From the IMG/VR virus record IMGVR_UViG_3300028888_001628, positions 32,001 through 96,000 of that record: a DNA stretch of 64,000 nucleotides; one strand, given 5' to 3'. Source of the DNA: a virus. Lineage: Duplodnaviria; Caudoviricetes. Below the pieces are notes generated by a model. That model searched no databases, was not told the origin of the DNA, and saw only the letters and a program-made list of their open reading frames with translations. Shown in pieces: positions 1-64,000 of this stretch (within the stretch, counting starts at the first letter, position 1; the number at the start of each line of letters is the position of its first letter). A program made the translations under genes and the position numbers.

Positions 1-88
1 TAGTCGTCAGATTCAAAGAATGAAAGATAGACTATATAGCGATGATCTTGATAACGATAGTGGTGATGATAACGTTTATGATTTCTAA
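1..88 (+). CDS. 3' end of a hypothetical protein (partial)
   Basis: Open frame from position 2 reading SRQIQRMKDRLYSDDLDNDSGDDNVYDF to TAA at 86-88; same strand as all other genes. Confidence 0.55.
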   Translation, partial: SRQIQRMKDRLYSDDLDNDSGDDNVYDF

Positions 89-121
89 ATATTTTTATAA
101 CTTACCATAAGGAATTATATT

Positions 122-1330
122 ATGAAATATAAAATAGTTAAAAATGAATCCTTCGATAAATATATTGACTATATTATGCGTGGGCGAGGTCGTCGATTTG
201 AAGACCGCTGGGATAGCCTTGATTTAGATGATGTCGCTGCTGATGTAGAAGTACCTTCAAATAGTGAGATCAGCACTGCAGTACGCGAACTTGATTTGTT
301 TGATGATGTTGCTATAAAGACTGGTGCTGGTGATGTTAAAGTCGGCGGTGATGGCAAACTTCGTTTACTAGACTTTGATGATGAGCCTGTTAAAAAGCAA
401 TCTAAATCTGACGATGACGAGAAACCAGACTCACGTACTAAGGGTCTTGATTGGGATGATGACGGTAACAAAGTTAGCAATAAAAAATCCGCTATTGGCG
501 GTGTTATTGGTGCACTTGATTACGATGATGACATTGATACTTCAAAAATTGTTGCTTCTATTGATGATGTTTACGCGGCATTATCAAGTGCAGATCCTAA
601 GGTTGTAAAATCAATGATTAAACGATATGCTGCAGATATTACAGATGAGAATAAAATCAAAGAGGTTTTATTAGGCCATGCAGTACAGCTAAATTATGAA
701 TCTCTACGTGTTATGTGTGGTGATATGAAAGTTGTACTATCTGCTAAAGAAAAGCAAATAGAGTATATCGATAGAGGTGATATTACAAAAGCTCTAGAAC
801 GATTTAAAAAGATTGCTTCTAAATTAGATGGCTCAAATAATACGTACGGATTAATTCCAAATGCTATTGTATCATGTAATGAAAATGATCAGATTAAATG
901 TACTAATATAATTGACTTTCTTATGACATGGTGTGAACTTCCACTTGTACCAATGTATTTCCGCGGTGCTATTGTAAAGAAATGTTATAGCTTAGCTGAT
1001 TTCTTAATCGATAATATGCCAGATGTTAAATTCTCGGTTGAGTTTTTAGTTGGTGCACGAGGATTACTTACACGCACTAAAAATTACACTGACATTCCAA
1101 AGAGTGTATTAAATAAGATTGTTGAACACGTTGACGTTGAAAAATTAAGATCTACTACTATTGGTGATCTAATGATTATGATGGCAAATAATAAAAATAA
1201 TAAAGCTGTTAAAGATATTTATGCAAAATGTAGCGATAATAAAAAATATATGGTGATTGACTATATTGAAGAAAACGAAATGGCTGCATTTCAAACTATC
1301 TCAGATATTCTCAATCTCGACAAAGAATAA
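122..1330 (+). CDS. Hypothetical protein; acidic N-terminal half and helical (possibly degenerate ankyrin-like) C-terminal half
   Basis: 402 aa ORF with AAGGA RBS; VKNES near the N-terminus; repeated LD[LFWY]DD motifs. Confidence 0.7.
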   Translation: MKYKIVKNESFDKYIDYIMRGRGRRFEDRWDSLDLDDVAADVEVPSNSEISTAVRELDLFDDVAIKTGAGDVKVGGDGKLRLLDFDDEPVKKQSKSDDDEKPDSRTKGLDWDDDGNKVSNKKSAIGGVIGALDYDDDIDTSKIVASIDDVYAALSSADPKVVKSMIKRYAADITDENKIKEVLLGHAVQLNYESLRVMCGDMKVVLSAKEKQIEYIDRGDITKALERFKKIASKLDGSNNTYGLIPNAIVSCNENDQIKCTNIIDFLMTWCELPLVPMYFRGAIVKKCYSLADFLIDNMPDVKFSVEFLVGARGLLTRTKNYTDIPKSVLNKIVEHVDVEKLRSTTIGDLMIMMANNKNNKAVKDIYAKCSDNKKYMVIDYIEENEMAAFQTISDILNLDKE

Positions 1331-1334
1331 ACTT

Positions 1335-1365
1335 AATGGCGTATCAATTACGATACGCCATTTTA
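1335..1365 (+). terminator. Intrinsic terminator-like hairpin
   Basis: aatggcgtatc / gatacgccatt inverted repeat followed by T run. Confidence 0.7.
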
Positions 1366-1376
1366 ATATGTAAATA

Positions 1377-2378
1377 ATGCTTATGAAAGATAAATTAATC
1401 TCTCGTTTAAAAAAATTAGAACATAGAATTTCTCTATTAGAGTCTAAACAAGTTGGTATTTTGTATCATGTATGCACGCTAAATGCTTATCTTGACTATA
1501 TATTACCTGAAGATAAATTATCTGCATCTGGTAAATATATGAATTGGCTTTATGGTAGTAATTCTTATGTATCATTTACGCGTGATAGACGATTCGTTGT
1601 ACAAACCGATAATGTACAAGATTCTGATATTCTAGTGCAACTTGTTATTGATGGTGATAAGCTATCAGAGAAATATAAAGTAGGCCCATATAATGACTTC
1701 GCTTATGACTATGACGGAAATGAAATAGATGATAACGAGTTAGTTAAGTATAGAGAAAAAGAAGAAGTTGTTAGAGGACCCATTAAAAATATCTCTAGAT
1801 ATATAAAGAATGTTTATATTGACGCTAGGGATGCAAATAATAGTTCGATAGACAACCTTAAAGATCTCATTGAATTAAATCCGAGTGCAAAATATTTTAA
1901 TTTTATTAGTGGTAAAGACTCTGCGTTTGGTAATTTTATAAAATCACATGGCTTAAAAAATGGTGACTCTGTTAAAGACTGTCTAAATGTATTTACAGAA
2001 TATTATTATACTGTAATGAATAATCTATTTAGTGGTGATATACATAAGATAGAAATGGCTATGTGGGCTATGGAAGATGATTCGTCAAAAATAAATAAAG
2101 TGTATGGTGACAAAGGTACTTTATTGAATTACTACTGTGACAGTGATAAGAACACAGATATCGTAAAATTGTTGTTAAAGTACGGTGCTGATGCAAATGT
2201 ACAAAATAATAATGGTGATACTGCATTAATAATTGCAGCTAGAAGTGGAAGTCCTGATATAGTTAAACTTATCTTAAAAGCAGGTGTATATAGAGGTGAG
2301 GTAAATGATAAAGGTGAGACAGCATTTGATGTTGCAGCTACACCATACATAAAAGAACTGCTAGACAAAAAGAAATAG
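1377..2378 (+). CDS. Leader-tagged ADP-ribosyltransferase-like domain fused to C-terminal ankyrin repeats
   Basis: LEHRISLLE leader; LYH...VSFTR...EKEE (ART-type H, S-x-T, E-x-E); ankyrin motifs IVKLLLKYGADANVQNNNGDTALIIAA and KGETAFDVA. Confidence 0.65.
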   Translation: MLMKDKLISRLKKLEHRISLLESKQVGILYHVCTLNAYLDYILPEDKLSASGKYMNWLYGSNSYVSFTRDRRFVVQTDNVQDSDILVQLVIDGDKLSEKYKVGPYNDFAYDYDGNEIDDNELVKYREKEEVVRGPIKNISRYIKNVYIDARDANNSSIDNLKDLIELNPSAKYFNFISGKDSAFGNFIKSHGLKNGDSVKDCLNVFTEYYYTVMNNLFSGDIHKIEMAMWAMEDDSSKINKVYGDKGTLLNYYCDSDKNTDIVKLLLKYGADANVQNNNGDTALIIAARSGSPDIVKLILKAGVYRGEVNDKGETAFDVAATPYIKELLDKKK

Positions 2379-2399
2379 TTAATACAGAAAGCAAATCTA

Positions 2400-2440
2400 T
2401 TGTATATAAAACCTAGTATAATAATACTAGGTTTTATTTT
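2400..2440 (+). promoter_or_regulatory. TTGTATATA motif immediately followed by a 12-bp hairpin
   Basis: TTGTATATA 2400-2408; aaaacctagtat / atactaggtttt 2408-2435; same module recurs through the window. Confidence 0.6.
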
Positions 2441-2448
2441 TATAAAGA

Positions 2449-3522
2449 GTGGTTATGAACAGTGTTACTTATAATTACAGACCGCAGAATTTCTCAAGCA
2501 TAGTTGGTAATGAAATAAACAACAAACTGCTGTTAGAAATAGCAAGATCAGGTGGGCCTTCTACGTTAGTTCTTGCAGGTTCTTATGGTTGTGGCAAGAC
2601 TACATCAGCGAGGTGCTTTGCAAAAGCTGTTAATTGTGATCATCTTACAAATGACATCTGCTGTAAATGTGAATCATGTATGATGGATTTATCAAATAGC
2701 CCATTCTACAGTGAAATGGATTCATCTATAATAGGCAACGTAGATAATATTAGAGATCTATATGAAGATCTAACTTTTGTGCCTAGAGGTAAAAAGAGAG
2801 TGATAGTGTTTGATGAATGCCATTTGATTAGTAGGGCAGGTCAATCGGCATTATTAAAAGTATTTGAGGACGCGCCACCAAATATATACTATCTACTATG
2901 TACAACTAATAAAGACGCTTTACTTCCAACTATCATTTCAAGATCACTTACATTAGAGTTTAATACTAAATCTAAAGATGAAGTAATTAGTAACTTAAAG
3001 AAAATTTCTCTTGAGATGAATATCAATTTACCGGATAGTGTTGCAAGTTTAATAGCACTAAGATCGAAAGGTCATATGCGAGATGCACATAAACTTTTTG
3101 AGAAGTTTTTATTAATAGGTGAGAAGGATTTCTTAAACCTTGAAGAATCAGGCTATATTTATTTAGCAAAATATTTCGCACAGGTGCTATGGTTATTAAA
3201 GAATAATAGAGCCTCTTCAGAAGAGATCAAAAAGCACAAAGAAATAATGATAGAGATAGTTGATCGTTTAATGCGAATACCTATTGCATTATTAAAAGAT
3301 GATTATCAAAACTTATTTCTTGATCTTGCAAAGAAATGTTTTAATAGTGAATACAAAACAGAACCGATAATAGATGCAATAGTAAAACAGTTTGATGTAC
3401 GATCTATAATGAATCTGTACAAAGTTGCATTAGATGATTTCACAATGAGTTCTTTTGATAGTGATATAAGATTTCAAACTGCATTGCTGTCTACATATCA
3501 AAGATTGCTTATGGGGATATAG
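2449..3522 (+). CDS. dnaX: DNA polymerase III gamma/tau-like clamp loader subunit
   Basis: YRPQNF; Walker A GSYGCGKTT; zinc motif C...CCKCESC; DECH; SALLKVFED; TIISR; GHMRDA. Confidence 0.9.
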   Translation: MVMNSVTYNYRPQNFSSIVGNEINNKLLLEIARSGGPSTLVLAGSYGCGKTTSARCFAKAVNCDHLTNDICCKCESCMMDLSNSPFYSEMDSSIIGNVDNIRDLYEDLTFVPRGKKRVIVFDECHLISRAGQSALLKVFEDAPPNIYYLLCTTNKDALLPTIISRSLTLEFNTKSKDEVISNLKKISLEMNINLPDSVASLIALRSKGHMRDAHKLFEKFLLIGEKDFLNLEESGYIYLAKYFAQVLWLLKNNRASSEEIKKHKEIMIEIVDRLMRIPIALLKDDYQNLFLDLAKKCFNSEYKTEPIIDAIVKQFDVRSIMNLYKVALDDFTMSSFDSDIRFQTALLSTYQRLLMGI

Positions 3523-3526
3523 TTTT

Positions 3527-4234
3527 ATGAAAAGACATACTTTAGAGTATAGAATAGCTCGATTAGAGCGATATATAAAAAATGAATTTATAGATCAGTT
3601 CGACAAGCCTAAAAGATCAGAAGAAAAAGAATGGGTAAATGATTTATTCAGTAAATATAAATCGCTAAAAAGTAGTCTTACTACAAATTTAAATTCAGTA
3701 ACAGACACTAATAAAGATAGCCCATTTAATTTAATTTTATCATCTAAAGATAAGTGCATAGATTTTCTTATTACCTCAAAAGGTAATAGAGATGAGATGT
3801 CATGTACGGCTTTTAATAAGGGTGATAATGCAAAGATAGACTCACTGAAAAAATTTCATTTAAATAATGAAATTAACAAAGTTGCAGCATTTATCTTACA
3901 AACACTAAAGAGTCACAAATGTGAGAGTCGCAGTAGAAAGTTCGAAGAAGTATCGTTGACTGCACTTGACTGCCAATACATACTTAAGAGCGTTGATAGA
4001 TTACTTAGTGATATTTCAGATAACGCTTCTTCTAAAGTAGAAGACGATAACTCTGATTATGGATTTATTAATGTAGCTATATATAACCCTAACTATGTAA
4101 CGGACTACGATATTATCGCTCGTGATTATAATAAATTTGAAGTTATACACAACGATAAAAATATTCGCACAGTAAGTGATCTTAAGAAGGTTGCTGAAGT
4201 TGTTGTAAATGATTTTAGTAGCAATTATATGTGA
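3527..4234 (+). CDS. Leader-tagged hypothetical protein (putative internal head protein)
   Basis: N-terminal TLEYRIARLERYIKNE; internal ESRSRKFEE. Confidence 0.6.
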   Translation: MKRHTLEYRIARLERYIKNEFIDQFDKPKRSEEKEWVNDLFSKYKSLKSSLTTNLNSVTDTNKDSPFNLILSSKDKCIDFLITSKGNRDEMSCTAFNKGDNAKIDSLKKFHLNNEINKVAAFILQTLKSHKCESRSRKFEEVSLTALDCQYILKSVDRLLSDISDNASSKVEDDNSDYGFINVAIYNPNYVTDYDIIARDYNKFEVIHNDKNIRTVSDLKKVAEVVVNDFSSNYM

Positions 4235-4259
4235 TACTGATATTTAATAAATGCAAAAT

Positions 4260-4301
4260 AAAGTGTATATTATAACACATCATCGTTATAATATACACTT
4301 T
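4260..4301 (+). promoter_or_regulatory. 17-bp hairpin with TGTATAT-TATAA embedded in the stem
   Basis: aaagtgtatattataac / gttataatatacacttt. Confidence 0.6.
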
Positions 4302-4321
4302 TCTTTTATAAGGAACATTGT

Positions 4322-4954
4322 ATGATAGTTAGTATTATTGGTTTAATAGGATCTGGGAAAACAACTCTTGTTAGTAATCTTGCACGTAATAACGGATATA
4401 CTGTATTTGAAGAACCTGTTAACTCAAACCCATTCTTAAGTGATTATTACAAAGATCCTACTAGATGGAGTTTTACACTTCAAACATATTATTTATGGGA
4501 ACGATATAAACAATCGCAAGAAGCATACATGAGATCTTTACGCGGTGATACTGTAATACTAGACAGTTCTTTATATTCTGATTATGCTTTTGCTATCTTA
4601 CAAAAAGAATCTAACTACTTCACTTATGATGAATTTGCTACTTATTTGAATATGCATTCTATATTAGCAACACAGACAGCGTACCCTGATTTAGTCATAA
4701 AGTTAGAGCTATCACCTGAAGAATCATTGAATAGAATTAATAAGAGATCACGAGAATGTGAATCTAATATTTCAATTGAGTATCTCATTAAATTAGATGC
4801 TGCATATAATACAGTTTTAGAAAAGCTAAATAAACATACTAGTATTGTTAAAGTTGATGCAAGTCCTTGTGAAATGTATGTATATAAAGATGTTAATGAC
4901 ATTATTAATAACTCTAAAGTAAAAGAAAAAGATTTAGATTTAAAATATCTATAA
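4322..4954 (+). CDS. Deoxynucleoside kinase (dNK/dGK family)
   Basis: GLIGSGKTT P-loop; EPV; YYKDPTRWSFTLQ; PDLVI; RINKRSRECE lid. Confidence 0.92.
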   Translation: MIVSIIGLIGSGKTTLVSNLARNNGYTVFEEPVNSNPFLSDYYKDPTRWSFTLQTYYLWERYKQSQEAYMRSLRGDTVILDSSLYSDYAFAILQKESNYFTYDEFATYLNMHSILATQTAYPDLVIKLELSPEESLNRINKRSRECESNISIEYLIKLDAAYNTVLEKLNKHTSIVKVDASPCEMYVYKDVNDIINNSKVKEKDLDLKYL

Positions 4955-5020
4955 ACAGTGATTAAACGTATATCATATAATGTGATATACGTTTTATTAT
5001 TATAAGTATAAGGTGATAAT

Positions 5021-6268
5021 ATGAATGATAAAGAAGTAGAGAGTATAATATTAGCGGAACAGAGCAGACAGAAAAACACTCTTAGAATGATAGCATCTGA
5101 AAGTGAACCGTCTGACGATGTGCTAGAATGCCTTGGGTCATGTTTTACTTCAAAATATAGTGAGGGGTACCCAAATGGAACTAACAACCCAGCCGGCTTT
5201 CGTTACTACCAAGGACAAGAGAACACTAATAAGATTGAGAATCTTTGCATAGAACGTGCTAGAGAAGCTTTTAATTTACCTGACGATTGGCACGTTAACG
5301 TACAAGCGTTAAGTGGGTCACCTGCAAATATTGCTGTCTATACTGCGCTATGTAATATTGGTGATAAAGTTGTTGGCTTAGGGCTTAATTCTGGAGGGCA
5401 TTTAAGTCATGGTCATAAAGTTAATTTTACTGGAAAGAATTATGAAGTTCACCAGTTCGACGTTGATAAAGACACTCAACTAATTAACTATGACAAATTA
5501 AATGACTTTGTTTATAACGCAAGACCTAAGATGATGATTATTGGTACAACTGCATATAGTCGCGTTCTTGATTGGAAAAGATTAAGAGACATTGCAAATA
5601 AAGCAGGTTGTTACTTTGTAGCAGATGTTGCTCATGTTGCAGGTTTAATTGCAGGTGGTGCTTATCCGTCACCGGTCCCGTATGCAGATGTAGTTACTAT
5701 GACTACGCATAAAACACTGCGTGGACCTAGAGGCGCGCTTATATTTTGTAGAAATGAATTTGCTAAAAAGATCGATAGAGCTGTTTTCCCGGGCAACTCT
5801 GGTGGGCCACACATGAATAATATAGCTGGGATTGCAGTTGCTCTTAAAGAAGCTACTACAGAAGACTTTAAAGATTATGCACACCAGGTTGTTAAAAATG
5901 CAAAGTGCCTCGCCAATATTTTATGTAATATTTATGGGTTTAATATTATCTCAGGTGGGACAGACTCTCATTTGATGGTTGTAGATGTTACAAATAAAAA
6001 TATTGATGGGAAAACTGCAGCAATAGCACTTGAAAAAGCTGGCATAGAGTGTTCTTATTCTACTATCCCGTATGATCCTAATCCACCAGCAAATCCATCT
6101 GGGATTAGATTAGGTACTTCAATTTTAACTACACGTGGAATGAAGGAAGATGATATGAGCGTAGTTGCAGCTTATATCAATAAATCATTGGATAATTATA
6201 ATGATGATCAAGTCTTAGAGACTATAAAAGATTCTGTATCTAAATTTGTAAAACAATTTAATAAGTGA
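5021..6268 (+). CDS. glyA: Serine hydroxymethyltransferase
   Basis: KYSEGYP; NVQALSGSPAN; GGHLSHG; PLP-lysine motif TTHKTLRGPRG; GGTDSHL; SGIRLGT. Confidence 0.97.
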   Translation: MNDKEVESIILAEQSRQKNTLRMIASESEPSDDVLECLGSCFTSKYSEGYPNGTNNPAGFRYYQGQENTNKIENLCIERAREAFNLPDDWHVNVQALSGSPANIAVYTALCNIGDKVVGLGLNSGGHLSHGHKVNFTGKNYEVHQFDVDKDTQLINYDKLNDFVYNARPKMMIIGTTAYSRVLDWKRLRDIANKAGCYFVADVAHVAGLIAGGAYPSPVPYADVVTMTTHKTLRGPRGALIFCRNEFAKKIDRAVFPGNSGGPHMNNIAGIAVALKEATTEDFKDYAHQVVKNAKCLANILCNIYGFNIISGGTDSHLMVVDVTNKNIDGKTAAIALEKAGIECSYSTIPYDPNPPANPSGIRLGTSILTTRGMKEDDMSVVAAYINKSLDNYNDDQVLETIKDSVSKFVKQFNK

Positions 6269-6275
6269 GGTACCT

Positions 6276-7040
6276 ATGTTTAATAAGAAACACAAAATGC
6301 TAATTGAGCGACGTCTTTCACGTCTTGAAAAAGCTATTGATGAAGAAATTAAATTAGAAAATTTGTATGAATTTGAAGATGATATTGAGGACGATTTTGA
6401 TGAGTTTGAAGATGAGCTAGAAGATGATCTTGAAGATGATCTTGAAGATGATCTTGAAGATGAGCTTGATGATGATGAAGATGATATGTATGAATCTCGT
6501 CGTCGCAAATTAGAGCGGCGTGTTAGATTCTTAGAACGAAAACTTGCAGATGAAGGTATCCTTGACAGCATTAAAAATGTAGCCAACAAAATTTCTGGCA
6601 AAGCAGCTGATGCTAAATTATCTGCGAAAGAACTTGTTAGTAAACTAAAACTAGAACTTGAAACTATGGCACTCGGTATTACATCAAAGCTTGATGATGC
6701 TGTTGGAGCTTTTGATTGGGGTGATCCAATTATAAAATCAGGGTCTAATGGCATTGTGAGGTGTCGTATTGTAGGTGAAAATGGTAGTTTACCACACACA
6801 AAGCGTACTAAAGATAATGTAGGTATAGATTTAGAGGTTAATACAGACGGCGCTGATAAATTAAAAGATTGCGTTGTTAATTATGACGTGTATATTAATT
6901 CAAAAGCAACAACCGCTAGTGCACCAGATCCTATTAGTGATAGCAATAAATTACTTTCACTATTAAAACCAAACGAATGGAAAAAGATTGCACAATCTTT
7001 TAAACCTGTATTTAATAAGTACGTAGAAGACAATACTTAA
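6276..7040 (+). CDS. Doubly leader-tagged acidic protein (putative head/core protein)
   Basis: LIERRLSRLE, an acidic EDDL tract, then YESRRRKLERRVRFLE; GAGG RBS. Confidence 0.6.
   Translation: MFNKKHKMLIERRLSRLEKAIDEEIKLENLYEFEDDIEDDFDEFEDELEDDLEDDLEDDLEDELDDDEDDMYESRRRKLERRVRFLERKLADEGILDSIKNVANKISGKAADAKLSAKELVSKLKLELETMALGITSKLDDAVGAFDWGDPIIKSGSNGIVRCRIVGENGSLPHTKRTKDNVGIDLEVNTDGADKLKDCVVNYDVYINSKATTASAPDPISDSNKLLSLLKPNEWKKIAQSFKPVFNKYVEDNT
6408..6467 (+). repeat. Coding 12-bp tandem repeat (gaagatgatctt-like, 5 copies; EDDL/EDEL)
   Basis: Three exact copies at 6420-6455 plus two variant flanking copies. Confidence 0.9.
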
Positions 7041-7061
7041 TGTCTAACACATTATAAATTT

Positions 7062-7103
7062 AAGCCCTTAGATTTATTCTAAGGGCTTTATTTGTATATC
7101 TAA
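7062..7103 (+). terminator. Terminator hairpin followed by TTGTATATCTAA motif
   Basis: aagcccttaga / tctaagggctt; motif at 7092-7103. Confidence 0.65.
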
Positions 7104-7142
7104 ATAATAAGACTAACCTATCATTTATAGTGAGGTAGTTAT

Positions 7143-7949
7143 ATGTTTGATTTGTATAATAAAATAAGTTCATCTATAAAAAATCTCTTTAGTAAGAAAG
7201 AAATTAAAACAGAAGTAAAAGATTTTCCAGTTGATAGTAATAATTCTGTAGAAATAAATGTAAACAAAGAACCTATAAATATTACTATTACAAAATCACA
7301 GTATGAGTACGCACATGGAAAACGCTTTAAGAATGGTCAGCCTAAGTGGATAGTTATTCATTATACAGCATGTGCAAATGTGTCAGCTAAATCTATGGCT
7401 AAAGCTATGAAGAATAATACAGGTGCGTCTTCTCATTTTTATATAGATGAGAAAGATATTTACTCTGCAGTACCGCTTGACTATATAGCTTGGCACGTTG
7501 GTGACGGTAAATGTAAACAGCCTTATGGTAAAAAACTATCATTATTAGAATTAAGTAAATCTAAATCTAATGATTGGCGATATGACTTAGCTGCTTCTAA
7601 TCACTTAAAATGGCAAAAAGAAAATGATGACTTCTTAGGGAATTCACAGTCAATTGGTGTTGACATTTGTGTTAAGAAAAAATCTACTAAAACGACAAAA
7701 GCAACTGACACTGATTGGTACTTTGAAGATAAGGCCATTGATAATCTTGCAAAAACTGTTGCTCATCTAATGCAAGAATATAATATAGACATAAATCATG
7801 TAATTAGGCACGGAGATGCGACAGGAAAGTTATGCCCTCGTCCGCTAATATCAATTTTATCAAATGAGGATAATGATAGTAAATGGGAAGCTTTTAAGGA
7901 AAAAGTTAGATATTACAGAGATAGAGGTGTTACTGCAAAGTGGAAATAA
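7143..7949 (+). CDS. N-acetylmuramoyl-L-alanine amidase (Amidase_2 family), probable endolysin
   Basis: WIVIHYTA; ASSHFYID; IAWHVGD; NSQSIGVDIC; VIRHGDATGKLCP. Confidence 0.9.
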   Translation: MFDLYNKISSSIKNLFSKKEIKTEVKDFPVDSNNSVEINVNKEPINITITKSQYEYAHGKRFKNGQPKWIVIHYTACANVSAKSMAKAMKNNTGASSHFYIDEKDIYSAVPLDYIAWHVGDGKCKQPYGKKLSLLELSKSKSNDWRYDLAASNHLKWQKENDDFLGNSQSIGVDICVKKKSTKTTKATDTDWYFEDKAIDNLAKTVAHLMQEYNIDINHVIRHGDATGKLCPRPLISILSNEDNDSKWEAFKEKVRYYRDRGVTAKWK

Positions 7950-7980
7950 AGTAGCACTTTTATCATAAACATGAGGTACA

Positions 7981-9462
7981 GTGATGCCAGCAAGATTAAA
8001 CTTAGACGAGCTCAAAAAAGAGTATATATGTAAGATTTTTGGATGGCTCACTGTACTTGATGTGATTAGAACAGACGCTGGTGCGTACCTTTTTAGATGC
8101 AAATGCAAGTGTGGCGCACTAAAAGATGTTGATAAAAAGCACGTTTTACATGGTAGCATAAAAAGCTGTGGTTGTTATCAAAAGTCTAAAGAAAAAGCCG
8201 ATAAGTATTCTAAATGGTGTAAAGAAAATCCTGATAAGGTAAAGGCAAAAGCAGAAAAAGCAAAAGAATACTTTAAAGAACACCCTGATCAACTTATAGA
8301 GCAAGGTAAATCTCATTCTGAGTGGATAAAAAGTAATGACAGTGAAAGATATAGACTTGCTAATTGGCATAAAGAAAATTCAGAGCTGTCTGCAAAAGCT
8401 TCCGCAAAAAGATCTCAGTGGAGTAAGGATCATCCAGACCTTCAAAAGAAAATAAATGAAAAAGTATCAAAGGCTATTACAGATGATGAAAGAAAGTCGC
8501 GCAGTGAAAGAAGACGTAGATTTTATATAGAGCGGCCTGATGATGCCGCTGAAATGAATAAACGTATAAGTGAAACTGTAAAACAGTTTTGGAAAGACAA
8601 CCCTGACGTAATGGCTAACATTACACAAAAGAGAGCTTTGCTGCTAAAAGAAAACCCAGAAATAATAGCAGGAATATCAGAGTCTGTTAAACAAGCATTT
8701 GCTAAAAAACGGTCAGAAATAGACTTTAGCGGCATCATTGACATTATACATCCTGATTATGTTAGCGATTTACTAAGTGGAAACATAAAATGCGATAGTA
8801 AAGTAATGACGAAATGCCCTAGGTGTAATAATTATGAAACACATCCATTTGGTGCAATATTTAGTCTCAGACAATCTGCTATAAGAAGTGAATTACTATG
8901 TAAAAAATGTGCGTACTCAATTACATCGTCTAAAGCTGAAGGTGAGATAGCTGAATATATTTCATCATTCTACAAAGGTGATTGTGTAAGAAACATACGT
9001 AGCATTATACCACCGCAGGAACTTGACTTATATTATCCTGAAAAGAAAATTGCTATTGAGTTCAATGGTGATTATTGGCATGATGAAAATCATAAACCTA
9101 AAGACTATCACTATAACAAGTTCAAAGCGTGTTTAGAAAAAGGAATCTTACTAGTTTCAATTTTTGAACATGATTGGAACACAAGAAAAGATGTCATTAA
9201 ACAGTACTTAATAGACTTATTTAATGGTACAGAAAACTGTCTATCATTTGTAAATGAAAAATATGTAAATAATAACTATCCACTGCCAAATATGTGTGAT
9301 AAATCATTATTAAGTGTCATTAGCAATAGCTATATTTATGATAAAGATGACGTAAAAGTATTCACATGTGGCTATTCTGAAGTTGGTGATAAACAATGGG
9401 AATTATTTAAAGAAAAAATAAAGTCATACAAAGACAGCGTGATTAAAGTAACAATAGTGTAA
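7981..9462 (+). mobile_element. Free-standing homing-endonuclease-like gene (Vsr/DUF559-type PD-(D/E)xK nuclease, zinc-binding motifs, basic helical repeats)
   Basis: N-terminal CKCKCG...SCGC; W..E/D.P.. repeats; CPRC...CKKC; ELDLYYPEKKIAIEFNGDYWH. Confidence 0.75.
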
Positions 9463-9535
9463 CATTTAAAAGTATCTATTGTATATCAAATAATAGTAAC
9501 TGTGTACACAATTATAATATAGTGGAGAATTTAGT

Positions 9536-10330
9536 ATGGCGTTTTCAGAAAATTTATTATTACCTTCTAGAGGTATCATTTATCGTAGAAGTGACTTTGA
9601 CGGCAATGTAAAAGTAAAACCATTTACCACAAAAGCGTATAAATCATTACTTGCAAGTAACGCATCTGACTCAGGTTTAAAACAGTTTATAGACACTTGT
9701 TTGGAAGATTGCCCAGTTAAAGCTAAAGACATGAATCAAGAGGACCTTCTAGCTATTCTGTTTAAAGCTAGAACAATGACACTTGGTAACACTTTAAAGA
9801 TGCAGGTAAAGTGCCCAGAATGTAAACACATTGAAGATCTAGAATGGGATCTTAACAGCATTGAGATAAATTATTTATTTGCTGAAAATTATCCTATTGT
9901 AGTAACATTACCTAGCGGAAAAGAAATTAGAGTAAGATTCCCAACTGGTGCTGATATCAATAAAGCTAAACAAGAAGCTGATCGTCGAGCTGGTATCTTT
10001 AAAAAGCAAGCATCAGATTTCATCCATATTTATACTACAGTGTCTTTGATAGATGTAGATAACATGGACATTATTGAGAAGGCTGATTGGTATGAAAATC
10101 TTTCACCACATGATGCAATCTATATCGACGAAATTTTCTCAGAAATGAATGATACATTTGGTGTTAAAATGACACGAGAAGTTCATTGTTCTGTTTGTGA
10201 TAAATTATTCACAACATACATAGACATCTCTTCTGATTTTTTTCGCCCCGACAGACACATCTCTCTCGGCATTACAAGCAAGGCAGGAAATTTGGCAGGC
10301 ACTACTGAAGAACCAAGTATTTCTGAGTAA
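9536..10330 (+). CDS. T4 gp26-like baseplate hub / tail assembly protein
   Basis: LPSRG; VKPFTTK; ILFKARTMTLG; CPEC and CSVC; DFF near the end, as at the C-terminus of gp26-like proteins. Confidence 0.75.
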   Translation: MAFSENLLLPSRGIIYRRSDFDGNVKVKPFTTKAYKSLLASNASDSGLKQFIDTCLEDCPVKAKDMNQEDLLAILFKARTMTLGNTLKMQVKCPECKHIEDLEWDLNSIEINYLFAENYPIVVTLPSGKEIRVRFPTGADINKAKQEADRRAGIFKKQASDFIHIYTTVSLIDVDNMDIIEKADWYENLSPHDAIYIDEIFSEMNDTFGVKMTREVHCSVCDKLFTTYIDISSDFFRPDRHISLGITSKAGNLAGTTEEPSISE

Positions 10331-10451
10331 GCATATAGGAATTTCTTTCACTGAAAGTGATAGCATGACTTATATGGAATTTAAAGCTGCATTGCATATT
10401 TCGTCAGAATATCTGAAAGAGATAGGACCTCAAATGTCAGATCTAGGATAA
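10239..10451 (+). CDS. Unannotated gp51-like ORF in the +1 frame, probably reached by frameshifting
   Basis: Reads ...QEIWQALLKNQVFLSKHIGISFTESDSMTYMEFKAALHISSEYLKEIGPQMSDLG*; no ATG/GTG/TTG before the conserved-looking part; terminator follows this stop. Confidence 0.65.
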   Translation, partial: FFAPTDTSLSALQARQEIWQALLKNQVFLSKHIGISFTESDSMTYMEFKAALHISSEYLKEIGPQMSDLG

Positions 10452-10454
10452 TCA

Positions 10455-10497
10455 AAAACCCTCTATATTTAAATATAGAGGGTTTTATTTGTATAAT
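10455..10497 (+). terminator. Perfect 32-bp palindrome/terminator followed by TTGTATAAT
   Basis: aaaaccctctatatttaaatatagagggtttt; motif at 10489-10497. Confidence 0.7.
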
Positions 10498-10544
10498 TAT
10501 AAACAGTAAAGAATTATTCACTATACACAAACTGAGGGTGTGAA

Positions 10545-11171
10545 ATGTCAAAAATTTCTACAAAAGATGTGATAAATTATTCTGCACTTATCACAGAACA
10601 AGATGGTTATGTAAAAAGATCTGAAAATTCATCTGTAGTATGTACAGCTGATAAGGTATTAGATGCAATAGAATTGAATAATGTAAATGAAGATGATATT
10701 TCAGATGTGAAAGACCGCGTTAATAATTGGTTGAAATATATAAATGATACTGATCATCAAACAGGTGAGTACTTTGATAATGTAAGATCAGAGATTTGTA
10801 AGCCAACTGTAGATGAAACTAAAATCGGTCTTATTGCAAGCTCGTTTGCATCTTTTGATAGATACAGATTATATAAGATAAAGAATGATAGAGATAAGCA
10901 GTCTGATTTTCTTGGTGAAGAAGGTGATAAAATTACTTTCACTATATCTGAATATAAACTTGTAAAATCAGGAAATTCTAAATTTGGAAATCAAGGTAAG
11001 TATTATCTATATAAAATAAAAGATGAGTCTAATAATATTATCATGTGGTTTGCTGATCACGACTGCGAAGATGAATTTTCTAATCACGAAAAAGCAACAG
11101 CTACTATCACTAAACTAAATACATTTAATGAAGTTAAGCAGACAAATGTATCAAAGCTCAGATTCCTATAA
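10545..11171 (+). CDS. Hypothetical protein with OB-fold-like C-terminal domain
   Basis: FLGEEGDKITFT...IKDESNNIIMWF...ATITK...VKQTNVS beta-strand pattern. Confidence 0.55.
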   Translation: MSKISTKDVINYSALITEQDGYVKRSENSSVVCTADKVLDAIELNNVNEDDISDVKDRVNNWLKYINDTDHQTGEYFDNVRSEICKPTVDETKIGLIASSFASFDRYRLYKIKNDRDKQSDFLGEEGDKITFTISEYKLVKSGNSKFGNQGKYYLYKIKDESNNIIMWFADHDCEDEFSNHEKATATITKLNTFNEVKQTNVSKLRFL

Positions 11172-11424
11172 TATTATAAACGAAGTTAGATATAAGATTC
11201 TATGTAAATTGTATGCACGTTATAAAGCTGCATTTAAGATAGCATTAGACAATGCTAATTTCAAACCTATCGCAGATGCAAAGATGAATGAGCTTGACTC
11301 TATATTATGCGAAATAGAGAACTATCCAATATCATGGTCTTATTACACTAGGCAAGATATTCAGTTTACAAGTGACTTTGAAAATTTAGTAGTCTTTAAT
11401 GACACTACAATATCAAATTATTAG
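11128..11424 (+). CDS. Hypothetical protein (start uncertain)
   Basis: 98 aa ORF overlapping the upstream stop. Confidence 0.5.
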   Translation: MKLSRQMYQSSDSYNIINEVRYKILCKLYARYKAAFKIALDNANFKPIADAKMNELDSILCEIENYPISWSYYTRQDIQFTSDFENLVVFNDTTISNY

Positions 11425-11547
11425 CTGATCGGTAACATTTATAATGTTGTGAAATATAATAATGTGTTACTTGCTATTCTACTGATTTAAGTTGAATATT
11501 AAGCTCGCATCTAAATTGCTGATGTGATAGTTCATACTAAAGCTCCT

Positions 11548-11590
11548 ACCTCTATCTATATCTAAATTTTTATTTATAGATAGAGGTTTT
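11548..11590 (+). promoter_or_regulatory. Hairpin containing TATATCTAA
   Basis: acctctatctata / tatagatagaggt; motif at 11557-11565. Confidence 0.55.
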
Positions 11591-11609
11591 ATCTTAAGAA
11601 GGTAAAAGT

Positions 11610-12305
11610 ATGTTAATAATATCTGAAGATAAATTAAAAGAACTCGCAAGTACGAAATATAAAGTATATTCTAAAGAACCTTTATCAGAAGGTGTGGAGT
11701 GTTTAGCTAATCGTGATACTATTAATGATAATGAGAAGTTCTATATCACAAGTGTAGCAGCTAGTAATATAAAACATGATAATGATAAATTCTATTACAC
11801 TACAGAGGATCTCAGCGCTGTAGCCGATTGGTTTCCAGCACAGATAATCCAGATTGGAACTACTTTTAAAAAATGCCGCAATAAATCTGCAATGAAGTGT
11901 ACTTCTATTGTAGATGACAAAGTTGGAAAGTCTATTAAGAGCAATAAGTGCATAGTTGATGTATCAGGGCTTCCAGCATTTAACGGTGTTAATGAAGATC
12001 TTACTGTAAATGAATATAGATTTTATTTAACTTTATTTAATGATTATTCAGTTAAACAGTGCCAGTATGAGCGCCATAACTTACAAGATGCTATATTTAA
12101 ATCATCAAAGTATGATTTAGTTGCTAAACTCCAAAATTCAGATTTTCTTAAGTCTAAAGATTTCAAGATGATTAACAATTTGAGACAAAAAGATGAGTCT
12201 GTTAAAGTAGGCCTTATTATAAAAGAAGGTGACATGAGATATGGTACCGATTATGGAAGTGTTTATATAAACATGGACAATAAGATTTCTATTATATGGC
12301 ACTAG
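11610..12305 (+). CDS. Hypothetical protein
   Basis: 231 aa ORF with AAGG RBS. Confidence 0.7.
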   Translation: MLIISEDKLKELASTKYKVYSKEPLSEGVECLANRDTINDNEKFYITSVAASNIKHDNDKFYYTTEDLSAVADWFPAQIIQIGTTFKKCRNKSAMKCTSIVDDKVGKSIKSNKCIVDVSGLPAFNGVNEDLTVNEYRFYLTLFNDYSVKQCQYERHNLQDAIFKSSKYDLVAKLQNSDFLKSKDFKMINNLRQKDESVKVGLIIKEGDMRYGTDYGSVYINMDNKISIIWH

Positions 12306-12326
12306 ATTAATAACATTTTCTATTTA

Positions 12327-12363
12327 TTGTATATAAACCTATATAGAATATTCTATATAGGTT
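12327..12363 (+). promoter_or_regulatory. TTGTATATA followed by a perfect 28-bp palindrome
   Basis: aacctatatagaatattctatataggtt at 12336-12363. Confidence 0.6.
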
Positions 12364-12385
12364 ATTTATTTATGAGGTATTTAGT

Positions 12386-12727
12386 ATGGCTAAACAAAAG
12401 CAAATTAATGTGTCTGAGTTAATTGATGATTATGATGATAAGTTTATAGAGTCTATCTCATTAAAGAACGTAACGAATTACAAAGAATTCAAAGAACTTC
12501 TTTTGAAATTAGAGAAGGCAAATTACGTTGTTACAAACTTCTACGAAACAATGTATAATGATTATGTGATGATGATAAATAGTGATTGTGAAATATCACC
12601 TACAGGTTTAGAAATTAGTACACTTAAAAAGTATAAATCTCTAGCGTCAAAAATACAAAAAGCTTATAGTTATATTCTGTATATGAGTACTTTTGAAAAT
12701 CCATTTAAATCTGCGCCGAGGAAATAA
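12386..12727 (+). CDS. Hypothetical protein
   Basis: 113 aa ORF with GAGG RBS. Confidence 0.7.
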   Translation: MAKQKQINVSELIDDYDDKFIESISLKNVTNYKEFKELLLKLEKANYVVTNFYETMYNDYVMMINSDCEISPTGLEISTLKKYKSLASKIQKAYSYILYMSTFENPFKSAPRK

Positions 12728-12728
12728 T

Positions 12729-13034
12729 ATGAAAGAAGTTCTAATTAAAAAGAAAAAGACATTGGAAAGTGCTATTGATAGATTTAACGAATATAAAAAA
12801 TTCGTAGATCACTATAATTCTACAAAGTCACTTGATATGTATGTTGAATTTATCGGTAGAGCATCTAACACTTTCAGTGAAGGACTATCAGAGCATTATG
12901 ACAATTTAATTCGACTCTATCAAAATGGAAATGAAAAACCGCTTCTTTCTAATTTATATGATAGGCTTCTTGCTGCAGATGAATATAAGAATAAGATTGC
13001 TGATGAACTTACAAACTTACTTAAAGAACTATGA
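12729..13034 (+). CDS. Hypothetical protein
   Basis: ATG at 12729 preceded by GAGGA; stop overlaps the next ATG (ATGA coupling). Confidence 0.7.
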   Translation: MKEVLIKKKKTLESAIDRFNEYKKFVDHYNSTKSLDMYVEFIGRASNTFSEGLSEHYDNLIRLYQNGNEKPLLSNLYDRLLAADEYKNKIADELTNLLKEL

Positions 13035-14293
13035 AAGTAAAACTAAACAATGTAGGTATTATAAGTAACTGTGAAGTAGAGTTTGTCCCTGGTGTAAACC
13101 TAGTTATAGGAAACTCAGGGTCAGGTAAATCCACTCTAATGAGATGTATTTATAACGTAGCTGCAAATGATTTCGCAGATAGCGATATATCATTCGGTAA
13201 AAATACAATGTCAGTTAGAGTGGATCACGATGATAATACCATTGAATATACAAGAAGCATAAAATCAAAAGATGACAAATGTTCTTATGTGGTTAATGGT
13301 GAGAAATATGTGAAATTAGGAAGACAACCTCTACCTGCAGTTAAGAATCTTTTAAAAATAGGTAATGTAAATGTAAATGGTGAAGATGTGAATTTTAATT
13401 TTAATTTACAGTTCTCTTCGCCATTTTTAATTCTAGGTAGTCAGTCAACGTTATACAATGTACTTACGTACAGAAGTAATTTTGACATATCGTCTATAAA
13501 TGATTATTATGCGACTGATATAAGAAAGAATGCAACAGAAACTGCTACAGATGTAAAACTTAAAGAGCAACTTAAAAATAATTTAGAGTCTCTTAAAAAG
13601 CAAGCTGATTTACTATCACCGATCGAAAACTTATACAGCAATCTTGTTGACTATAAACACAAGAATAATACTTTAAAAGAATTAGAACTATTATATGACT
13701 CAATGATTTCACTTGATAAATGTAATAGTAAATCTAAAGATTGCAGTACTCAATTAAACATTATAAGTAATTGTATTTCAAAGATAGAATCAGTTATAGA
13801 ACTTACTTCATATAATAACACAAACAAATCTATAAAAGATTGTAATAACAAAATAGACTTACTTGCTAATTTAGTTAGTGATACAGATTGTGCAATGAAT
13901 AAGATTCACATACTTTCTGACATTAATAAATGCAGCAAATTATTGTTAGTATTAGATAGTACTTGCGATAATATTAAGACAATTAATAAGTGTTTAAATA
14001 CAGATACTAATATAACTAACGATCTTGTAAATGACATAATAAAAGTTTATAAATTGCATCTATCACTGAATAAATATAATGAATCACTATGTACTCTACA
14101 AGATGTAAACAATCTATCTGTAAATTCAGTTGGTGATTTGATTGAGATTCTTCGTCAGCTAAATAATTTAAGCAGCTTAAATGAAAGAATATCATCTGTT
14201 GATTCAAAGATAAAGGTAGTTGATAACCGTATGTCTGAATTTGAAGTTTGTCCATTATGTGGCTGCAATTTAAAAAATTGCATATCACACTAA
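13031..14293 (+). CDS. sbcC: SbcC/Rad50-like ATPase, N-terminal half (Walker A, coiled coil, zinc hook)
   Basis: GVNLVIGNSGSGKST; Q-loop region NLQFSSPFL; long coiled coil ending in CPLCG. Confidence 0.85.
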   Translation: MKVKLNNVGIISNCEVEFVPGVNLVIGNSGSGKSTLMRCIYNVAANDFADSDISFGKNTMSVRVDHDDNTIEYTRSIKSKDDKCSYVVNGEKYVKLGRQPLPAVKNLLKIGNVNVNGEDVNFNFNLQFSSPFLILGSQSTLYNVLTYRSNFDISSINDYYATDIRKNATETATDVKLKEQLKNNLESLKKQADLLSPIENLYSNLVDYKHKNNTLKELELLYDSMISLDKCNSKSKDCSTQLNIISNCISKIESVIELTSYNNTNKSIKDCNNKIDLLANLVSDTDCAMNKIHILSDINKCSKLLLVLDSTCDNIKTINKCLNTDTNITNDLVNDIIKVYKLHLSLNKYNESLCTLQDVNNLSVNSVGDLIEILRQLNNLSSLNERISSVDSKIKVVDNRMSEFEVCPLCGCNLKNCISH

Positions 14294-14358
14294 ATTAGTT
14301 TACATCCCATGTAGTTTATTGTATAAATATTACGTAAACTAACATGGGGTTTTATTTT

Positions 14359-14790
14359 ATGAAGTTCACTAAACAGCAGATGAAATTTTTTGAAAAAGCT
14401 GCAGAGATTGCATCTTATTCTGATTTTACAAAACAGCACTTGGGTTGTGTTGCGGTTATTAAAAATAAGATAGTAGCTGCTGCACATAACAAATTAAAGA
14501 CACACCCTATTCAGAAAAGATACGATGAATTTAGAAAATTTAACTGTGTTAGTGATACTCAGAATATGCACAGTCTTCACGCTGAAATAGCGTGTATAAA
14601 TTCTTTAAAGGACGTTAATATCAATTATAAAGATTTGGAATTGTACATTGTGCGTCTTAGGAAAGACAGAGATTATGGTCTTGCAAGACCATGCGCAGCT
14701 TGCATGAAATTTATTCAAAGCAAGGGGATTAGAAGAATTTTCTATAGTACGAATACAGGTTTTGCTTTTGAAGAACTTTCGAAAGCTTAA
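14359..14790 (+). CDS. Zinc-dependent cytidine/dCMP deaminase-family protein
   Basis: HLGCV; LHAE; ARPCAAC. Start moved to ATG 14359 because 14344 lies within the upstream hairpin. Confidence 0.85.
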   Translation: MKFTKQQMKFFEKAAEIASYSDFTKQHLGCVAVIKNKIVAAAHNKLKTHPIQKRYDEFRKFNCVSDTQNMHSLHAEIACINSLKDVNINYKDLELYIVRLRKDRDYGLARPCAACMKFIQSKGIRRIFYSTNTGFAFEELSKA

Positions 14791-14842
14791 TATCTATATA
14801 TTTGTATTTGTTTTATTTACTTTTATAAAGGAGTTATTTGGT

Positions 14843-15121
14843 ATGACAAAAGGCGATTTCACAAAGAAAGTTAAAGAAGCACTCGAACTTACTTCACTTA
14901 AAGTTGCAGATGAGGTTATTGACAAAATGTCCGCACTTCTAATCGATCTTTTAAAAGAAGGCGAAGAGGTTTCATTTGGTAGCCTTGGAAAACTTTCAGT
15001 GACTGAACGTGCAGCGCGTAAAGGACGTAACCCACAGACTGGTGAAGAGATTGACATTCCAGCGAAGAAGGCTGTTAAACTTAAAGTGTCAAATACAGCA
15101 AAGAAAATGATCAACTCATAA
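14843..15121 (+). CDS. hup: HU-like DNA-binding protein
   Basis: GEEVSFGSLGKL; RAARKGRNPQTGEEIDIPA; AAGGAG RBS before ATG 14843. Confidence 0.95.
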   Translation: MTKGDFTKKVKEALELTSLKVADEVIDKMSALLIDLLKEGEEVSFGSLGKLSVTERAARKGRNPQTGEEIDIPAKKAVKLKVSNTAKKMINS

Positions 15122-15141
15122 TTTCATATCTGATCTAATTA

Positions 15142-15186
15142 TTGTATATAAATACCTAGGATTATGTGACAATCCTAGGTATTTTA
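15142..15186 (+). promoter_or_regulatory. TTGTATATA followed by a 14-bp hairpin
   Basis: aaatacctaggatt / aatcctaggtattt. Confidence 0.6.
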
Positions 15187-15205
15187 GTATAATGGAGAAT
15201 TTAGT

Positions 15206-15454
15206 ATGGACAATCTAGTAAAGAAATTTCAAGAACTTAAATCAAAGCACAGTGAACTTACAGCTGAAAAGTTAAAGTGTGAAGCAAAACGTGATCAGTT
15301 AATGAGTGACATTAAAGCTATCCAGGATAAGTATCCTAATTATGATTTATCGTCTACTTCTTCTGTAGAAAAAATTATCAATGAACTTACAAGTCAGTTG
15401 TCTTTAGAACTTAAACAGATTAACGATAAGTACGATAAAATTAAGGCTGTCTAA
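15206..15454 (+). CDS. Small coiled-coil protein coupled to sbcD
   Basis: 82 aa heptad pattern; GGAG RBS; TAATG overlap with the next gene. Confidence 0.75.
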   Translation: MDNLVKKFQELKSKHSELTAEKLKCEAKRDQLMSDIKAIQDKYPNYDLSSTSSVEKIINELTSQLSLELKQINDKYDKIKAV

Positions 15455-16350
15455 TGTGTAATAATATTCTATTCATCGGTGATCTACATTTAAAGTGTAC
15501 TTCACCGATTTCTCGTTGTGATGATTACCCATCTGCTATTCTAAAGAAATTAGAGTACTTATCTAACTGCGTTAGTATTGAGAAATGTAATACTTTTGTT
15601 TTATTAGGCGATGTATTTGATTCACCTGTAACTTCATTACCTTATCTTGCACAAGTAATAAATACTTTTAAAAAGATACAAGACAGGGGTATTACCGTTT
15701 ACACTATCGTAGGTAATCATGATATTAAAAATAACAGAATGGATAGTCTTGAATCAACTGCACTTGGGATTTTAATATCTACAGGGTATTTAAAACTTGC
15801 GCCTTCGTCTCTAGAGATAGAAAACACTGTATTTAAGTTTTACAATTACCCAGAAGATATAGAATCTAAAAAATCTGATAAATATGAAGTATGCGTAGCA
15901 CATAGGTATTATGACTTCGGTTTAGCGTGTGATTCTTTACACGAAGATGATTTAGAAAAACTAAATTATGATGCGATGATATTAGGTCATTATCATGTAC
16001 CTTGTGATACTGTAACTATTCATAATACTGTGTTATATAGACCTGGTTCATTGTCAAGATCTACTTCAGAGCCATATAATAAATTAAGAACACCACGTGC
16101 ACTTGTATTTAACTGTGTAAATCATAAAGCTAATTATATAGAGGTACAGTGCAGTCCTGGATCAGATATATTTGTAAATAAAATTGAATCTAATAATCAA
16201 CCGTCTTTAACGATGAAAGATCTTATTAGTTTTATTACTACATCTTATTCTTCATCTGATATTGACGTTAGAGAATATTTTAATCAAATGAAGATTCCAC
16301 TTGACTGCAAACTAATAATAGCAAAATATCTTGACAATATTGGAGCTTAG
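15454..16350 (+). CDS. sbcD: SbcD/Mre11-like metallophosphoesterase nuclease
   Basis: GDLH; GDVFD; GNHD; GHYH; PGSL. Confidence 0.9.
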   Translation: MCNNILFIGDLHLKCTSPISRCDDYPSAILKKLEYLSNCVSIEKCNTFVLLGDVFDSPVTSLPYLAQVINTFKKIQDRGITVYTIVGNHDIKNNRMDSLESTALGILISTGYLKLAPSSLEIENTVFKFYNYPEDIESKKSDKYEVCVAHRYYDFGLACDSLHEDDLEKLNYDAMILGHYHVPCDTVTIHNTVLYRPGSLSRSTSEPYNKLRTPRALVFNCVNHKANYIEVQCSPGSDIFVNKIESNNQPSLTMKDLISFITTSYSSSDIDVREYFNQMKIPLDCKLIIAKYLDNIGA

Positions 16351-16352
16351 TT

Positions 16353-17459
16353 ATGGATAAGATAACTTTTCTTAAATTTAATGGGAATGACTTTACTAAC
16401 TTTATCTCATTTGTAAAGTCGATGAACTCTAGAGATAAGTCAAAGTATTCTAGAGTCGCATTTTTAAGTGTAGAAAATGATCAGTTAGTATGTAGAGCTA
16501 TAGATGATGTTTCAAACACAGTTGAATATTATGTTGAACTGTATAAAGAAGATTCAAATATAGACGAGCCTATAGCTGCTTCTATATCAGATTTATCAGC
16601 TCTAATTAAAAGTGCTGATAGTGATAAGTTCACAATTAGAAAGTCTTATGGGCAGTATGAATTTAAGGTTGTAGGTGGCGGATGGATGCCATTTAAAACT
16701 TCTGACGCAGATCTAAGTAAGTTTAATCTACATGGTGACATTACTCACTTAGGTGATATCAATTCAACGAAATTAAAAAATGCTATTTCATCTGTCTTAG
16801 GATACACACAAGAATATACTTATGCACGAGATAAATATATTCAATTCAGTAAAGATCAGATGGTTGTAACTTCAAGACTATCTAGTGTCATTACAAATGA
16901 CGAATTTATCGAAATGACATTACATAGAGATGACGCTACAATGTTGAGATCACTATTAAAAGATAACTTTAATTTGTCAGTTGATAGAATCTCTGGTGCG
17001 GTTAGCAGAATGCTATTTAGCGGGCCAAAATTTAAGCTATCTACAATAGAAGCCGGAATTGAATTAGGTAATATAAAATACAATAAAGACATTAAAGACT
17101 ACGTCACAGTTAATTGTGACGAATTATACAAGCTAACTACTTTTGCAGAAGAATATTCAGCGTCTAAACACATTGTTGGAATGTCAATTAAGAATAAAGA
17201 ACTAAATGTGAGTGTTAAGAATGTTCTCGCTGCAAAACATGTATCAACTGTAAAATCAACCTTTAATGGCGATGTTGTAGACACTTCTAAAGAGGCTGAA
17301 GTTTCATCACATAATTTATTAAAGGCATTAAAACTATTTCAGGATAAGCATTCTAGAGAGGTTAATATCTATATTACAGATAAGCTTGTAACTGAGCAGA
17401 ACAGTATTATTTTGTTTGACAATAGCACTCAAGCTATAATTAATATTTATAATAGATAG
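16353..17459 (+). CDS. Probable divergent beta-type sliding clamp
   Basis: 368 aa (DnaN size); repeating alpha/beta pattern; clamp loader present in the window; no diagnostic motif. Confidence 0.5.
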   Translation: MDKITFLKFNGNDFTNFISFVKSMNSRDKSKYSRVAFLSVENDQLVCRAIDDVSNTVEYYVELYKEDSNIDEPIAASISDLSALIKSADSDKFTIRKSYGQYEFKVVGGGWMPFKTSDADLSKFNLHGDITHLGDINSTKLKNAISSVLGYTQEYTYARDKYIQFSKDQMVVTSRLSSVITNDEFIEMTLHRDDATMLRSLLKDNFNLSVDRISGAVSRMLFSGPKFKLSTIEAGIELGNIKYNKDIKDYVTVNCDELYKLTTFAEEYSASKHIVGMSIKNKELNVSVKNVLAAKHVSTVKSTFNGDVVDTSKEAEVSSHNLLKALKLFQDKHSREVNIYITDKLVTEQNSIILFDNSTQAIINIYNR

Positions 17460-17462
17460 ACT

Positions 17463-17624
17463 ATGGGTAAATCTTTTAAGAAAAATAATTTCTCAGAAAA
17501 TAATAGTAGAAATAAATCAAATGACTATAAACGCCGTAAGAATCAAATTAGGGAAGAACACGTTCATGAAGAATTCTCTGATTACAAAATTCATGGTTTT
17601 AAGAAGGATAAAATTCCTAGATAA
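17463..17624 (+). CDS. Small basic hypothetical protein (53 aa, not in the ORF track)
   Basis: MGKSFKKNNF...KDKIPR* fills the gap between the clamp gene and the terminator. Confidence 0.6.
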   Translation: MGKSFKKNNFSENNSRNKSNDYKRRKNQIREEHVHEEFSDYKIHGFKKDKIPR

Positions 17625-17633
17625 TTAATATAT

Positions 17634-17674
17634 AATAAGCCTAGCTATATCTAACAAATGTAGCTAGGCTTATT
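17634..17674 (+). terminator. Hairpin containing TATATCTAA
   Basis: aataagcctagctatat / atgtagctaggcttatt; motif at 17646-17654. Confidence 0.65.
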
Positions 17675-17692
17675 TATTATATAGGATAAAAA

Positions 17693-18691
17693 ATGAATAC
17701 AAGATTGTTAGAATATAGAATTTATAGATTAGAAAGACTTATCAATGAAGCCAAACAAGTTGGAACTCTGTATCATAACTGTTCAGCTGAGATAGCAGCT
17801 AAATATATTGTAAAAGATAATATACTTCAATCATCTGGAGCATATGTAAATAAGATCACAGGTACTACAGATATTGTATCATTTACAAGATTTAAACATA
17901 AAAAACTTCCTCATAATATCCTGTCATTGATAAACACTCCATTTATAGTTCGTTTTAGAGTAAATGGTGATAAACTATCTGAGAACTATAAAGTTTTTCC
18001 ATATAATGACTTTCCTGACGCTACAGGTAAGCTTGCTATGCTTAGTGATCAGCAAGAAGAGTGCGTCAAAGGACCTATTAAAAACTTTTCTAAATACGTA
18101 GAAAGCGTTGAATTTATCTTTAGTAGTGATATAAATATTGATTACTCTAATGATTCATACGCATCAGACAAAGGAAGAATAAATACATTTAATCAGATCG
18201 TTGATTGGTGTAATAAAAATAATATTGAATATGTTGTCGATAAAAAATATGCAGACTTTATAGATAAAGCAAAGAATGGTAAAGGTGATCCATACGAAGT
18301 TAGCCCTCATGTAAATGAAAGAAACACTCTTCGAACTTTAATTAGTAATATAGGTCTAAAAAGAATGGGCTTGCCAAATACATATAAGATAAACGGTGAT
18401 ATTTTTGGTTATGACAATGACAAGATTTACTTTGTCATGGAATACATAAATTCTGTAAAAGACCCAGCTGGGTATGTATCATTTGATGCGTACATTACTA
18501 ATTATAACACTCCAATACAATGTGAAGACACACCTGATGTAAGTGAGATTTGCAATAAAGCCAAGATAAATGCTAGTAAGTTTAGTGAAATGGACGACAA
18601 AGCTTTTATAAAATTTATTAAGAAATTACCAATAGCGTGTGGTATATCAAGAAAAGTTAAAAACGTAATGAATAAACTAGGATACGTTTAG
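17693..18691 (+). CDS. Leader-tagged ADP-ribosyltransferase-like protein, paralogue of 1377-2378
   Basis: LLEYRIYRLERLINE then AKQVGTLYH; VSFTR; GDKLSENYKVFPYNDF; QQEECVKGPIKN. Confidence 0.65.
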   Translation: MNTRLLEYRIYRLERLINEAKQVGTLYHNCSAEIAAKYIVKDNILQSSGAYVNKITGTTDIVSFTRFKHKKLPHNILSLINTPFIVRFRVNGDKLSENYKVFPYNDFPDATGKLAMLSDQQEECVKGPIKNFSKYVESVEFIFSSDINIDYSNDSYASDKGRINTFNQIVDWCNKNNIEYVVDKKYADFIDKAKNGKGDPYEVSPHVNERNTLRTLISNIGLKRMGLPNTYKINGDIFGYDNDKIYFVMEYINSVKDPAGYVSFDAYITNYNTPIQCEDTPDVSEICNKAKINASKFSEMDDKAFIKFIKKLPIACGISRKVKNVMNKLGYV

Positions 18692-18723
18692 TTATAGACG
18701 TATAATTCTATATCAAATAATTA

Positions 18724-18788
18724 TTGAATGAAGCTTGTATGGATTAAGCAATAAATATATGTAGCAGGTTCGAATCCTGTCATTCAAT
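18724..18788 (+). ncRNA. tRNA-like RNA (or pseudo-tRNA) with truncated anticodon arm
   Basis: Acceptor stem ttgaatg/cattcaa; D arm gctt-gtatggatt-aagc; T arm gcagg-ttcgaat-cctgt; only 14 nt between D and T arms; CCA not encoded. Confidence 0.7.
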
Positions 18789-18833
18789 GACAACTAATGA
18801 GTTGTTTCATACTGTTCTAGGTCGGTATGACAG

Positions 18834-18896
18834 TTTACTAATTACTGAACTAATAATTAGTAAATCCCTAGTAAAATTTACTAGGGATTTTATTTT
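18834..18896 (+). terminator. Two tandem hairpins ending in a T-rich tract
   Basis: tttactaatta / taattagtaaa and aaatccctagtaaa / tttactagggattt. Confidence 0.7.
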
Positions 18897-18996
18897 AGTA
18901 ATTTAAAATTATTTTCATAATTAGTTAAATAACTTAAAATAGCTTTGTATATTATAGTTATGAATATAACCTCCTCTATTATAGGAGACAATAACT

Positions 18997-19284
18997 ATGA
19001 TGAGATTTCAAACTAAAGAAGGTAAAATATTTAATGCTGTTTCATTTAACCGCTTCATATCTAAAATGGAACAGGGAACACTTTACATAGCAAAAGTGAT
19101 TCTCGATAATGAAACTTGGATTGTAAACAGTAATGAAGATAAAAATGATCTTCGAAATAAAGCAATTTCATTTGTTAAGAAATTCAAACAACCTGTAAAA
19201 ATTTGCAGAGTTGATAGATTCATTGATGAATATGAATCTAATGAACTATATAGCTTATCTTATGAAGATTGCTTATCTAAGTAA
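18997..19284 (+). CDS. Hypothetical protein
   Basis: AGGAG RBS; TTGTATAT at 18945. Confidence 0.75.
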   Translation: MMRFQTKEGKIFNAVSFNRFISKMEQGTLYIAKVILDNETWIVNSNEDKNDLRNKAISFVKKFKQPVKICRVDRFIDEYESNELYSLSYEDCLSK

Positions 19285-19637
19285 TAAATCAAATATACTG
19301 TAGCCAATTTTGAAATTCTTTGCCCTGGTGGGAGATACCGCTACATATCGTTTACCACTGGAGGTTAACTTCCCGTCCTGTGTAGGGGCGCCAGTTATAG
19401 AATCTATTATGATTTCTATAATCAGTAAAGATGAACTGCTCAAATAATGAGTAAGCACTTTATGACATGGTTTTCAGCAGACTATTGGGCGTACAAACAA
19501 AATAATCCAGAAGGTAGTTGGATATCTTTTGAATTATTATAGAGAGTGATACTACCGAATTTCTTACTCTCTTTTTAAATAATTCATTAGGTTCGCGACA
19601 TTGAAATAAGTGGTTCTCGAACTAAAATAAAATAGTA

Positions 19638-19697
19638 AATCTAAATTCCAATCTAAATTCTAATCTAAATTCCAATCCAAACTCCAATCTCAATCTT
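19638..19697. repeat. 12-bp tandem repeat array A (aatctaaattcy, 3 good and 2 degenerate copies)
   Basis: Read directly from sequence. Confidence 0.9.
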
Positions 19698-19886
19698 CAA
19701 CTTCGTACTTCGGTCTAATTCTTAAGCTGATTCACTGAATCTTAATTTGCTTTACGTAATTCAAAACGACCTTCTGAATTTTAGAACTGATGAACTTCTA
19801 CTGAACGGAATTTCTTCTAAAGAATTTTTAAAAGACTGATCACCTTCTAAAAATTTTCAAAGAGGATTTCATTCAACTGATGACTC

Positions 19887-19931
19887 AATCTAAATTCTAA
19901 TCTAAATTCTAATCTAAATTCTAATCTAAAT
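19887..19931. repeat. 12-bp tandem repeat array B (aatctaaattct, 3.75 copies)
   Basis: Read directly; followed by a 60-nt tract with a single C. Confidence 0.9.
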
Positions 19932-20280
19932 AATAATATTATTTTATTTATTAATACTATAAATAATAATATAAATATTTAAAATAGAATTTTTAGAACT
20001 CAGAATTCAGATCAAAAATAAACCAACCTTCAAAACTAAAAAATTCTTTAAAAGAAATTCCGCGTCTGTGGACCTTCAACCTAATTAAATCTTTAGAAGA
20101 AGTTCCGCGCCGTGCCTCAACTTGATGATTAAGTTCGTAAAACATAACCGCTATTAAGCGTAGAGAGGCCTCTGAGATCACTTTAGAATCGTTGCATATA
20201 ATTTATCCTCTACAAATTAACCAATGATTCTACATGTTGTATATTAAATAATATAACAATTAACTCAAATGGAGGTCATT

Positions 20281-20442
20281 ATGTTTGAGATTTCTTTTTC
20301 TGAATTTACGAATAACAATTTCTATTCTGACTATTCAATTTCGTACATGACTGGTTTTACAGTTGCAGATACGCATAACTCTAAAGCTAAGGTCATTGTG
20401 AACGTTGATTCCAAAACAGCTTTTGCTTACATGGATAAATAA
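20281..20442 (+). CDS. Small hypothetical protein (53 aa, not in the ORF track)
   Basis: GGAGG RBS; TTGTATAT at 20237; MFEISFSEF...AYMDK*. Confidence 0.7.
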   Translation: MFEISFSEFTNNNFYSDYSISYMTGFTVADTHNSKAKVIVNVDSKTAFAYMDK

Positions 20443-20444
20443 GT

Positions 20445-21077
20445 ATGAATATTGAAAGTCTAGAAAGTAGTATTACAGATTTACTTATTAAGTACAGAGG
20501 TATTCAATCTTCAATAGAGAACGTGAAGAATTCTATTTCTGAAGTAGATTCTAGACTTTCTATCTTAGAAGAAGAGAAGAATACACTTAAATTATGTAAA
20601 CCTATAATCGATGATATTATTAGTAAGTTCTCTAATTCTCTTCTAAAGAAATTAGAAGATCTACTTACAATAGGTTTAAAACAAATATTCTTTGATAAGA
20701 ACTATTCAGTGCAGATAAAAGTAGTTGATAAACGCAATTCTAAGTGCGTAGAATTACTTTTGAATGACAATGGTAATTTAATACCTATTAAGAATTCAAA
20801 TGTTGCTGGTGGTGTTTTGGTTGTTATAGCATCTATTATACAGATGTTCTACATAATCAATCTCGATTCAGTAGACAAGTTTATGTTCTTAGATGAGCAG
20901 TTCACAGCTATTTCAAAGATTTACGTTCCACAGTTTATGGAATTTGTTAAATCACTTTGTGAAGAAACTGGTCTTGTTATAGTACTAATTACACATGATG
21001 ATAAATTCATGCAATATGGTGATAGAGTTTATCTCGCAAATAGCGGTAAATTTACATTACAAGAATCAGTGGAATAG
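20445..21077 (+). CDS. sbcC: SbcC/Rad50-like ATPase, C-terminal half
   Basis: Coiled coil, then signature-like VAGG, Walker B FMFLDE, H-loop LITHD. Confidence 0.85.
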   Translation: MNIESLESSITDLLIKYRGIQSSIENVKNSISEVDSRLSILEEEKNTLKLCKPIIDDIISKFSNSLLKKLEDLLTIGLKQIFFDKNYSVQIKVVDKRNSKCVELLLNDNGNLIPIKNSNVAGGVLVVIASIIQMFYIINLDSVDKFMFLDEQFTAISKIYVPQFMEFVKSLCEETGLVIVLITHDDKFMQYGDRVYLANSGKFTLQESVE

Positions 21078-21080
21078 CTT

Positions 21081-21764
21081 ATGAATCTTACAGAGTATTT
21101 CAATTCTTTATCAAAGATAGACAGAGTTTATAATAAATATGCAGCTTATTCAGCTGCATTTAATGATCCGTATAGACTAGCAACATCTTATGACGCGTTT
21201 AAGTATGATGGATTTGATAGTAATCTTAAACGATGGATTGCTAGTCAAGGTAAATGTATCGCAATGCCTAACATGATAGGTAATGAAGTTGTATCAATCA
21301 TGTTTCGATCTTGTGCAGATAAGGTGTTTAGATATTATACAGAATGTCACAGGATTCCATACGGTGCAGGTTTTAATGAAAAGCGTTATAGTCAACCATG
21401 GATTATAGTTGAATCTGTGTTAGACTCTGATTTTATTAGAAATTTTTATCCGTTTGTTATTTCAACAAACGGTGTATCAGTTTCTAAGAATACAATGGAA
21501 TTCTTAATGGGTACTTCATCAAAGGTATATTGTGGATTCGATACAGATAAAGCTGGGACAGATTCATTTCATTCTTTAGCAAAGAAGTATTCAAACAGAG
21601 ATAATAATTGCTTTCATATAAAGCGTTTTCTAACGCCTATGAATTTTGAAGGTAAATATTTAAAAGACTTTGGTGAAATTATAGATTGTCTATACAATAA
21701 AAGATTAGACGACTATGATTATTATGTATCGTCTCTTAAATATTCCATTGCTATATTAGATTAA
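21081..21764 (+). CDS. DnaG-type primase catalytic (TOPRIM) domain lacking the zinc-binding domain
   Basis: IIVESVLD; VISTNG; CGFDTDKAG; KDFGE. Confidence 0.8.
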   Translation: MNLTEYFNSLSKIDRVYNKYAAYSAAFNDPYRLATSYDAFKYDGFDSNLKRWIASQGKCIAMPNMIGNEVVSIMFRSCADKVFRYYTECHRIPYGAGFNEKRYSQPWIIVESVLDSDFIRNFYPFVISTNGVSVSKNTMEFLMGTSSKVYCGFDTDKAGTDSFHSLAKKYSNRDNNCFHIKRFLTPMNFEGKYLKDFGEIIDCLYNKRLDDYDYYVSSLKYSIAILD

Positions 21765-21766
21765 TT

Positions 21767-22549
21767 ATGTTAAATGAAAAGTACGCACTTCAGTATAAAG
21801 TATCAGAAATAAATTCACTTGCTGATAAGATATACGATCACATTATAGAAGTTTCAAATGATTTGGAAGATGGTTTGTCAGATTTAAACGATGAGTTGTC
21901 TGATGAAGGTTCCGTATTAGCATATAAAGAGAAAGTCACTGGTCTATTGAAATATTCTATAATGATTTACGTCTATATATTGGATTATGATTCAAATCAG
22001 ACAGGTGGATACATTCCAGATACAGGCGCTATAAAGTTATATTTCTCTTTACCACAATTCAATTCTAGAAAGAATAATTATAATCACGATAGATTTAGAA
22101 AGACTTTACTGCATGAGTTAACTCATGCTAATGATTATTTTATTGACTATTATAATCACAAAGTCTCTCATCAATACACGCATAACAATTTATCAGACGA
22201 TGATAGATCAATCATAGAGAATTCTAATAAAGGTATTTTTGATTTATTGTATCGCCTATGGAATGACTCAGAATTAAACGCACAGCAGATAACTATAACA
22301 GATGATCTTGTAAAACAACTTAAAGATACGATTTCTTATTTGAAAACTGTATCGTTAGATAGTGGTTTGTTTGATGCTATAAAGAGAGCTCTTTCTTATA
22401 ATAAATACTATAACAGAAAACACGATTACATGTCATGGTCAGATTACAAATTCAAGAAATGGTTTATTATAAATTCTGAAAAGAGATTAGAATCTTTGTT
22501 ATATAGAAAACGCAAGAATGATTTCTTGTTAGATTCTTCATATGATTAA
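21767..22549 (+). CDS. HExxH zinc-metallopeptidase-like protein
   Basis: LLHELTHA with downstream SELNA; N-terminal MLNE. Confidence 0.6.
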   Translation: MLNEKYALQYKVSEINSLADKIYDHIIEVSNDLEDGLSDLNDELSDEGSVLAYKEKVTGLLKYSIMIYVYILDYDSNQTGGYIPDTGAIKLYFSLPQFNSRKNNYNHDRFRKTLLHELTHANDYFIDYYNHKVSHQYTHNNLSDDDRSIIENSNKGIFDLLYRLWNDSELNAQQITITDDLVKQLKDTISYLKTVSLDSGLFDAIKRALSYNKYYNRKHDYMSWSDYKFKKWFIINSEKRLESLLYRKRKNDFLLDSSYD

Positions 22550-22617
22550 ACCAATTTATATCACTTTGTATATAATAATTAAATCTAATTTATTTGTTAT
22601 TATATAAGGATTTAAAC

Positions 22618-23493
22618 ATGGCGAGATATAGTAATAAACCGAGTGCTATGCCAAAGTTAAGCGAATTTGTAGTAAATAATGAAGCAACGCAACTTTGTTG
22701 GGATTACACATTTACATTAGCGAAAGTTGTAGTTGCTAAATATTTCTCTAAGTATTTAGAGTACTTTGATAGAGAGGATCTTGCACAGTTAGCGACTGCA
22801 GACGCTGTTGCTTTTATAGTCAAGATTTCAAGTACTCAAAAAGACGATGATATTCGTAATATGAGAAATGTTCTCTTTACGAGAATTAGAAATACAGTTT
22901 CTAATTTTATATTTAGATCGAATCGTTTAGTAAATACAGATAATGAAGTTTTAGACAAGCAAGCTGTATATCCAAAATCGTTTAGCATTAATGCTGATCT
23001 TGTAAAGATGGATGATCTTTCAATCGAATCTATAGATTCATTTCGCGATATATCATTGCGTGTTTGGAAATTCTTTAAAACAAATTCTGCTAAAAGAGAA
23101 TATTTTATCAATGATTCTAACAATTCTATAGATGATTGGAAGTCATATTCAGAGGTTCATAATATGCGGACACCGTGTGATTTGATTAATTCATACAATA
23201 AATATTCAGATGATCAGATTGAAGCACTAGCTGAAAAATTAGATAGTATCACTGGACAGAATTATTTTTATATTCTATATCAGTTATTAGGTGATAAGTT
23301 TTTAGCATTTCTTGATGTCTTTCAAGAGGACAAGTTTAATATTCCATCAACCTCTTTAGTTAAAAAGATTTTAACAGATATGTCAATCTTTGAAGATTTT
23401 GATAAAGGTCTCACAGTTGAAACATTATCGAATAAATATAATAAATCACAAAAGGTAATTCAGCGTGTGATTGATTCTAGAGAGGTAATTTAA
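22618..23493 (+). CDS. Putative transcription factor: sigma70 region-2-like N-terminus plus Mor-like C-terminal HTH
   Basis: DREDLAQLA...FTRIRNTVSNFI; FLDVFQEDKFNIP...GLTVETLSNKYNKSQKVIQRVI; AAGGA RBS before ATG 22618. Confidence 0.55.
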   Translation: MARYSNKPSAMPKLSEFVVNNEATQLCWDYTFTLAKVVVAKYFSKYLEYFDREDLAQLATADAVAFIVKISSTQKDDDIRNMRNVLFTRIRNTVSNFIFRSNRLVNTDNEVLDKQAVYPKSFSINADLVKMDDLSIESIDSFRDISLRVWKFFKTNSAKREYFINDSNNSIDDWKSYSEVHNMRTPCDLINSYNKYSDDQIEALAEKLDSITGQNYFYILYQLLGDKFLAFLDVFQEDKFNIPSTSLVKKILTDMSIFEDFDKGLTVETLSNKYNKSQKVIQRVIDSREVI

Positions 23494-23495
23494 TT

Positions 23496-23975
23496 ATGGC
23501 TAAAAATAATAAAGAAGATACATCTTCTATTGCTAAAAAGTCATCTCAAGCGAAAGAAATTATTGATGCTTCTGTTATCTCTGATATTCCAGTTGAACTT
23601 GCAAATAATTTAACGTTAGTTGCGAAAAGAATCACTGCATTTCTTTCATATTATTCAGCAGCTTCTCTAACACGATTAAATACATTAAACAAATTTATTT
23701 CAGATGCTGAAGATAAGCTATATAACGTGAATGTAGACAGGCTCGATATGAAAGATCTTAATGCACGTTATAAAGAGGCAAAGAAAGCACAGGCTGAAAT
23801 TATGGGTATTTGTAGTCAGGTATCAAAGCAAGCTGTTGACACAGAGAATACAGCTCGTGTTGATGAGATTTACAACTTACTTAAATCAATGTCTGCTACA
23901 ACACTTTCACAGTTAAAAGATGCTCTAACATCAGATGATGATTTTGATTCAGATGATTCTGATTCAGAGGAATAA
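23496..23975 (+). CDS. Helical hypothetical protein with acidic tail
   Basis: 159 aa ORF with GAGG RBS. Confidence 0.7.
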   Translation: MAKNNKEDTSSIAKKSSQAKEIIDASVISDIPVELANNLTLVAKRITAFLSYYSAASLTRLNTLNKFISDAEDKLYNVNVDRLDMKDLNARYKEAKKAQAEIMGICSQVSKQAVDTENTARVDEIYNLLKSMSATTLSQLKDALTSDDDFDSDDSDSEE

Positions 23976-23978
23976 TAC

Positions 23979-24737
23979 ATGATAGCTGATTTAATAAGTG
24001 ACTCTTTAAAGATTAGACTTATTACAAGAAATGTAATGTCAGTTTTTTCTACAAAAGATGAGTACACAGATACATTTCTAATGAAATTGAAGCATTCAAA
24101 TTATATAATCAATAAAGAGATTATTAAATCAGATGAGTTTATTGCATACACAAGAAAAACTTATAATCCGTATAAGAATATTTATAAGTACGTTTCAAAG
24201 CGCAAAGACGTTAGAACTGATAAGTTTGTAGAGTTCTTGAATTACTTTGGTTTAAATCATTTATTATGGATGCACTTTTATCAACTAAACAGTGATTCAT
24301 TATCATTAGTTGAGACTCTAATACTACTTGCAACAGAAAAACCGATTGTTATTACAAATTATTTAGATGATTCTGAGTACAAGAAAAAGTTATATTCATT
24401 ATTATTTCATGTGGGTCTAGAAAATAGACTAATAATAATTCCATGTAAAGATCTTCATGACGCTGTAAATAATTCAACTTGCCAATGTTATGTTAAAAAT
24501 AATGAGACAGTTAAAATACAGTCTACTTTCTCAAGCAGTTTTCTCAACAGTGAATTTAATACATCTGAGGAATATTATAATAACAAACGACCACGATTAT
24601 ATGTAGAGGATTCTAATTATATTGTTCCAGTGTCATATACCTACACTTTGTATGAACTATTTCTTATTTACTTATTTACAATAAAGACGTTTATATTATC
24701 TTTAAATAATTGGAGATATCAACTACCATGTCTGTAG
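23979..24737 (+). CDS. Hypothetical protein, possibly a degenerate ABC-ATPase fold
   Basis: FGLNHLL...QLNSDSLSLVETLILLATEKPIVIT has the spacing of the ABC signature-to-Walker B region but lacks the catalytic residues. Confidence 0.45.
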   Translation: MIADLISDSLKIRLITRNVMSVFSTKDEYTDTFLMKLKHSNYIINKEIIKSDEFIAYTRKTYNPYKNIYKYVSKRKDVRTDKFVEFLNYFGLNHLLWMHFYQLNSDSLSLVETLILLATEKPIVITNYLDDSEYKKKLYSLLFHVGLENRLIIIPCKDLHDAVNNSTCQCYVKNNETVKIQSTFSSSFLNSEFNTSEEYYNNKRPRLYVEDSNYIVPVSYTYTLYELFLIYLFTIKTFILSLNNWRYQLPCL

Positions 24738-25024
24738 ATTATAATGTAGATTATTCAAATCATACTCTTATAGACAATAAATCTAAGTATAGTAAAATAT
24801 ATAAGCTAACTGAGGTTGAAGCTTCAGATGTACATTTGGGTGATCTTATTTTACTAAAAACCCCATGTGGACAATTTAGACTCTATATGGCAATAGGTGA
24901 TTCTGATGAAGACAACACACTTCATCTAACAAGATATTCAGAGATTGATTTTGCAAAAGCTGGTGAAATCTCATCTGATATTTTATCAAATGACAATAAT
25001 ACTTCTTATCCATGTGGTTGTTAA
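24728..25024 (+). CDS. Hypothetical protein
   Basis: GGAG RBS before ATG 24728. Confidence 0.65.
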   Translation: MSVDYNVDYSNHTLIDNKSKYSKIYKLTEVEASDVHLGDLILLKTPCGQFRLYMAIGDSDEDNTLHLTRYSEIDFAKAGEISSDILSNDNNTSYPCGC

Positions 25025-25126
25025 ATAGGTAAGAAGACTGTTGTATATATTATATGTTGGTTGCTATTGATGGTAGAAATGAAATAGGTCATTCTAACTA
25101 TATAGCTAACAATAGGAGAAACTAAT

Positions 25127-25393
25127 ATGGCAAATGTAAACGAATTTTATGATGCACAAACAGAATGCTCAATTCTTTTAGAGACTTTAAGAACCACCGC
25201 AAATTATGCAAATGATTTGATAGGCTTTATCTCTGTAAAAAGAGTAGATGATGAAGAGAATATTCTTGAGCTTCAATCTTACTCTAAAGAGAGTTTAGAC
25301 AATCTGCAGAAAATTGCACGTCAGATGAGTTCTTATGCTGATCGTTTTAATGCGAAACTAAACAAACTAAAAAGTATTACAGATGAATTTTAA
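25127..25393 (+). CDS. Hypothetical protein
   Basis: AGGAG RBS; TTGTATATA at 25041; terminator hairpin at 25408-25436. Confidence 0.75.
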   Translation: MANVNEFYDAQTECSILLETLRTTANYANDLIGFISVKRVDDEENILELQSYSKESLDNLQKIARQMSSYADRFNAKLNKLKSITDEF

Positions 25394-25448
25394 TAGCTAT
25401 TGATTCAAATACCCAGAAATAAATTTTCTGGGTATTATTTTATATATT

Positions 25449-25466
25449 AGTTACAGATCTGTAACT
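25449..25466. promoter_or_regulatory. Perfect 18-bp palindrome upstream of recA (operator-like)
   Basis: agttacagatctgtaact, 24 nt upstream of TTGTATAAT (25490). Confidence 0.45.
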
Positions 25467-25568
25467 CTATTAAAATGTTCAGTAGTATTTTGTATAATAT
25501 AATTATGTTAGGGTTAATATATAAATCATAGTGAGTAATAACAACTTACTTTATTAGGAGCGTAGGAT

Positions 25569-26657
25569 ATGGCAGGTCGTACAGACTTCAAAAAATTATA
25601 TGGCGAACTTATGGATCTTACTACTAAAGAAGAGTCATTTTCGCCAAGTGGATCGATTATTTTAGATGCGATTATTTCAAATGGGAAAGGATTACCTTCA
25701 GGTACATTTATTGAGATTGCTTCCGAATCAGGATGTGGTAAATCCACAATGTGTCTGCATATTGCAAAGAAATACTGCGCGCAGGGAAAACGTGTAATTT
25801 ACATAGACACAGAGTCAGGGTTAAACGGTAATCAGATCGACTGTTTTGGAATGAGACAGTACGTAGATGATATGTTATTCATTCCGGTTCGTATGCAGAC
25901 ATACGGTGAAGTTGATAACTTTTTAATGCAAGTCCTTGAAGATAAAGATGTAGCACTTATTATTTACGATAGTATTACAGCTACAGTTCCAGGTCGTTTG
26001 ACAGAAAAGAATGTAGATGAAATGAATGAACCTGGCGTAGCTGCTCGTATTCAGTCAAACTTCATGCAGAAATTCAAAGCCCGTTTCAAGAACTCAAATA
26101 AAACAGTTATCTTTGTAAATCAGTTAAGAACAAAGATTGCAATGGGTTATGGTCAGGTTACAAAACTTGCACAGGCTGGTGGTCAAGCGTTAGGTTATTA
26201 TATGGACATTCGCATTATGATGAAGAAAATCAAAATGCTTGAACAGACTTTACCTGGTTATGAAAAACCTGTTCCTTATGGATGCGATCTTGCAATTTGG
26301 ACTGATAAGAATCGTTATGCTAGACCAATGCTCAAAAAGATTATTACAATTCATTTCGGTAAAGGCATTTCAAATGCAGGTGCTATTCGTGCAGTTTTAG
26401 AATATCATGGTGTAGTTGAAAAGGTTCCTCGAAAGGGATATAAGATTAAATATCAAGATGAAGAGGTAATGGTTAAAACTGATGAGGTTGAAGGATTTAT
26501 TAAAGAACGTCTAAAATATTTTGCAGAGGTTGCAGATAGCTTAGGTGGAATCGCTCTAATTCCAAATGAAGAAGATGAGGTTATTGATTCTTCGGCTGAA
26601 TTAGGCGAGACTGTTTCATTAGACGAAGATGATGTAGAAGAACCTTCAGATGATTAA
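25569..26657 (+). CDS. recA: RecA/UvsX-family recombinase
   Basis: GLPSG; Walker A SESGCGKST; YIDTE; IIYDS; IFVNQLRTKI; GGQALGYY; KNR. Confidence 0.93.
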   Translation: MAGRTDFKKLYGELMDLTTKEESFSPSGSIILDAIISNGKGLPSGTFIEIASESGCGKSTMCLHIAKKYCAQGKRVIYIDTESGLNGNQIDCFGMRQYVDDMLFIPVRMQTYGEVDNFLMQVLEDKDVALIIYDSITATVPGRLTEKNVDEMNEPGVAARIQSNFMQKFKARFKNSNKTVIFVNQLRTKIAMGYGQVTKLAQAGGQALGYYMDIRIMMKKIKMLEQTLPGYEKPVPYGCDLAIWTDKNRYARPMLKKIITIHFGKGISNAGAIRAVLEYHGVVEKVPRKGYKIKYQDEEVMVKTDEVEGFIKERLKYFAEVADSLGGIALIPNEEDEVIDSSAELGETVSLDEDDVEEPSDD

Positions 26658-26690
26658 TTAAAGTTATAAAGTAATATCTAATTTGTAAAT

Positions 26691-26739
26691 ATAAAACTCT
26701 CTATGGAATCTAATCTATAGAGAGTTTTATTTGTATAAG
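26691..26739 (+). terminator. Terminator hairpin followed by TTGTATAA
   Basis: ataaaactctctat / atagagagttttat. Confidence 0.65.
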
Positions 26740-26753
26740 AAAGGGTATTTACT

Positions 26754-28292
26754 ATGCCAGAAGAAAACGACAAATTAGAATATACTGCAAAAGATTTCGA
26801 GTCATTTGATTCTGTAGATCTTTTGTGCGATAAGATTGAAGATATTAATAAAAATGATGATAATGGCTATACACCTCTATGTGCAGCTATATTATCAAAT
26901 GCAGATCCTTTAATAATCTTATATTTAACACGGGCAGTATTAAATAATAGTCTTATAATAGACAGTTCAATCGACACTAATAACTGTCTTCCTGAGAGAT
27001 ATGATCACTTTTATAACAGTAATGACGAAGAAATTAAGGTAAGTTCTAAAGATGCGTCTATTACAGAAGTGTGTGATAAAGGTAAATCGCCGTTACAAAT
27101 TGCTATAATGTCAGGTAATATACCTGCGATTAATATTCTATTACAGAATAAAAATTACCCCATCTATATAAATGCAGAGCGTAAAAGAGAGTATGACAAT
27201 AAAGAATACTTTTACATCTATTATAAGAAATATGATAGTAATGGTATCCCAGAGTTTGAACCAGATGAGCCAGATACACCTAAGTATTTAAAAATACCTC
27301 TAATGATAGAGTATGTAAATGGCAGACCAAAACCTACTGTACTTTCATCAGATATATTATCTGCATCTTCAAATACAAAATCAGATATTTTAATAGCTTT
27401 ATCTTCAACCTACACTGGGATTTGGCATTATGTAGGTAAAACAAAATATGACAACGAATGTAACATATTTGACTTATATGGAAATACGCCTCTTATATTT
27501 GCAACTAAATATCAGTGCTATGACTCTATTAGATTTATTTTAGACCGCATAGTAGAATCAGGTGACGATCCTATTAATGCTATTGTATATACAAATAAGA
27601 AATTAGGTGATACTGAAGAATCTGCGCTTTCAATAGCACTTAGTAATAATGACAAAGGTGCATTAAGAATCTTCTATGGTTATTATAGTGAAGATAATTT
27701 ATTACGCACTGCTTTTGTAACTGGCTATACTGATATGATAAACGCTCTTCTGTATAATAAGATGCAAGATGCTGCATTTAGCATATTAAAATGGAAAGAT
27801 AGTAACAATAACTTATTTCTTACAAAAAACTATAATACTAATAATTTACTTTCATACATAAATGATAGTTATAACAACTCACTTAATGCAGAGAGCCCAG
27901 TAAAGTATTTCTTTGAATATATCACAGATAGACTAGATACTAATACTAGCACTTTAGATTCTATTTTATCGTTACTGCATATTATTGTAGATTATCATTG
28001 TTACAAATTTGTAGCAGATGATTACATCGAATCTATAGTCGATAATGAAGATGATCTATATAACAGCGTAATGACTGTTATAGAGGATAAGCATGATAGT
28101 ATGCCAAATAATTCGTTTGTATTAGAAAAGTATATAGAGTCTTCTTGTTATTATTTAGTAAAACTTCTAATTCAGAGAAGTATTAATGGTGAAGAATCGT
28201 TTGTATTGAATGATAAAGAATATGGGTATCTTGCTAACTGCGATGACGAAAGTGTAATAGAGATCTTAAAGGAATTAGCGTATGAGCAATAG
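26754..28292 (+). CDS. Ankyrin-repeat protein
   Basis: DINKNDDNGYTPLCAA; KGKSPLQIA; YGNTPLIFA; ESALSIA. Confidence 0.8.
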   Translation: MPEENDKLEYTAKDFESFDSVDLLCDKIEDINKNDDNGYTPLCAAILSNADPLIILYLTRAVLNNSLIIDSSIDTNNCLPERYDHFYNSNDEEIKVSSKDASITEVCDKGKSPLQIAIMSGNIPAINILLQNKNYPIYINAERKREYDNKEYFYIYYKKYDSNGIPEFEPDEPDTPKYLKIPLMIEYVNGRPKPTVLSSDILSASSNTKSDILIALSSTYTGIWHYVGKTKYDNECNIFDLYGNTPLIFATKYQCYDSIRFILDRIVESGDDPINAIVYTNKKLGDTEESALSIALSNNDKGALRIFYGYYSEDNLLRTAFVTGYTDMINALLYNKMQDAAFSILKWKDSNNNLFLTKNYNTNNLLSYINDSYNNSLNAESPVKYFFEYITDRLDTNTSTLDSILSLLHIIVDYHCYKFVADDYIESIVDNEDDLYNSVMTVIEDKHDSMPNNSFVLEKYIESSCYYLVKLLIQRSINGEESFVLNDKEYGYLANCDDESVIEILKELAYEQ

Positions 28293-30624
28293 TCTTAATA
28301 ATTCCGTAATTAATTTTTATGTTAATCGTAATCTTATAAATATATTAGCATATCTTATAAAAGAAAATAGTATTTCTGCTGATACTGTAGTTAATAGCAT
28401 TTATGAGAAATATAGTGTTGCTTCACGTGAAGATAAAGAACGGTTATCGTCATTATATATAAAGTATGATTTATCAGTTTTAGTAGAAAGAATTCTTTAT
28501 GAGTGTGCAGACTATGATACAGTAGATCGTATGTATGCATTAGTTAAAGAATCAAATAATGCAACTATTAACGATAGTATAGACGCTTACTTAAGCATTA
28601 CTAACTTGTCAAACTTTATAGCAGAAAAACCACATATAGCTGCTTTTATATTCTTAAATGTGGAAGAATCACATTTTTCAGATTTAGATGGTTTTTCAAT
28701 TTCAGATGAAGCATTTCTTAATTCAGTAGTTAGTAACTATAATGACTCAAAACACAGTAACTTACTAAACTACTTAATAGAAAATAATAGTACTATTATA
28801 AAGAATCTTTGGAAGAAAGACATTCAATTCAATGACAATCAGATAAAGCTATTGAATAATAGTACTGAATATAATCATAATATTTCAGATACAGACATAG
28901 TAAATAATATAAATAGACATATAGACCGCTATATAAAGTGCGTAAGCGATAAGATTATTGCTGATCTATATTCACACAATAGATTAGTCTACAGTTCTTA
29001 CACAGCAATCGATAATTGCTATAATGATTCTATATTAGAAATATTTAGAAATAATTATGTTACTGTGACACCGTCCACTTACAGTAGCTCTTTACTTAGA
29101 AAGATAAACGACTATAATCTAGTACACTTGTTTTCATATCTTAAATCACATGATACATTCTCTGAATCAGAATTAAACTACTTAATTGGAAGATCAGATT
29201 GCAATAGTAACATCAAGTCACTTATATTATGCAGCTACACAACAGTAGAAGACATTGATAGAGATTCTAATTATCAGTTATATCTTGAAGTATTTAAATC
29301 AACTGTTTATAGTGACTTTGTATATAATATAATAAATAATTATTCGTATTCTTCAGATGAAATAGACTCGCTGGAAGATTTTGCGTTAGATATAGCGCTG
29401 TGTGTTAGTAACAATGACTTGCATGAAATATTTGACTATGCAATAAACAATAATATGCACAATCTTTTAAGTTGTCTTCTATATGAAAGAGAATTAAATG
29501 AAACAGATTATATTGAGATTAAAAACTTAACAAGCAATAATAATTTCAAATCAGCACTCGATAGAAATATTGGGAATGACAAAGTACGAAGCTCATACAA
29601 ATTATTAGAGCATGACTGTTTTGACTTATTCAATTATCTTTTAATGAATTCTTTGGATGATAGTGATTGCTACGGGTTTTTAACGACAGATATAAACTCA
29701 AACTACAAAAGATTTAGAGACTATCTAATTTCATATATAAATGATAATACTAGTTTAATACATTCATACACAGATAGAGGTATCTATAGCGCTCTAATAT
29801 ATGTATTATTTAACGATATTGTGCCTGTAAGTGAATCTTCAATAGATATCTGTACAAACATATATAGTTCTTCAGCCTTCGATTTAACAAGTGAGCTTGA
29901 CTCTATATATGATGTTTGTGATAATAAAGAAAACTGTATATCTGTCATAGCAGACGTACACAAACACAGATGTTTAGTACATAATACATCAGCAGGGTTT
30001 TTAAATTGGGCATACACTATAGCACAGCTTAATGATTACAGTACAGATCAACTTATAAAAGCGGCTGATTATTGTTACAGTGGTACAGTCTCTGATTACG
30101 ATGGAAATATCATAAATGATTACACAGATAGCTTCATTTACAAGCTGTGTGATAATACAGTTTCAATAGGTGTGCGTGGATCAGGGATGATTTATTCAAT
30201 TCCATTCGGTGTTAATAATTACGCAGATCTAAGTTTTTCAGAATCTCTATATGCAGACGTAGATTGGGACGATTTAGTATCTGCAAACAGTTATAGTATA
30301 ATTTCACTTAAGATTATGAATAGCTATGTAACAGTTGATTCCAATGTAAGAACATATATAATAAATAATTGGAAGAAATTTATTCCATATATTACAGAAG
30401 GTTATACACGCGGATGTAAACCTCTTACTAATGTTACTTATGATTACAATTTATTCTTATCATCAGATAACTTTGCAAGTGAAGTAGGACATAGTACAAA
30501 TCAATCTACGTATAGTAATATATTGAACAGTAATTATTACCCAATAACAGTTTGTTATATGCAGTACACAAAACACGTAATAGCTTCTAAAATAACTAAT
30601 ATTTCAGAAAGTGATCTTGTTTAA
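28282..30624 (+). CDS. Large Asn/Tyr/Ser-rich hypothetical protein
   Basis: 780 aa ORF overlapping the ankyrin gene stop. Confidence 0.75.
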   Translation: MSNSLNNSVINFYVNRNLINILAYLIKENSISADTVVNSIYEKYSVASREDKERLSSLYIKYDLSVLVERILYECADYDTVDRMYALVKESNNATINDSIDAYLSITNLSNFIAEKPHIAAFIFLNVEESHFSDLDGFSISDEAFLNSVVSNYNDSKHSNLLNYLIENNSTIIKNLWKKDIQFNDNQIKLLNNSTEYNHNISDTDIVNNINRHIDRYIKCVSDKIIADLYSHNRLVYSSYTAIDNCYNDSILEIFRNNYVTVTPSTYSSSLLRKINDYNLVHLFSYLKSHDTFSESELNYLIGRSDCNSNIKSLILCSYTTVEDIDRDSNYQLYLEVFKSTVYSDFVYNIINNYSYSSDEIDSLEDFALDIALCVSNNDLHEIFDYAINNNMHNLLSCLLYERELNETDYIEIKNLTSNNNFKSALDRNIGNDKVRSSYKLLEHDCFDLFNYLLMNSLDDSDCYGFLTTDINSNYKRFRDYLISYINDNTSLIHSYTDRGIYSALIYVLFNDIVPVSESSIDICTNIYSSSAFDLTSELDSIYDVCDNKENCISVIADVHKHRCLVHNTSAGFLNWAYTIAQLNDYSTDQLIKAADYCYSGTVSDYDGNIINDYTDSFIYKLCDNTVSIGVRGSGMIYSIPFGVNNYADLSFSESLYADVDWDDLVSANSYSIISLKIMNSYVTVDSNVRTYIINNWKKFIPYITEGYTRGCKPLTNVTYDYNLFLSSDNFASEVGHSTNQSTYSNILNSNYYPITVCYMQYTKHVIASKITNISESDLV

Positions 30625-30642
30625 GTCATAGAGAGTTATATC

Positions 30643-32166
30643 ATGAGTTTAAAATCATTTTTTAAAAATCTATTTGGTTTAGGTCAAAAGATAGAAGTAA
30701 TAAAAGACACAACTGACTCACGTGATGATAAGTTAGAGAATTTATTTCTAAATAGAGATAATAACATTCTAACTTCATTACGTGATCTTTCAACTGATCG
30801 TCTCTCAAGAATCAAAGATTATCGTGAAATGATGAAAGACGGTATTACTCTTTCAGCAATCGAGCTTATCTCTGAAGACGCATCTCTGATAGATCAAGAC
30901 ATTGGTTTAGCTGCATGGATTGAGTCTTCAGATAATCCTGACTTTGCTGAAATGATGACAGATTTTCTAAAGAATAAATTACGCATTAACGATATTATTT
31001 ATCCTATTGCGTTTAATATAGTTGCGTTTGGTGAATGTTTTCTTAATACGAATTATTCTAATATAGCGTATCGAAAAGAATACAACGTAGGTGACTTTTT
31101 TACTATTGCTGAACCTGAAGACGTAGTTCATATTTATAGATTCGGTGTTCCATTAGGTTATTTATATAGACCACAAAGTACAGATAAGAATTCTATCGAT
31201 AGTGATAAGTTATTACCTGAGAGATCATTTATTCACTTCATTTCTGATAGAGCTAATCATGATTCTATCTCTGAAGATTCATATATTCAATATGGTGCAT
31301 CTTTTCTTGAGGCTGCAAGGCCTTATTATAAACAGAGACAGCTATTAGACGATCTTTTAATTCTTGCAAGATTAACAAGATCTTCTTTTTATAGACTGTT
31401 TTCTGTAGATGTTGGTGCTGCATCTTCACAAGATACTGCTCGTATGATGAGAGAGTTAAAGACAGCTATTTCATCAAAACAATCTATCAATGTTAGTACA
31501 GAGGTTTTTAGTTCAAGATCTTCACCTATTTTAACAGGTGGTAATGTTTATTTCCCAACTCGTAATGGTCAGGGTGCAGTAACAGTTCAAGAGGTTGGTG
31601 GTGAAGTTAACGTGTCAGCATTAGCTGATATTGATTATTTTGATGATCGCTATTATGGTGCGTTAAAGGTCCCTAAACAATTCTTAGGGCAGTCTGATGA
31701 AGCTCCTGGCGGATTAGGTGATACAACACTAACACAGTTAGACATTCGTTATGCAAGGACAGTAAAACGTTGTCAGCGAATTATTAAATCAGGTTTAAAA
31801 GATTTAATTTATTGGTTCTGCTCAATTCACAATATTCTTCCACCAAACTTTACAGTTGAAATGCCTCGCATATTAACTGCAGAAGACACGAGATTATCAG
31901 ATATTCAAAAGTCAGAAATTGAGGTTACAAATTCTATATTAGAACTTATCAAAGGTGTTGATGAAAACGCGTTAAATAATGCTGACAAAGCAAAGTTAAT
32001 GACAGCTTTGTTAAATAGAGTATCAAACGATGAGGACATTATTGATGCGTTGAATATTCATAAACTAAAACCAACTGATAACGGTAGCGGAAGTGAAAGT
32101 GAAGATACTTCATCTGAAGAAGAGGATTCTGGAGGCGGTGAGGAAGATTTTGATTTTAATATGTAG
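30643..32166 (+). CDS. Portal protein (T4 gp20-like)
   Basis: YREM; ARLTRSSFYRLFSVDVG; YFPTRNG; DIDYF...ALKVP; DIRYARTVKRCQ. Confidence 0.9.
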   Translation: MSLKSFFKNLFGLGQKIEVIKDTTDSRDDKLENLFLNRDNNILTSLRDLSTDRLSRIKDYREMMKDGITLSAIELISEDASLIDQDIGLAAWIESSDNPDFAEMMTDFLKNKLRINDIIYPIAFNIVAFGECFLNTNYSNIAYRKEYNVGDFFTIAEPEDVVHIYRFGVPLGYLYRPQSTDKNSIDSDKLLPERSFIHFISDRANHDSISEDSYIQYGASFLEAARPYYKQRQLLDDLLILARLTRSSFYRLFSVDVGAASSQDTARMMRELKTAISSKQSINVSTEVFSSRSSPILTGGNVYFPTRNGQGAVTVQEVGGEVNVSALADIDYFDDRYYGALKVPKQFLGQSDEAPGGLGDTTLTQLDIRYARTVKRCQRIIKSGLKDLIYWFCSIHNILPPNFTVEMPRILTAEDTRLSDIQKSEIEVTNSILELIKGVDENALNNADKAKLMTALLNRVSNDEDIIDALNIHKLKPTDNGSGSESEDTSSEEEDSGGGEEDFDFNM

Positions 32167-32178
32167 TTAATAAACTAT

Positions 32179-32212
32179 AACCCATTGGAAATAATTTCCA
32201 ATGGGTTTATTT
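32179..32212 (+). terminator. Terminator hairpin after the portal gene
   Basis: aacccattggaaa / tttccaatgggtt followed by T-rich tail. Confidence 0.75.
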
Positions 32213-32271
32213 GTGTGATAGTGTGCCATATCAAATATATCTGTATACCAAATATGATTATAGGTGAACTT

Positions 32272-33135
32272 ATGCGACCATCAGATATAATAAATAGATC
32301 AGACAATAGATCAAAAGAAAGGGCACTAAAACAGCCTATTGCTGCTAAACTGTATAAAGTAGAAGACAATAAGATCTTATATACAGTAAATTCAAGTGAA
32401 GGTGATAAACAGTACATAGTAACTATACAGTTACTTAATCTAACTGGTAACAAGTTAAGATCACTAAAGTCAGCTTTATCAGGCGACATACGAATAAGTT
32501 GTACTTGCCCTGGCTTTCTTTACAGAGGCTATAAGTATATTCTATATAAGCATCAAGCTGGGATTAATAAAGAGACTCGTGCACCTGTAAAGAACAACCC
32601 TTCACAAGAAGGCATGGCTTGTAAACACATTCTAGTTGCTCTAGAAAAAATGAAATCAGACTATAACGAAATATATAATCTGTTTAAAGCACAGTCTCCT
32701 AAAGGTAAAGATAAGCCTCAACCAACTGATATAGCAGATAATAACAAAAGTGATAGTCCAACTGAATTAGACATTAAGTTAGTTACAGATTTTAAAACAG
32801 CTTGTGATAAACTGTATAAAGACTATACTATGTACAAGAGTCAGACGCCTACAAGAGATGCTTTGTTTGTAGATAGTAAGTACTACGATAAAGTAGATCC
32901 TAGTAAGATATTATTAAATCTTTCAAAACCTGTTGTGAAATCACTTAGTACTAAGTTCATTGGAAAACTAAAATCTTTAGAAGACATTCTTAAGATGATA
33001 GATCAAAAAGGTAATGGTTTTAATGTATTATTAGATTCAGATGTAAAGTCTCTAATAAAGAAATTAAATGAGACTGTACATTCTGCAAATGAATCACTAA
33101 TAAATGACATTATATTAACACTTATATATTCGTAG
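32272..33135 (+). CDS. SWIM-type zinc-finger protein
   Basis: CTCPGFLY...ACKH; AGGTGA RBS before ATG 32272 (the track start lies inside the terminator). Confidence 0.75.
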   Translation: MRPSDIINRSDNRSKERALKQPIAAKLYKVEDNKILYTVNSSEGDKQYIVTIQLLNLTGNKLRSLKSALSGDIRISCTCPGFLYRGYKYILYKHQAGINKETRAPVKNNPSQEGMACKHILVALEKMKSDYNEIYNLFKAQSPKGKDKPQPTDIADNNKSDSPTELDIKLVTDFKTACDKLYKDYTMYKSQTPTRDALFVDSKYYDKVDPSKILLNLSKPVVKSLSTKFIGKLKSLEDILKMIDQKGNGFNVLLDSDVKSLIKKLNETVHSANESLINDIILTLIYS

Positions 33136-33143
33136 GATCTATC

Positions 33144-33929
33144 ATGTTTTATGCATCTAAGTTAGGTAATGTACGATACTTTGACTTTGTGTTATACAAT
33201 TCACAAAGATGTGAGCCTTCTTTATTATTTATTCTAGGTTTAGAATCTATACTTAATCCTGATAATCAGTTTAATAGAAACATTGTATTATATAGAAATC
33301 AAATCCAAGATATATTCGATGGTGTCTATACATACTTATACGGAACGCTGCCTGATCCAAGTCTACTTATAACTTCAATAGAGTTTGATTCATTTGGTCT
33401 TAAAAGTTTTATCAACAATTTAACAGGGAATGAAATTGATAAAGTTATTCCTCTTATTTATCACGATAGCTATAATGATGTTCCTATATATGAAAGTAAA
33501 GTAGATGATATATTAAATATCTTTAACTTTGCAGGGTATTCTAAAACAGATGATGAGATTCATTATATAGGTACATTTGGTGTAACAGATCAATCTGTAA
33601 TAGACTATATTATTGGTTATAATGAATCATTAAAGAATGATCACGAAAAGAAAAAGAAATATAGCCAAATATATAAGTTAATAGACTACCGTGCTGTACA
33701 CCAATATGCGCTAGGTGTTTTATACGGATGCACTCAATTAGGATATGAGCCATCTCTAGTATTCAGTAAAGATACGACGTGGTATGATGGTCAGTATAAC
33801 AATTTAATATTAACTGCTTCAGCTGCATTTAATTTTAACACTAAACAAATACCTAAGATAGACATTGATCCAGATTTAGTAAATAAATATAAAGGGATCA
33901 ATCAAAACAGAATTTGGAATTATAATTAG
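33144..33929 (+). CDS. Hypothetical protein, paralogous to the N-terminal domain of 33942-36824
   Basis: Shared LGLE, GLK...TG, LGVL[YF]GC..LGY, WY.G.Y.NL.LTA, IWN motifs. Confidence 0.75.
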   Translation: MFYASKLGNVRYFDFVLYNSQRCEPSLLFILGLESILNPDNQFNRNIVLYRNQIQDIFDGVYTYLYGTLPDPSLLITSIEFDSFGLKSFINNLTGNEIDKVIPLIYHDSYNDVPIYESKVDDILNIFNFAGYSKTDDEIHYIGTFGVTDQSVIDYIIGYNESLKNDHEKKKKYSQIYKLIDYRAVHQYALGVLYGCTQLGYEPSLVFSKDTTWYDGQYNNLILTASAAFNFNTKQIPKIDIDPDLVNKYKGINQNRIWNYN

Positions 33930-33941
33930 AGGTAAACAGTC

Positions 33942-36824
33942 ATGCTATATTCTAGTCGTAACGGTTGCTTATTCTACTATGATTCTGTATTATATGGTTG
34001 GAAGATAGCAGACCCCACTACTCTTTTCCTATTAGGATTAGAGGCGGTAACTTCATTTAGTAAATCTGTATCTGATATTATCACTATTTCAAAATACGTG
34101 TATTATAAAGACCAAGACTATTTAACTCATCTTAACTATATGGATGAGCTATATGATGAGATATATTCATTTCTATCTAAACGTGGAAGTGTGAACGATT
34201 ATGAACAGTATCTTACATATAACTGTTACGGTCTAAAGCTGTTATTAAATTCAATGACAGGCACTGATAATGATAGAACTATTCCAATAATATTTAAATC
34301 AGATACAAATAAGTCAAGAATTGATTTATCAAAAGTTTCATTACGTGTACCTAGTTCTGTGTCTAGTACAATGACATACTTTGATAATCAGGCTAATTGG
34401 ATTAAGTATATATTCGAAGACGCAGGTTACGATATCTTAAATCCGTTACCTAACGGGTATTTAGGCATAACAGATGAGGACTCAATAGATAATATTTTAC
34501 CAAGTTGGTCAGACGATAGTACAAGCAGGGATTTAGTATTATATAGAGCTAAATTACTTAGAGATATTTCCGCATATAATACTACTTTACTTCCATTATA
34601 TAATGAGCAAGTTAGTAATAGTGGAATTTATTCACTGCTTGACTTTAAATCAATGTATTCTTATTCATTAGGTGTACTATTCGGGTGCGCTTGTTTAGGA
34701 TACAATAATAAATATATATGGCGTTACAATCCTACATATTGGTATAATGGTGACTATAAGAATCTTGTTTTAACTGCGTGGTATACATTTCACTTTCATT
34801 GGACAAATAATAAAGGTATCTTTAAAGAAAGTAGCGATGTAAATTATAATCAGTTTAGAGATATACAGTCAAATGTAATTTGGAATTTCGATAATAGTAG
34901 TGAATTGTTTGAAGACTCACCTACATTAGCAGACGATGAGATTAAATGTATCGCGTTAAGAGTGAAAGATGATGAAAATTATTCTACGCGAATTATTTAT
35001 TCTCAGGATACAGTTTCATCTGAAGCACAGATTAATAAAGGTTCTTATATTAAGAGAAAAGATGATAACTCACTAGTATGGGATAGCATTGACAATAAGA
35101 TAAATAATACAGATGATTCTTACGGTATAATATTAGAGAATGAGCAACCTATTATAAGATACTTCGGTAATGACAAATTAGTTCTGTACAAAGCTCATTC
35201 ATGGAAAGATTCAGATAATACAATTCATTATCTTGCACCTAATCAATGTAATTATTATATTTATAGTCCTGTAATTGGTTGGGTTAATTACGATGGAACA
35301 CTTGTACAACCAGAGCTTACGTCCAATATTAAATGTAATAAATATTTCCCATCACTGTATCCAATAAGTATATTAAATGATCCACGATTTGGTTTTTATG
35401 TAAATGATGATGTAATAGTCAATGATGTATCATTAAAACAACCTAGCACTATGTACAGATACAATTCTAATGAAAAAATAGAATTATGTATGTGTTATGA
35501 GTGTTTTCTTAAAAACGATTCTAGAGCTACAGATAGTAGTGAGTATTTAGCCGATCTTTATGGTATTTGGGAAACTGAAGAACAGTATACATCAGCTACT
35601 AATCTAAAATCTAACTTTGATAGAATTATTACAGGTGATCAGTTTTCTGAAGAGGGTTGGAATAAGATTCCGCGGGGCTACCATATTAGTACAGATTACT
35701 TCGATTTAGACGTAAGAAAGACATTAGTTGTAAGAGATGATACTGATGACAGCATAATAAAAACTTATGTGTATAACCCTGATTTAGAAGAAAAGTTAAC
35801 AAGTTGGTACGGGTACTCTAAAACACCAGCAGAACAGATTTACATATATGCAGTACGTGACGAAAACAGCCATACACCTACTGAATATATATTTAGAAGA
35901 ATTCCTTGGGGTACAAATTACGCATATTGGTGTAATAATTGGTACTCAGTTGTAAGGGGTGGGTCTGTAGAAGATCACATCTACATAAATGATAGTGAAG
36001 AAGACTTTTTATATCAGCCTGATTTTTATTGGGTAGACGTTAATTTCTTAATACAGTCACAACCTGATCCTGGTCCTTGCATAAAACGTAATACTAAACT
36101 GTCTCTTTACTTAGCTGATGAGATAATACCTGCTTACAATAATATTGACGTTTATGGTGCACTAAAGTCAGACAGCTCTATAGCTGGGAATATGATTTAT
36201 ATAAATATTCACGATTTAAGTGAATCAGAGCCAGATAAATATTTATTCGCAGACTTAGACGTAAATGCAGAGCGATGGCAAGATAACCTAATATATAGAC
36301 ATGGTGTTACTACATATCCATGCGAAGTAATATACAGAGATGATCAGAATAAGCCAGTAGTATGGTATGATTCAAACATGAATCTGTATTGGAATGGCTT
36401 ACATGGAATAAATACATGGCAGTCTACACGACCTGTTATTACGAATATTCAAATGTACGATGCTTCACCTTCAATTACAGACAGAATTAAATGGGTGTTT
36501 GAAGATAGTACTCTTGGTATGATTACTATTGATGGTACAGATTATCCATATAGTACATTCTATGCAAACCCATATTACGGATTAATAAAAGAGACTTTAT
36601 CTGTATTTAAACCAGACGCAGATCCGTATGAAGGTGTGATTGAATGCTATCACGATACAAACTCTACATACGACAGATATATAATCCCATCACATCCATC
36701 AATGCAGTGGGTTAGTAGAAGTGATATTTCAAATATGGGTTATAGATTTGTAGATGGTACAGAGACACTTTATAACGGTAGTACTCCAGAACAAATAGTT
36801 ATTGACGATGATAGCACTGACTAA
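33942..36824 (+). CDS. Large Tyr/Asp-rich putative structural (tail/baseplate) protein
   Basis: 960 aa; beta-rich composition; lies in the block between portal and head genes. Confidence 0.6.
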   Translation: MLYSSRNGCLFYYDSVLYGWKIADPTTLFLLGLEAVTSFSKSVSDIITISKYVYYKDQDYLTHLNYMDELYDEIYSFLSKRGSVNDYEQYLTYNCYGLKLLLNSMTGTDNDRTIPIIFKSDTNKSRIDLSKVSLRVPSSVSSTMTYFDNQANWIKYIFEDAGYDILNPLPNGYLGITDEDSIDNILPSWSDDSTSRDLVLYRAKLLRDISAYNTTLLPLYNEQVSNSGIYSLLDFKSMYSYSLGVLFGCACLGYNNKYIWRYNPTYWYNGDYKNLVLTAWYTFHFHWTNNKGIFKESSDVNYNQFRDIQSNVIWNFDNSSELFEDSPTLADDEIKCIALRVKDDENYSTRIIYSQDTVSSEAQINKGSYIKRKDDNSLVWDSIDNKINNTDDSYGIILENEQPIIRYFGNDKLVLYKAHSWKDSDNTIHYLAPNQCNYYIYSPVIGWVNYDGTLVQPELTSNIKCNKYFPSLYPISILNDPRFGFYVNDDVIVNDVSLKQPSTMYRYNSNEKIELCMCYECFLKNDSRATDSSEYLADLYGIWETEEQYTSATNLKSNFDRIITGDQFSEEGWNKIPRGYHISTDYFDLDVRKTLVVRDDTDDSIIKTYVYNPDLEEKLTSWYGYSKTPAEQIYIYAVRDENSHTPTEYIFRRIPWGTNYAYWCNNWYSVVRGGSVEDHIYINDSEEDFLYQPDFYWVDVNFLIQSQPDPGPCIKRNTKLSLYLADEIIPAYNNIDVYGALKSDSSIAGNMIYINIHDLSESEPDKYLFADLDVNAERWQDNLIYRHGVTTYPCEVIYRDDQNKPVVWYDSNMNLYWNGLHGINTWQSTRPVITNIQMYDASPSITDRIKWVFEDSTLGMITIDGTDYPYSTFYANPYYGLIKETLSVFKPDADPYEGVIECYHDTNSTYDRYIIPSHPSMQWVSRSDISNMGYRFVDGTETLYNGSTPEQIVIDDDSTD

Positions 36825-36894
36825 ATAATAAAACACATATCAATAAAGATGAGATGTAGTTAACATACTAATTATATCTCATCTTTTATTTTTA

Positions 36895-38499
36895 ATGGTG
36901 GCATATATGAGTGAAAGACTTTATTATATACCAGAAGCAATTACACAAAACAAATGGGTTACTTATAACGAAGCACATAATTATGGTTACACTAGAAATG
37001 CGACTTATAATATTATGTGCTACACTTCTAATGTAGAAGGCGTTGAGCTTAGATACGATAATCAAGCTAACAAACTATTTGACTTTAGATTATCTTTGCC
37101 TCATTCTTGGGTAACAGATATAGATGAATTAGATCTGTATATCCAAATTGGAATGACTTCATTATATCATGGTGAATCAGCAACAGATCTTCCAGGATGG
37201 TCATCTTCATTATATTCTGAAGAAATAACACACGCTACTGTAAATTCTCATATATACTCATTTGAAGAACTATATGATTTAGGATATACACAGTATCCGT
37301 GTAGCAACTATTATATGTTAGACGGAATTCCGTTAGTATGGTATGACTCCACTGAAGGTAAGTATTATGATAACCGTGATGGTAAGAAAGAGTGGGTAGA
37401 TGAACCACCTGTGATATCGAATTTCACACCACAAGATATATGGATTCAAACTAATGATACACTTTTAAATCCTGTACCTCAATGGGAAGACGATTTATCA
37501 CAGATTCCGCTTAAATATAGAGTCAGCTCATTCGATGAACAAGATTCATACTTTTCTACACAGATTAATCAACTTTCTGGTTATAATAATGTAGATCATG
37601 TATTATACCAATCATCGATAGTGCAATTATACCAAGACGTTACAAGAACAAGCACTTCATTATATGTACTACCTGAAGAAGGTGTATATGATTACAGCGG
37701 TACGTTTCATCCACAGGGTGATTCATTCATAGGTGATTATAAAGTAGTATATATTGACTCTGATTCAGACGTGATTTTTTATAACGGATCTACACCTTAT
37801 ACATTTGGGCAAACACATGATGATCTGAATCCAGTTATATATTATAATACAGTTGATAAGAAATATTATACTCTATCAGGGTTATTATTAGAAGGCTATA
37901 CACAAACGCCATCTACAGAATTATTAGTATCTGATACAAATGATGAACAGCATATTTATAGCAGTAATATTCATAGTGCTTTGTATAATTCTATTAACGG
38001 ATATTATATAAATAATAATTGGTATGACTCTATTCGCAGTCTTAATGCTGCTGGTTATTATTTAGTAGAAAAAGATTCTATGACTATAAATAGGGATAAA
38101 TCAGCCGGCGGTTCTCCATATGATTATAACATAACTAATCAGTCAAGTTCTTTTAATACATCATATAAGAAAGCATATTATTTAGATGCTGATAATAGAG
38201 AACCGTTTAAATGGGATGGTAATTATTGGTTTGTAGACGTTGAGCTTTCACCTACATTGAAAGACATATCGCTATATAAAACTAACTTATCAGATATGCC
38301 ATCAACGACAACATCTAATCCCAATTATTGGAAATTCTTATTAGTTCTTATAACTGCTTCTGGAGACCCAATAACACAGTTCTCATCTAGAGAATTGGGC
38401 ACGCAGATATATCTGTACACAGCGACTAATTATTACTCAAGCTTATCAGATACTGATAAATATAAGTCAATAGTTATTTCAAGATACAAATTGGTATAG
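36895..38499 (+). CDS. Putative structural protein (Tyr-rich, beta-rich)
   Basis: 534 aa; PLVWYDS resembles PVVWYDS in the upstream protein. Confidence 0.55.
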   Translation: MVAYMSERLYYIPEAITQNKWVTYNEAHNYGYTRNATYNIMCYTSNVEGVELRYDNQANKLFDFRLSLPHSWVTDIDELDLYIQIGMTSLYHGESATDLPGWSSSLYSEEITHATVNSHIYSFEELYDLGYTQYPCSNYYMLDGIPLVWYDSTEGKYYDNRDGKKEWVDEPPVISNFTPQDIWIQTNDTLLNPVPQWEDDLSQIPLKYRVSSFDEQDSYFSTQINQLSGYNNVDHVLYQSSIVQLYQDVTRTSTSLYVLPEEGVYDYSGTFHPQGDSFIGDYKVVYIDSDSDVIFYNGSTPYTFGQTHDDLNPVIYYNTVDKKYYTLSGLLLEGYTQTPSTELLVSDTNDEQHIYSSNIHSALYNSINGYYINNNWYDSIRSLNAAGYYLVEKDSMTINRDKSAGGSPYDYNITNQSSSFNTSYKKAYYLDADNREPFKWDGNYWFVDVELSPTLKDISLYKTNLSDMPSTTTSNPNYWKFLLVLITASGDPITQFSSRELGTQIYLYTATNYYSSLSDTDKYKSIVISRYKLV

Positions 38500-38504
38500 G
38501 CATT

Positions 38505-39017
38505 ATGAAAGTACCACATACATTATATAGAGTACCTAGTTTTTATGGTGACTCTAATTGGCATACATCGAATCTAGAATCAACTTCACCACTATCGATT
38601 GTAAATCCAATACATTATGTAGAAGCTTATTTAAATGGTCAATGGGGAATCTCACAGGGTGATTCAATACCTTCACCAGGTGAAGGTTACACAGTTCTTA
38701 GAAGTGAAAGTAATTATCACATAGCAAGTCAAAGTGCTGTAATGTATGTGAAGTTTAAACCTGAGTTTTCAGGTAGTATGACTTTTAAAATTCTTAATAG
38801 TGCAGAAAGCGGTTACGATTATCCGATAGTGACGCTAGAAGACGGTACTACATTATACAGTGATCGATATAGCACAGGCACTTTTAACTCGTTTACAGTT
38901 ACATTAACAGGCGAGCATACAATGACTGTTACATTCAGAAAAGATGGTAGCGGTGATTCAAATTTAGATAGAGCTTTCTTAGCAGTACCATTAGAAGTCT
39001 CAATTATAGATTCATAA
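38505..39017 (+). CDS. Putative beta-sandwich (carbohydrate-binding-like) virion protein
   Basis: SAESGYDY...GEHTMTVTFRKDGSGDSNLDRA pattern typical of jelly-roll modules. Confidence 0.5.
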   Translation: MKVPHTLYRVPSFYGDSNWHTSNLESTSPLSIVNPIHYVEAYLNGQWGISQGDSIPSPGEGYTVLRSESNYHIASQSAVMYVKFKPEFSGSMTFKILNSAESGYDYPIVTLEDGTTLYSDRYSTGTFNSFTVTLTGEHTMTVTFRKDGSGDSNLDRAFLAVPLEVSIIDS

Positions 39018-39031
39018 TACAGGTAAATATT

Positions 39032-40543
39032 ATGTCAGAATATAAAGGTTTTAGAATTTGGAATTTAGAATTTCAAGCTATGCAAGTAGGTCAAACTAAT
39101 GTGCAGCGAGAAATGGATACGTCAACTGGTGGAGGTGCAGAGGGTGGTGGAGCAGATAGTGGCGGTGGAGGCGCTACTTCATCTTATACAGGTAGACTAA
39201 TTAACACATCCACTAATGCAAGATATTGGGAATGCACAGACAGCGGTTTAAAGTCACATTTGTATGACTTTTTAGAGCCTATGGTAGAACTTTCGTCTAA
39301 TGGTGTTGGTTGGCAATTAGACACAGATACATATAGTCGATTATATAATATAGTAACTTCTAGAAACCCTTCTTATGCAGAATTCATAAATCGCAATATG
39401 AATATCTATGATGCGACTAATAATCCTACTGGTGATAAGACAATAAAGTTAGTCCCATCAGAATATGTTAGAGTTATGTGTTTTAAACATAGTTCTGGTT
39501 ATAAAGCTATGATTGGTTTGAGTTTATATGCAATGGATGGTGATGATACACTAACATCTTTTGTGTATAATACTTCATACAGTAGAGCAATAGATCCAGG
39601 GTTCTTACACGATCATATATTAAATCACAAAATGAATGGTTATAGTAGTGATGACAGTTTATCAGTTACAGGTGGTTTATTTATTTCAATGATTCCGCCT
39701 AAAGAATCAGGCGAAGTACAAGACGATTGGAATCTCGAATATAGTATGCAAGATTCAAATTTTTATGCACCTACTATGACTCCTATAGTTCCATTTATGC
39801 ACTCTTTTATAGAGAGTTATAATTCAAGTTATCATAGTAATTATAGAGCGTCTTCTTGGTTAAGAGTTGGTACTTCTACAAATTATGATGCAGGTAATAA
39901 TTCAGGTGTTTTAGCTGGTACGAATATGAAATTAAGTCTATTATTGGACACTAAAGGTAACATTGGAATTTCATATAAATATACAGCTAGCACAAACACG
40001 ACTTCTTTAAATCCCATTATTATAATGGGCCCATTATACAAGAAAAAACTTTTTGCAAATGATTCTTTATGTACATCTAAATTAGGTGTTATTCAGTTTG
40101 GTAAAAGAGATTTAGATGTAAGCACTGGTAATTCTAGTTATTACAATGCAGCATGGGTTGCTTGTTATAATAACTATTATTATAATTATTTTACAGGTGA
40201 TTCACCTTATGGTTGGGATTATTTAAGCTCGTTTTCATCAGACGCGTCTTCATTTAATAATTATTATATCTATACTGCATATCCAGCTGTTGATTCATCT
40301 GTTCATCTCAATTATAGAAATGCGAAAGCTGGTTATACAGCAGTAGGTTTGATTGATGAAGAAGTAATTAGATGGAATGCTTCAGACGGTTTAGTCAAAG
40401 GTCAAACATATAATAATGGCGAATGGATTTATATGGGTAATGAGTACTCCGCTTATGCACAAGACGGTATTACAACAAGTAGGTTATTATATCCATCAAT
40501 TAAATGGGATATCCAATACAATGATACAAGTACATTCGCGTAA
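39032..40543 (+). CDS. Putative tail fibre/spike-associated protein
   Basis: 503 aa; N-terminal Gly-rich linker GGGAEGGGADSGGGG. Confidence 0.5.
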   Translation: MSEYKGFRIWNLEFQAMQVGQTNVQREMDTSTGGGAEGGGADSGGGGATSSYTGRLINTSTNARYWECTDSGLKSHLYDFLEPMVELSSNGVGWQLDTDTYSRLYNIVTSRNPSYAEFINRNMNIYDATNNPTGDKTIKLVPSEYVRVMCFKHSSGYKAMIGLSLYAMDGDDTLTSFVYNTSYSRAIDPGFLHDHILNHKMNGYSSDDSLSVTGGLFISMIPPKESGEVQDDWNLEYSMQDSNFYAPTMTPIVPFMHSFIESYNSSYHSNYRASSWLRVGTSTNYDAGNNSGVLAGTNMKLSLLLDTKGNIGISYKYTASTNTTSLNPIIIMGPLYKKKLFANDSLCTSKLGVIQFGKRDLDVSTGNSSYYNAAWVACYNNYYYNYFTGDSPYGWDYLSSFSSDASSFNNYYIYTAYPAVDSSVHLNYRNAKAGYTAVGLIDEEVIRWNASDGLVKGQTYNNGEWIYMGNEYSAYAQDGITTSRLLYPSIKWDIQYNDTSTFA

Positions 40544-40622
40544 CTATATCTATAATAATATCTACTATAATGTAGTTGTTTGTATAAATTATTATTAACT
40601 AACTTTTATAAGGAAGGTAAAT

Positions 40623-41264
40623 ATGCTTAAACTAGTTTTAAACGTAGAAGATGCTATCCGTGGTGATATGGTAAAAGACGGTGTGGTAGATTGGACTATG
40701 GGTACTGATGTATCAGCTAAAGGTACATTTAAATTATTTGATGCAGGTGTTGGTGTTAATGCAGCACTCACTCTTGAGACTGAAGTTACTGAAGATAAAA
40801 ACATTGTAGTTAATGATGCTACAGCTACAGCTAATTTAGCTAAGCTTACAGGCACTGTAGTTCATCGCGTTACTTTTAATGCTGGCAAGGATGTGCAAGT
40901 AGATACAAAGATCCCAACTAGCTCAGGTAAAACTGAAGATTCAGGTACTGATGGTATTGCACTTGATACAACTGGTCCTACTTTGGTTTTAACTCGTACA
41001 GGTACATTTACTACTCCAGCTACTATTGACGTTGAGATTGTAAAATACCCAGTAGCAACTGGCTATCTTGTTGATCGTAATATTAATAGTGGTGCTGCAG
41101 CACCAAAAGTACTTAAAGTTCTCGGTGTTGGTAATCTTCATATTGACGCTCTTTGTCAGTGGCGTAGACATGAAGGTCTTAAACCTAATGAGACACATTT
41201 CAATATGCGTGCAGATGATCCCCATACAAAAGTTCTTGCACTTGGTGAAGTAACTACAGCCTGA
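40623..41264 (+). CDS. Probable abundant virion protein (head decoration-like)
   Basis: Thr/Val/Ala/Gly-rich; AAGGAAGG RBS; own promoter motifs (40545, 40580) and terminator (41287-41325); directly upstream of the head genes. Confidence 0.5.
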   Translation: MLKLVLNVEDAIRGDMVKDGVVDWTMGTDVSAKGTFKLFDAGVGVNAALTLETEVTEDKNIVVNDATATANLAKLTGTVVHRVTFNAGKDVQVDTKIPTSSGKTEDSGTDGIALDTTGPTLVLTRTGTFTTPATIDVEIVKYPVATGYLVDRNINSGAAAPKVLKVLGVGNLHIDALCQWRRHEGLKPNETHFNMRADDPHTKVLALGEVTTA

Positions 41265-41422
41265 TAGTTATTAGTGCTTAAATAATAAAGCATAGTATTA
41301 GAATTAAGTTTCTATACTATGCTTTTATTTTATCAAATAAATAATAGTATTTATATCTAATAATTTATTAGATAGCATATTATAATAAGTAAATTATCTA
41401 TATAATTATTTGGAGGCTCATT

Positions 41423-42406
41423 ATGAAAGTTTTTACTGAGTCTATTATATCAGAGATGAAACCTACTAAGGATTCAAATAAATCTGCAGGTACTTTATGT
41501 GTAATGACAGGTCCTTGTATGCAATTCGGTCAGGTCAATCGCAATAATCGTATCTATTCAAGAAAGCTTGTAGAAGATAGAATTCTTAATAACCCAACAG
41601 TACAAGAGACATTAAAGAATAGATCTATGTTGGGTGAAGGTGGTCATCCTGAAAACAGAGTAGACATTAGTTACCCAGAAGTAGCGCTTGCTGTAGAAAA
41701 ACTTTGGATTCCAGAAGGTAATGGTGATATGTTATGGGGACAGTTCGCAATCCTCGATACACCTACTGGAAGAATTCTAAATACACTAGTACAGTACGGA
41801 ACTAAATTAGGTATTTCTGCTAGAGCTGTCGCTGATTCATATCAAAAAGACGGTCATGAGATTATAGTTGAAAGTTCTTATGAGTTAATTACATTTGATG
41901 CAGTCCCCGAGCCTGGGTTTAAATGTGCTCGTCTAGAACAAGTAGATTCTGTATCAAAACCTGTAGATAAGATGTCAACAAAAGAATTGAAAGAATCCTC
42001 TGCAGCACTCAAATCATTTAAGAATCCTGTATTTGAATCAAGAATTCGTACATTAGATAAAGAGATCTGTAAACGTGAGCATAAAGCAGATATCCATTCT
42101 ATATTAGAATCAATGAATAAATTAGCAGAATCTCTAGATGGTTCATTCAATAAATTACAAAATATCAAATACGAAAAGAAATTAGCGTCTCTTATTACTG
42201 AAGCTAAATCTCTTATAAAAGATATTAAAACTACAACCACTAAAAATAATTCAATATCTAATATTTGTAGCGAAGATATTAGTATCAATAAATTTAGAGA
42301 TGATACTAAATTCAACGAATCAATAAATACAGATAATCTATTTAGTAATAAAGATATTTCTACATTAGAAAGAATGTGTTCAAATTTTAGGAGGAACTAT
42401 GAATAA
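41423..42406 (+). CDS. Prohead protease (T4 gp21-like) with long C-terminal helical extension
   Basis: NRNNRIYS; LGEGGHP; ILDTPTG; LGISARA; FDAVPEPG. Confidence 0.92.
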   Translation: MKVFTESIISEMKPTKDSNKSAGTLCVMTGPCMQFGQVNRNNRIYSRKLVEDRILNNPTVQETLKNRSMLGEGGHPENRVDISYPEVALAVEKLWIPEGNGDMLWGQFAILDTPTGRILNTLVQYGTKLGISARAVADSYQKDGHEIIVESSYELITFDAVPEPGFKCARLEQVDSVSKPVDKMSTKELKESSAALKSFKNPVFESRIRTLDKEICKREHKADIHSILESMNKLAESLDGSFNKLQNIKYEKKLASLITEAKSLIKDIKTTTTKNNSISNICSEDISINKFRDDTKFNESINTDNLFSNKDISTLERMCSNFRRNYE

Positions 42407-43874
42407 AGTTATGTTAGAAGCTTACAAAGATAAGATTAGCGTAGTTGAAAGTGTCCGTGGTGGTATGTCAGATGACGCCAAAAAGACACTTGCTCGCGTA
42501 TTAAATAATACAGATAATGCTCTCAATGATCTTCGTGCCATTAGTGGTATGAAGAATGAAAGCGTTTGCCGTGACACACCATCCTCACAGTACAGTGGTA
42601 TCGATTGGTTCCCTGAACACTCAATCGACATGGTCAGTGCTATCTATGCTTCACAGATTATCGATGACATCGTTTCAGTTCAGTCAATTGATTCACCTCT
42701 CGGTGTTATTCGTTTTCTACAGTACGTTTATGGTCAGGATCGTGGCGCTGCTAAACGTAATGGCGTTGCTATTGATCAGTGGGGTGCAATGCAAGGTGCC
42801 GCTCAGGGTAACTTTGTAGCTCGTGAGCGTATCGACGGTGAGCAGGTTAACGAAGCCACACAGAACACAACTGCACATACATGGACACTTAAAGGCTTTT
42901 GCCAGCATCTTCCACTTAAGCTCAACCCTGATAGTCCATTCATTTTGACAAATGAAGCCAATCAGAGGATGTACTACGTTCGCGCTTGTAAAGGTGGTTG
43001 GAAAGTTTCAGCCATCGATACAGATGGCACTGAAGAAGAGCTTGCTAACGCTACAGTATCGCTTCTTTCACCAGCTTCTGGTGAATTTGACATTGTGTTA
43101 CCAACAGATGAAGGTACTGCAACTGATACATGGTCAGTTTCATACTTCCAGGATCTAAGCGAAGTTCCTACAGATTCTATGAACCTTGAACTTCGTCTTC
43201 GTACTGAAATGATTAAAGCTGTTCCTCACAAAATCCGTGCTAACTTCTCATTTGATGCTTCCTATGCACTTTCTAAAGCTCACGGTATTAACGTTGAGGA
43301 ATCACTCGTTAATGCTTGCACCGCAGAAATTCGTCAGGAACGTGATAATGAAGTCATTGGCATTCTAATGCGTCAGGCTGGTAATCGCCGTGAATGGGAT
43401 CGTACAGTTACTTCCTACATTTCACAGCACGATCACGATATGAGTTTCCTTAATGAGATCTTTGCTTGTGCATCACTCATTAACTTCGAAACAAAACGTG
43501 GTTTTGGTAACTGGGTAGTTGTTGGTCGTCAGGGTCTCAACATTATTAGATCAGCTGGTTCTGATCACTTCAAAGCCGCAGGCGCTACACTTCCTAACAA
43601 TGGTGCATTCGTTGTTGGTGAACTCGAAAGTCAGATCAAGGTTATTTACTCACCATACGTTCCACAGGATTCATACCTCGTTGGTTACAAAGGTTCCGAT
43701 ATGGATGCTGGCTTCGTAGTTGCAGACTTCCTCCCAATTACAAAGACAGATCTAGTAATGCTTGATGATTTCGTTGGACGTCAGGGTCTCGTTTCCTATT
43801 ACGGAACTAAGATGTTAAATCCAAAAATGTATGTGGTAGGGAAGATTGTTGGTGGTGATCCTAATCTTCGTTAA
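42399..43874 (+). CDS. Major capsid protein (T4 gp23-like)
   Basis: IVSVQSIDSPLGVIRFL; AHGINVEESL...AEIRQERD; GNWVV; LVGYKG; codon usage distinct from neighbours, consistent with high expression. Confidence 0.93.
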   Translation: MNKVMLEAYKDKISVVESVRGGMSDDAKKTLARVLNNTDNALNDLRAISGMKNESVCRDTPSSQYSGIDWFPEHSIDMVSAIYASQIIDDIVSVQSIDSPLGVIRFLQYVYGQDRGAAKRNGVAIDQWGAMQGAAQGNFVARERIDGEQVNEATQNTTAHTWTLKGFCQHLPLKLNPDSPFILTNEANQRMYYVRACKGGWKVSAIDTDGTEEELANATVSLLSPASGEFDIVLPTDEGTATDTWSVSYFQDLSEVPTDSMNLELRLRTEMIKAVPHKIRANFSFDASYALSKAHGINVEESLVNACTAEIRQERDNEVIGILMRQAGNRREWDRTVTSYISQHDHDMSFLNEIFACASLINFETKRGFGNWVVVGRQGLNIIRSAGSDHFKAAGATLPNNGAFVVGELESQIKVIYSPYVPQDSYLVGYKGSDMDAGFVVADFLPITKTDLVMLDDFVGRQGLVSYYGTKMLNPKMYVVGKIVGGDPNLR

Positions 43875-43895
43875 TATTAACGAATAAATAAAATT

Positions 43896-43935
43896 ATACC
43901 CTCTAGTTTTTAACTAGAGGGTATTTTTGTATATA
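43896..43935 (+). terminator. Terminator after the capsid gene, followed by TTGTATATA
   Basis: ataccctctagtt / aactagagggtat followed by T run. Confidence 0.75.
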
Positions 43936-43974
43936 AATTAAAATAGTGTTTATTTAACAATTATATTACTAACT

Positions 43975-44320
43975 ATGAAAAAGAAAGATATTAATGAACT
44001 TAAAGAATTGTATTTAAATAAATCATATAATAAACTAACTATTACAGACATTTATTATAATTCTGATAAGAAAACATGGTGTGCGGTATGCAAGTGTGAG
44101 TGTGGTTCGCAATGCAGTAAGTCATTAAATAAAGTAATATCTGGTCATACTAAAACATGTGGTGGCAGAGTTCAAGAATAGAGAGCCGTCAAAACATAAA
44201 TATGTAATGGAAGCCATTCATAATGGTGATTGTATTTCAGTTTATAACCCAGGTTCGTTTACTAATATATTCGTAAGAACCGGTTATCACTTAGATGGAA
44301 TGAAGGTTGTAGAAGATTAA
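43975..44320 (+). pseudogene. Degenerate homing-endonuclease gene related to 7981-9462
   Basis: ELKELY...KLTITDI...CKCECG...SGHTKTCG matches the N-terminus of 7981; stops after 68 aa; a second-frame remnant (SVYNPGS) ends at 44320. Confidence 0.65.
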
Positions 44321-44391
44321 ATAAAATACTGTATTTTTTGTATATCTATAGTTATAGTATATCAAAATAACCTATATGTGAGATCAGTATT

Positions 44392-45321
44392 ATGGCATCT
44401 ATAGATTGGAAAAAAGTTTGGGAATCAGCTCTAGCTAATAAAGAGATATTCCCTGTTAAGTTTATTAACAAAGATACAATCTCAGTCTCATGCCCTACAC
44501 GCTTTTCTAAATCAGGTGAATTATCAATAGAAATTACGCCTTTTTTTAACGAGGCTTCTATAGTTTTAGAACTACTTGTATTTAACGAAAATTTACTTCT
44601 TGATGAATTACCTTCTGAGAAAGAAGTTGATTCTGAGAAATCATCTACAGATGATTTTAACAGGTTAGTTGCAAGATTAGTTAAATACGAATTAGACAAT
44701 CGCATAATGGAAAGATTCAAGATTAAATCAAGTGGTTTTAAATCAGAGACTGAGGCAGAAAATACATTAGTCGATTATATAAATAGTAAAGCAACGGAGA
44801 GTGGGAGAATGTTTGACGATAAATTAGATGAGCTGAATGATTCTATTACAGCTAAAAAAGAAGAGAACTATTATCACATTCTAGAGTCTATTCGTAAAAA
44901 TAGATCATTTATTCTTAAGAAAGTAGAATCAATATTATTCAATAATTACAAATGGCACACTTCAAAGAATGAAGCTTACGATGATTCTACTGCATCTTTT
45001 TATGACGTGAATGGAAACTTATCAGCAGTCGTTTCATTAGTTGATAATTTTATTATAGTCGATCTTGCAAAAGGCGTTACAGCAAAAGTAAGTGCTATTC
45101 AATCTGACGAAGATATTGAAAAAGAACTTATTGATGATGTTGATGCTGCAAAAGAAGTAATGGCAAATAATGAAGTTAATCAGCTACGACAAGTTGTAGC
45201 TGATAATGAGCCTGAACCTGCAGATCCGCTTGATGATGAAGAAGACTATTTTGAATCTTTGTCACGTAGAATTACAAAACTAGAGAATCTATTTATCCGT
45301 CGTAAATTACGTAGACTATAA
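44392..45321 (+). CDS. Putative prohead core protein with C-terminal leader-like motif
   Basis: Ends FESLSRRITKLENLFIRRKLRRL; located in the head module. Confidence 0.55.
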   Translation: MASIDWKKVWESALANKEIFPVKFINKDTISVSCPTRFSKSGELSIEITPFFNEASIVLELLVFNENLLLDELPSEKEVDSEKSSTDDFNRLVARLVKYELDNRIMERFKIKSSGFKSETEAENTLVDYINSKATESGRMFDDKLDELNDSITAKKEENYYHILESIRKNRSFILKKVESILFNNYKWHTSKNEAYDDSTASFYDVNGNLSAVVSLVDNFIIVDLAKGVTAKVSAIQSDEDIEKELIDDVDAAKEVMANNEVNQLRQVVADNEPEPADPLDDEEDYFESLSRRITKLENLFIRRKLRRL

Positions 45322-45336
45322 TTATTAGAGGTTAAT

Positions 45337-45777
45337 ATGTCAAAAATTTCATTTACTTTAAATGCATATAGTCATGTAAGAGTACATGATTTAAATAATA
45401 AATCATATAAATTAAAACGAGGCGTAAATCATTTAGAGTTAGAATATAAAGATTATGAATCACTAATGAAAGCTTTGGGCTGTACGCCACTACCTGATCC
45501 TGATTTAGTAAAAGAATCAAAGCCTGAAGAACCCGTTACTGAAGAACAGGCTGAACCTGTTGTTGAGCAGATTAAATCAGAAGAGCCTGTTGTTGAAGAA
45601 CCGGTTGAATCAAAGCCTGAAGAACCACCTGTTGAAGAACAGACTGCATCTGAAGATAAATATTCAGAAATGTCATACAGTCAGTTAAAGGCAGAATATA
45701 AACGTATTACTGGAAAATCTTGTAAGTTAAAGAAAGAAGAAGTAATCGAATTCTTACGGGAACACGAAAATGTTTAA
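45337..45777 (+). CDS. Protein with Pro/Glu-rich linker and C-terminal Rho-N/HeH-like nucleic-acid-binding motif
   Basis: ESKPEEP repeats; YSEMSYSQLKAEYK...KLKKEEVIEFL. Confidence 0.6.
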   Translation: MSKISFTLNAYSHVRVHDLNNKSYKLKRGVNHLELEYKDYESLMKALGCTPLPDPDLVKESKPEEPVTEEQAEPVVEQIKSEEPVVEEPVESKPEEPPVEEQTASEDKYSEMSYSQLKAEYKRITGKSCKLKKEEVIEFLREHENV

Positions 45778-46420
45778 TAGATCACAGATCTTAGACGCGG
45801 TTAAAACTCGTTTAGGATATCCAGTTATTGATTTAGCAATAACTGATGAAATGATATTAAAACAAATAGATTGTGCAGTTAATAAAGTTATTCCATATCT
45901 AAATAATGTAGAGCTTTTTACAGTATATAATAAAACTGTTGATTTTAATCACAAGAAAGTATATACAGTATTAAGAGTAACTTCATCTAATGATACTGAA
46001 ACAATAAATTTAGACAAAGCTGTTAACTACGGTTTTTACATTACAAACAATGCAAGATCTATAGTTGATTGCGCTGTTTGGAATTATTATTGTAATTCAG
46101 TACAAGATGATTTAAATCCCATTGGTTTTAGATTAGTTGGTGATACTTTATACATAGATGGCGGTAACGCACCTTGGACTATTGAAGCTGTAACAGAGCA
46201 TTCAATAAATACAATGACAGAAGATTATGTCAACTGGATTACTGATTATTCTGTTGCATTGACTAAATGCGTAGAAGGTGAGATTCGTTCTAAAGTAAAG
46301 ATCACTGGATCACCTGTCGAAACGAATGGGTCAGAGTTAAAACAAGAGGGTATTACAGAAAAGACCGCTCTTGAAGAAAAACTCGGTACACAGCTTGGTT
46401 TATTTTATGCAACTCGCTAA
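45770..46420 (+). CDS. Neck / head-completion protein (T4 gp13-like)
   Basis: RLGYPVIDLAI...QIDCAV; WITDYSVALTK...GEIRSK; NGSELKQEG. Confidence 0.85.
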   Translation: MFNRSQILDAVKTRLGYPVIDLAITDEMILKQIDCAVNKVIPYLNNVELFTVYNKTVDFNHKKVYTVLRVTSSNDTETINLDKAVNYGFYITNNARSIVDCAVWNYYCNSVQDDLNPIGFRLVGDTLYIDGGNAPWTIEAVTEHSINTMTEDYVNWITDYSVALTKCVEGEIRSKVKITGSPVETNGSELKQEGITEKTALEEKLGTQLGLFYATR

Positions 46421-46458
46421 ATAATATATAAACTTATTTTATAATAGAGGTGTTAATT

Positions 46459-46890
46459 ATGATGAGTCGTACTGATGAAATTAAAAACATTATGCGTCAA
46501 CTTCGTGAAAGCAAATCAGTTGAAGCTAAGAATGAATCACTAAAGAAAGTTAATGAAGAATCTGAAGCTGCTGACACAGAAAATGATACTTCTGAATCCG
46601 ATTTAATTCTTGCTCGCCTTGAAGATATTCTTGCTCGTTTTGAAAAAGTAATCGCGGCTGCAGATGGTGAAGAACCTACTGAAGACGAAGAAATGCCTGC
46701 CGAAGATGAAGAAGCACCTGCCGAAGATGAAGGTGGTGAAGACGAGGAAACATCTGCTGAAGAAGAGGGTGGTGAAGAGGAAGCCGCTGAAGAATCATTT
46801 GAACGATCTATTGAAAATCGTCTTGCTGCATTAGAACGTCGTTTTACAGAATCACGCCGTCGTCATCTCTGCCGTCGTTTTACTCGTTAA
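46459..46890 (+). CDS. Acidic putative scaffold/core protein with C-terminal leader-like motif
   Basis: Multiple sites LRES, KNES, VNEE; Glu-rich tract; ESFERSIENRLAALERRFTESRRR. Confidence 0.6.
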   Translation: MMSRTDEIKNIMRQLRESKSVEAKNESLKKVNEESEAADTENDTSESDLILARLEDILARFEKVIAAADGEEPTEDEEMPAEDEEAPAEDEGGEDEETSAEEEGGEEEAAEESFERSIENRLAALERRFTESRRRHLCRRFTR

Positions 46891-46915
46891 TATATAATAT
46901 TTTATAAAACATAAT

Positions 46916-46966
46916 AAAGGTACCATTTAATATCTAACCATTAAATGGTACCTTTAACTGTATATA
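46916..46966 (+). terminator. 16-bp hairpin with TATCTAA at the loop, followed by CTGTATATA
   Basis: aaaggtaccatttaat / attaaatggtaccttt. Confidence 0.65.
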
Positions 46967-46978
46967 GTTAATAGAATT

Positions 46979-47347
46979 ATGAAGTCTATATTATTACATT
47001 ATAATGATGACGAGTTTAAACAGTTTATTCTAGAGTACACTAGATCTTTTGCGCTACGTAAATGTACTACTTACTTCAAAGATGAAGAGATAAAAGAGTT
47101 TTTACTTGATGAAGAAGATGGTAATGCTGCTAAATATACTATTTCAGACATAGTGAAAACAATAGATATAGTAAATAATTCAATAAGATATACTAATCAA
47201 CAGCTTGTTAATCATTTAGTTTACGATTTAGGTTATCGTGTATGGTATGATATATTTAACTATGTAAATAATGCACTACCAACTATATATCTCAAATATA
47301 ACGGTATTAAACAGCTGAATTTAGTAAGAGAGGATCCACGAAAATGA
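46979..47347 (+). CDS. Hypothetical protein in the neck/tail operon
   Basis: 122 aa; ATGA overlap with the next gene. Confidence 0.7.
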   Translation: MKSILLHYNDDEFKQFILEYTRSFALRKCTTYFKDEEIKEFLLDEEDGNAAKYTISDIVKTIDIVNNSIRYTNQQLVNHLVYDLGYRVWYDIFNYVNNALPTIYLKYNGIKQLNLVREDPRK

Positions 47348-47817
47348 CAAGTCTATTATTCAGTGATAAAGAATTGTGTCTTACTAGAAATTTTATAGAC
47401 GAAGCATATCGCTTGTTTGGAATAGACTGTGTAGTTTTTGATGTTACCTCTATGAATATGTATGGTGATGATAGACATTTATCATCAGGTACACCTTATA
47501 AGATTCTATTATCAGAATATGTAGACACAAGATTATTATCAAATTTAAAATGGTCTACATTAGATGCTAATAGAGAAGCTATCACCGCGCTAGCACCGAT
47601 CCAATATAACGGAATTAAATTTAATCTTAGAGAGTTTAATGTTATTAGACTAAATAATGGCGATACATATCAGATACGAGAAGTTAATTCTACATATTTA
47701 CTATCAACACATTACGCTATAAAACTAATAACATACAGAGATGAAAAAGACCGCCCAAGAGAAGATAAGCAAATGAAAACAAATTATCTTAAAACTACTA
47801 GGGAGGAATTTGAATGA
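47344..47817 (+). CDS. Neck protein (T4 gp14-like)
   Basis: FIDEAYRLFGIDCVVF resembles the gp14 N-terminus; YQIREV; synteny. Confidence 0.6.
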   Translation: MTSLLFSDKELCLTRNFIDEAYRLFGIDCVVFDVTSMNMYGDDRHLSSGTPYKILLSEYVDTRLLSNLKWSTLDANREAITALAPIQYNGIKFNLREFNVIRLNNGDTYQIREVNSTYLLSTHYAIKLITYRDEKDRPREDKQMKTNYLKTTREEFE

Positions 47818-48545
47818 TAGACATTCGCGATTATGACATGGCTGTTGTAGAAAGAATTAAATCCTATTTCAATAATACGCATTGGATTAATCGTCAAACT
47901 ATACCAATTAAAGATATTCGTGATAGAAAAGTTCTTAATGGTTGTGATATAGAGTTTCCATTAGTTACAGTTAGAAGAGTTAACTGTCCAATGTTTTCAA
48001 AAGAATATAATTCTTGGTCTAGAGCTAACACTGGTCAAGCTTACCTAACTGCTGATAGTAGATACAAATCAAATGATTTACGTGATTATGATTTAGATCT
48101 TGCTAAACAGATAATTGAATCAGGGCATCACGATGCCGTATCACTTGTAAACTCTACATTTGATTTAACGTATTATATAGATGTTATTTCTTTAGAGCGA
48201 GATAACTTTGATACTATTTTAGTAGAATTACAAGAGAATCTGTTTAGAGTTCCATATCTTCAATTCGATAATCTTAAACGTAACGGTGAGCAGGATAAAT
48301 TAGTTAAGGGTCAAGCTTGCCATTTTATAGTAGAAGAAATAGAAGATACATCTGATCTTGAGAATTTTGATTCAGGTAATTCATTATATAGAGCTACTAT
48401 AACAGCTAAAGTAAATGCTTATATTTATCGTAAATATAGAAGTAAGACTTTAGAGAAGATTGGAATGAAGTTTGTTGACGGTACTGATGCTACAGATCGT
48501 ACTGTATTAGAATATACTATCCCAGAAGAGAATAACGATGGCTGA
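47814..48545 (+). CDS. Tail terminator / sheath stabiliser (T4 gp15-like)
   Basis: FPLVTVRR; FDLTYYIDV; YRATITAKVNAY; synteny. Confidence 0.6.
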   Translation: MIDIRDYDMAVVERIKSYFNNTHWINRQTIPIKDIRDRKVLNGCDIEFPLVTVRRVNCPMFSKEYNSWSRANTGQAYLTADSRYKSNDLRDYDLDLAKQIIESGHHDAVSLVNSTFDLTYYIDVISLERDNFDTILVELQENLFRVPYLQFDNLKRNGEQDKLVKGQACHFIVEEIEDTSDLENFDSGNSLYRATITAKVNAYIYRKYRSKTLEKIGMKFVDGTDATDRTVLEYTIPEENNDG

Positions 48546-50244
48546 TATTACACTTGTAAGAAGATCTTTACTAGATGAATCCACTATAGGTGCAATAGTA
48601 TGTCATACACCAAAGACATTTAAAGATAGTAAGTGTAAACTAATAAAGACGAACGATGAGCTAATTCAATATTTCGGAGATCCGTATATAGATCCTTATA
48701 TGTATTCTGATCTACTTATCGCAAGCAAATTACTTACTAATGGAATTCCATTATATATTTCATCTGTAAACGATACACCTGTTAATAATGATGGTTTTAC
48801 AATATGCGATTATAATGGTTATACAGAGTTTGTTTTTGATTCTATTAAAACTAAAAATGACTTGGGTGAAGAAGTTGTACTTGCACCGTGTCTTACATAC
48901 GAACTAAAATCAGATATTAAATTCTGTCAGCCTTTAATAAATAGAATTGAAGTTTCAAATGAAAAGCATAGAATTCATTTGTATGTAGGTCTCTATTATA
49001 TAGACATTTATAAATCTAAAACACTAGAAGAAATAAAAAGTCTAGATTCTAATCGACTATATAGAACATTTCATTTTGTGTTTGATTTAGATGCATCTAA
49101 AACTACAAACAAAGTAATTGTAGATGATTTTAGACTTAACGGTCTAGAGTTACATTTAAATAATACAAACTTTGTTGATTATTTCACCAATCTATTTAAA
49201 TTTAAAGATGGCGTATCTTCTGACTATGCAATCGATATATTGCTAAAATCACCTACAGATGATGAAGAATTAAATTACGATGTAGAGACTAATTATTATA
49301 GGTATAATATTCATACAAGTGATTATAAATATGACTTTGATAGCTCTAAAGATAACGAAGACCGTAATATACTATTAGAATATTATAATTCTATAGACTA
49401 TCTTGTGGAGATGAAACCTGAGCCACTTATGATGTGCCTAGGTAAGTTAATTAGTATATCGCATACAGAGTCAGAAGTCTACTCACATACAGTTAGAGAT
49501 TTAGGTCATGAATATCACGTATCAGTTTGTAATCATTTGATGGAATCATTTGATGAGAATAGTAACACTTATTTATTTATAAATACACCAGATCTATCTG
49601 TATCTTCTGTAATAGATCTATTAAATTGTGAAAAGCAATATACTTATTCACCTGAGCTACTAACAAATTATAATTGTGATTTATTCTTTGGTTACGCTAC
49701 AGATCTTGTTAGTAATTCATTATCACGCAGTTATATACAGAAAGCAAATTATTCAGCAGCTATATTATCGTTCTATAATCTTATGCGAAATAATGTTGCT
49801 TATATTACAAATAACTTTGTATCGCTTAATATCGCGAACAGATGTGTTAAACTTGTAATCTCTGAAAAATCAGCTTCTAAATTAAAAGAAGCTCACTGTA
49901 ATTCTATTGTATTATTTGACATAGGGAGTCCATCTTCTTATGGTGATAGATCACTATCTAGATCACCAAACTTACAATATAGTCACATATCAAGAAGTGT
50001 TGTCTTTATAAGAAGACTAATTAACGAATATATAGAGACTAGAAAGTTTACTCATAATACAGTATTTAATACAGACATTAGCGTTAATTATATTAAGAAG
50101 TCTATCTTAGATACTTTTGTATCTATCGGGACTTTACAATATTACAATGTCACTTATACTATAAGTGGTAAAACAGTTAATATGCAGATAGATTTATTAT
50201 TCTCACAAATAGCAGAAAATATTATTTTGAATTTTACTATATAA
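48538..50244 (+). CDS. Divergent tail sheath-like protein
   Basis: ELIQYFGDP; C-terminal YGDRSL...LQYSHISRSVVFIRR; paralogous to 58177-60771. Confidence 0.7.
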   Translation: MADITLVRRSLLDESTIGAIVCHTPKTFKDSKCKLIKTNDELIQYFGDPYIDPYMYSDLLIASKLLTNGIPLYISSVNDTPVNNDGFTICDYNGYTEFVFDSIKTKNDLGEEVVLAPCLTYELKSDIKFCQPLINRIEVSNEKHRIHLYVGLYYIDIYKSKTLEEIKSLDSNRLYRTFHFVFDLDASKTTNKVIVDDFRLNGLELHLNNTNFVDYFTNLFKFKDGVSSDYAIDILLKSPTDDEELNYDVETNYYRYNIHTSDYKYDFDSSKDNEDRNILLEYYNSIDYLVEMKPEPLMMCLGKLISISHTESEVYSHTVRDLGHEYHVSVCNHLMESFDENSNTYLFINTPDLSVSSVIDLLNCEKQYTYSPELLTNYNCDLFFGYATDLVSNSLSRSYIQKANYSAAILSFYNLMRNNVAYITNNFVSLNIANRCVKLVISEKSASKLKEAHCNSIVLFDIGSPSSYGDRSLSRSPNLQYSHISRSVVFIRRLINEYIETRKFTHNTVFNTDISVNYIKKSILDTFVSIGTLQYYNVTYTISGKTVNMQIDLLFSQIAENIILNFTI

Positions 50245-50259
50245 TATATGGAGGTCATT

Positions 50260-50814
50260 ATGCCAGATACAGCCGCTCAGTATTTAGCAGCGTCACATTT
50301 TGCGAATGATGCAAATTTTGAAGTTCAACGCACTAATCACTTTGAGATCTTACTCGATCTAACCCCTGTCTTTAAAGATGGTAGTGCTGGGTTTAACGTT
50401 GCTAATCATATTAGATTGTCAACAAAATCAGTTACTGCACCTAAAGTTACATCTGAAGCTATTACATTAAAACATGGTAATGATACAGTTAAAGTTGCAG
50501 CCGCACCAACTTACGACGATTTAACTATTACAGTTTACGATACAATCGGTAAAGACCAGGTAAATACACTACAGTCATGGTATAATAAAGTATTTGATTA
50601 TAATACCAAACTAATGGGTTTAGTTAGTGCTTATAAAGCAAGCGGTACTTTATATATGTACTCACCTGATTGCAGTGCAATTCGTAAATGGGTATTAGAA
50701 GGTGTATGGCCTAGATCATTTGGTATGGGGACAGAGTTCTCATTTGATTCAGCTGAAGCTATGACAGTCACACTTGAACTATCAGTTGACCGCTATCACG
50801 AAGAATCAGTCTAA
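50260..50814 (+). CDS. Tail tube protein (T4 gp19-like)
   Basis: QRTNHFE; YDDLTITVYD; WVLEGVWP; VTLELSVD; GGAGG RBS before ATG 50260. Confidence 0.88.
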   Translation: MPDTAAQYLAASHFANDANFEVQRTNHFEILLDLTPVFKDGSAGFNVANHIRLSTKSVTAPKVTSEAITLKHGNDTVKVAAAPTYDDLTITVYDTIGKDQVNTLQSWYNKVFDYNTKLMGLVSAYKASGTLYMYSPDCSAIRKWVLEGVWPRSFGMGTEFSFDSAEAMTVTLELSVDRYHEESV

Positions 50815-50841
50815 TTACATAAAGATACATTAAATAATATA

Positions 50842-50899
50842 GACGGGTATAGAGATTTGATCTATACCCGTTTTATTTTTCTTTAAATGTTTGTATATA
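50842..50899 (+). terminator. Terminator after the tube gene and downstream TTGTATATA
   Basis: gacgggtataga / tctatacccgtt followed by T run; motif at 50891. Confidence 0.75.
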
Positions 50900-50939
50900 C
50901 TATAAATCAAATTCCACTCTACTATTGTGAGCGAGCGTT

Positions 50940-51617
50940 ATGAAAATTATAGCTGTATCTGATTTACACGGTAATCTTATTAAGATAAAAGATGAATGTG
51001 ATGTGTTTGTTATAGCAGGTGATTGGTCACCTTTGCAAATACAGAGCATTAATAGTTTGATGACTAATTGGGTAACTGATGAGTTCATTCCATGGATGAT
51101 GGAATTGAATGCAAAGCACGTTATTCTTATCCCTGGTAATCACGACTTTATTTGTACGACAAAGAAATTTAGATCAGATTTTTTATACAGTATTACAAAG
51201 ATGGGATTACATAAAAAGATTCATTATCTATGTAATGAATCAGTAGTAATTGACGATAAGAAATTTTATGGTATGCCAAATAATGAATCGCCTAATGGAT
51301 GGGCCTTTTCAAAGACGAATGGGCAGTCTTATGATTTTGAAGCTGATACAGATATTCTAATTACGCATCAACCACCGATGATAGGCGATGTTGGTTTTGT
51401 TAGTAAATATAATAAAGATCTAGGTTCTAGAGAATTGCGTAACAAGTTACTTGATTCAGTAGTATCTTTAAATATTTGTGGTCATATACACACAGGATCT
51501 CATCTAGAGCACATTATTAGAGGTAAGAAAGGTAATTTAATTAGTGTCTTTAACGTGTCAATCTTAGATGAAGATTACGATATAGCATACAACCCAACTA
51601 TAATTGAAATTAAGTAG
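50940..51617 (+). CDS. Calcineurin-like metallophosphoesterase
   Basis: SDLHG; AGD; PGNHD; THQPP; CGHIH. Confidence 0.92.
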   Translation: MKIIAVSDLHGNLIKIKDECDVFVIAGDWSPLQIQSINSLMTNWVTDEFIPWMMELNAKHVILIPGNHDFICTTKKFRSDFLYSITKMGLHKKIHYLCNESVVIDDKKFYGMPNNESPNGWAFSKTNGQSYDFEADTDILITHQPPMIGDVGFVSKYNKDLGSRELRNKLLDSVVSLNICGHIHTGSHLEHIIRGKKGNLISVFNVSILDEDYDIAYNPTIIEIK

Positions 51618-52460
51618 GTGATTATGATAAATTATCTTATCGATGTATCATGGCTTTTATATCGTGGCTTTTACGCTATGTCTCATGTGTATTCAGAATT
51701 TGCAGAACTTCACTATATAACAAAGAAATTAGAAAGTCTTCTTAGTAGAAAGGACGCAATTATTCATCTGTGTCTCGATGGGCGAGCTCCTAAAGGCAGA
51801 CGCTTGTTAGGTGAAAATTACAAAGCTGGTCGTCATCAAGAAGGTTCATATAGTGTATATAGTGGTTTAGCCACATTTATTCACTTACTACATAATGATA
51901 GAATAAATATCTATTATAATAATTATTATGAGTCTGACGAAATAATCTACACATTATCAAAGACTTTAGATGGAAGAAAGAAAATCTTATCAGGTGATAA
52001 AGATTTATTACAGTCACTTGATAAAGACACAGTAATAGAATCATTTAAAGGTCTTGTTACTACAGAAGAATCATATAAATATGAATATGCAGATCAGTTC
52101 TTTGGTATAGAACCTTGCAGGTTACCTATTTATAGAGCACTTACAGGTGATGCAAGTGATACTTTATATCCACCTGTAAAACGATTCCCTCATAAATTGG
52201 CCGCTAAGATCGCATCTGAAATACTATATAGTGGCAAATGCCCATCTGTAGAAGATCTTGATTCTATAAAAAAATCATTAAGTAAAACAGAACAGAAATG
52301 GGTAGACAGACTTATTGAGTCATACGATAAGTTTAGTACAAATTTCGACATAATGAAATTAAACATAATAACAGACTCACTTAATAACGATTATATCTAT
52401 ACAGATATTAAGTTAGATGACTTTCTTAAGTCAAAGATAGAGCGATTAAATACATTATAA
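51618..52460 (+). CDS. 5'-3' exonuclease / flap endonuclease (T4 RNase H / PolI N-terminal-like)
   Basis: IDVSWLLYR; YKAGR; ESDEII; SGDKDLLQ; ALTGDASD. Confidence 0.9.
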   Translation: MIMINYLIDVSWLLYRGFYAMSHVYSEFAELHYITKKLESLLSRKDAIIHLCLDGRAPKGRRLLGENYKAGRHQEGSYSVYSGLATFIHLLHNDRINIYYNNYYESDEIIYTLSKTLDGRKKILSGDKDLLQSLDKDTVIESFKGLVTTEESYKYEYADQFFGIEPCRLPIYRALTGDASDTLYPPVKRFPHKLAAKIASEILYSGKCPSVEDLDSIKKSLSKTEQKWVDRLIESYDKFSTNFDIMKLNIITDSLNNDYIYTDIKLDDFLKSKIERLNTL

Positions 52461-52475
52461 ATTTGGAGGTATACA

Positions 52476-52739
52476 ATGGATAAGAAATTAGAAGCTCGAA
52501 TTGCTAAATTAGAAAGAATGATGAATCGTAAATCTGTTAAGAATGAGCGCCATGGATATGACACTATAAATAAGATTGATGCGGCAGCCGGTGAAGTTAA
52601 GAAGGCTACTCTTAAATTATATCGCCTTTTAGAAAATTTTGATGATGATGGTTTAATGGATATATTTTATAAACTTTCAGTAGCTGCTGATGAAATGCTT
52701 ACTGCTACTGGTGAAATTTTACACGAATACGATGATTAA
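52476..52739 (+). CDS. Small leader-tagged protein
   Basis: MDKKLEARIAKLE...VKNE; GGAGG RBS. Confidence 0.75.
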   Translation: MDKKLEARIAKLERMMNRKSVKNERHGYDTINKIDAAAGEVKKATLKLYRLLENFDDDGLMDIFYKLSVAADEMLTATGEILHEYDD

Positions 52740-52805
52740 TAAAGTTTATAAAGTACTATTTGAATTAGAGCCTAATTTTATTTTGAGTATATAAAGAGTA
52801 GTGAC

Positions 52806-53084
52806 ATGGATAAAAAATTAGAAGCTCGAATTGCTAAATTAGAAATAGTATTTAAAAGAAAGAATGAATCAACAGAAGATGAAGTAGCACATTCTATATA
52901 TGAAGCGTCTGATAAAATTAGACAGATTGTAAATGATCTATGTAAGACATTGGCATACAGTGATACATTTAATTATAAAGATGCAGATATGGCTCTTCAA
53001 ATTTGTGAGGATTCTTTTTCACAAGACGCGTATCGTAGATTGAGTTCCATTCTAAACGGTAGAATGAATGGTAAAAACTTTTAA
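52806..53084 (+). CDS. Small leader-tagged protein
   Basis: MDKKLEARIAKLE...RKNES; first 40 nt are 39/40 identical to those of 52476. Confidence 0.75.
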   Translation: MDKKLEARIAKLEIVFKRKNESTEDEVAHSIYEASDKIRQIVNDLCKTLAYSDTFNYKDADMALQICEDSFSQDAYRRLSSILNGRMNGKNF

Positions 53085-53109
53085 TTATAATTATAATTGA
53101 TTAACGAAT

Positions 53110-53141
53110 AACCCATAGTGGATATATATCCACTATGGGTT
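53110..53141. terminator. Perfect 32-bp palindrome / terminator
   Basis: aacccatagtggatatatatccactatgggtt. Confidence 0.7.
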
Positions 53142-53163
53142 TATTTATAATATAGGAAAATAT

Positions 53164-54690
53164 ATGTCAGATAATTATACTTTAACAGATCTCCAGAAAG
53201 AGTCAGTTAAAAGATTACTTTCTATGAAGTCAGCTGTTCTTGCCCTTAGCCCAGGTTGTGGCAAAACGATAACTATACTTCACACTATACAAGAAATAAT
53301 GAAATATACAAATGATAAGTGTCTTTTATTTATTCCGAAGTCAGCACGAGCTGCTTTCATAAAAGAATTGAAAACGAAACTGTGTTTATCAGAGAAAGAC
53401 TATATTTTAATAAAAGCTGGAAAGATAGTTCCATATAGCGAGTTTTCAAAGTATAAATTTATATTAATAGAAAACACTCTTGTAAATAAATATGTAGAAG
53501 ATTTAGTAACATTGGCAAATAATAATGTTTGTCATCTCATAATAGATGAAGCTCACTCTCTTCAGAATCCTGATTCTGTATTCTCAAAAGCTGCATGGGA
53601 AGTTCGCTGTTATTGTAAGCGCATTTACGCAATGACAGCAACACCGCTTATGAACTCTATAGATGGTCTATTTAATTTATATCATTTTGTATTTCCAAGT
53701 GTATTTGTTTCGTGGTATAGATTTAGATCTAGATACTGTATTACAAAAGAAAACATTATTAGAATGAAAGGACGTAATGGAAAAGCAATACAACGAAAAG
53801 TTATAGAAATAGTTGGTTACCAAAACTTAAATGAATTAGTAGAAACTTTAAACAAGTTAACTATAAAGGGATGTGTTCACTATAATGTAAACTTTGAGTT
53901 TTTAGAATGTACTTTAGATGAGCAGAGCGAAAAGCCATATAGATTTGCAGCGTCTGGCTTATTTGATGTATTATATCATCCAGAAAAAGCAAAAGCACGC
54001 GCAAAGATTAGAAAGGCAAACGGTGATAATTCAGGTGAAGATGCTAAAGATTTTGGAAGTCGACTACACGATATACAGCGATGTGTAGATGGGTGCGATA
54101 CAGGTGACACAGATCCTAATTTCATTTCTAATAAAATGAATCTTCTTATAAATAAACTTACTGACATTATGAATAATAATGAATCAACTCTTATATACTT
54201 TGAGTATAAAGATTCATTGGAAATGGCTGAACGTATATTATTAGAAAAGCAAACTGAAATTGGTTTTAAAAAGATATACAGATTAACTGGTGAAGAAAAA
54301 GAAGAGACTCGTGCAAAGATAGAATCTGAATTAGGTCTTAAAGAAATTATATTGTGTAGTCAAGCAGCGTCTCAATCACGTAATTTAGACAGAGCGAATC
54401 ATCTTATAATATTTAACTGTCCGTTCAGTCTAGGTCGCCTTATACAAGTAACGGGTAGAATCTGTAGAGTAAGCAGTACATACGATCATCAAGACATTTG
54501 CATTCTTTCAGTGAAAGACACTATAGATGAATACAAAGTCACTCTATTTAAAGACCATCTTTCACTAATATCGAAATTATTAGGCGATGAAGGTACTGGT
54601 GTTTTGTCAGATTGTGAATATCTAGACATAGATAGGTCTAATTTAAAAGAACTCAAGAATAATTTATTATGGCGTAGAAATAAGAGGTAG
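53164..54690 (+). CDS. SNF2-family helicase
   Basis: SPGCGKT; IIDEAH; MTATPLMN; SRNLDRAN; QVTGRICR. Confidence 0.9.
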   Translation: MSDNYTLTDLQKESVKRLLSMKSAVLALSPGCGKTITILHTIQEIMKYTNDKCLLFIPKSARAAFIKELKTKLCLSEKDYILIKAGKIVPYSEFSKYKFILIENTLVNKYVEDLVTLANNNVCHLIIDEAHSLQNPDSVFSKAAWEVRCYCKRIYAMTATPLMNSIDGLFNLYHFVFPSVFVSWYRFRSRYCITKENIIRMKGRNGKAIQRKVIEIVGYQNLNELVETLNKLTIKGCVHYNVNFEFLECTLDEQSEKPYRFAASGLFDVLYHPEKAKARAKIRKANGDNSGEDAKDFGSRLHDIQRCVDGCDTGDTDPNFISNKMNLLINKLTDIMNNNESTLIYFEYKDSLEMAERILLEKQTEIGFKKIYRLTGEEKEETRAKIESELGLKEIILCSQAASQSRNLDRANHLIIFNCPFSLGRLIQVTGRICRVSSTYDHQDICILSVKDTIDEYKVTLFKDHLSLISKLLGDEGTGVLSDCEYLDIDRSNLKELKNNLLWRRNKR

Positions 54691-54693
54691 CAT

Positions 54694-56088
54694 ATGTCTT
54701 CTTTTAATAAAAGTTTGTATTGGAAAATTTGTTCATGTGAATCTGCTGAAGTGTCAGACCAGCAGATTAATCAGCGTGCTGAAGAGATAAAGAATGCAGT
54801 TATTAGTAAATGGAAAGAGACGTACTCTAAAAAGAACAAAGATTCTGAACCAACAGAGGATGATCTTTATAAAGCTAATGATACTACAGCAGATGAGCTA
54901 TATAGTGAAGCACAAAAGCAAGCTGAGTCTGAGTTAAATGAAAATAAGAATTCTCTTAAATCAGCATGGCTAATTGGACCATCTAAGGCTATTAAAAGTA
55001 AATCAAAGGGTGCTATCATCGAGTTTGTTAGTAATTCAGATAATCAGCAAAGCAATGATTCAGTCAACGCAAGCGATAGTACTAATAATTCTTCTAACAA
55101 AGATAATACAACTAGTTCTGATAACAATAATAGTAGCACTAATAATTCCAATAACAATCAATCACAAAGTGAGTCATATTCTATTTTAGATTCATTCTTA
55201 GGACTTAATTTGCTTTTAGAAGAGAGTGATGATACGCCTACGCAAGTGAATAACAGAGAAGATGATGATAAAACTGAAGTAAATCCTGCTCCACAGAATA
55301 ACTCTAGTAATACATCATCAGATAGTGTTATTGTTAGAGTTGGTATTAAAGATACGGGCTTTACAGATTGGCATATTAAAATACTACAGCACGTTGATAA
55401 AGTAAAAGGGCTAATAAAAAGAGGTTCTTTTAAAGAGGCATATAATTTAGCAAGTAATAAAATAGACGGTGATGGTATTATTATAAGTAAGGCTGAAACT
55501 TATATTATCAAAAAACAAAATGCGAAAGATATTAATAAAGCGTTTCCACCGTTTATCGGTCATTGTAGATATGCTATAGATGCTGGAACTGTTGATGATA
55601 GTAGAGACTCATCAAATGATGCAAATCTAACAATTTCTTTAGCTGTAGCTCCAATAAATGCAGTTACGAAAAAGCCAAAAGACGGTGCAGTATTTAATAT
55701 GTCATATGATGTAGTTGGTGATATTACAGGTGGAAAAGTTGGCTCAGCTATAGCAAGTATTTCTAAAGCTGTCAGAGATTCATCTGATAATAAAAATACA
55801 TTTGTAAATTCTTTGTTTAATTCAGATGATAGGTATAACAGTGACGATAAAGATAGTGAAACATCAAAAGCGGATTATTTAAGTAAATTTCTTCATAAAG
55901 CATTTAGAACACCGGGTGATCACACTATGTATAGCAACTTTATAGCTATAAAGAAATATATAAAGCAATGCTTAGACAAGAAATTATTACAAGAAACCAA
56001 AGATGGTTATACACTTGGCGGTTCACCGATATCTTCCGAAACATCAATTCCGCCACAGTTTAAGAATAATTGGCTTATCTGGTATTAA
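54694..56088 (+). CDS. Hypothetical protein with Asn/Ser-rich linker
   Basis: 464 aa; possible processing sites LNE and LLLEES. Confidence 0.7.
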   Translation: MSSFNKSLYWKICSCESAEVSDQQINQRAEEIKNAVISKWKETYSKKNKDSEPTEDDLYKANDTTADELYSEAQKQAESELNENKNSLKSAWLIGPSKAIKSKSKGAIIEFVSNSDNQQSNDSVNASDSTNNSSNKDNTTSSDNNNSSTNNSNNNQSQSESYSILDSFLGLNLLLEESDDTPTQVNNREDDDKTEVNPAPQNNSSNTSSDSVIVRVGIKDTGFTDWHIKILQHVDKVKGLIKRGSFKEAYNLASNKIDGDGIIISKAETYIIKKQNAKDINKAFPPFIGHCRYAIDAGTVDDSRDSSNDANLTISLAVAPINAVTKKPKDGAVFNMSYDVVGDITGGKVGSAIASISKAVRDSSDNKNTFVNSLFNSDDRYNSDDKDSETSKADYLSKFLHKAFRTPGDHTMYSNFIAIKKYIKQCLDKKLLQETKDGYTLGGSPISSETSIPPQFKNNWLIWY

Positions 56089-56104
56089 ACAAACTTAATA
56101 TAAT

Positions 56105-56146
56105 TTGTATATATGCAATAGAAATAATTCTCTATTGCATATTTTT
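56105..56146 (+). promoter_or_regulatory. TTGTATATA overlapping a hairpin
   Basis: atatgcaataga / tctattgcatat. Confidence 0.6.
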
Positions 56147-56157
56147 GTAGGTGTAAT

Positions 56158-57651
56158 ATGATTCAAATTGTAAAATCACTTCTCGGAAAAAGTGATATAG
56201 AGTTTAGTAGTGAGCTTCAAATTATTCTATCGCCTGATAATAAAAATATTCTATCAAGTGATGAGACAGACGTATTTAAATATTTAGAAAGAGAGTATAA
56301 TAACAATAAACAATTTCCAACTGCAGAAATATTTCTAACTAAATTTCCACAGTATAGATCACAGTTAGAAGAATTAGATGCTTTTTCGATTGCTGATTTA
56401 CGTTATTATAGAAAGCAATTTATTACAAAGCACCAAAACATTTATAAATCAAAGATCTTACATAAGATGGCGAATGAAGCCGCTGTTGATGGTATTTCAC
56501 CAGAGATGGCAGAAGCTATTCGAAAACAGGCTTCATTTGATAACGAAATAGTAGAAGAAAAGATCTCATTTCGTGAAAGATACCAAAAAGCAATGAAGAA
56601 TAATTCTGGTCTTAAAACTTTTGTAGATCAGATTGACGATGAAATTGGTTCTATTCCTAAAGGTGCCATGTGTACACTTGCAGGATTTACAGGTTCTTTC
56701 AAAACAACTTGGGCTACAAATATAGCAGTAAAGAATTCTCTTCTTGGAAAGAAAATCGCATATATTTCATTAGAAGTATCAAAAGAGCAGTTAGAGTATT
56801 CTATTATTAGTTTGTTTTCAACTGATAATAGATTTACAAGAATGGGTTATCATCCAATCGAGTTAAAGAAGATCATACAAAACAAACTTGATGAAGATGA
56901 ACTTAATTTCTTATGTGATGTGTTAGAGCCTGAATTTAGACGAGTGATAGAGCCTAATTTTAAAATTATAGATCGATCTTGTTTTAAATCATATAGTGAA
57001 AGTGAGTTTGTAGATATATTATATAGAATAGACGATGAGATGCCAATAGATGCGATATTTGTAGATCACGTTGGTGAACTTGCATTACGTAGTCCATTAT
57101 ATAATGGTAATAATACAGGTGCTATTATTAACAAATATGTTTCATTCTTTGGAGAATTAACAGTAGATTTTAGAAAGAAAGATAATGAAAAAAGACAGGT
57201 TGCTACAGTTTTAATTGCTCAAACAAATCGTAGTGGTTGGAAAGAAGCAGCATCTTCATTTAGAAAACTTTCATCAGTTGCTAGACCAGGTGATAAGAAT
57301 AAGTCATTAAACACTCAAGTAGAAGGTTACAGATTAACAGCCTTATCAGACTCAAATGAGCTTGAGAGATTCTCATCTATTGTAATGACTGTATTTGCAA
57401 ATGATTTAATGAAAGAAGCAAGACAGGCGTATGTACAATTATTAAAGACAAGATATGGTAATAATGTATTACCAGTTCCAGTTAATATTTCACCTGAGGT
57501 ATATAGTTTTGGTGGCGATGCAGAAGTTGATGAATCTGAATTATCAGCTGATTTAGTTGAATCTTTATCAAGCTGTTCTATCGCACAAAAGTCAGCTGGA
57601 ACATCTATATATGATGATTCAGCTTTATCTGATGACATATTTGGCTTATAA
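56158..57651 (+). CDS. dnaB: Replicative DnaB-like (SF4) helicase
   Basis: AGFTGSFKTT; YISLE; IFVDH; AQTNR; SDSNELER; LLKTRYG. Confidence 0.9.
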   Translation: MIQIVKSLLGKSDIEFSSELQIILSPDNKNILSSDETDVFKYLEREYNNNKQFPTAEIFLTKFPQYRSQLEELDAFSIADLRYYRKQFITKHQNIYKSKILHKMANEAAVDGISPEMAEAIRKQASFDNEIVEEKISFRERYQKAMKNNSGLKTFVDQIDDEIGSIPKGAMCTLAGFTGSFKTTWATNIAVKNSLLGKKIAYISLEVSKEQLEYSIISLFSTDNRFTRMGYHPIELKKIIQNKLDEDELNFLCDVLEPEFRRVIEPNFKIIDRSCFKSYSESEFVDILYRIDDEMPIDAIFVDHVGELALRSPLYNGNNTGAIINKYVSFFGELTVDFRKKDNEKRQVATVLIAQTNRSGWKEAASSFRKLSSVARPGDKNKSLNTQVEGYRLTALSDSNELERFSSIVMTVFANDLMKEARQAYVQLLKTRYGNNVLPVPVNISPEVYSFGGDAEVDESELSADLVESLSSCSIAQKSAGTSIYDDSALSDDIFGL

Positions 57652-57657
57652 ATATTA

Positions 57658-57697
57658 AATCACCAGTCTAATTAGACTGGTGATTACTTTATATCTA
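57658..57697. promoter_or_regulatory. Perfect 28-bp palindrome followed by TATATCTA
   Basis: aatcaccagtctaattagactggtgatt; motif at 57690-57697. Confidence 0.6.
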
Positions 57698-57724
57698 TAA
57701 TTTTATCGAGATATAGTAATTATA

Positions 57725-58159
57725 ATGGAAGAATCAAATATCATTACTACAAAGCTAGAATTAAACGTAATTGATTACTATTGCACATTTGAATATCTAT
57801 TGGGTTATGTTGGTGTAGAATTTCCATCTACTACTATGACTTGCTATTGCCCATTTCACGAAAACACAAATACAAAAGCTGCAAAACTATTTGTTGAGGA
57901 TCACAATGAGCATATCTTTTGTTTTGCAGAAAACAAACAGTTCAGGCCTCATCATTTATTAACGTATGGAATAGTTCCATTTTCTGTGAATCATGTGTTT
58001 TCTTCTATATGGCAGAACTTATCAGATGAAGAAAAGAATATCTTTTCTGAAGATTTGAGACATTATGATGTTGGAATAGATCTTAGCAAGCCATTTAATG
58101 ATTTTAAAAAATGTAAGATTACATATTTTGATTTATTAAACATTCTTAGGAATTCCTAA
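57725..58159 (+). CDS. Stand-alone primase zinc-binding (CHC2-like) domain protein
   Basis: CPFHENTNT...HIFCFAE; adjacent to the helicase. Confidence 0.75.
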   Translation: MEESNIITTKLELNVIDYYCTFEYLLGYVGVEFPSTTMTCYCPFHENTNTKAAKLFVEDHNEHIFCFAENKQFRPHHLLTYGIVPFSVNHVFSSIWQNLSDEEKNIFSEDLRHYDVGIDLSKPFNDFKKCKITYFDLLNILRNS

Positions 58160-58176
58160 ATAAGGAGATAGATTCT

Positions 58177-60771
58177 ATGATTAGAATAGATGGTCGTGAA
58201 AGCGCGCATTTACGTTCACGTGTAGAAGATCTTAGTCAGGTGCCAAATTTAGTTAGTTATACAGGTTTGTTTGCAGCTGTTACACCTATACAGACCTCTT
58301 CTGTTACAAGACACGGTGAAGGTGAATATTCATATTATGAACCAGTATTAATTAGAGACGTTGATTCTCTAATTAGTATATTTGGTGATCCACGAATCGA
58401 TCCAGAGAAATATATAGATTTATATAGCATTATGCAGATTATTAAATCTGGTGGTACCTGTTACGTCACAAAAGTATATTCTGGTGATACTAATTGTTAT
58501 GACGTTTATGTATCTGAGAAATATGCACATTTCTATGATAGTGATGAAGGCCCAAGTTTACCAATATCAGGTGGTGGCGGTTCACCTATTTATGTTTTAG
58601 TTCGTAATAAAGACACATGGTATTACAACACAACATCTTCTTCAGGTATTCACGTAGACATTAAAAATAAATATAAAATTTTATCAGCTACTGCTACTAT
58701 TACAAAAAATATTGCAACTCTAGGTACAGCATCAAACACTTTAACATTTACACTTAAACCGGGTGTTACTAATATAAAAAATGTTGCGTGTAGTATTAGT
58801 GGTGGTAAAGCTAAATTGAGCTTACAGGATGCAGTTGGCGGAACACCAGCCACGTTTGAATCATTAAACGACACAATTACTTTAGAACAAATACAAAGCG
58901 CTCCAGACTTTGATACTTATGTTAGTGTAAGTGGCACATCTATTACAGTTTCTAGTACAAAAACTGAACCATTTAGTACAAATTCAAGCGATACAGTATT
59001 AACGCCTGATCAGTTCACTTATACGTTTAATCCAGTGTCACACACTGATTATAATCTTTCATTAAAGATTAATGAAGGTGTTTTAGAAGATACGCCTTCA
59101 GCAATGTCAATCGGCTCTACAGTTTTAGATGAAGATTGGAAAGCTACTGCATTACTTAGCAGTGAAGACCCTTTGAGTTTAACTCCTGAGTCTGACACTG
59201 TTTATAAGACAGACAATATTAAACATAAACTTCTTGTACGTGAGATTAAGAACAATAGTGGAAATGTGATTCCATCAAGCAATTATACTGCTGAGACTAT
59301 TGTAGTTGATCCAGACTCTGAAACACCATATAGAATTGTGGTTACATTTAAAACTGCACCAGGAACTAATCCAATAATTACACAGGTTACACTTTCTGAT
59401 GGGGCAGTCATTGAAGCTGAGTCTACCACATCTGATGTTTTAGACATTACAACAAGTATAACAAGATCAAAGCCATACTCAAGTAAAATTTATTATTACA
59501 ACATGGTTGTAAATTTAAATGATGCTCCACTTTGTTCAGCAAAAGTAAAACTTGACGAAGGTTTGGCAAATGGTACTTTCGTTAACAGTTTAAATTCATC
59601 ACTTCGTCCATATTTACAACTTAGATTAGTTGATCAAGACCCTGCATTATCCACTATTGTGGATCAGATGAGGGATTTGTACATACCTATGTTTGAGGAC
59701 GCGTCTCTTACGAAGATAGTATTGCCAGATGCTACAGTACAGGGTAATGCTGCTACAGATAGTTTTTCAGTTACATTCGATTCTTATATTAACGCTATAA
59801 ATCAATATAAAGATCGCAGATACGCTGGTCGAGTAATGGCTGATCTTACTGCGCCTATTACAAACAATGATGGTGATTTAATACATTTACCTGCTGAAGA
59901 ACGTCGTGCTTTACATTATGCTATTAAAGAAGTTGCAAGTGAACGTAAAGATACTATCGCAGTATTATCAACGCCATACTATGATGGTACTTCTATAATG
60001 AGCTTAGATGATGTCTGCAATTGGGTATCATCCAACGGTAAATACTCAGATCTTTGGGAATATGGTACGTCAAATACTACAGAACCAGCTCAACAAAGTT
60101 TTTATCTTGAAATTTACTATTCATGGTTAAATGTGAAATGTGATAAGTTTAAAGATGGCGTTATTAACATTGGTTCACAGACTGTTTTAACTGCACCTGC
60201 TAATATTGTAGTAAATAATATTTTAACTTCATGGCGTGAGCGCGGTGTTCAATATCCAGTTGCTGGTGATCAGTATGGTGTTCTTCCAAGTTATTGCTCG
60301 GTTGTACAGAATCCAAAACTTAAGTCAGATAGAGACCAGTTAGTTCAGTATAGAATTAATCCTATTTATGATACAGGTACAAGAGGCGTTCAGATTTACG
60401 GAAATGAAACATTAAATGCTGGCTATACAGATCTTAACGCTGCACATATCGCAAGAACTCTTGTTTATCTACGAAGTGCTATCGATGAATATACAGAGAC
60501 TCTAAAATTCTCTATTAACAGTCAGTTCTTATGGGATATTTGGAAAAACTATGTGTCACATAATATTCTAGACCCTCTTAAAACTTTAAACGGTATTAGC
60601 GAATATGAAGTTCTAATGGGCCCAGAAACTACTTCACGAGAAGAGATTGCAAATCGCAGAGTCAACGGTGTTGTCCGTGTGATTTTCTATCAGGCTGCTG
60701 AAATATTCAATTTAACGTACACTGTTTATTCATCTTCAACTACGATCGCTGAAGCAACAGCTAATACTTAA
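58177..60771 (+). CDS. Tail sheath protein (T4 gp18-like) with large insertions
   Basis: SIFGDP; ERKDTIAVL; YYSWL; RDQLVQYRINPI; IYGNETL; HIARTLVYL; TLKFSIN. Confidence 0.9.
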   Translation: MIRIDGRESAHLRSRVEDLSQVPNLVSYTGLFAAVTPIQTSSVTRHGEGEYSYYEPVLIRDVDSLISIFGDPRIDPEKYIDLYSIMQIIKSGGTCYVTKVYSGDTNCYDVYVSEKYAHFYDSDEGPSLPISGGGGSPIYVLVRNKDTWYYNTTSSSGIHVDIKNKYKILSATATITKNIATLGTASNTLTFTLKPGVTNIKNVACSISGGKAKLSLQDAVGGTPATFESLNDTITLEQIQSAPDFDTYVSVSGTSITVSSTKTEPFSTNSSDTVLTPDQFTYTFNPVSHTDYNLSLKINEGVLEDTPSAMSIGSTVLDEDWKATALLSSEDPLSLTPESDTVYKTDNIKHKLLVREIKNNSGNVIPSSNYTAETIVVDPDSETPYRIVVTFKTAPGTNPIITQVTLSDGAVIEAESTTSDVLDITTSITRSKPYSSKIYYYNMVVNLNDAPLCSAKVKLDEGLANGTFVNSLNSSLRPYLQLRLVDQDPALSTIVDQMRDLYIPMFEDASLTKIVLPDATVQGNAATDSFSVTFDSYINAINQYKDRRYAGRVMADLTAPITNNDGDLIHLPAEERRALHYAIKEVASERKDTIAVLSTPYYDGTSIMSLDDVCNWVSSNGKYSDLWEYGTSNTTEPAQQSFYLEIYYSWLNVKCDKFKDGVINIGSQTVLTAPANIVVNNILTSWRERGVQYPVAGDQYGVLPSYCSVVQNPKLKSDRDQLVQYRINPIYDTGTRGVQIYGNETLNAGYTDLNAAHIARTLVYLRSAIDEYTETLKFSINSQFLWDIWKNYVSHNILDPLKTLNGISEYEVLMGPETTSREEIANRRVNGVVRVIFYQAAEIFNLTYTVYSSSTTIAEATANT

Positions 60772-60793
60772 TAATATAACTAATTAAAATTCT

Positions 60794-60826
60794 AAACCCT
60801 ACTTTTACAAGTAGGGTTTTTATTTT
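60794..60826 (+). terminator. Terminator after the sheath gene
   Basis: aaaccctactt / aagtagggttt followed by T run. Confidence 0.75.
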
Positions 60827-60906
60827 GCTTTGAAATAATACATTAAGTTGTAAATAGCAGTTCTGTTATTGTATATTACTATTTATTATTTAGGAGGTAA
60901 TTAGAA

Positions 60907-61215
60907 ATGCAACTATCAGATACAATAGAATTCATGGTCTCAAAAGATTGGAAAGAAAGACTAAAGGCTGAATATTGGCAGACGATGATTCGTGCAGCTA
61001 ATCTAGAGAATTACATAAATCAAGATAACAAAACAGATTCATACGCTTCAGGTGTTGACTTGTTACTGTTGACAGTGCAGAGAGATATTATGTATTCTTA
61101 TTTAACATCTCTATATAATAGAATTATTACGCTTGGTTTGAAAGAATATGTTGATGATACTTCAGATATGTGTAGTGTTGAATCAGTGTGCACTTCAGAT
61201 AATACTAGTGAGTAA
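60907..61215 (+). CDS. crAss001_48-like small helical protein
   Basis: DWKERLKAEYWQ...LL..Q...M..Y...L..RI; AGGAGG RBS. Confidence 0.65.
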   Translation: MQLSDTIEFMVSKDWKERLKAEYWQTMIRAANLENYINQDNKTDSYASGVDLLLLTVQRDIMYSYLTSLYNRIITLGLKEYVDDTSDMCSVESVCTSDNTSE

Positions 61216-61220
61216 TTAAA

Positions 61221-61880
61221 ATGTCTTCTAATAATAACATAAACAGAATTGCATTACTATACAAAGACTTATTATCATCATCTATAAAGCCTCTTAGTGA
61301 ATCAGATAAATCTATACTATTAAATATACAACCAATAAATAAAGTAGTCGCAGTGGGTGATATAGATCTTTCTAACTGGAATGCATATGCTCTTACTTAC
61401 CTCTTACACAATAAATTAGTTGCCCCAGTTGTATTAGATGAATCAAAGATTTATCAATCATGGCACGCGATGCGAACACATAATGAGAAAGTGGCTCATC
61501 CACAAACACTTATAAGTCAAAGTGTTGTTATTAGAATAATTGGCCTTGATAATTCTGCAAACATAAATGACTATATAAATTCTTTTATAAATATGTGTAT
61601 AGCGTCAGATGAATGTAAGCTCATATTTGTAGTCGTAGATGGTAATAAGAAATTCTACAAAGATAATATTTATATTAGAAAATCAAACTCTACATTTATA
61701 GAGACTTCTACTGGAAAACCCTATACAGTTGAAAGTACGCCTTTATGTATTTCACCTGATCAGATAGTGTTCTTTAATAGTAATAAGAAATTACAATCAA
61801 AGTCTACAAAGACAAGACAGATATCTATTAAAAATAGTACATCATGCACTTCAATGTTAGACGATAAAGACTTATTCTAA
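61221..61880 (+). CDS. Hypothetical protein
   Basis: 219 aa ORF. Confidence 0.7.
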   Translation: MSSNNNINRIALLYKDLLSSSIKPLSESDKSILLNIQPINKVVAVGDIDLSNWNAYALTYLLHNKLVAPVVLDESKIYQSWHAMRTHNEKVAHPQTLISQSVVIRIIGLDNSANINDYINSFINMCIASDECKLIFVVVDGNKKFYKDNIYIRKSNSTFIETSTGKPYTVESTPLCISPDQIVFFNSNKKLQSKSTKTRQISIKNSTSCTSMLDDKDLF

Positions 61881-62935
61881 TGGGTTTACAGGCTATGAAA
61901 AATTTACATACATTTAAATATAGACGTTTATACACACTCGAAAGACGTATTAAAGAATTAGAAAGTTTACTATTAGAAGGTAAACGAGATCAAGAAATAT
62001 TAAATAATTTTTTAGGCGATGATTACTATAATAAATTTCAAACTATAAAGAATAAAATAAAAGACCCTGAGTACAAAGATATTTATAAAATAATTAAAAA
62101 GGATCCTGATGATGTAAAGAGTTATATTGACACTATACAATCTTCATCTGACAAGAGGCGTGAGGATAAGAAAGGTGCTCAATTACTATATGAAGATGAT
62201 GACTGGAAAGTATATAGAATAACAACTTACCCAGCAGCTCAATTATATGGAAAGAACACAAAGTGGTGTATTACTGGAAGATATCCTGGCGAGGAAGGTA
62301 AAGGTGAAGAATATTTTAATGATTATATAAATGATAACGATTTAGACGGTGGTTATTATTTTTATTTAAATAAAAAAGATCCATTTGAAAAATATTGCGT
62401 TCTTCAAAAAGATAATGGCAAAATACATTCTATCTGGGATGCGAGTGACTCTAAAAGAGGTTCGTTAAATATAAATATAGGCCTTCCAGAGATACCACAA
62501 GTGAATTTTATTAAATCAACATCAGTTGATTTTGGAGGGTATAAGTGGACTAAGATAGGAGAGTTAAATGGTCACTCTCTTTATCTGTGTTATGGAATAG
62601 TAAGAAATATGGCCTTTAATGATTCAAGTGAATCTAATAAATGGAGTGACTCTGACATTTGTAGATGGTTAAACTCTAATTTTTACAGTACTTTACTCCC
62701 TGATGAAAAGTCAAAAATTATTCCTTATAAAGGAGACAAACTATTCTTATTGTCTAAAGAAGAATATAGAAAATTTGAAAACAATATACCTATTATTGAT
62801 AAATCCTGGTGGCTTAGATCATCAAGCAATATGCTCAACTTTGCTGACTATATTAATTATGATGGTAATGTACGAATTTTCGAAGTCGACTCTGGTAGGA
62901 TAAGTGTCCGTCCAGCTGTTTTATTAGATGATTAA
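61880..62935 (+). CDS. Leader-tagged two-domain protein (G-x-x-TKWC/PcfJ-like domain plus DUF6273-like domain)
   Basis: TLERRIKELESLLLEG; YEDDDWKV...YGKNTKWCIT; WLNSNFY...LFLLS...WWLRS...VRPA. Confidence 0.65.
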   Translation: MGLQAMKNLHTFKYRRLYTLERRIKELESLLLEGKRDQEILNNFLGDDYYNKFQTIKNKIKDPEYKDIYKIIKKDPDDVKSYIDTIQSSSDKRREDKKGAQLLYEDDDWKVYRITTYPAAQLYGKNTKWCITGRYPGEEGKGEEYFNDYINDNDLDGGYYFYLNKKDPFEKYCVLQKDNGKIHSIWDASDSKRGSLNINIGLPEIPQVNFIKSTSVDFGGYKWTKIGELNGHSLYLCYGIVRNMAFNDSSESNKWSDSDICRWLNSNFYSTLLPDEKSKIIPYKGDKLFLLSKEEYRKFENNIPIIDKSWWLRSSSNMLNFADYINYDGNVRIFEVDSGRISVRPAVLLDD

Positions 62936-62965
62936 GATCTGTTTTAGATATAATGAGGTTAAAAT

Positions 62966-63637
62966 ATGAATCATAAATTAGAAAATCGAATAGCTCGTCT
63001 TGAACGTATTATTAAAAATGAAAAACACAGATTTAAATCTAAATATGTTTATGAGGCTGAACAACAGTCTAATAACAGGATTGAATTAGGTGGTTACACA
63101 TGGACAAAAATAGGAAATATGAAAGGCTATCCTATTTATTTGTGTGATGAGTTTGTACAGTTGATGGCTTTTGATGGAAGAGAAGAATCAAATGATTGGG
63201 AAGACTCTGATATTCGTAAATGGTTAAATTCTGGTTTTTACAATACTCTATCTACAGAAGAGAAATCTGAGATTTCTCCTTTTGAAGGTGATAGATTGTT
63301 TTTATTGTCTGAAGATGAATATGAAAAGTTTAAGGGTAATATATCTAAGATGAATAATTGGTGGTGGCTCAGAACGTCACTTCCAGATTCAAGTAGTGCT
63401 GTTGCGTTTGTTCATCGAGATGGTGATATTGATTATACATATGCTAACTACCCAAAAGCTGGTGTTCGCCCTGCTGTTTTATTAAACGTAGTAGATAGGG
63501 AAAAATTAGACCAGCTGTTAGATAAAATTAGGGATGCTTACGCAAACTACAAGTCACTATGCAATGATTTTATTGATGAGGGTGGTGATGAAGATGAAAT
63601 TGATGGTATCATCCATGATATAAATCAAGTTCTATAA
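62966..63637 (+). CDS. Leader-tagged DUF6273-like protein
   Basis: KLENRIARLERIIKNE; GGYTWTKIG...WLNSGFY...WWWLRT...GVRPA. Confidence 0.7.
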   Translation: MNHKLENRIARLERIIKNEKHRFKSKYVYEAEQQSNNRIELGGYTWTKIGNMKGYPIYLCDEFVQLMAFDGREESNDWEDSDIRKWLNSGFYNTLSTEEKSEISPFEGDRLFLLSEDEYEKFKGNISKMNNWWWLRTSLPDSSSAVAFVHRDGDIDYTYANYPKAGVRPAVLLNVVDREKLDQLLDKIRDAYANYKSLCNDFIDEGGDEDEIDGIIHDINQVL

Positions 63638-63712
63638 TATAAAAATAGAAAAGTATATAAATTTTATAAATATATAATTGTATATTATTTAAATAAAATT
63701 ATGAGGTAAGTT

Positions 63713-64000
63713 ATGATTAAAAGAAAAGCTACTTTAGAACAACGTATTAGTCGTCTTGAACGTGCATTACGAAAGAATGAAGGTTTTGGTTATAGATTAA
63801 AACCAGGTGATGTAGTTGAAGATGTGGACGGGAGAACAGGTGTTGTTGCTGCAGTTGGCCTAGCTGGAAATCTGTTTAAGAAATTTAGATCTAGATTATG
63901 TGATAGCAGTATTGATGAGATTATGGATCTTATGAGTGAAGATCCAAGTTGGGAATCAATTAGCGATTGTGTTGTAGTTTGTTATGATGACACATCTGAT
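63713..64000 (+). CDS. Leader-tagged protein (partial, runs off the window)
   Basis: MIKRKATLEQRISRLERALRKNEGFGYRLKPGDVV...; GAGG RBS; TTGTATAT at 63678. Confidence 0.8.
   Translation, partial: MIKRKATLEQRISRLERALRKNEGFGYRLKPGDVVEDVDGRTGVVAAVGLAGNLFKKFRSRLCDSSIDEIMDLMSEDPSWESISDCVVVCYDDTSD

Follow-up and report, generated by a model that had tools for sequence, protein, structure and literature searches.

A probable capsid-targeting leader peptide on many unrelated proteins of an uncultured phage with a gp21-type prohead protease

Background

The closest described counterpart of the system reported here is that of bacteriophage T4, whose prohead protease gp21 cleaves after L/I-x-E, and whose 10-residue capsid-targeting sequence (CTS; MKTYQEFIAE) loads the internal proteins IPI–III as well as foreign proteins (PMC9026906). 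A CTS with Asp at position 10 still loads into procapsids (PMC9026906). The CTSs of IPI, IPII and IPIII and the Alt propeptides are short N-terminal leaders on unrelated, fast-evolving proteins, end in x-x-Glu, and are taken off by gp21 (PMC9026906). More distant are the giant phages phiKZ, 201phi2-1 and SPN3US, in which a diverged gp21-like protease, itself with a C-terminal propeptide, processes many head proteins after Glu at the motif S/A/G-x-E; their heads hold a large protein cargo, and their propeptides are mostly 111–254 residues long, with a shared leader sequence unreported (PMC10052503, PMC9026906).

The current study concerns an uncultured phage with a genome of about 230 kb, of which a fragment of 155,974 bp (197 ORFs) was analysed. 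Coordinates are those of the window, i.e. the whole stretch of 64,000 nucleotides presented here. At least 19 proteins of the fragment, about one gene in ten, carry one common leader at their N-terminus which, judging from its sequence, is probably a propeptide that targets proteins to the capsid in the manner of the T4 CTS and is clipped by the prohead protease. The relevant genes of the window are listed in Table 1.

Table 1. Head-module genes and genes with predicted leaders in the window
Feature	Coordinates	Strand	Length (aa)	Motif and site
Protein with short leader (ORF122)	122..1330	+	402	9-residue leader MKYKIVKNE, without helical motif
Tagged cargo, ankyrin repeats	1377..2378	+	333	LEHRISLLE aa 14-22; Ank_2 1.1e-13; predicted cut after LLE, before SKQVG
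Tagged cargo, family unassigned	3527..4234	+	235	Leader MKRHTLEYRIARLERYIKNE, then F; motif aa 6
Tagged protein	6276..7040	+	254	Motif aa 10 and aa 79, flanking a long acidic run
Tagged cargo, paralogue of 1377	17693..18691	+	332	Leader MNTRLLEYRIYRLERLINE, then AKQVG; motif aa 6
Prohead protease, T4 gp21 / Peptidase_S77	41423..42406	+	327	C-terminal extension ~130 aa; FNE conserved aa 297-299
Major capsid protein, gp23 family	42399..43874	+	491	PF07068 7.4e-35, match begins residue 75
Conserved head-module protein	44392..45321	+	309	LSRRITKLE aa 290 (nt 45259-45285), then basic tail; KNE ~aa 193
Scaffold-like protein, acidic, helical	46450..46890	+	146	KNE aa 27-29; IENRLAALE aa 121 (nt 46810-46836), then Arg-rich tail
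Small tagged cargo	52476..52739	+	87	Leader MDKKLEARIAKLERMMNRKSVKNE, motif aa 5; acidic body 63 aa
Small tagged cargo	52806..53084	+	92	Leader MDKKLEARIAKLEIVFKRKNE, motif aa 5
Tagged cargo, DUF6273 domain	61880..62935	+	351	Motif aa 20; predicted cut after LLLE
Tagged cargo, DUF6273 domain	62966..63637	+	223	Leader MNHKLENRIARLERIIKNE; motif aa 5
Tagged cargo, continues past window end	63713..64000	+	115 in contig	Leader MIKRKATLEQRISRLERALRKNE; motif aa 8

Frequency and placement of the motif

The initial annotation had noticed one nine-residue motif at the start of nine proteins of the window, and every instance it listed was found at its ORF and position when the translated ORFs were checked. 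The proteome-wide scan it proposed was run on the 155,974-bp contig, and recovered 22 copies of [LIF][ES]xR[ILV]xxL[ED] in the 197 ORFs where 0.165 were expected (1000 shuffles, maximum 3), and 18 copies of the strict form LExR[ILV]xxLE compared with 0.014 in shuffles. The enrichment is real and far above chance. Sixteen of the 22 copies fall in residues 1–25, whereas the N-terminal 33 residues of the proteins account for only 13.5% of all residues. Among the carriers of the leader are four ankyrin-repeat proteins and two with a DUF6273 domain. The bodies of the nine proteins first noticed represent six or seven families rather than at least seven, with 1377/17693 and 61880/62966 as paralogous pairs and 52476/52806 as a doubtful one; the broader proposal of a modular, protein-level leader on many unrelated bodies is borne out by the computation.

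A likeness of this kind could also be kept at the DNA level, if a mobile 5' cassette consisting of the ribosome-binding site and the first codons were copied by recombination and the peptide were functionless. The leader DNA of 52476 and 52806 is nearly identical over ~40 nt, so recent copying does occur. The remaining copies, however, vary in the codons used for the invariant L, R and E, which indicates selection on the protein and not a DNA repeat; the DNA upstream of the leaders is not conserved, and the peptide is kept across 130 metagenome clusters (see below) and at C-termini. Such a cassette is highly improbable.

The tagged genes sit amid replication and metabolic genes, outside the head module, and are spread over a dozen separate places on the contig. 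No partner enzyme was seen adjoining them, which argues against the leader serving as a tag for recognition by a chaperone or modifying enzyme dedicated to it, and the conserved Glu-ended site described below, together with a gp21-type protease, gives a simpler account, leaving this explanation very unlikely. A putative promoter box, ATATCTA, found in front of the endolysin, protease and head genes, also precedes 7 of 19 tagged genes, compared with 15 of the 178 remaining genes (Fisher 0.0017). The initial annotation had not seen the tag on any replication or metabolic enzyme, but enzymes are not wholly free of the motif: this genome has an internal copy in a Pol-beta-type nucleotidyltransferase protein, and in two relatives a cytidylyltransferase-like protein has one at its end.

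The leader and its predicted cleavage site

The leader is 17–33 residues long and has the consensus M-[DN]-K-K-L-E-x-R-[IV]-[AS]-[RK]-L-E-[RK]-h-h, followed by 1–8 residues, then [VRI]-K-N-E, and then S/D/G/A. The motif forms its core, a heptad-like stretch of 12 residues, and the leader as a whole is basic and probably helical. Positions L1, I5, L8 and h12 are conserved with heptad spacing, while E2, R4 and E9 do not vary among the 34 leaders. R4 and E9 are spaced five residues apart, which fits the charged e and g positions that could pair in a parallel coiled coil; the conserved span covers only ~1.5 heptads. Two head proteins described below show this pattern as well.

In 22 of the 34 N-terminal leaders from three genomes an NE follows 5–13 residues downstream, compared with 10–14% in controls (binomial 6e-16). 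Leaders of these genomes that have no NE show IFE, VYE, ILE, MIE, IDE, LLE or ICE 3–6 residues downstream. Such hydrophobic-x-E sites are a weak motif. No clear cut site was found in the tagged proteins -7869 and 92473 (window coordinates). The claim that the leader is followed by a conserved site, x-N-E or h-x-E, was upheld, as was the occurrence of KNE at the expected gp23-type maturation point, and two other head proteins carry it as well. The tripeptide is not unusual in number (15 in the proteome, 16.4 in shuffles), only in placement. Eight copies follow a leader, and those elsewhere include residues 52–54 of the major capsid protein (MCP), 27–29 of the scaffold-like protein, 192–194 of the 309-aa protein and 7–9 of ORF122, sites that are kept in orthologues. 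Judged from these conserved sites only, the protease would be specific for such Glu positions. Comparison of the homologues 1377, 17693 and that in the related contig G001 is instructive, in that their leaders differ in length and yet each ends x-x-E directly before a conserved (S/A)KQVG. The predicted propeptides have a pI near 10, the mature bodies mostly 4–5.7, and the scaffold-like protein is strongly acidic.

An alternative would be that the leader is a self-association helix (a short zipper) of cytoplasmic infection proteins, with KNE simply part of the motif and nothing packaged. The heptad-like pattern with its invariant charged residues is in keeping with this, as are the scatter of tagged genes among non-structural genes and the many bodies that are small, acidic and helical, like many anti-defence proteins. 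Twelve residues are too short for a stable zipper alone, however, and self-association leaves unexplained why KNE is conserved at the MCP maturation point and in head-core proteins, why homology between bodies begins exactly after x-x-E, and why the motif is otherwise carried only by head-module proteins. It is considered unlikely.

ORF122 has its KNE within a leader of a different kind (Table 1), and the site is kept in an orthologue of 61% identity. Family searches with the 402-aa protein gave no family; it may be a protease substrate of a second class, short and T4-like.

Relatives and metagenomes

The leader is also present in four related contigs. Relatives have 3–15 leaders each, on fast-evolving, shuffled bodies, whereas their head genes stay 62–83% identical. 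Orthologues of 3527 in G001 and another related contig, G003, keep leader and KNE at a body identity of 37–42%. A profile seeded with 52476 and run against public metagenome protein clusters matched 130 clusters of the leader-bearing family. At least 107 of them begin with the leader, the motif falling in residues 1–15, and in 109 an NE comes within 18 residues. Their bodies are mostly unrelated (BLAST divided the 91 bodies into 64 groups). None of the cultured phages searched has the leader.

The head module

The protease gene adjoins the capsid gene, and its product matches PF03420 (5.1e-13, above the cut-off), phrog_207 (1.2e-39) and the structure of T4 gp21 (PDB 5JBL, 3e-4). A C-terminal propeptide is likely, with FNE at residues 297–299. 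A motif-like stretch in the C-terminal extension, FESRIRTLD (aa 204), had been put forward as a further copy; it fits only a loose regular expression and is retrieved by neither profile HMM, so that the profiles do not support the protease as a carrier. In the MCP, the reported MKNE-S at residues 51–55 was confirmed. The KNE (nt 42552–42560) is the predicted maturation cut, and neither N53 nor E54 varies among 6 relatives. Residue 78 aligns to residue 33 of mature T4 gp23*, which places the predicted mature N-terminus near residues 46–55.

Two further proteins of the module end with the motif. Among the matches listed for the 309-aa protein, 120 of 120 homologues retain its one KNE together with a canonical LExR[LIV]xxLE at the C-terminus; a fold search with its structure model (mean pLDDT 74.5) gave no clear match. 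The scaffold-like protein 46450 has several KNE sites and a C-terminal block that is invariant in 6 relatives. An AF2 model of it shows helices at residues 7–42, 46–71 and 107–145, with the acidic residues 72–106 disordered. It belongs to no Pfam or PHROG family, and an atlas search gave no named relative; composition, position and predicted helices make it a putative scaffold. Some scaffolding proteins, e.g. gp8 of phage P22, bind coat protein by C-terminal helices, and 46450 resembles these in being acidic and helical and in ending with a conserved amphipathic helix and a basic tail. It differs in lacking a sequence or family match, and in that its helix motif recurs on cargo as a portable leader.

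That variants of the motif lie near the C-termini of both proteins was stated at the outset, and profile searches agree in both directions. When a profile was built from only the C-termini of 46450 and the 309-aa protein, the next matches were 14 cargo leaders, and in the reverse search the leader profile matched these two C-termini. The head-protein C-termini and the cargo leaders therefore carry the same motif. Its presence in two head-core proteins is a clue to the place where leaders dock.

These proteins also bear on the possibility that the leader acts solely in protease recognition, presenting KNE to the prohead protease or another Glu-specific protease, while loading depends on something else. 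The spacing between motif and site is narrow, at 8 or 11 residues for 76 of the 99 leaders from metagenomes and 5–13 residues in the three genomes, which suggests joint recognition. Against this, the MCP, scaffold-like and 309-aa proteins have a conserved KNE with no motif upstream, which shows that a site does not require the motif, and the C-terminal copies have no cut site downstream, a better fit to a binding module than to a cleavage guide. A role in recognition alone thus seems improbable.

Proposed mechanism and comparison with known phages

Read from the sequence, the following course of packaging, docking, cleavage and ejection may be proposed for a capsid-targeting leader. It would hold the cargo protein in the core of the assembling prohead, where the gp21-type protease would cut after the Glu of (K)NE or hydrophobic-x-E; the mature, mostly acidic protein would be freed, remain in the head, and might enter the host together with the DNA. 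As two head-module proteins end with the motif and a basic tail, cargo leaders and core proteins probably share one docking contact, either by pairing mutually or because both attach to one and the same prohead site. Leaders could plausibly dock by zippering onto the scaffold. A more specific and tentative proposal is that the leader mimics the scaffold, being a copy of the helix by which core proteins dock in the prohead, such that any protein bearing this helix is co-assembled and then freed by the K-N-E cut. Such a helix would work at either end of a protein or between modules.

The initial annotation regarded the tag as different from that of T4. This is correct for its sequence and its likely helical nature, but not for the logic of leader, Glu-specific clip and gp21-type protease, which is T4's own; most likely this phage has an enlarged and differently built version. 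Shared features are the short N-terminal leaders on unrelated, fast-evolving proteins that end in x-x-Glu, an S77 protease with a likely C-terminal propeptide, a gp23-family capsid protein with an N-terminal propeptide (here predicted), and core proteins with several sites. By eye, the leader consensus has neither length nor residues in common with the T4 CTS, which is 10 residues long against 17–33 here, with a 12-residue heptad-like core; cleavage is predicted to favour [VRI]-K-N-E where T4 has L/I-x-E, and there are about 19 carriers on a partial genome compared with four. The T4 IPs are basic, whereas the predicted mature bodies here are mostly acidic. A further difference from T4 is that the motif also serves as a C-terminal or internal module and, in ending two head-core proteins, points to a docking partner. 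To our knowledge, the docking partner of the T4 CTS is not defined. With the phiKZ-type giants this phage would share cleavage of many head proteins after Glu, the protease propeptide and a large protein cargo in the head, the last a presumed feature here, but site motif and propeptide length set it apart, and both its capsid protein and its protease are nearer to those of T4 and SP-15-type phages.

If the leader does mimic the scaffold, the receptor side of a capsid-targeting signal would be named for the first time. The leader would then be the portable loading tag of an abundant clade of uncultured phages, used to deliver ankyrin-repeat proteins and enzymes.

Genome setting and head module

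The window spans bases 32001-96000 of an IMG/VR contig of 155,974 bp. CheckV places this contig at 68% completeness, which gives a genome of about 230 kb; its G+C content is 31%, and nearly all genes lie on the + strand. The closest cultured phages are those of the SP-15 group (Bacillus SP-15, Listeria LIS04, Bacillus HSE3 and Streptococcus GXN1), with a capsid identity of about 31%, and Megablast of the head module found no match among cultured phages. A full-length serine hydroxymethyltransferase gene adjoins tagged genes. The counterpart of the DnaB-like helicase region in a syntenic 234-kb relative is an 894-aa gene containing an intein.

Features of the window and of related genomes (L-numbers and G001 are sequence handles; G001 is a related contig and L073 the syntenic 234-kb relative)
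Feature	Position	Support
gp21-type prohead protease	41423-42406	PF03420 5.1e-13, phrog_207 1.2e-39, PDB 5JBL 3e-4
gp23-type major capsid protein (MCP)	42399-43874	PF07068 7.4e-35
309-aa head protein	44392-45321
Scaffold-like protein	46450-46890
Portal	30643-32166
Endolysin	7143-7949
Helicases	within window
Clamp-loader subunit	within window
Serine hydroxymethyltransferase	5021-6268	PF00464 1.8e-142
402-aa protein	122-1330
254-aa protein	6276-7040
(T)ATATCTA boxes, including	7096-7102, 40546-40564, 41353-41359, 44342-44348, 46930-46936, 52393-52399, 57691-57697
Ankyrin-bearing tagged loci	1377-2378 (window); L002:8798-14088; L049:2860-6442; L051:9297-9707; L053:9861-12856; L055:7480-8928
Cytidylyltransferase-like protein	L055:3280-3900 (+); G001 179818-180435	PF01467 2e-6
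894-aa gene with intein	L073:13114-15798	Intein_splicing, LAGLIDADG_3

The N-terminal leader

The motif of LExRIxRLE type was found at every position cited in the initial annotation, and its abundance is far beyond chance: among the 197 ORFs of the whole contig a loose pattern occurs 22 times (0.165 in shuffled controls) and the strict pattern LExR[ILV]xxLE 18 times (0.014 in shuffles). The N-terminal preference also holds, as 16 of the 22 loose-pattern copies lie within the first 25 residues. With a profile HMM, three further carriers come in, ankyrin paralogues situated immediately upstream of the window with an LxKRLEKLE variant. About 19 proteins, close to one-tenth of the genes on this 156-kb fragment, bear a leader. 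Codons for the invariant Leu, Glu and Arg vary between copies and the DNA upstream of the leaders is not alike, which indicates that the leader is selected as a peptide. The possibility that it is a mobile DNA cassette explains less, and codon variety rules out a DNA repeat as the source of the motif. Leader DNA is nearly identical only in the tagged genes at 52476 and 52806, and this is a recent copy.

The consensus for this genome together with two relatives, 34 N-terminal copies in all, is (M)-[DN]-K-K-L1-E2-x-R4-[IV]5-[AS]6-[RK]7-L8-E9-[RK]10-h11-h12, in which L1, E2, R4, L8 and E9 are practically invariant. Hydrophobic residues at 1, 5, 8 and 12 have heptad spacing; with L1 as 'd', R4 ('g') and E9 ('e') stand five residues apart, which would be the geometry of an inter-helix salt bridge in a parallel zipper. 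A helix that self-associates in the cytoplasm is another way to read this pattern, and it too explains less of the data than targeting to the prohead.

The site following the leader

An NE dipeptide lies 5-13 residues past E9 in 22 of the 34 leaders; the control stretches reach 10-14% (binomial 6e-16). The rest of the leaders have IFE, VYE, ILE, MIE, IDE, LLE or ICE 3-6 residues past E9. T4 gp21 cleaves after L/I-x-E (PMC9026906), and the related proteases of phiKZ and SPN3US cleave after S/A/G-x-E (PMC10052503). On sequence grounds, a cut by the prohead protease is the best reading of this site. The predicted propeptides are 17-33 residues long with a pI near 10, and the predicted mature parts are mostly acidic (pI 4-5.7). 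The leaders of three homologous proteins (1377, 17693 and G001_100243) vary both in sequence and in length, but each ends with x-x-E immediately before a common (S/A)KQVG.

KNE occurs 15 times in the proteome (16.4 in shuffles), an ordinary total, and is unusual in placement only. The idea that KNE is depleted outside substrates was dropped on account of this total and of the lack of depletion in the related contig G001. Eight copies lie downstream of a leader, and four others are in the MCP (residues 52-54), the scaffold-like protein (27-29), the 309-aa head protein (192-194) and ORF 122 (7-9). Those of the head proteins are kept in orthologues of 47-83% identity; in the 309-aa protein the site is present in 120 of 120 homologues among the matches listed, which are relatives of at least 53% identity only. 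Since MCP residue 78 aligns to residue 33 of mature T4 gp23*, the mature N-terminus of the MCP would lie near residues 46-55. The protease itself has a conserved FNE 28 residues before its C-terminal end, recalling the C-terminal self-processing of gp21-type proteases (PMC10052503). It could be argued that the leader is simply an element that guides the protease, or a tag for a different enzyme; both account for less than a targeting propeptide does.

The 402-aa protein, which has no known family, begins MKYKIVKNE followed by S; this leader of 9 residues lacks the helical motif, and the KNE is kept in an orthologue. It may represent a second class of substrate, nearer in length to the T4 capsid-targeting sequence (CTS).

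Head-core proteins carrying the motif

Two head proteins carry the motif at the C-terminus. The scaffold-like protein is highly acidic, is modelled as three long helices with a disordered acidic linker, has 1-3 KNE sites near its N-terminus and ends in an invariant block, S[LI]ExRLAALERRFTESRRR; an atlas search with it gave no lead. The C-terminus of the 309-aa protein, LE[RK]R[LIV]xxLES[LM]YIxRKLxx, is found in 120 of 120 homologues among the matches listed, and LSRRITKLE in the window copy is a minor variant of it. An HMM built from these two C-termini alone retrieved, as its next matches in this proteome, 14 cargo leaders and nothing else at E < 0.06, and conversely the leader HMM matches both C-termini. 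By these profiles, the cargo leaders have one module in common with the core proteins, an amphipathic helix with a basic stretch, and nothing else in the finding is as distinctive. The cassette, self-association, protease-guide and other-enzyme readings all fail to account for two things in combination: the KNE kept in the capsid protein and the core proteins, and the motif at the C-termini of the latter. FESRIRTLD in the C-terminal extension of the protease, previously taken as a further variant, is not retrieved by the profile and has therefore been left out of the carrier count.

The structure model of the 309-aa protein has two alpha/beta modules with the conserved KNE between them. Fold searches gave no match at E <= 1e-3, and weak resemblances to the PI31 FP domain and type III secretion chaperones (VIA Z 5-6.8, best 6.8) were within the background range. 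In the 254-aa protein, two leader motifs flank a 40-residue Asp/Glu run; as this layout is like that of the scaffold-like protein, the 254-aa protein might belong to the core and not to the cargo.

Modularity and spread

The initial annotation counted at least seven unrelated bodies on nine N-terminally tagged window proteins. The modularity is real, while BLAST puts the number at six or seven families; ankyrin repeats and DUF6273 are recognised, and the remaining bodies match no family. Four related IMG/VR contigs (MCP 69-82% identical) have 3-15 leaders each, and the same search of SP-15, LIS04, HSE3 and GXN1 found none. Head genes of the relatives are 62-83% identical to those of this phage, whereas tagged proteins are 35-67% identical, missing or rearranged; in one related contig (G003) a fusion joins an NTase domain to an internal leader and a body of the 61880 type. 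Ankyrin repeats occur in ten tagged proteins of three related genomes, and would be an unusual cargo for a phage head. Two relatives encode a cytidylyltransferase-like protein (N-terminal GRFQPFTxGH) with the leader motif LQ[YF]R[VI]AKLERLLNI at its C-terminal end; no orthologue was found on this contig.

Searched with a profile built for the family of small tagged proteins, 1.84 billion proteins yielded 130 cluster representatives (E <= 1e-3), with the motif in 120, within the first 15 residues in 107, and NE within 18 residues in 109. Positions P4-P1 read mostly [VRI]-K-N-E, followed by S, D, G or A at P1'. The 91 metagenome bodies form 64 BLAST groups, and one of the 130 matches sits on the syntenic 234-kb scaffold. 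In eight metagenome proteins (P0020, P0023, P0038, P0060, P0074, P0107, P0111 and P0118) the whole leader, including MDKK, is internal to a longer chain and often preceded by a recurring ELNSRNGDxN; such chains have the look of adjacent genes fused in frame, or of polyproteins jointed by protease sites. Comparison of a tagged protein with 50,697 phage records by tblastn gave chance-level matches only, and no cultured phage covered by these searches has the leader. A second IMG/VR scan by MCP alignment recovered only the same small clade. In the literature, searching for the motif strings brought up unrelated papers only.

The endolysin, the protease, the genes at 40623 and 44392, and others have a (T)ATATCTA box at a distance of 33-83 nt upstream. 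Of the 19 tagged genes 7 have it, compared with 15 of the 178 other genes (Fisher 0.0017). From its placement it is a candidate late promoter element, and its presence before both groups suggests that tagged genes are co-expressed with late genes.

Proposed role of the leader

For decades the T4 CTS has served to bring foreign proteins into phage heads, and we know of no defined binding partner for it. The best-supported reading of the present leader, and one we consider probable, is a T4-like propeptide that would target cargo to the prohead and then be clipped off by the gp21-type protease. Docking could occur by homotypic pairing with the C-terminal helices of the core proteins (the zipper of the initial annotation), through a common receptor such as the conserved helical propeptide of the MCP, or by an acidic scaffold holding the basic leader electrostatically; each would fit the data. 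Since the identical motif ends two conserved head-core proteins, it offers a concrete and testable candidate for the docking contact.

The target-and-clip logic of T4 has been published since 1996 (PMC9026906). The logic here is the same, but the leader is longer, probably helical, well conserved and carried by about a tenth of the genes. The new elements are the 12-residue core, which is probably helical, the K-N-E site, the scale of the system and its spread in metagenomes, a cargo rich in ankyrin repeats and, most of all, the fact that the core proteins' own terminal motif is used again on cargo. If the reading is true, the leader would be a second, independent loading tag for gp23-type capsids. 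Within an abundant clade of uncultured phages, the finding also singles out a large group of proteins that change fast and are probably injected (ankyrin-repeat, DUF6273 and small acidic proteins); these can be taken directly as candidate factors for host takeover or anti-defence.
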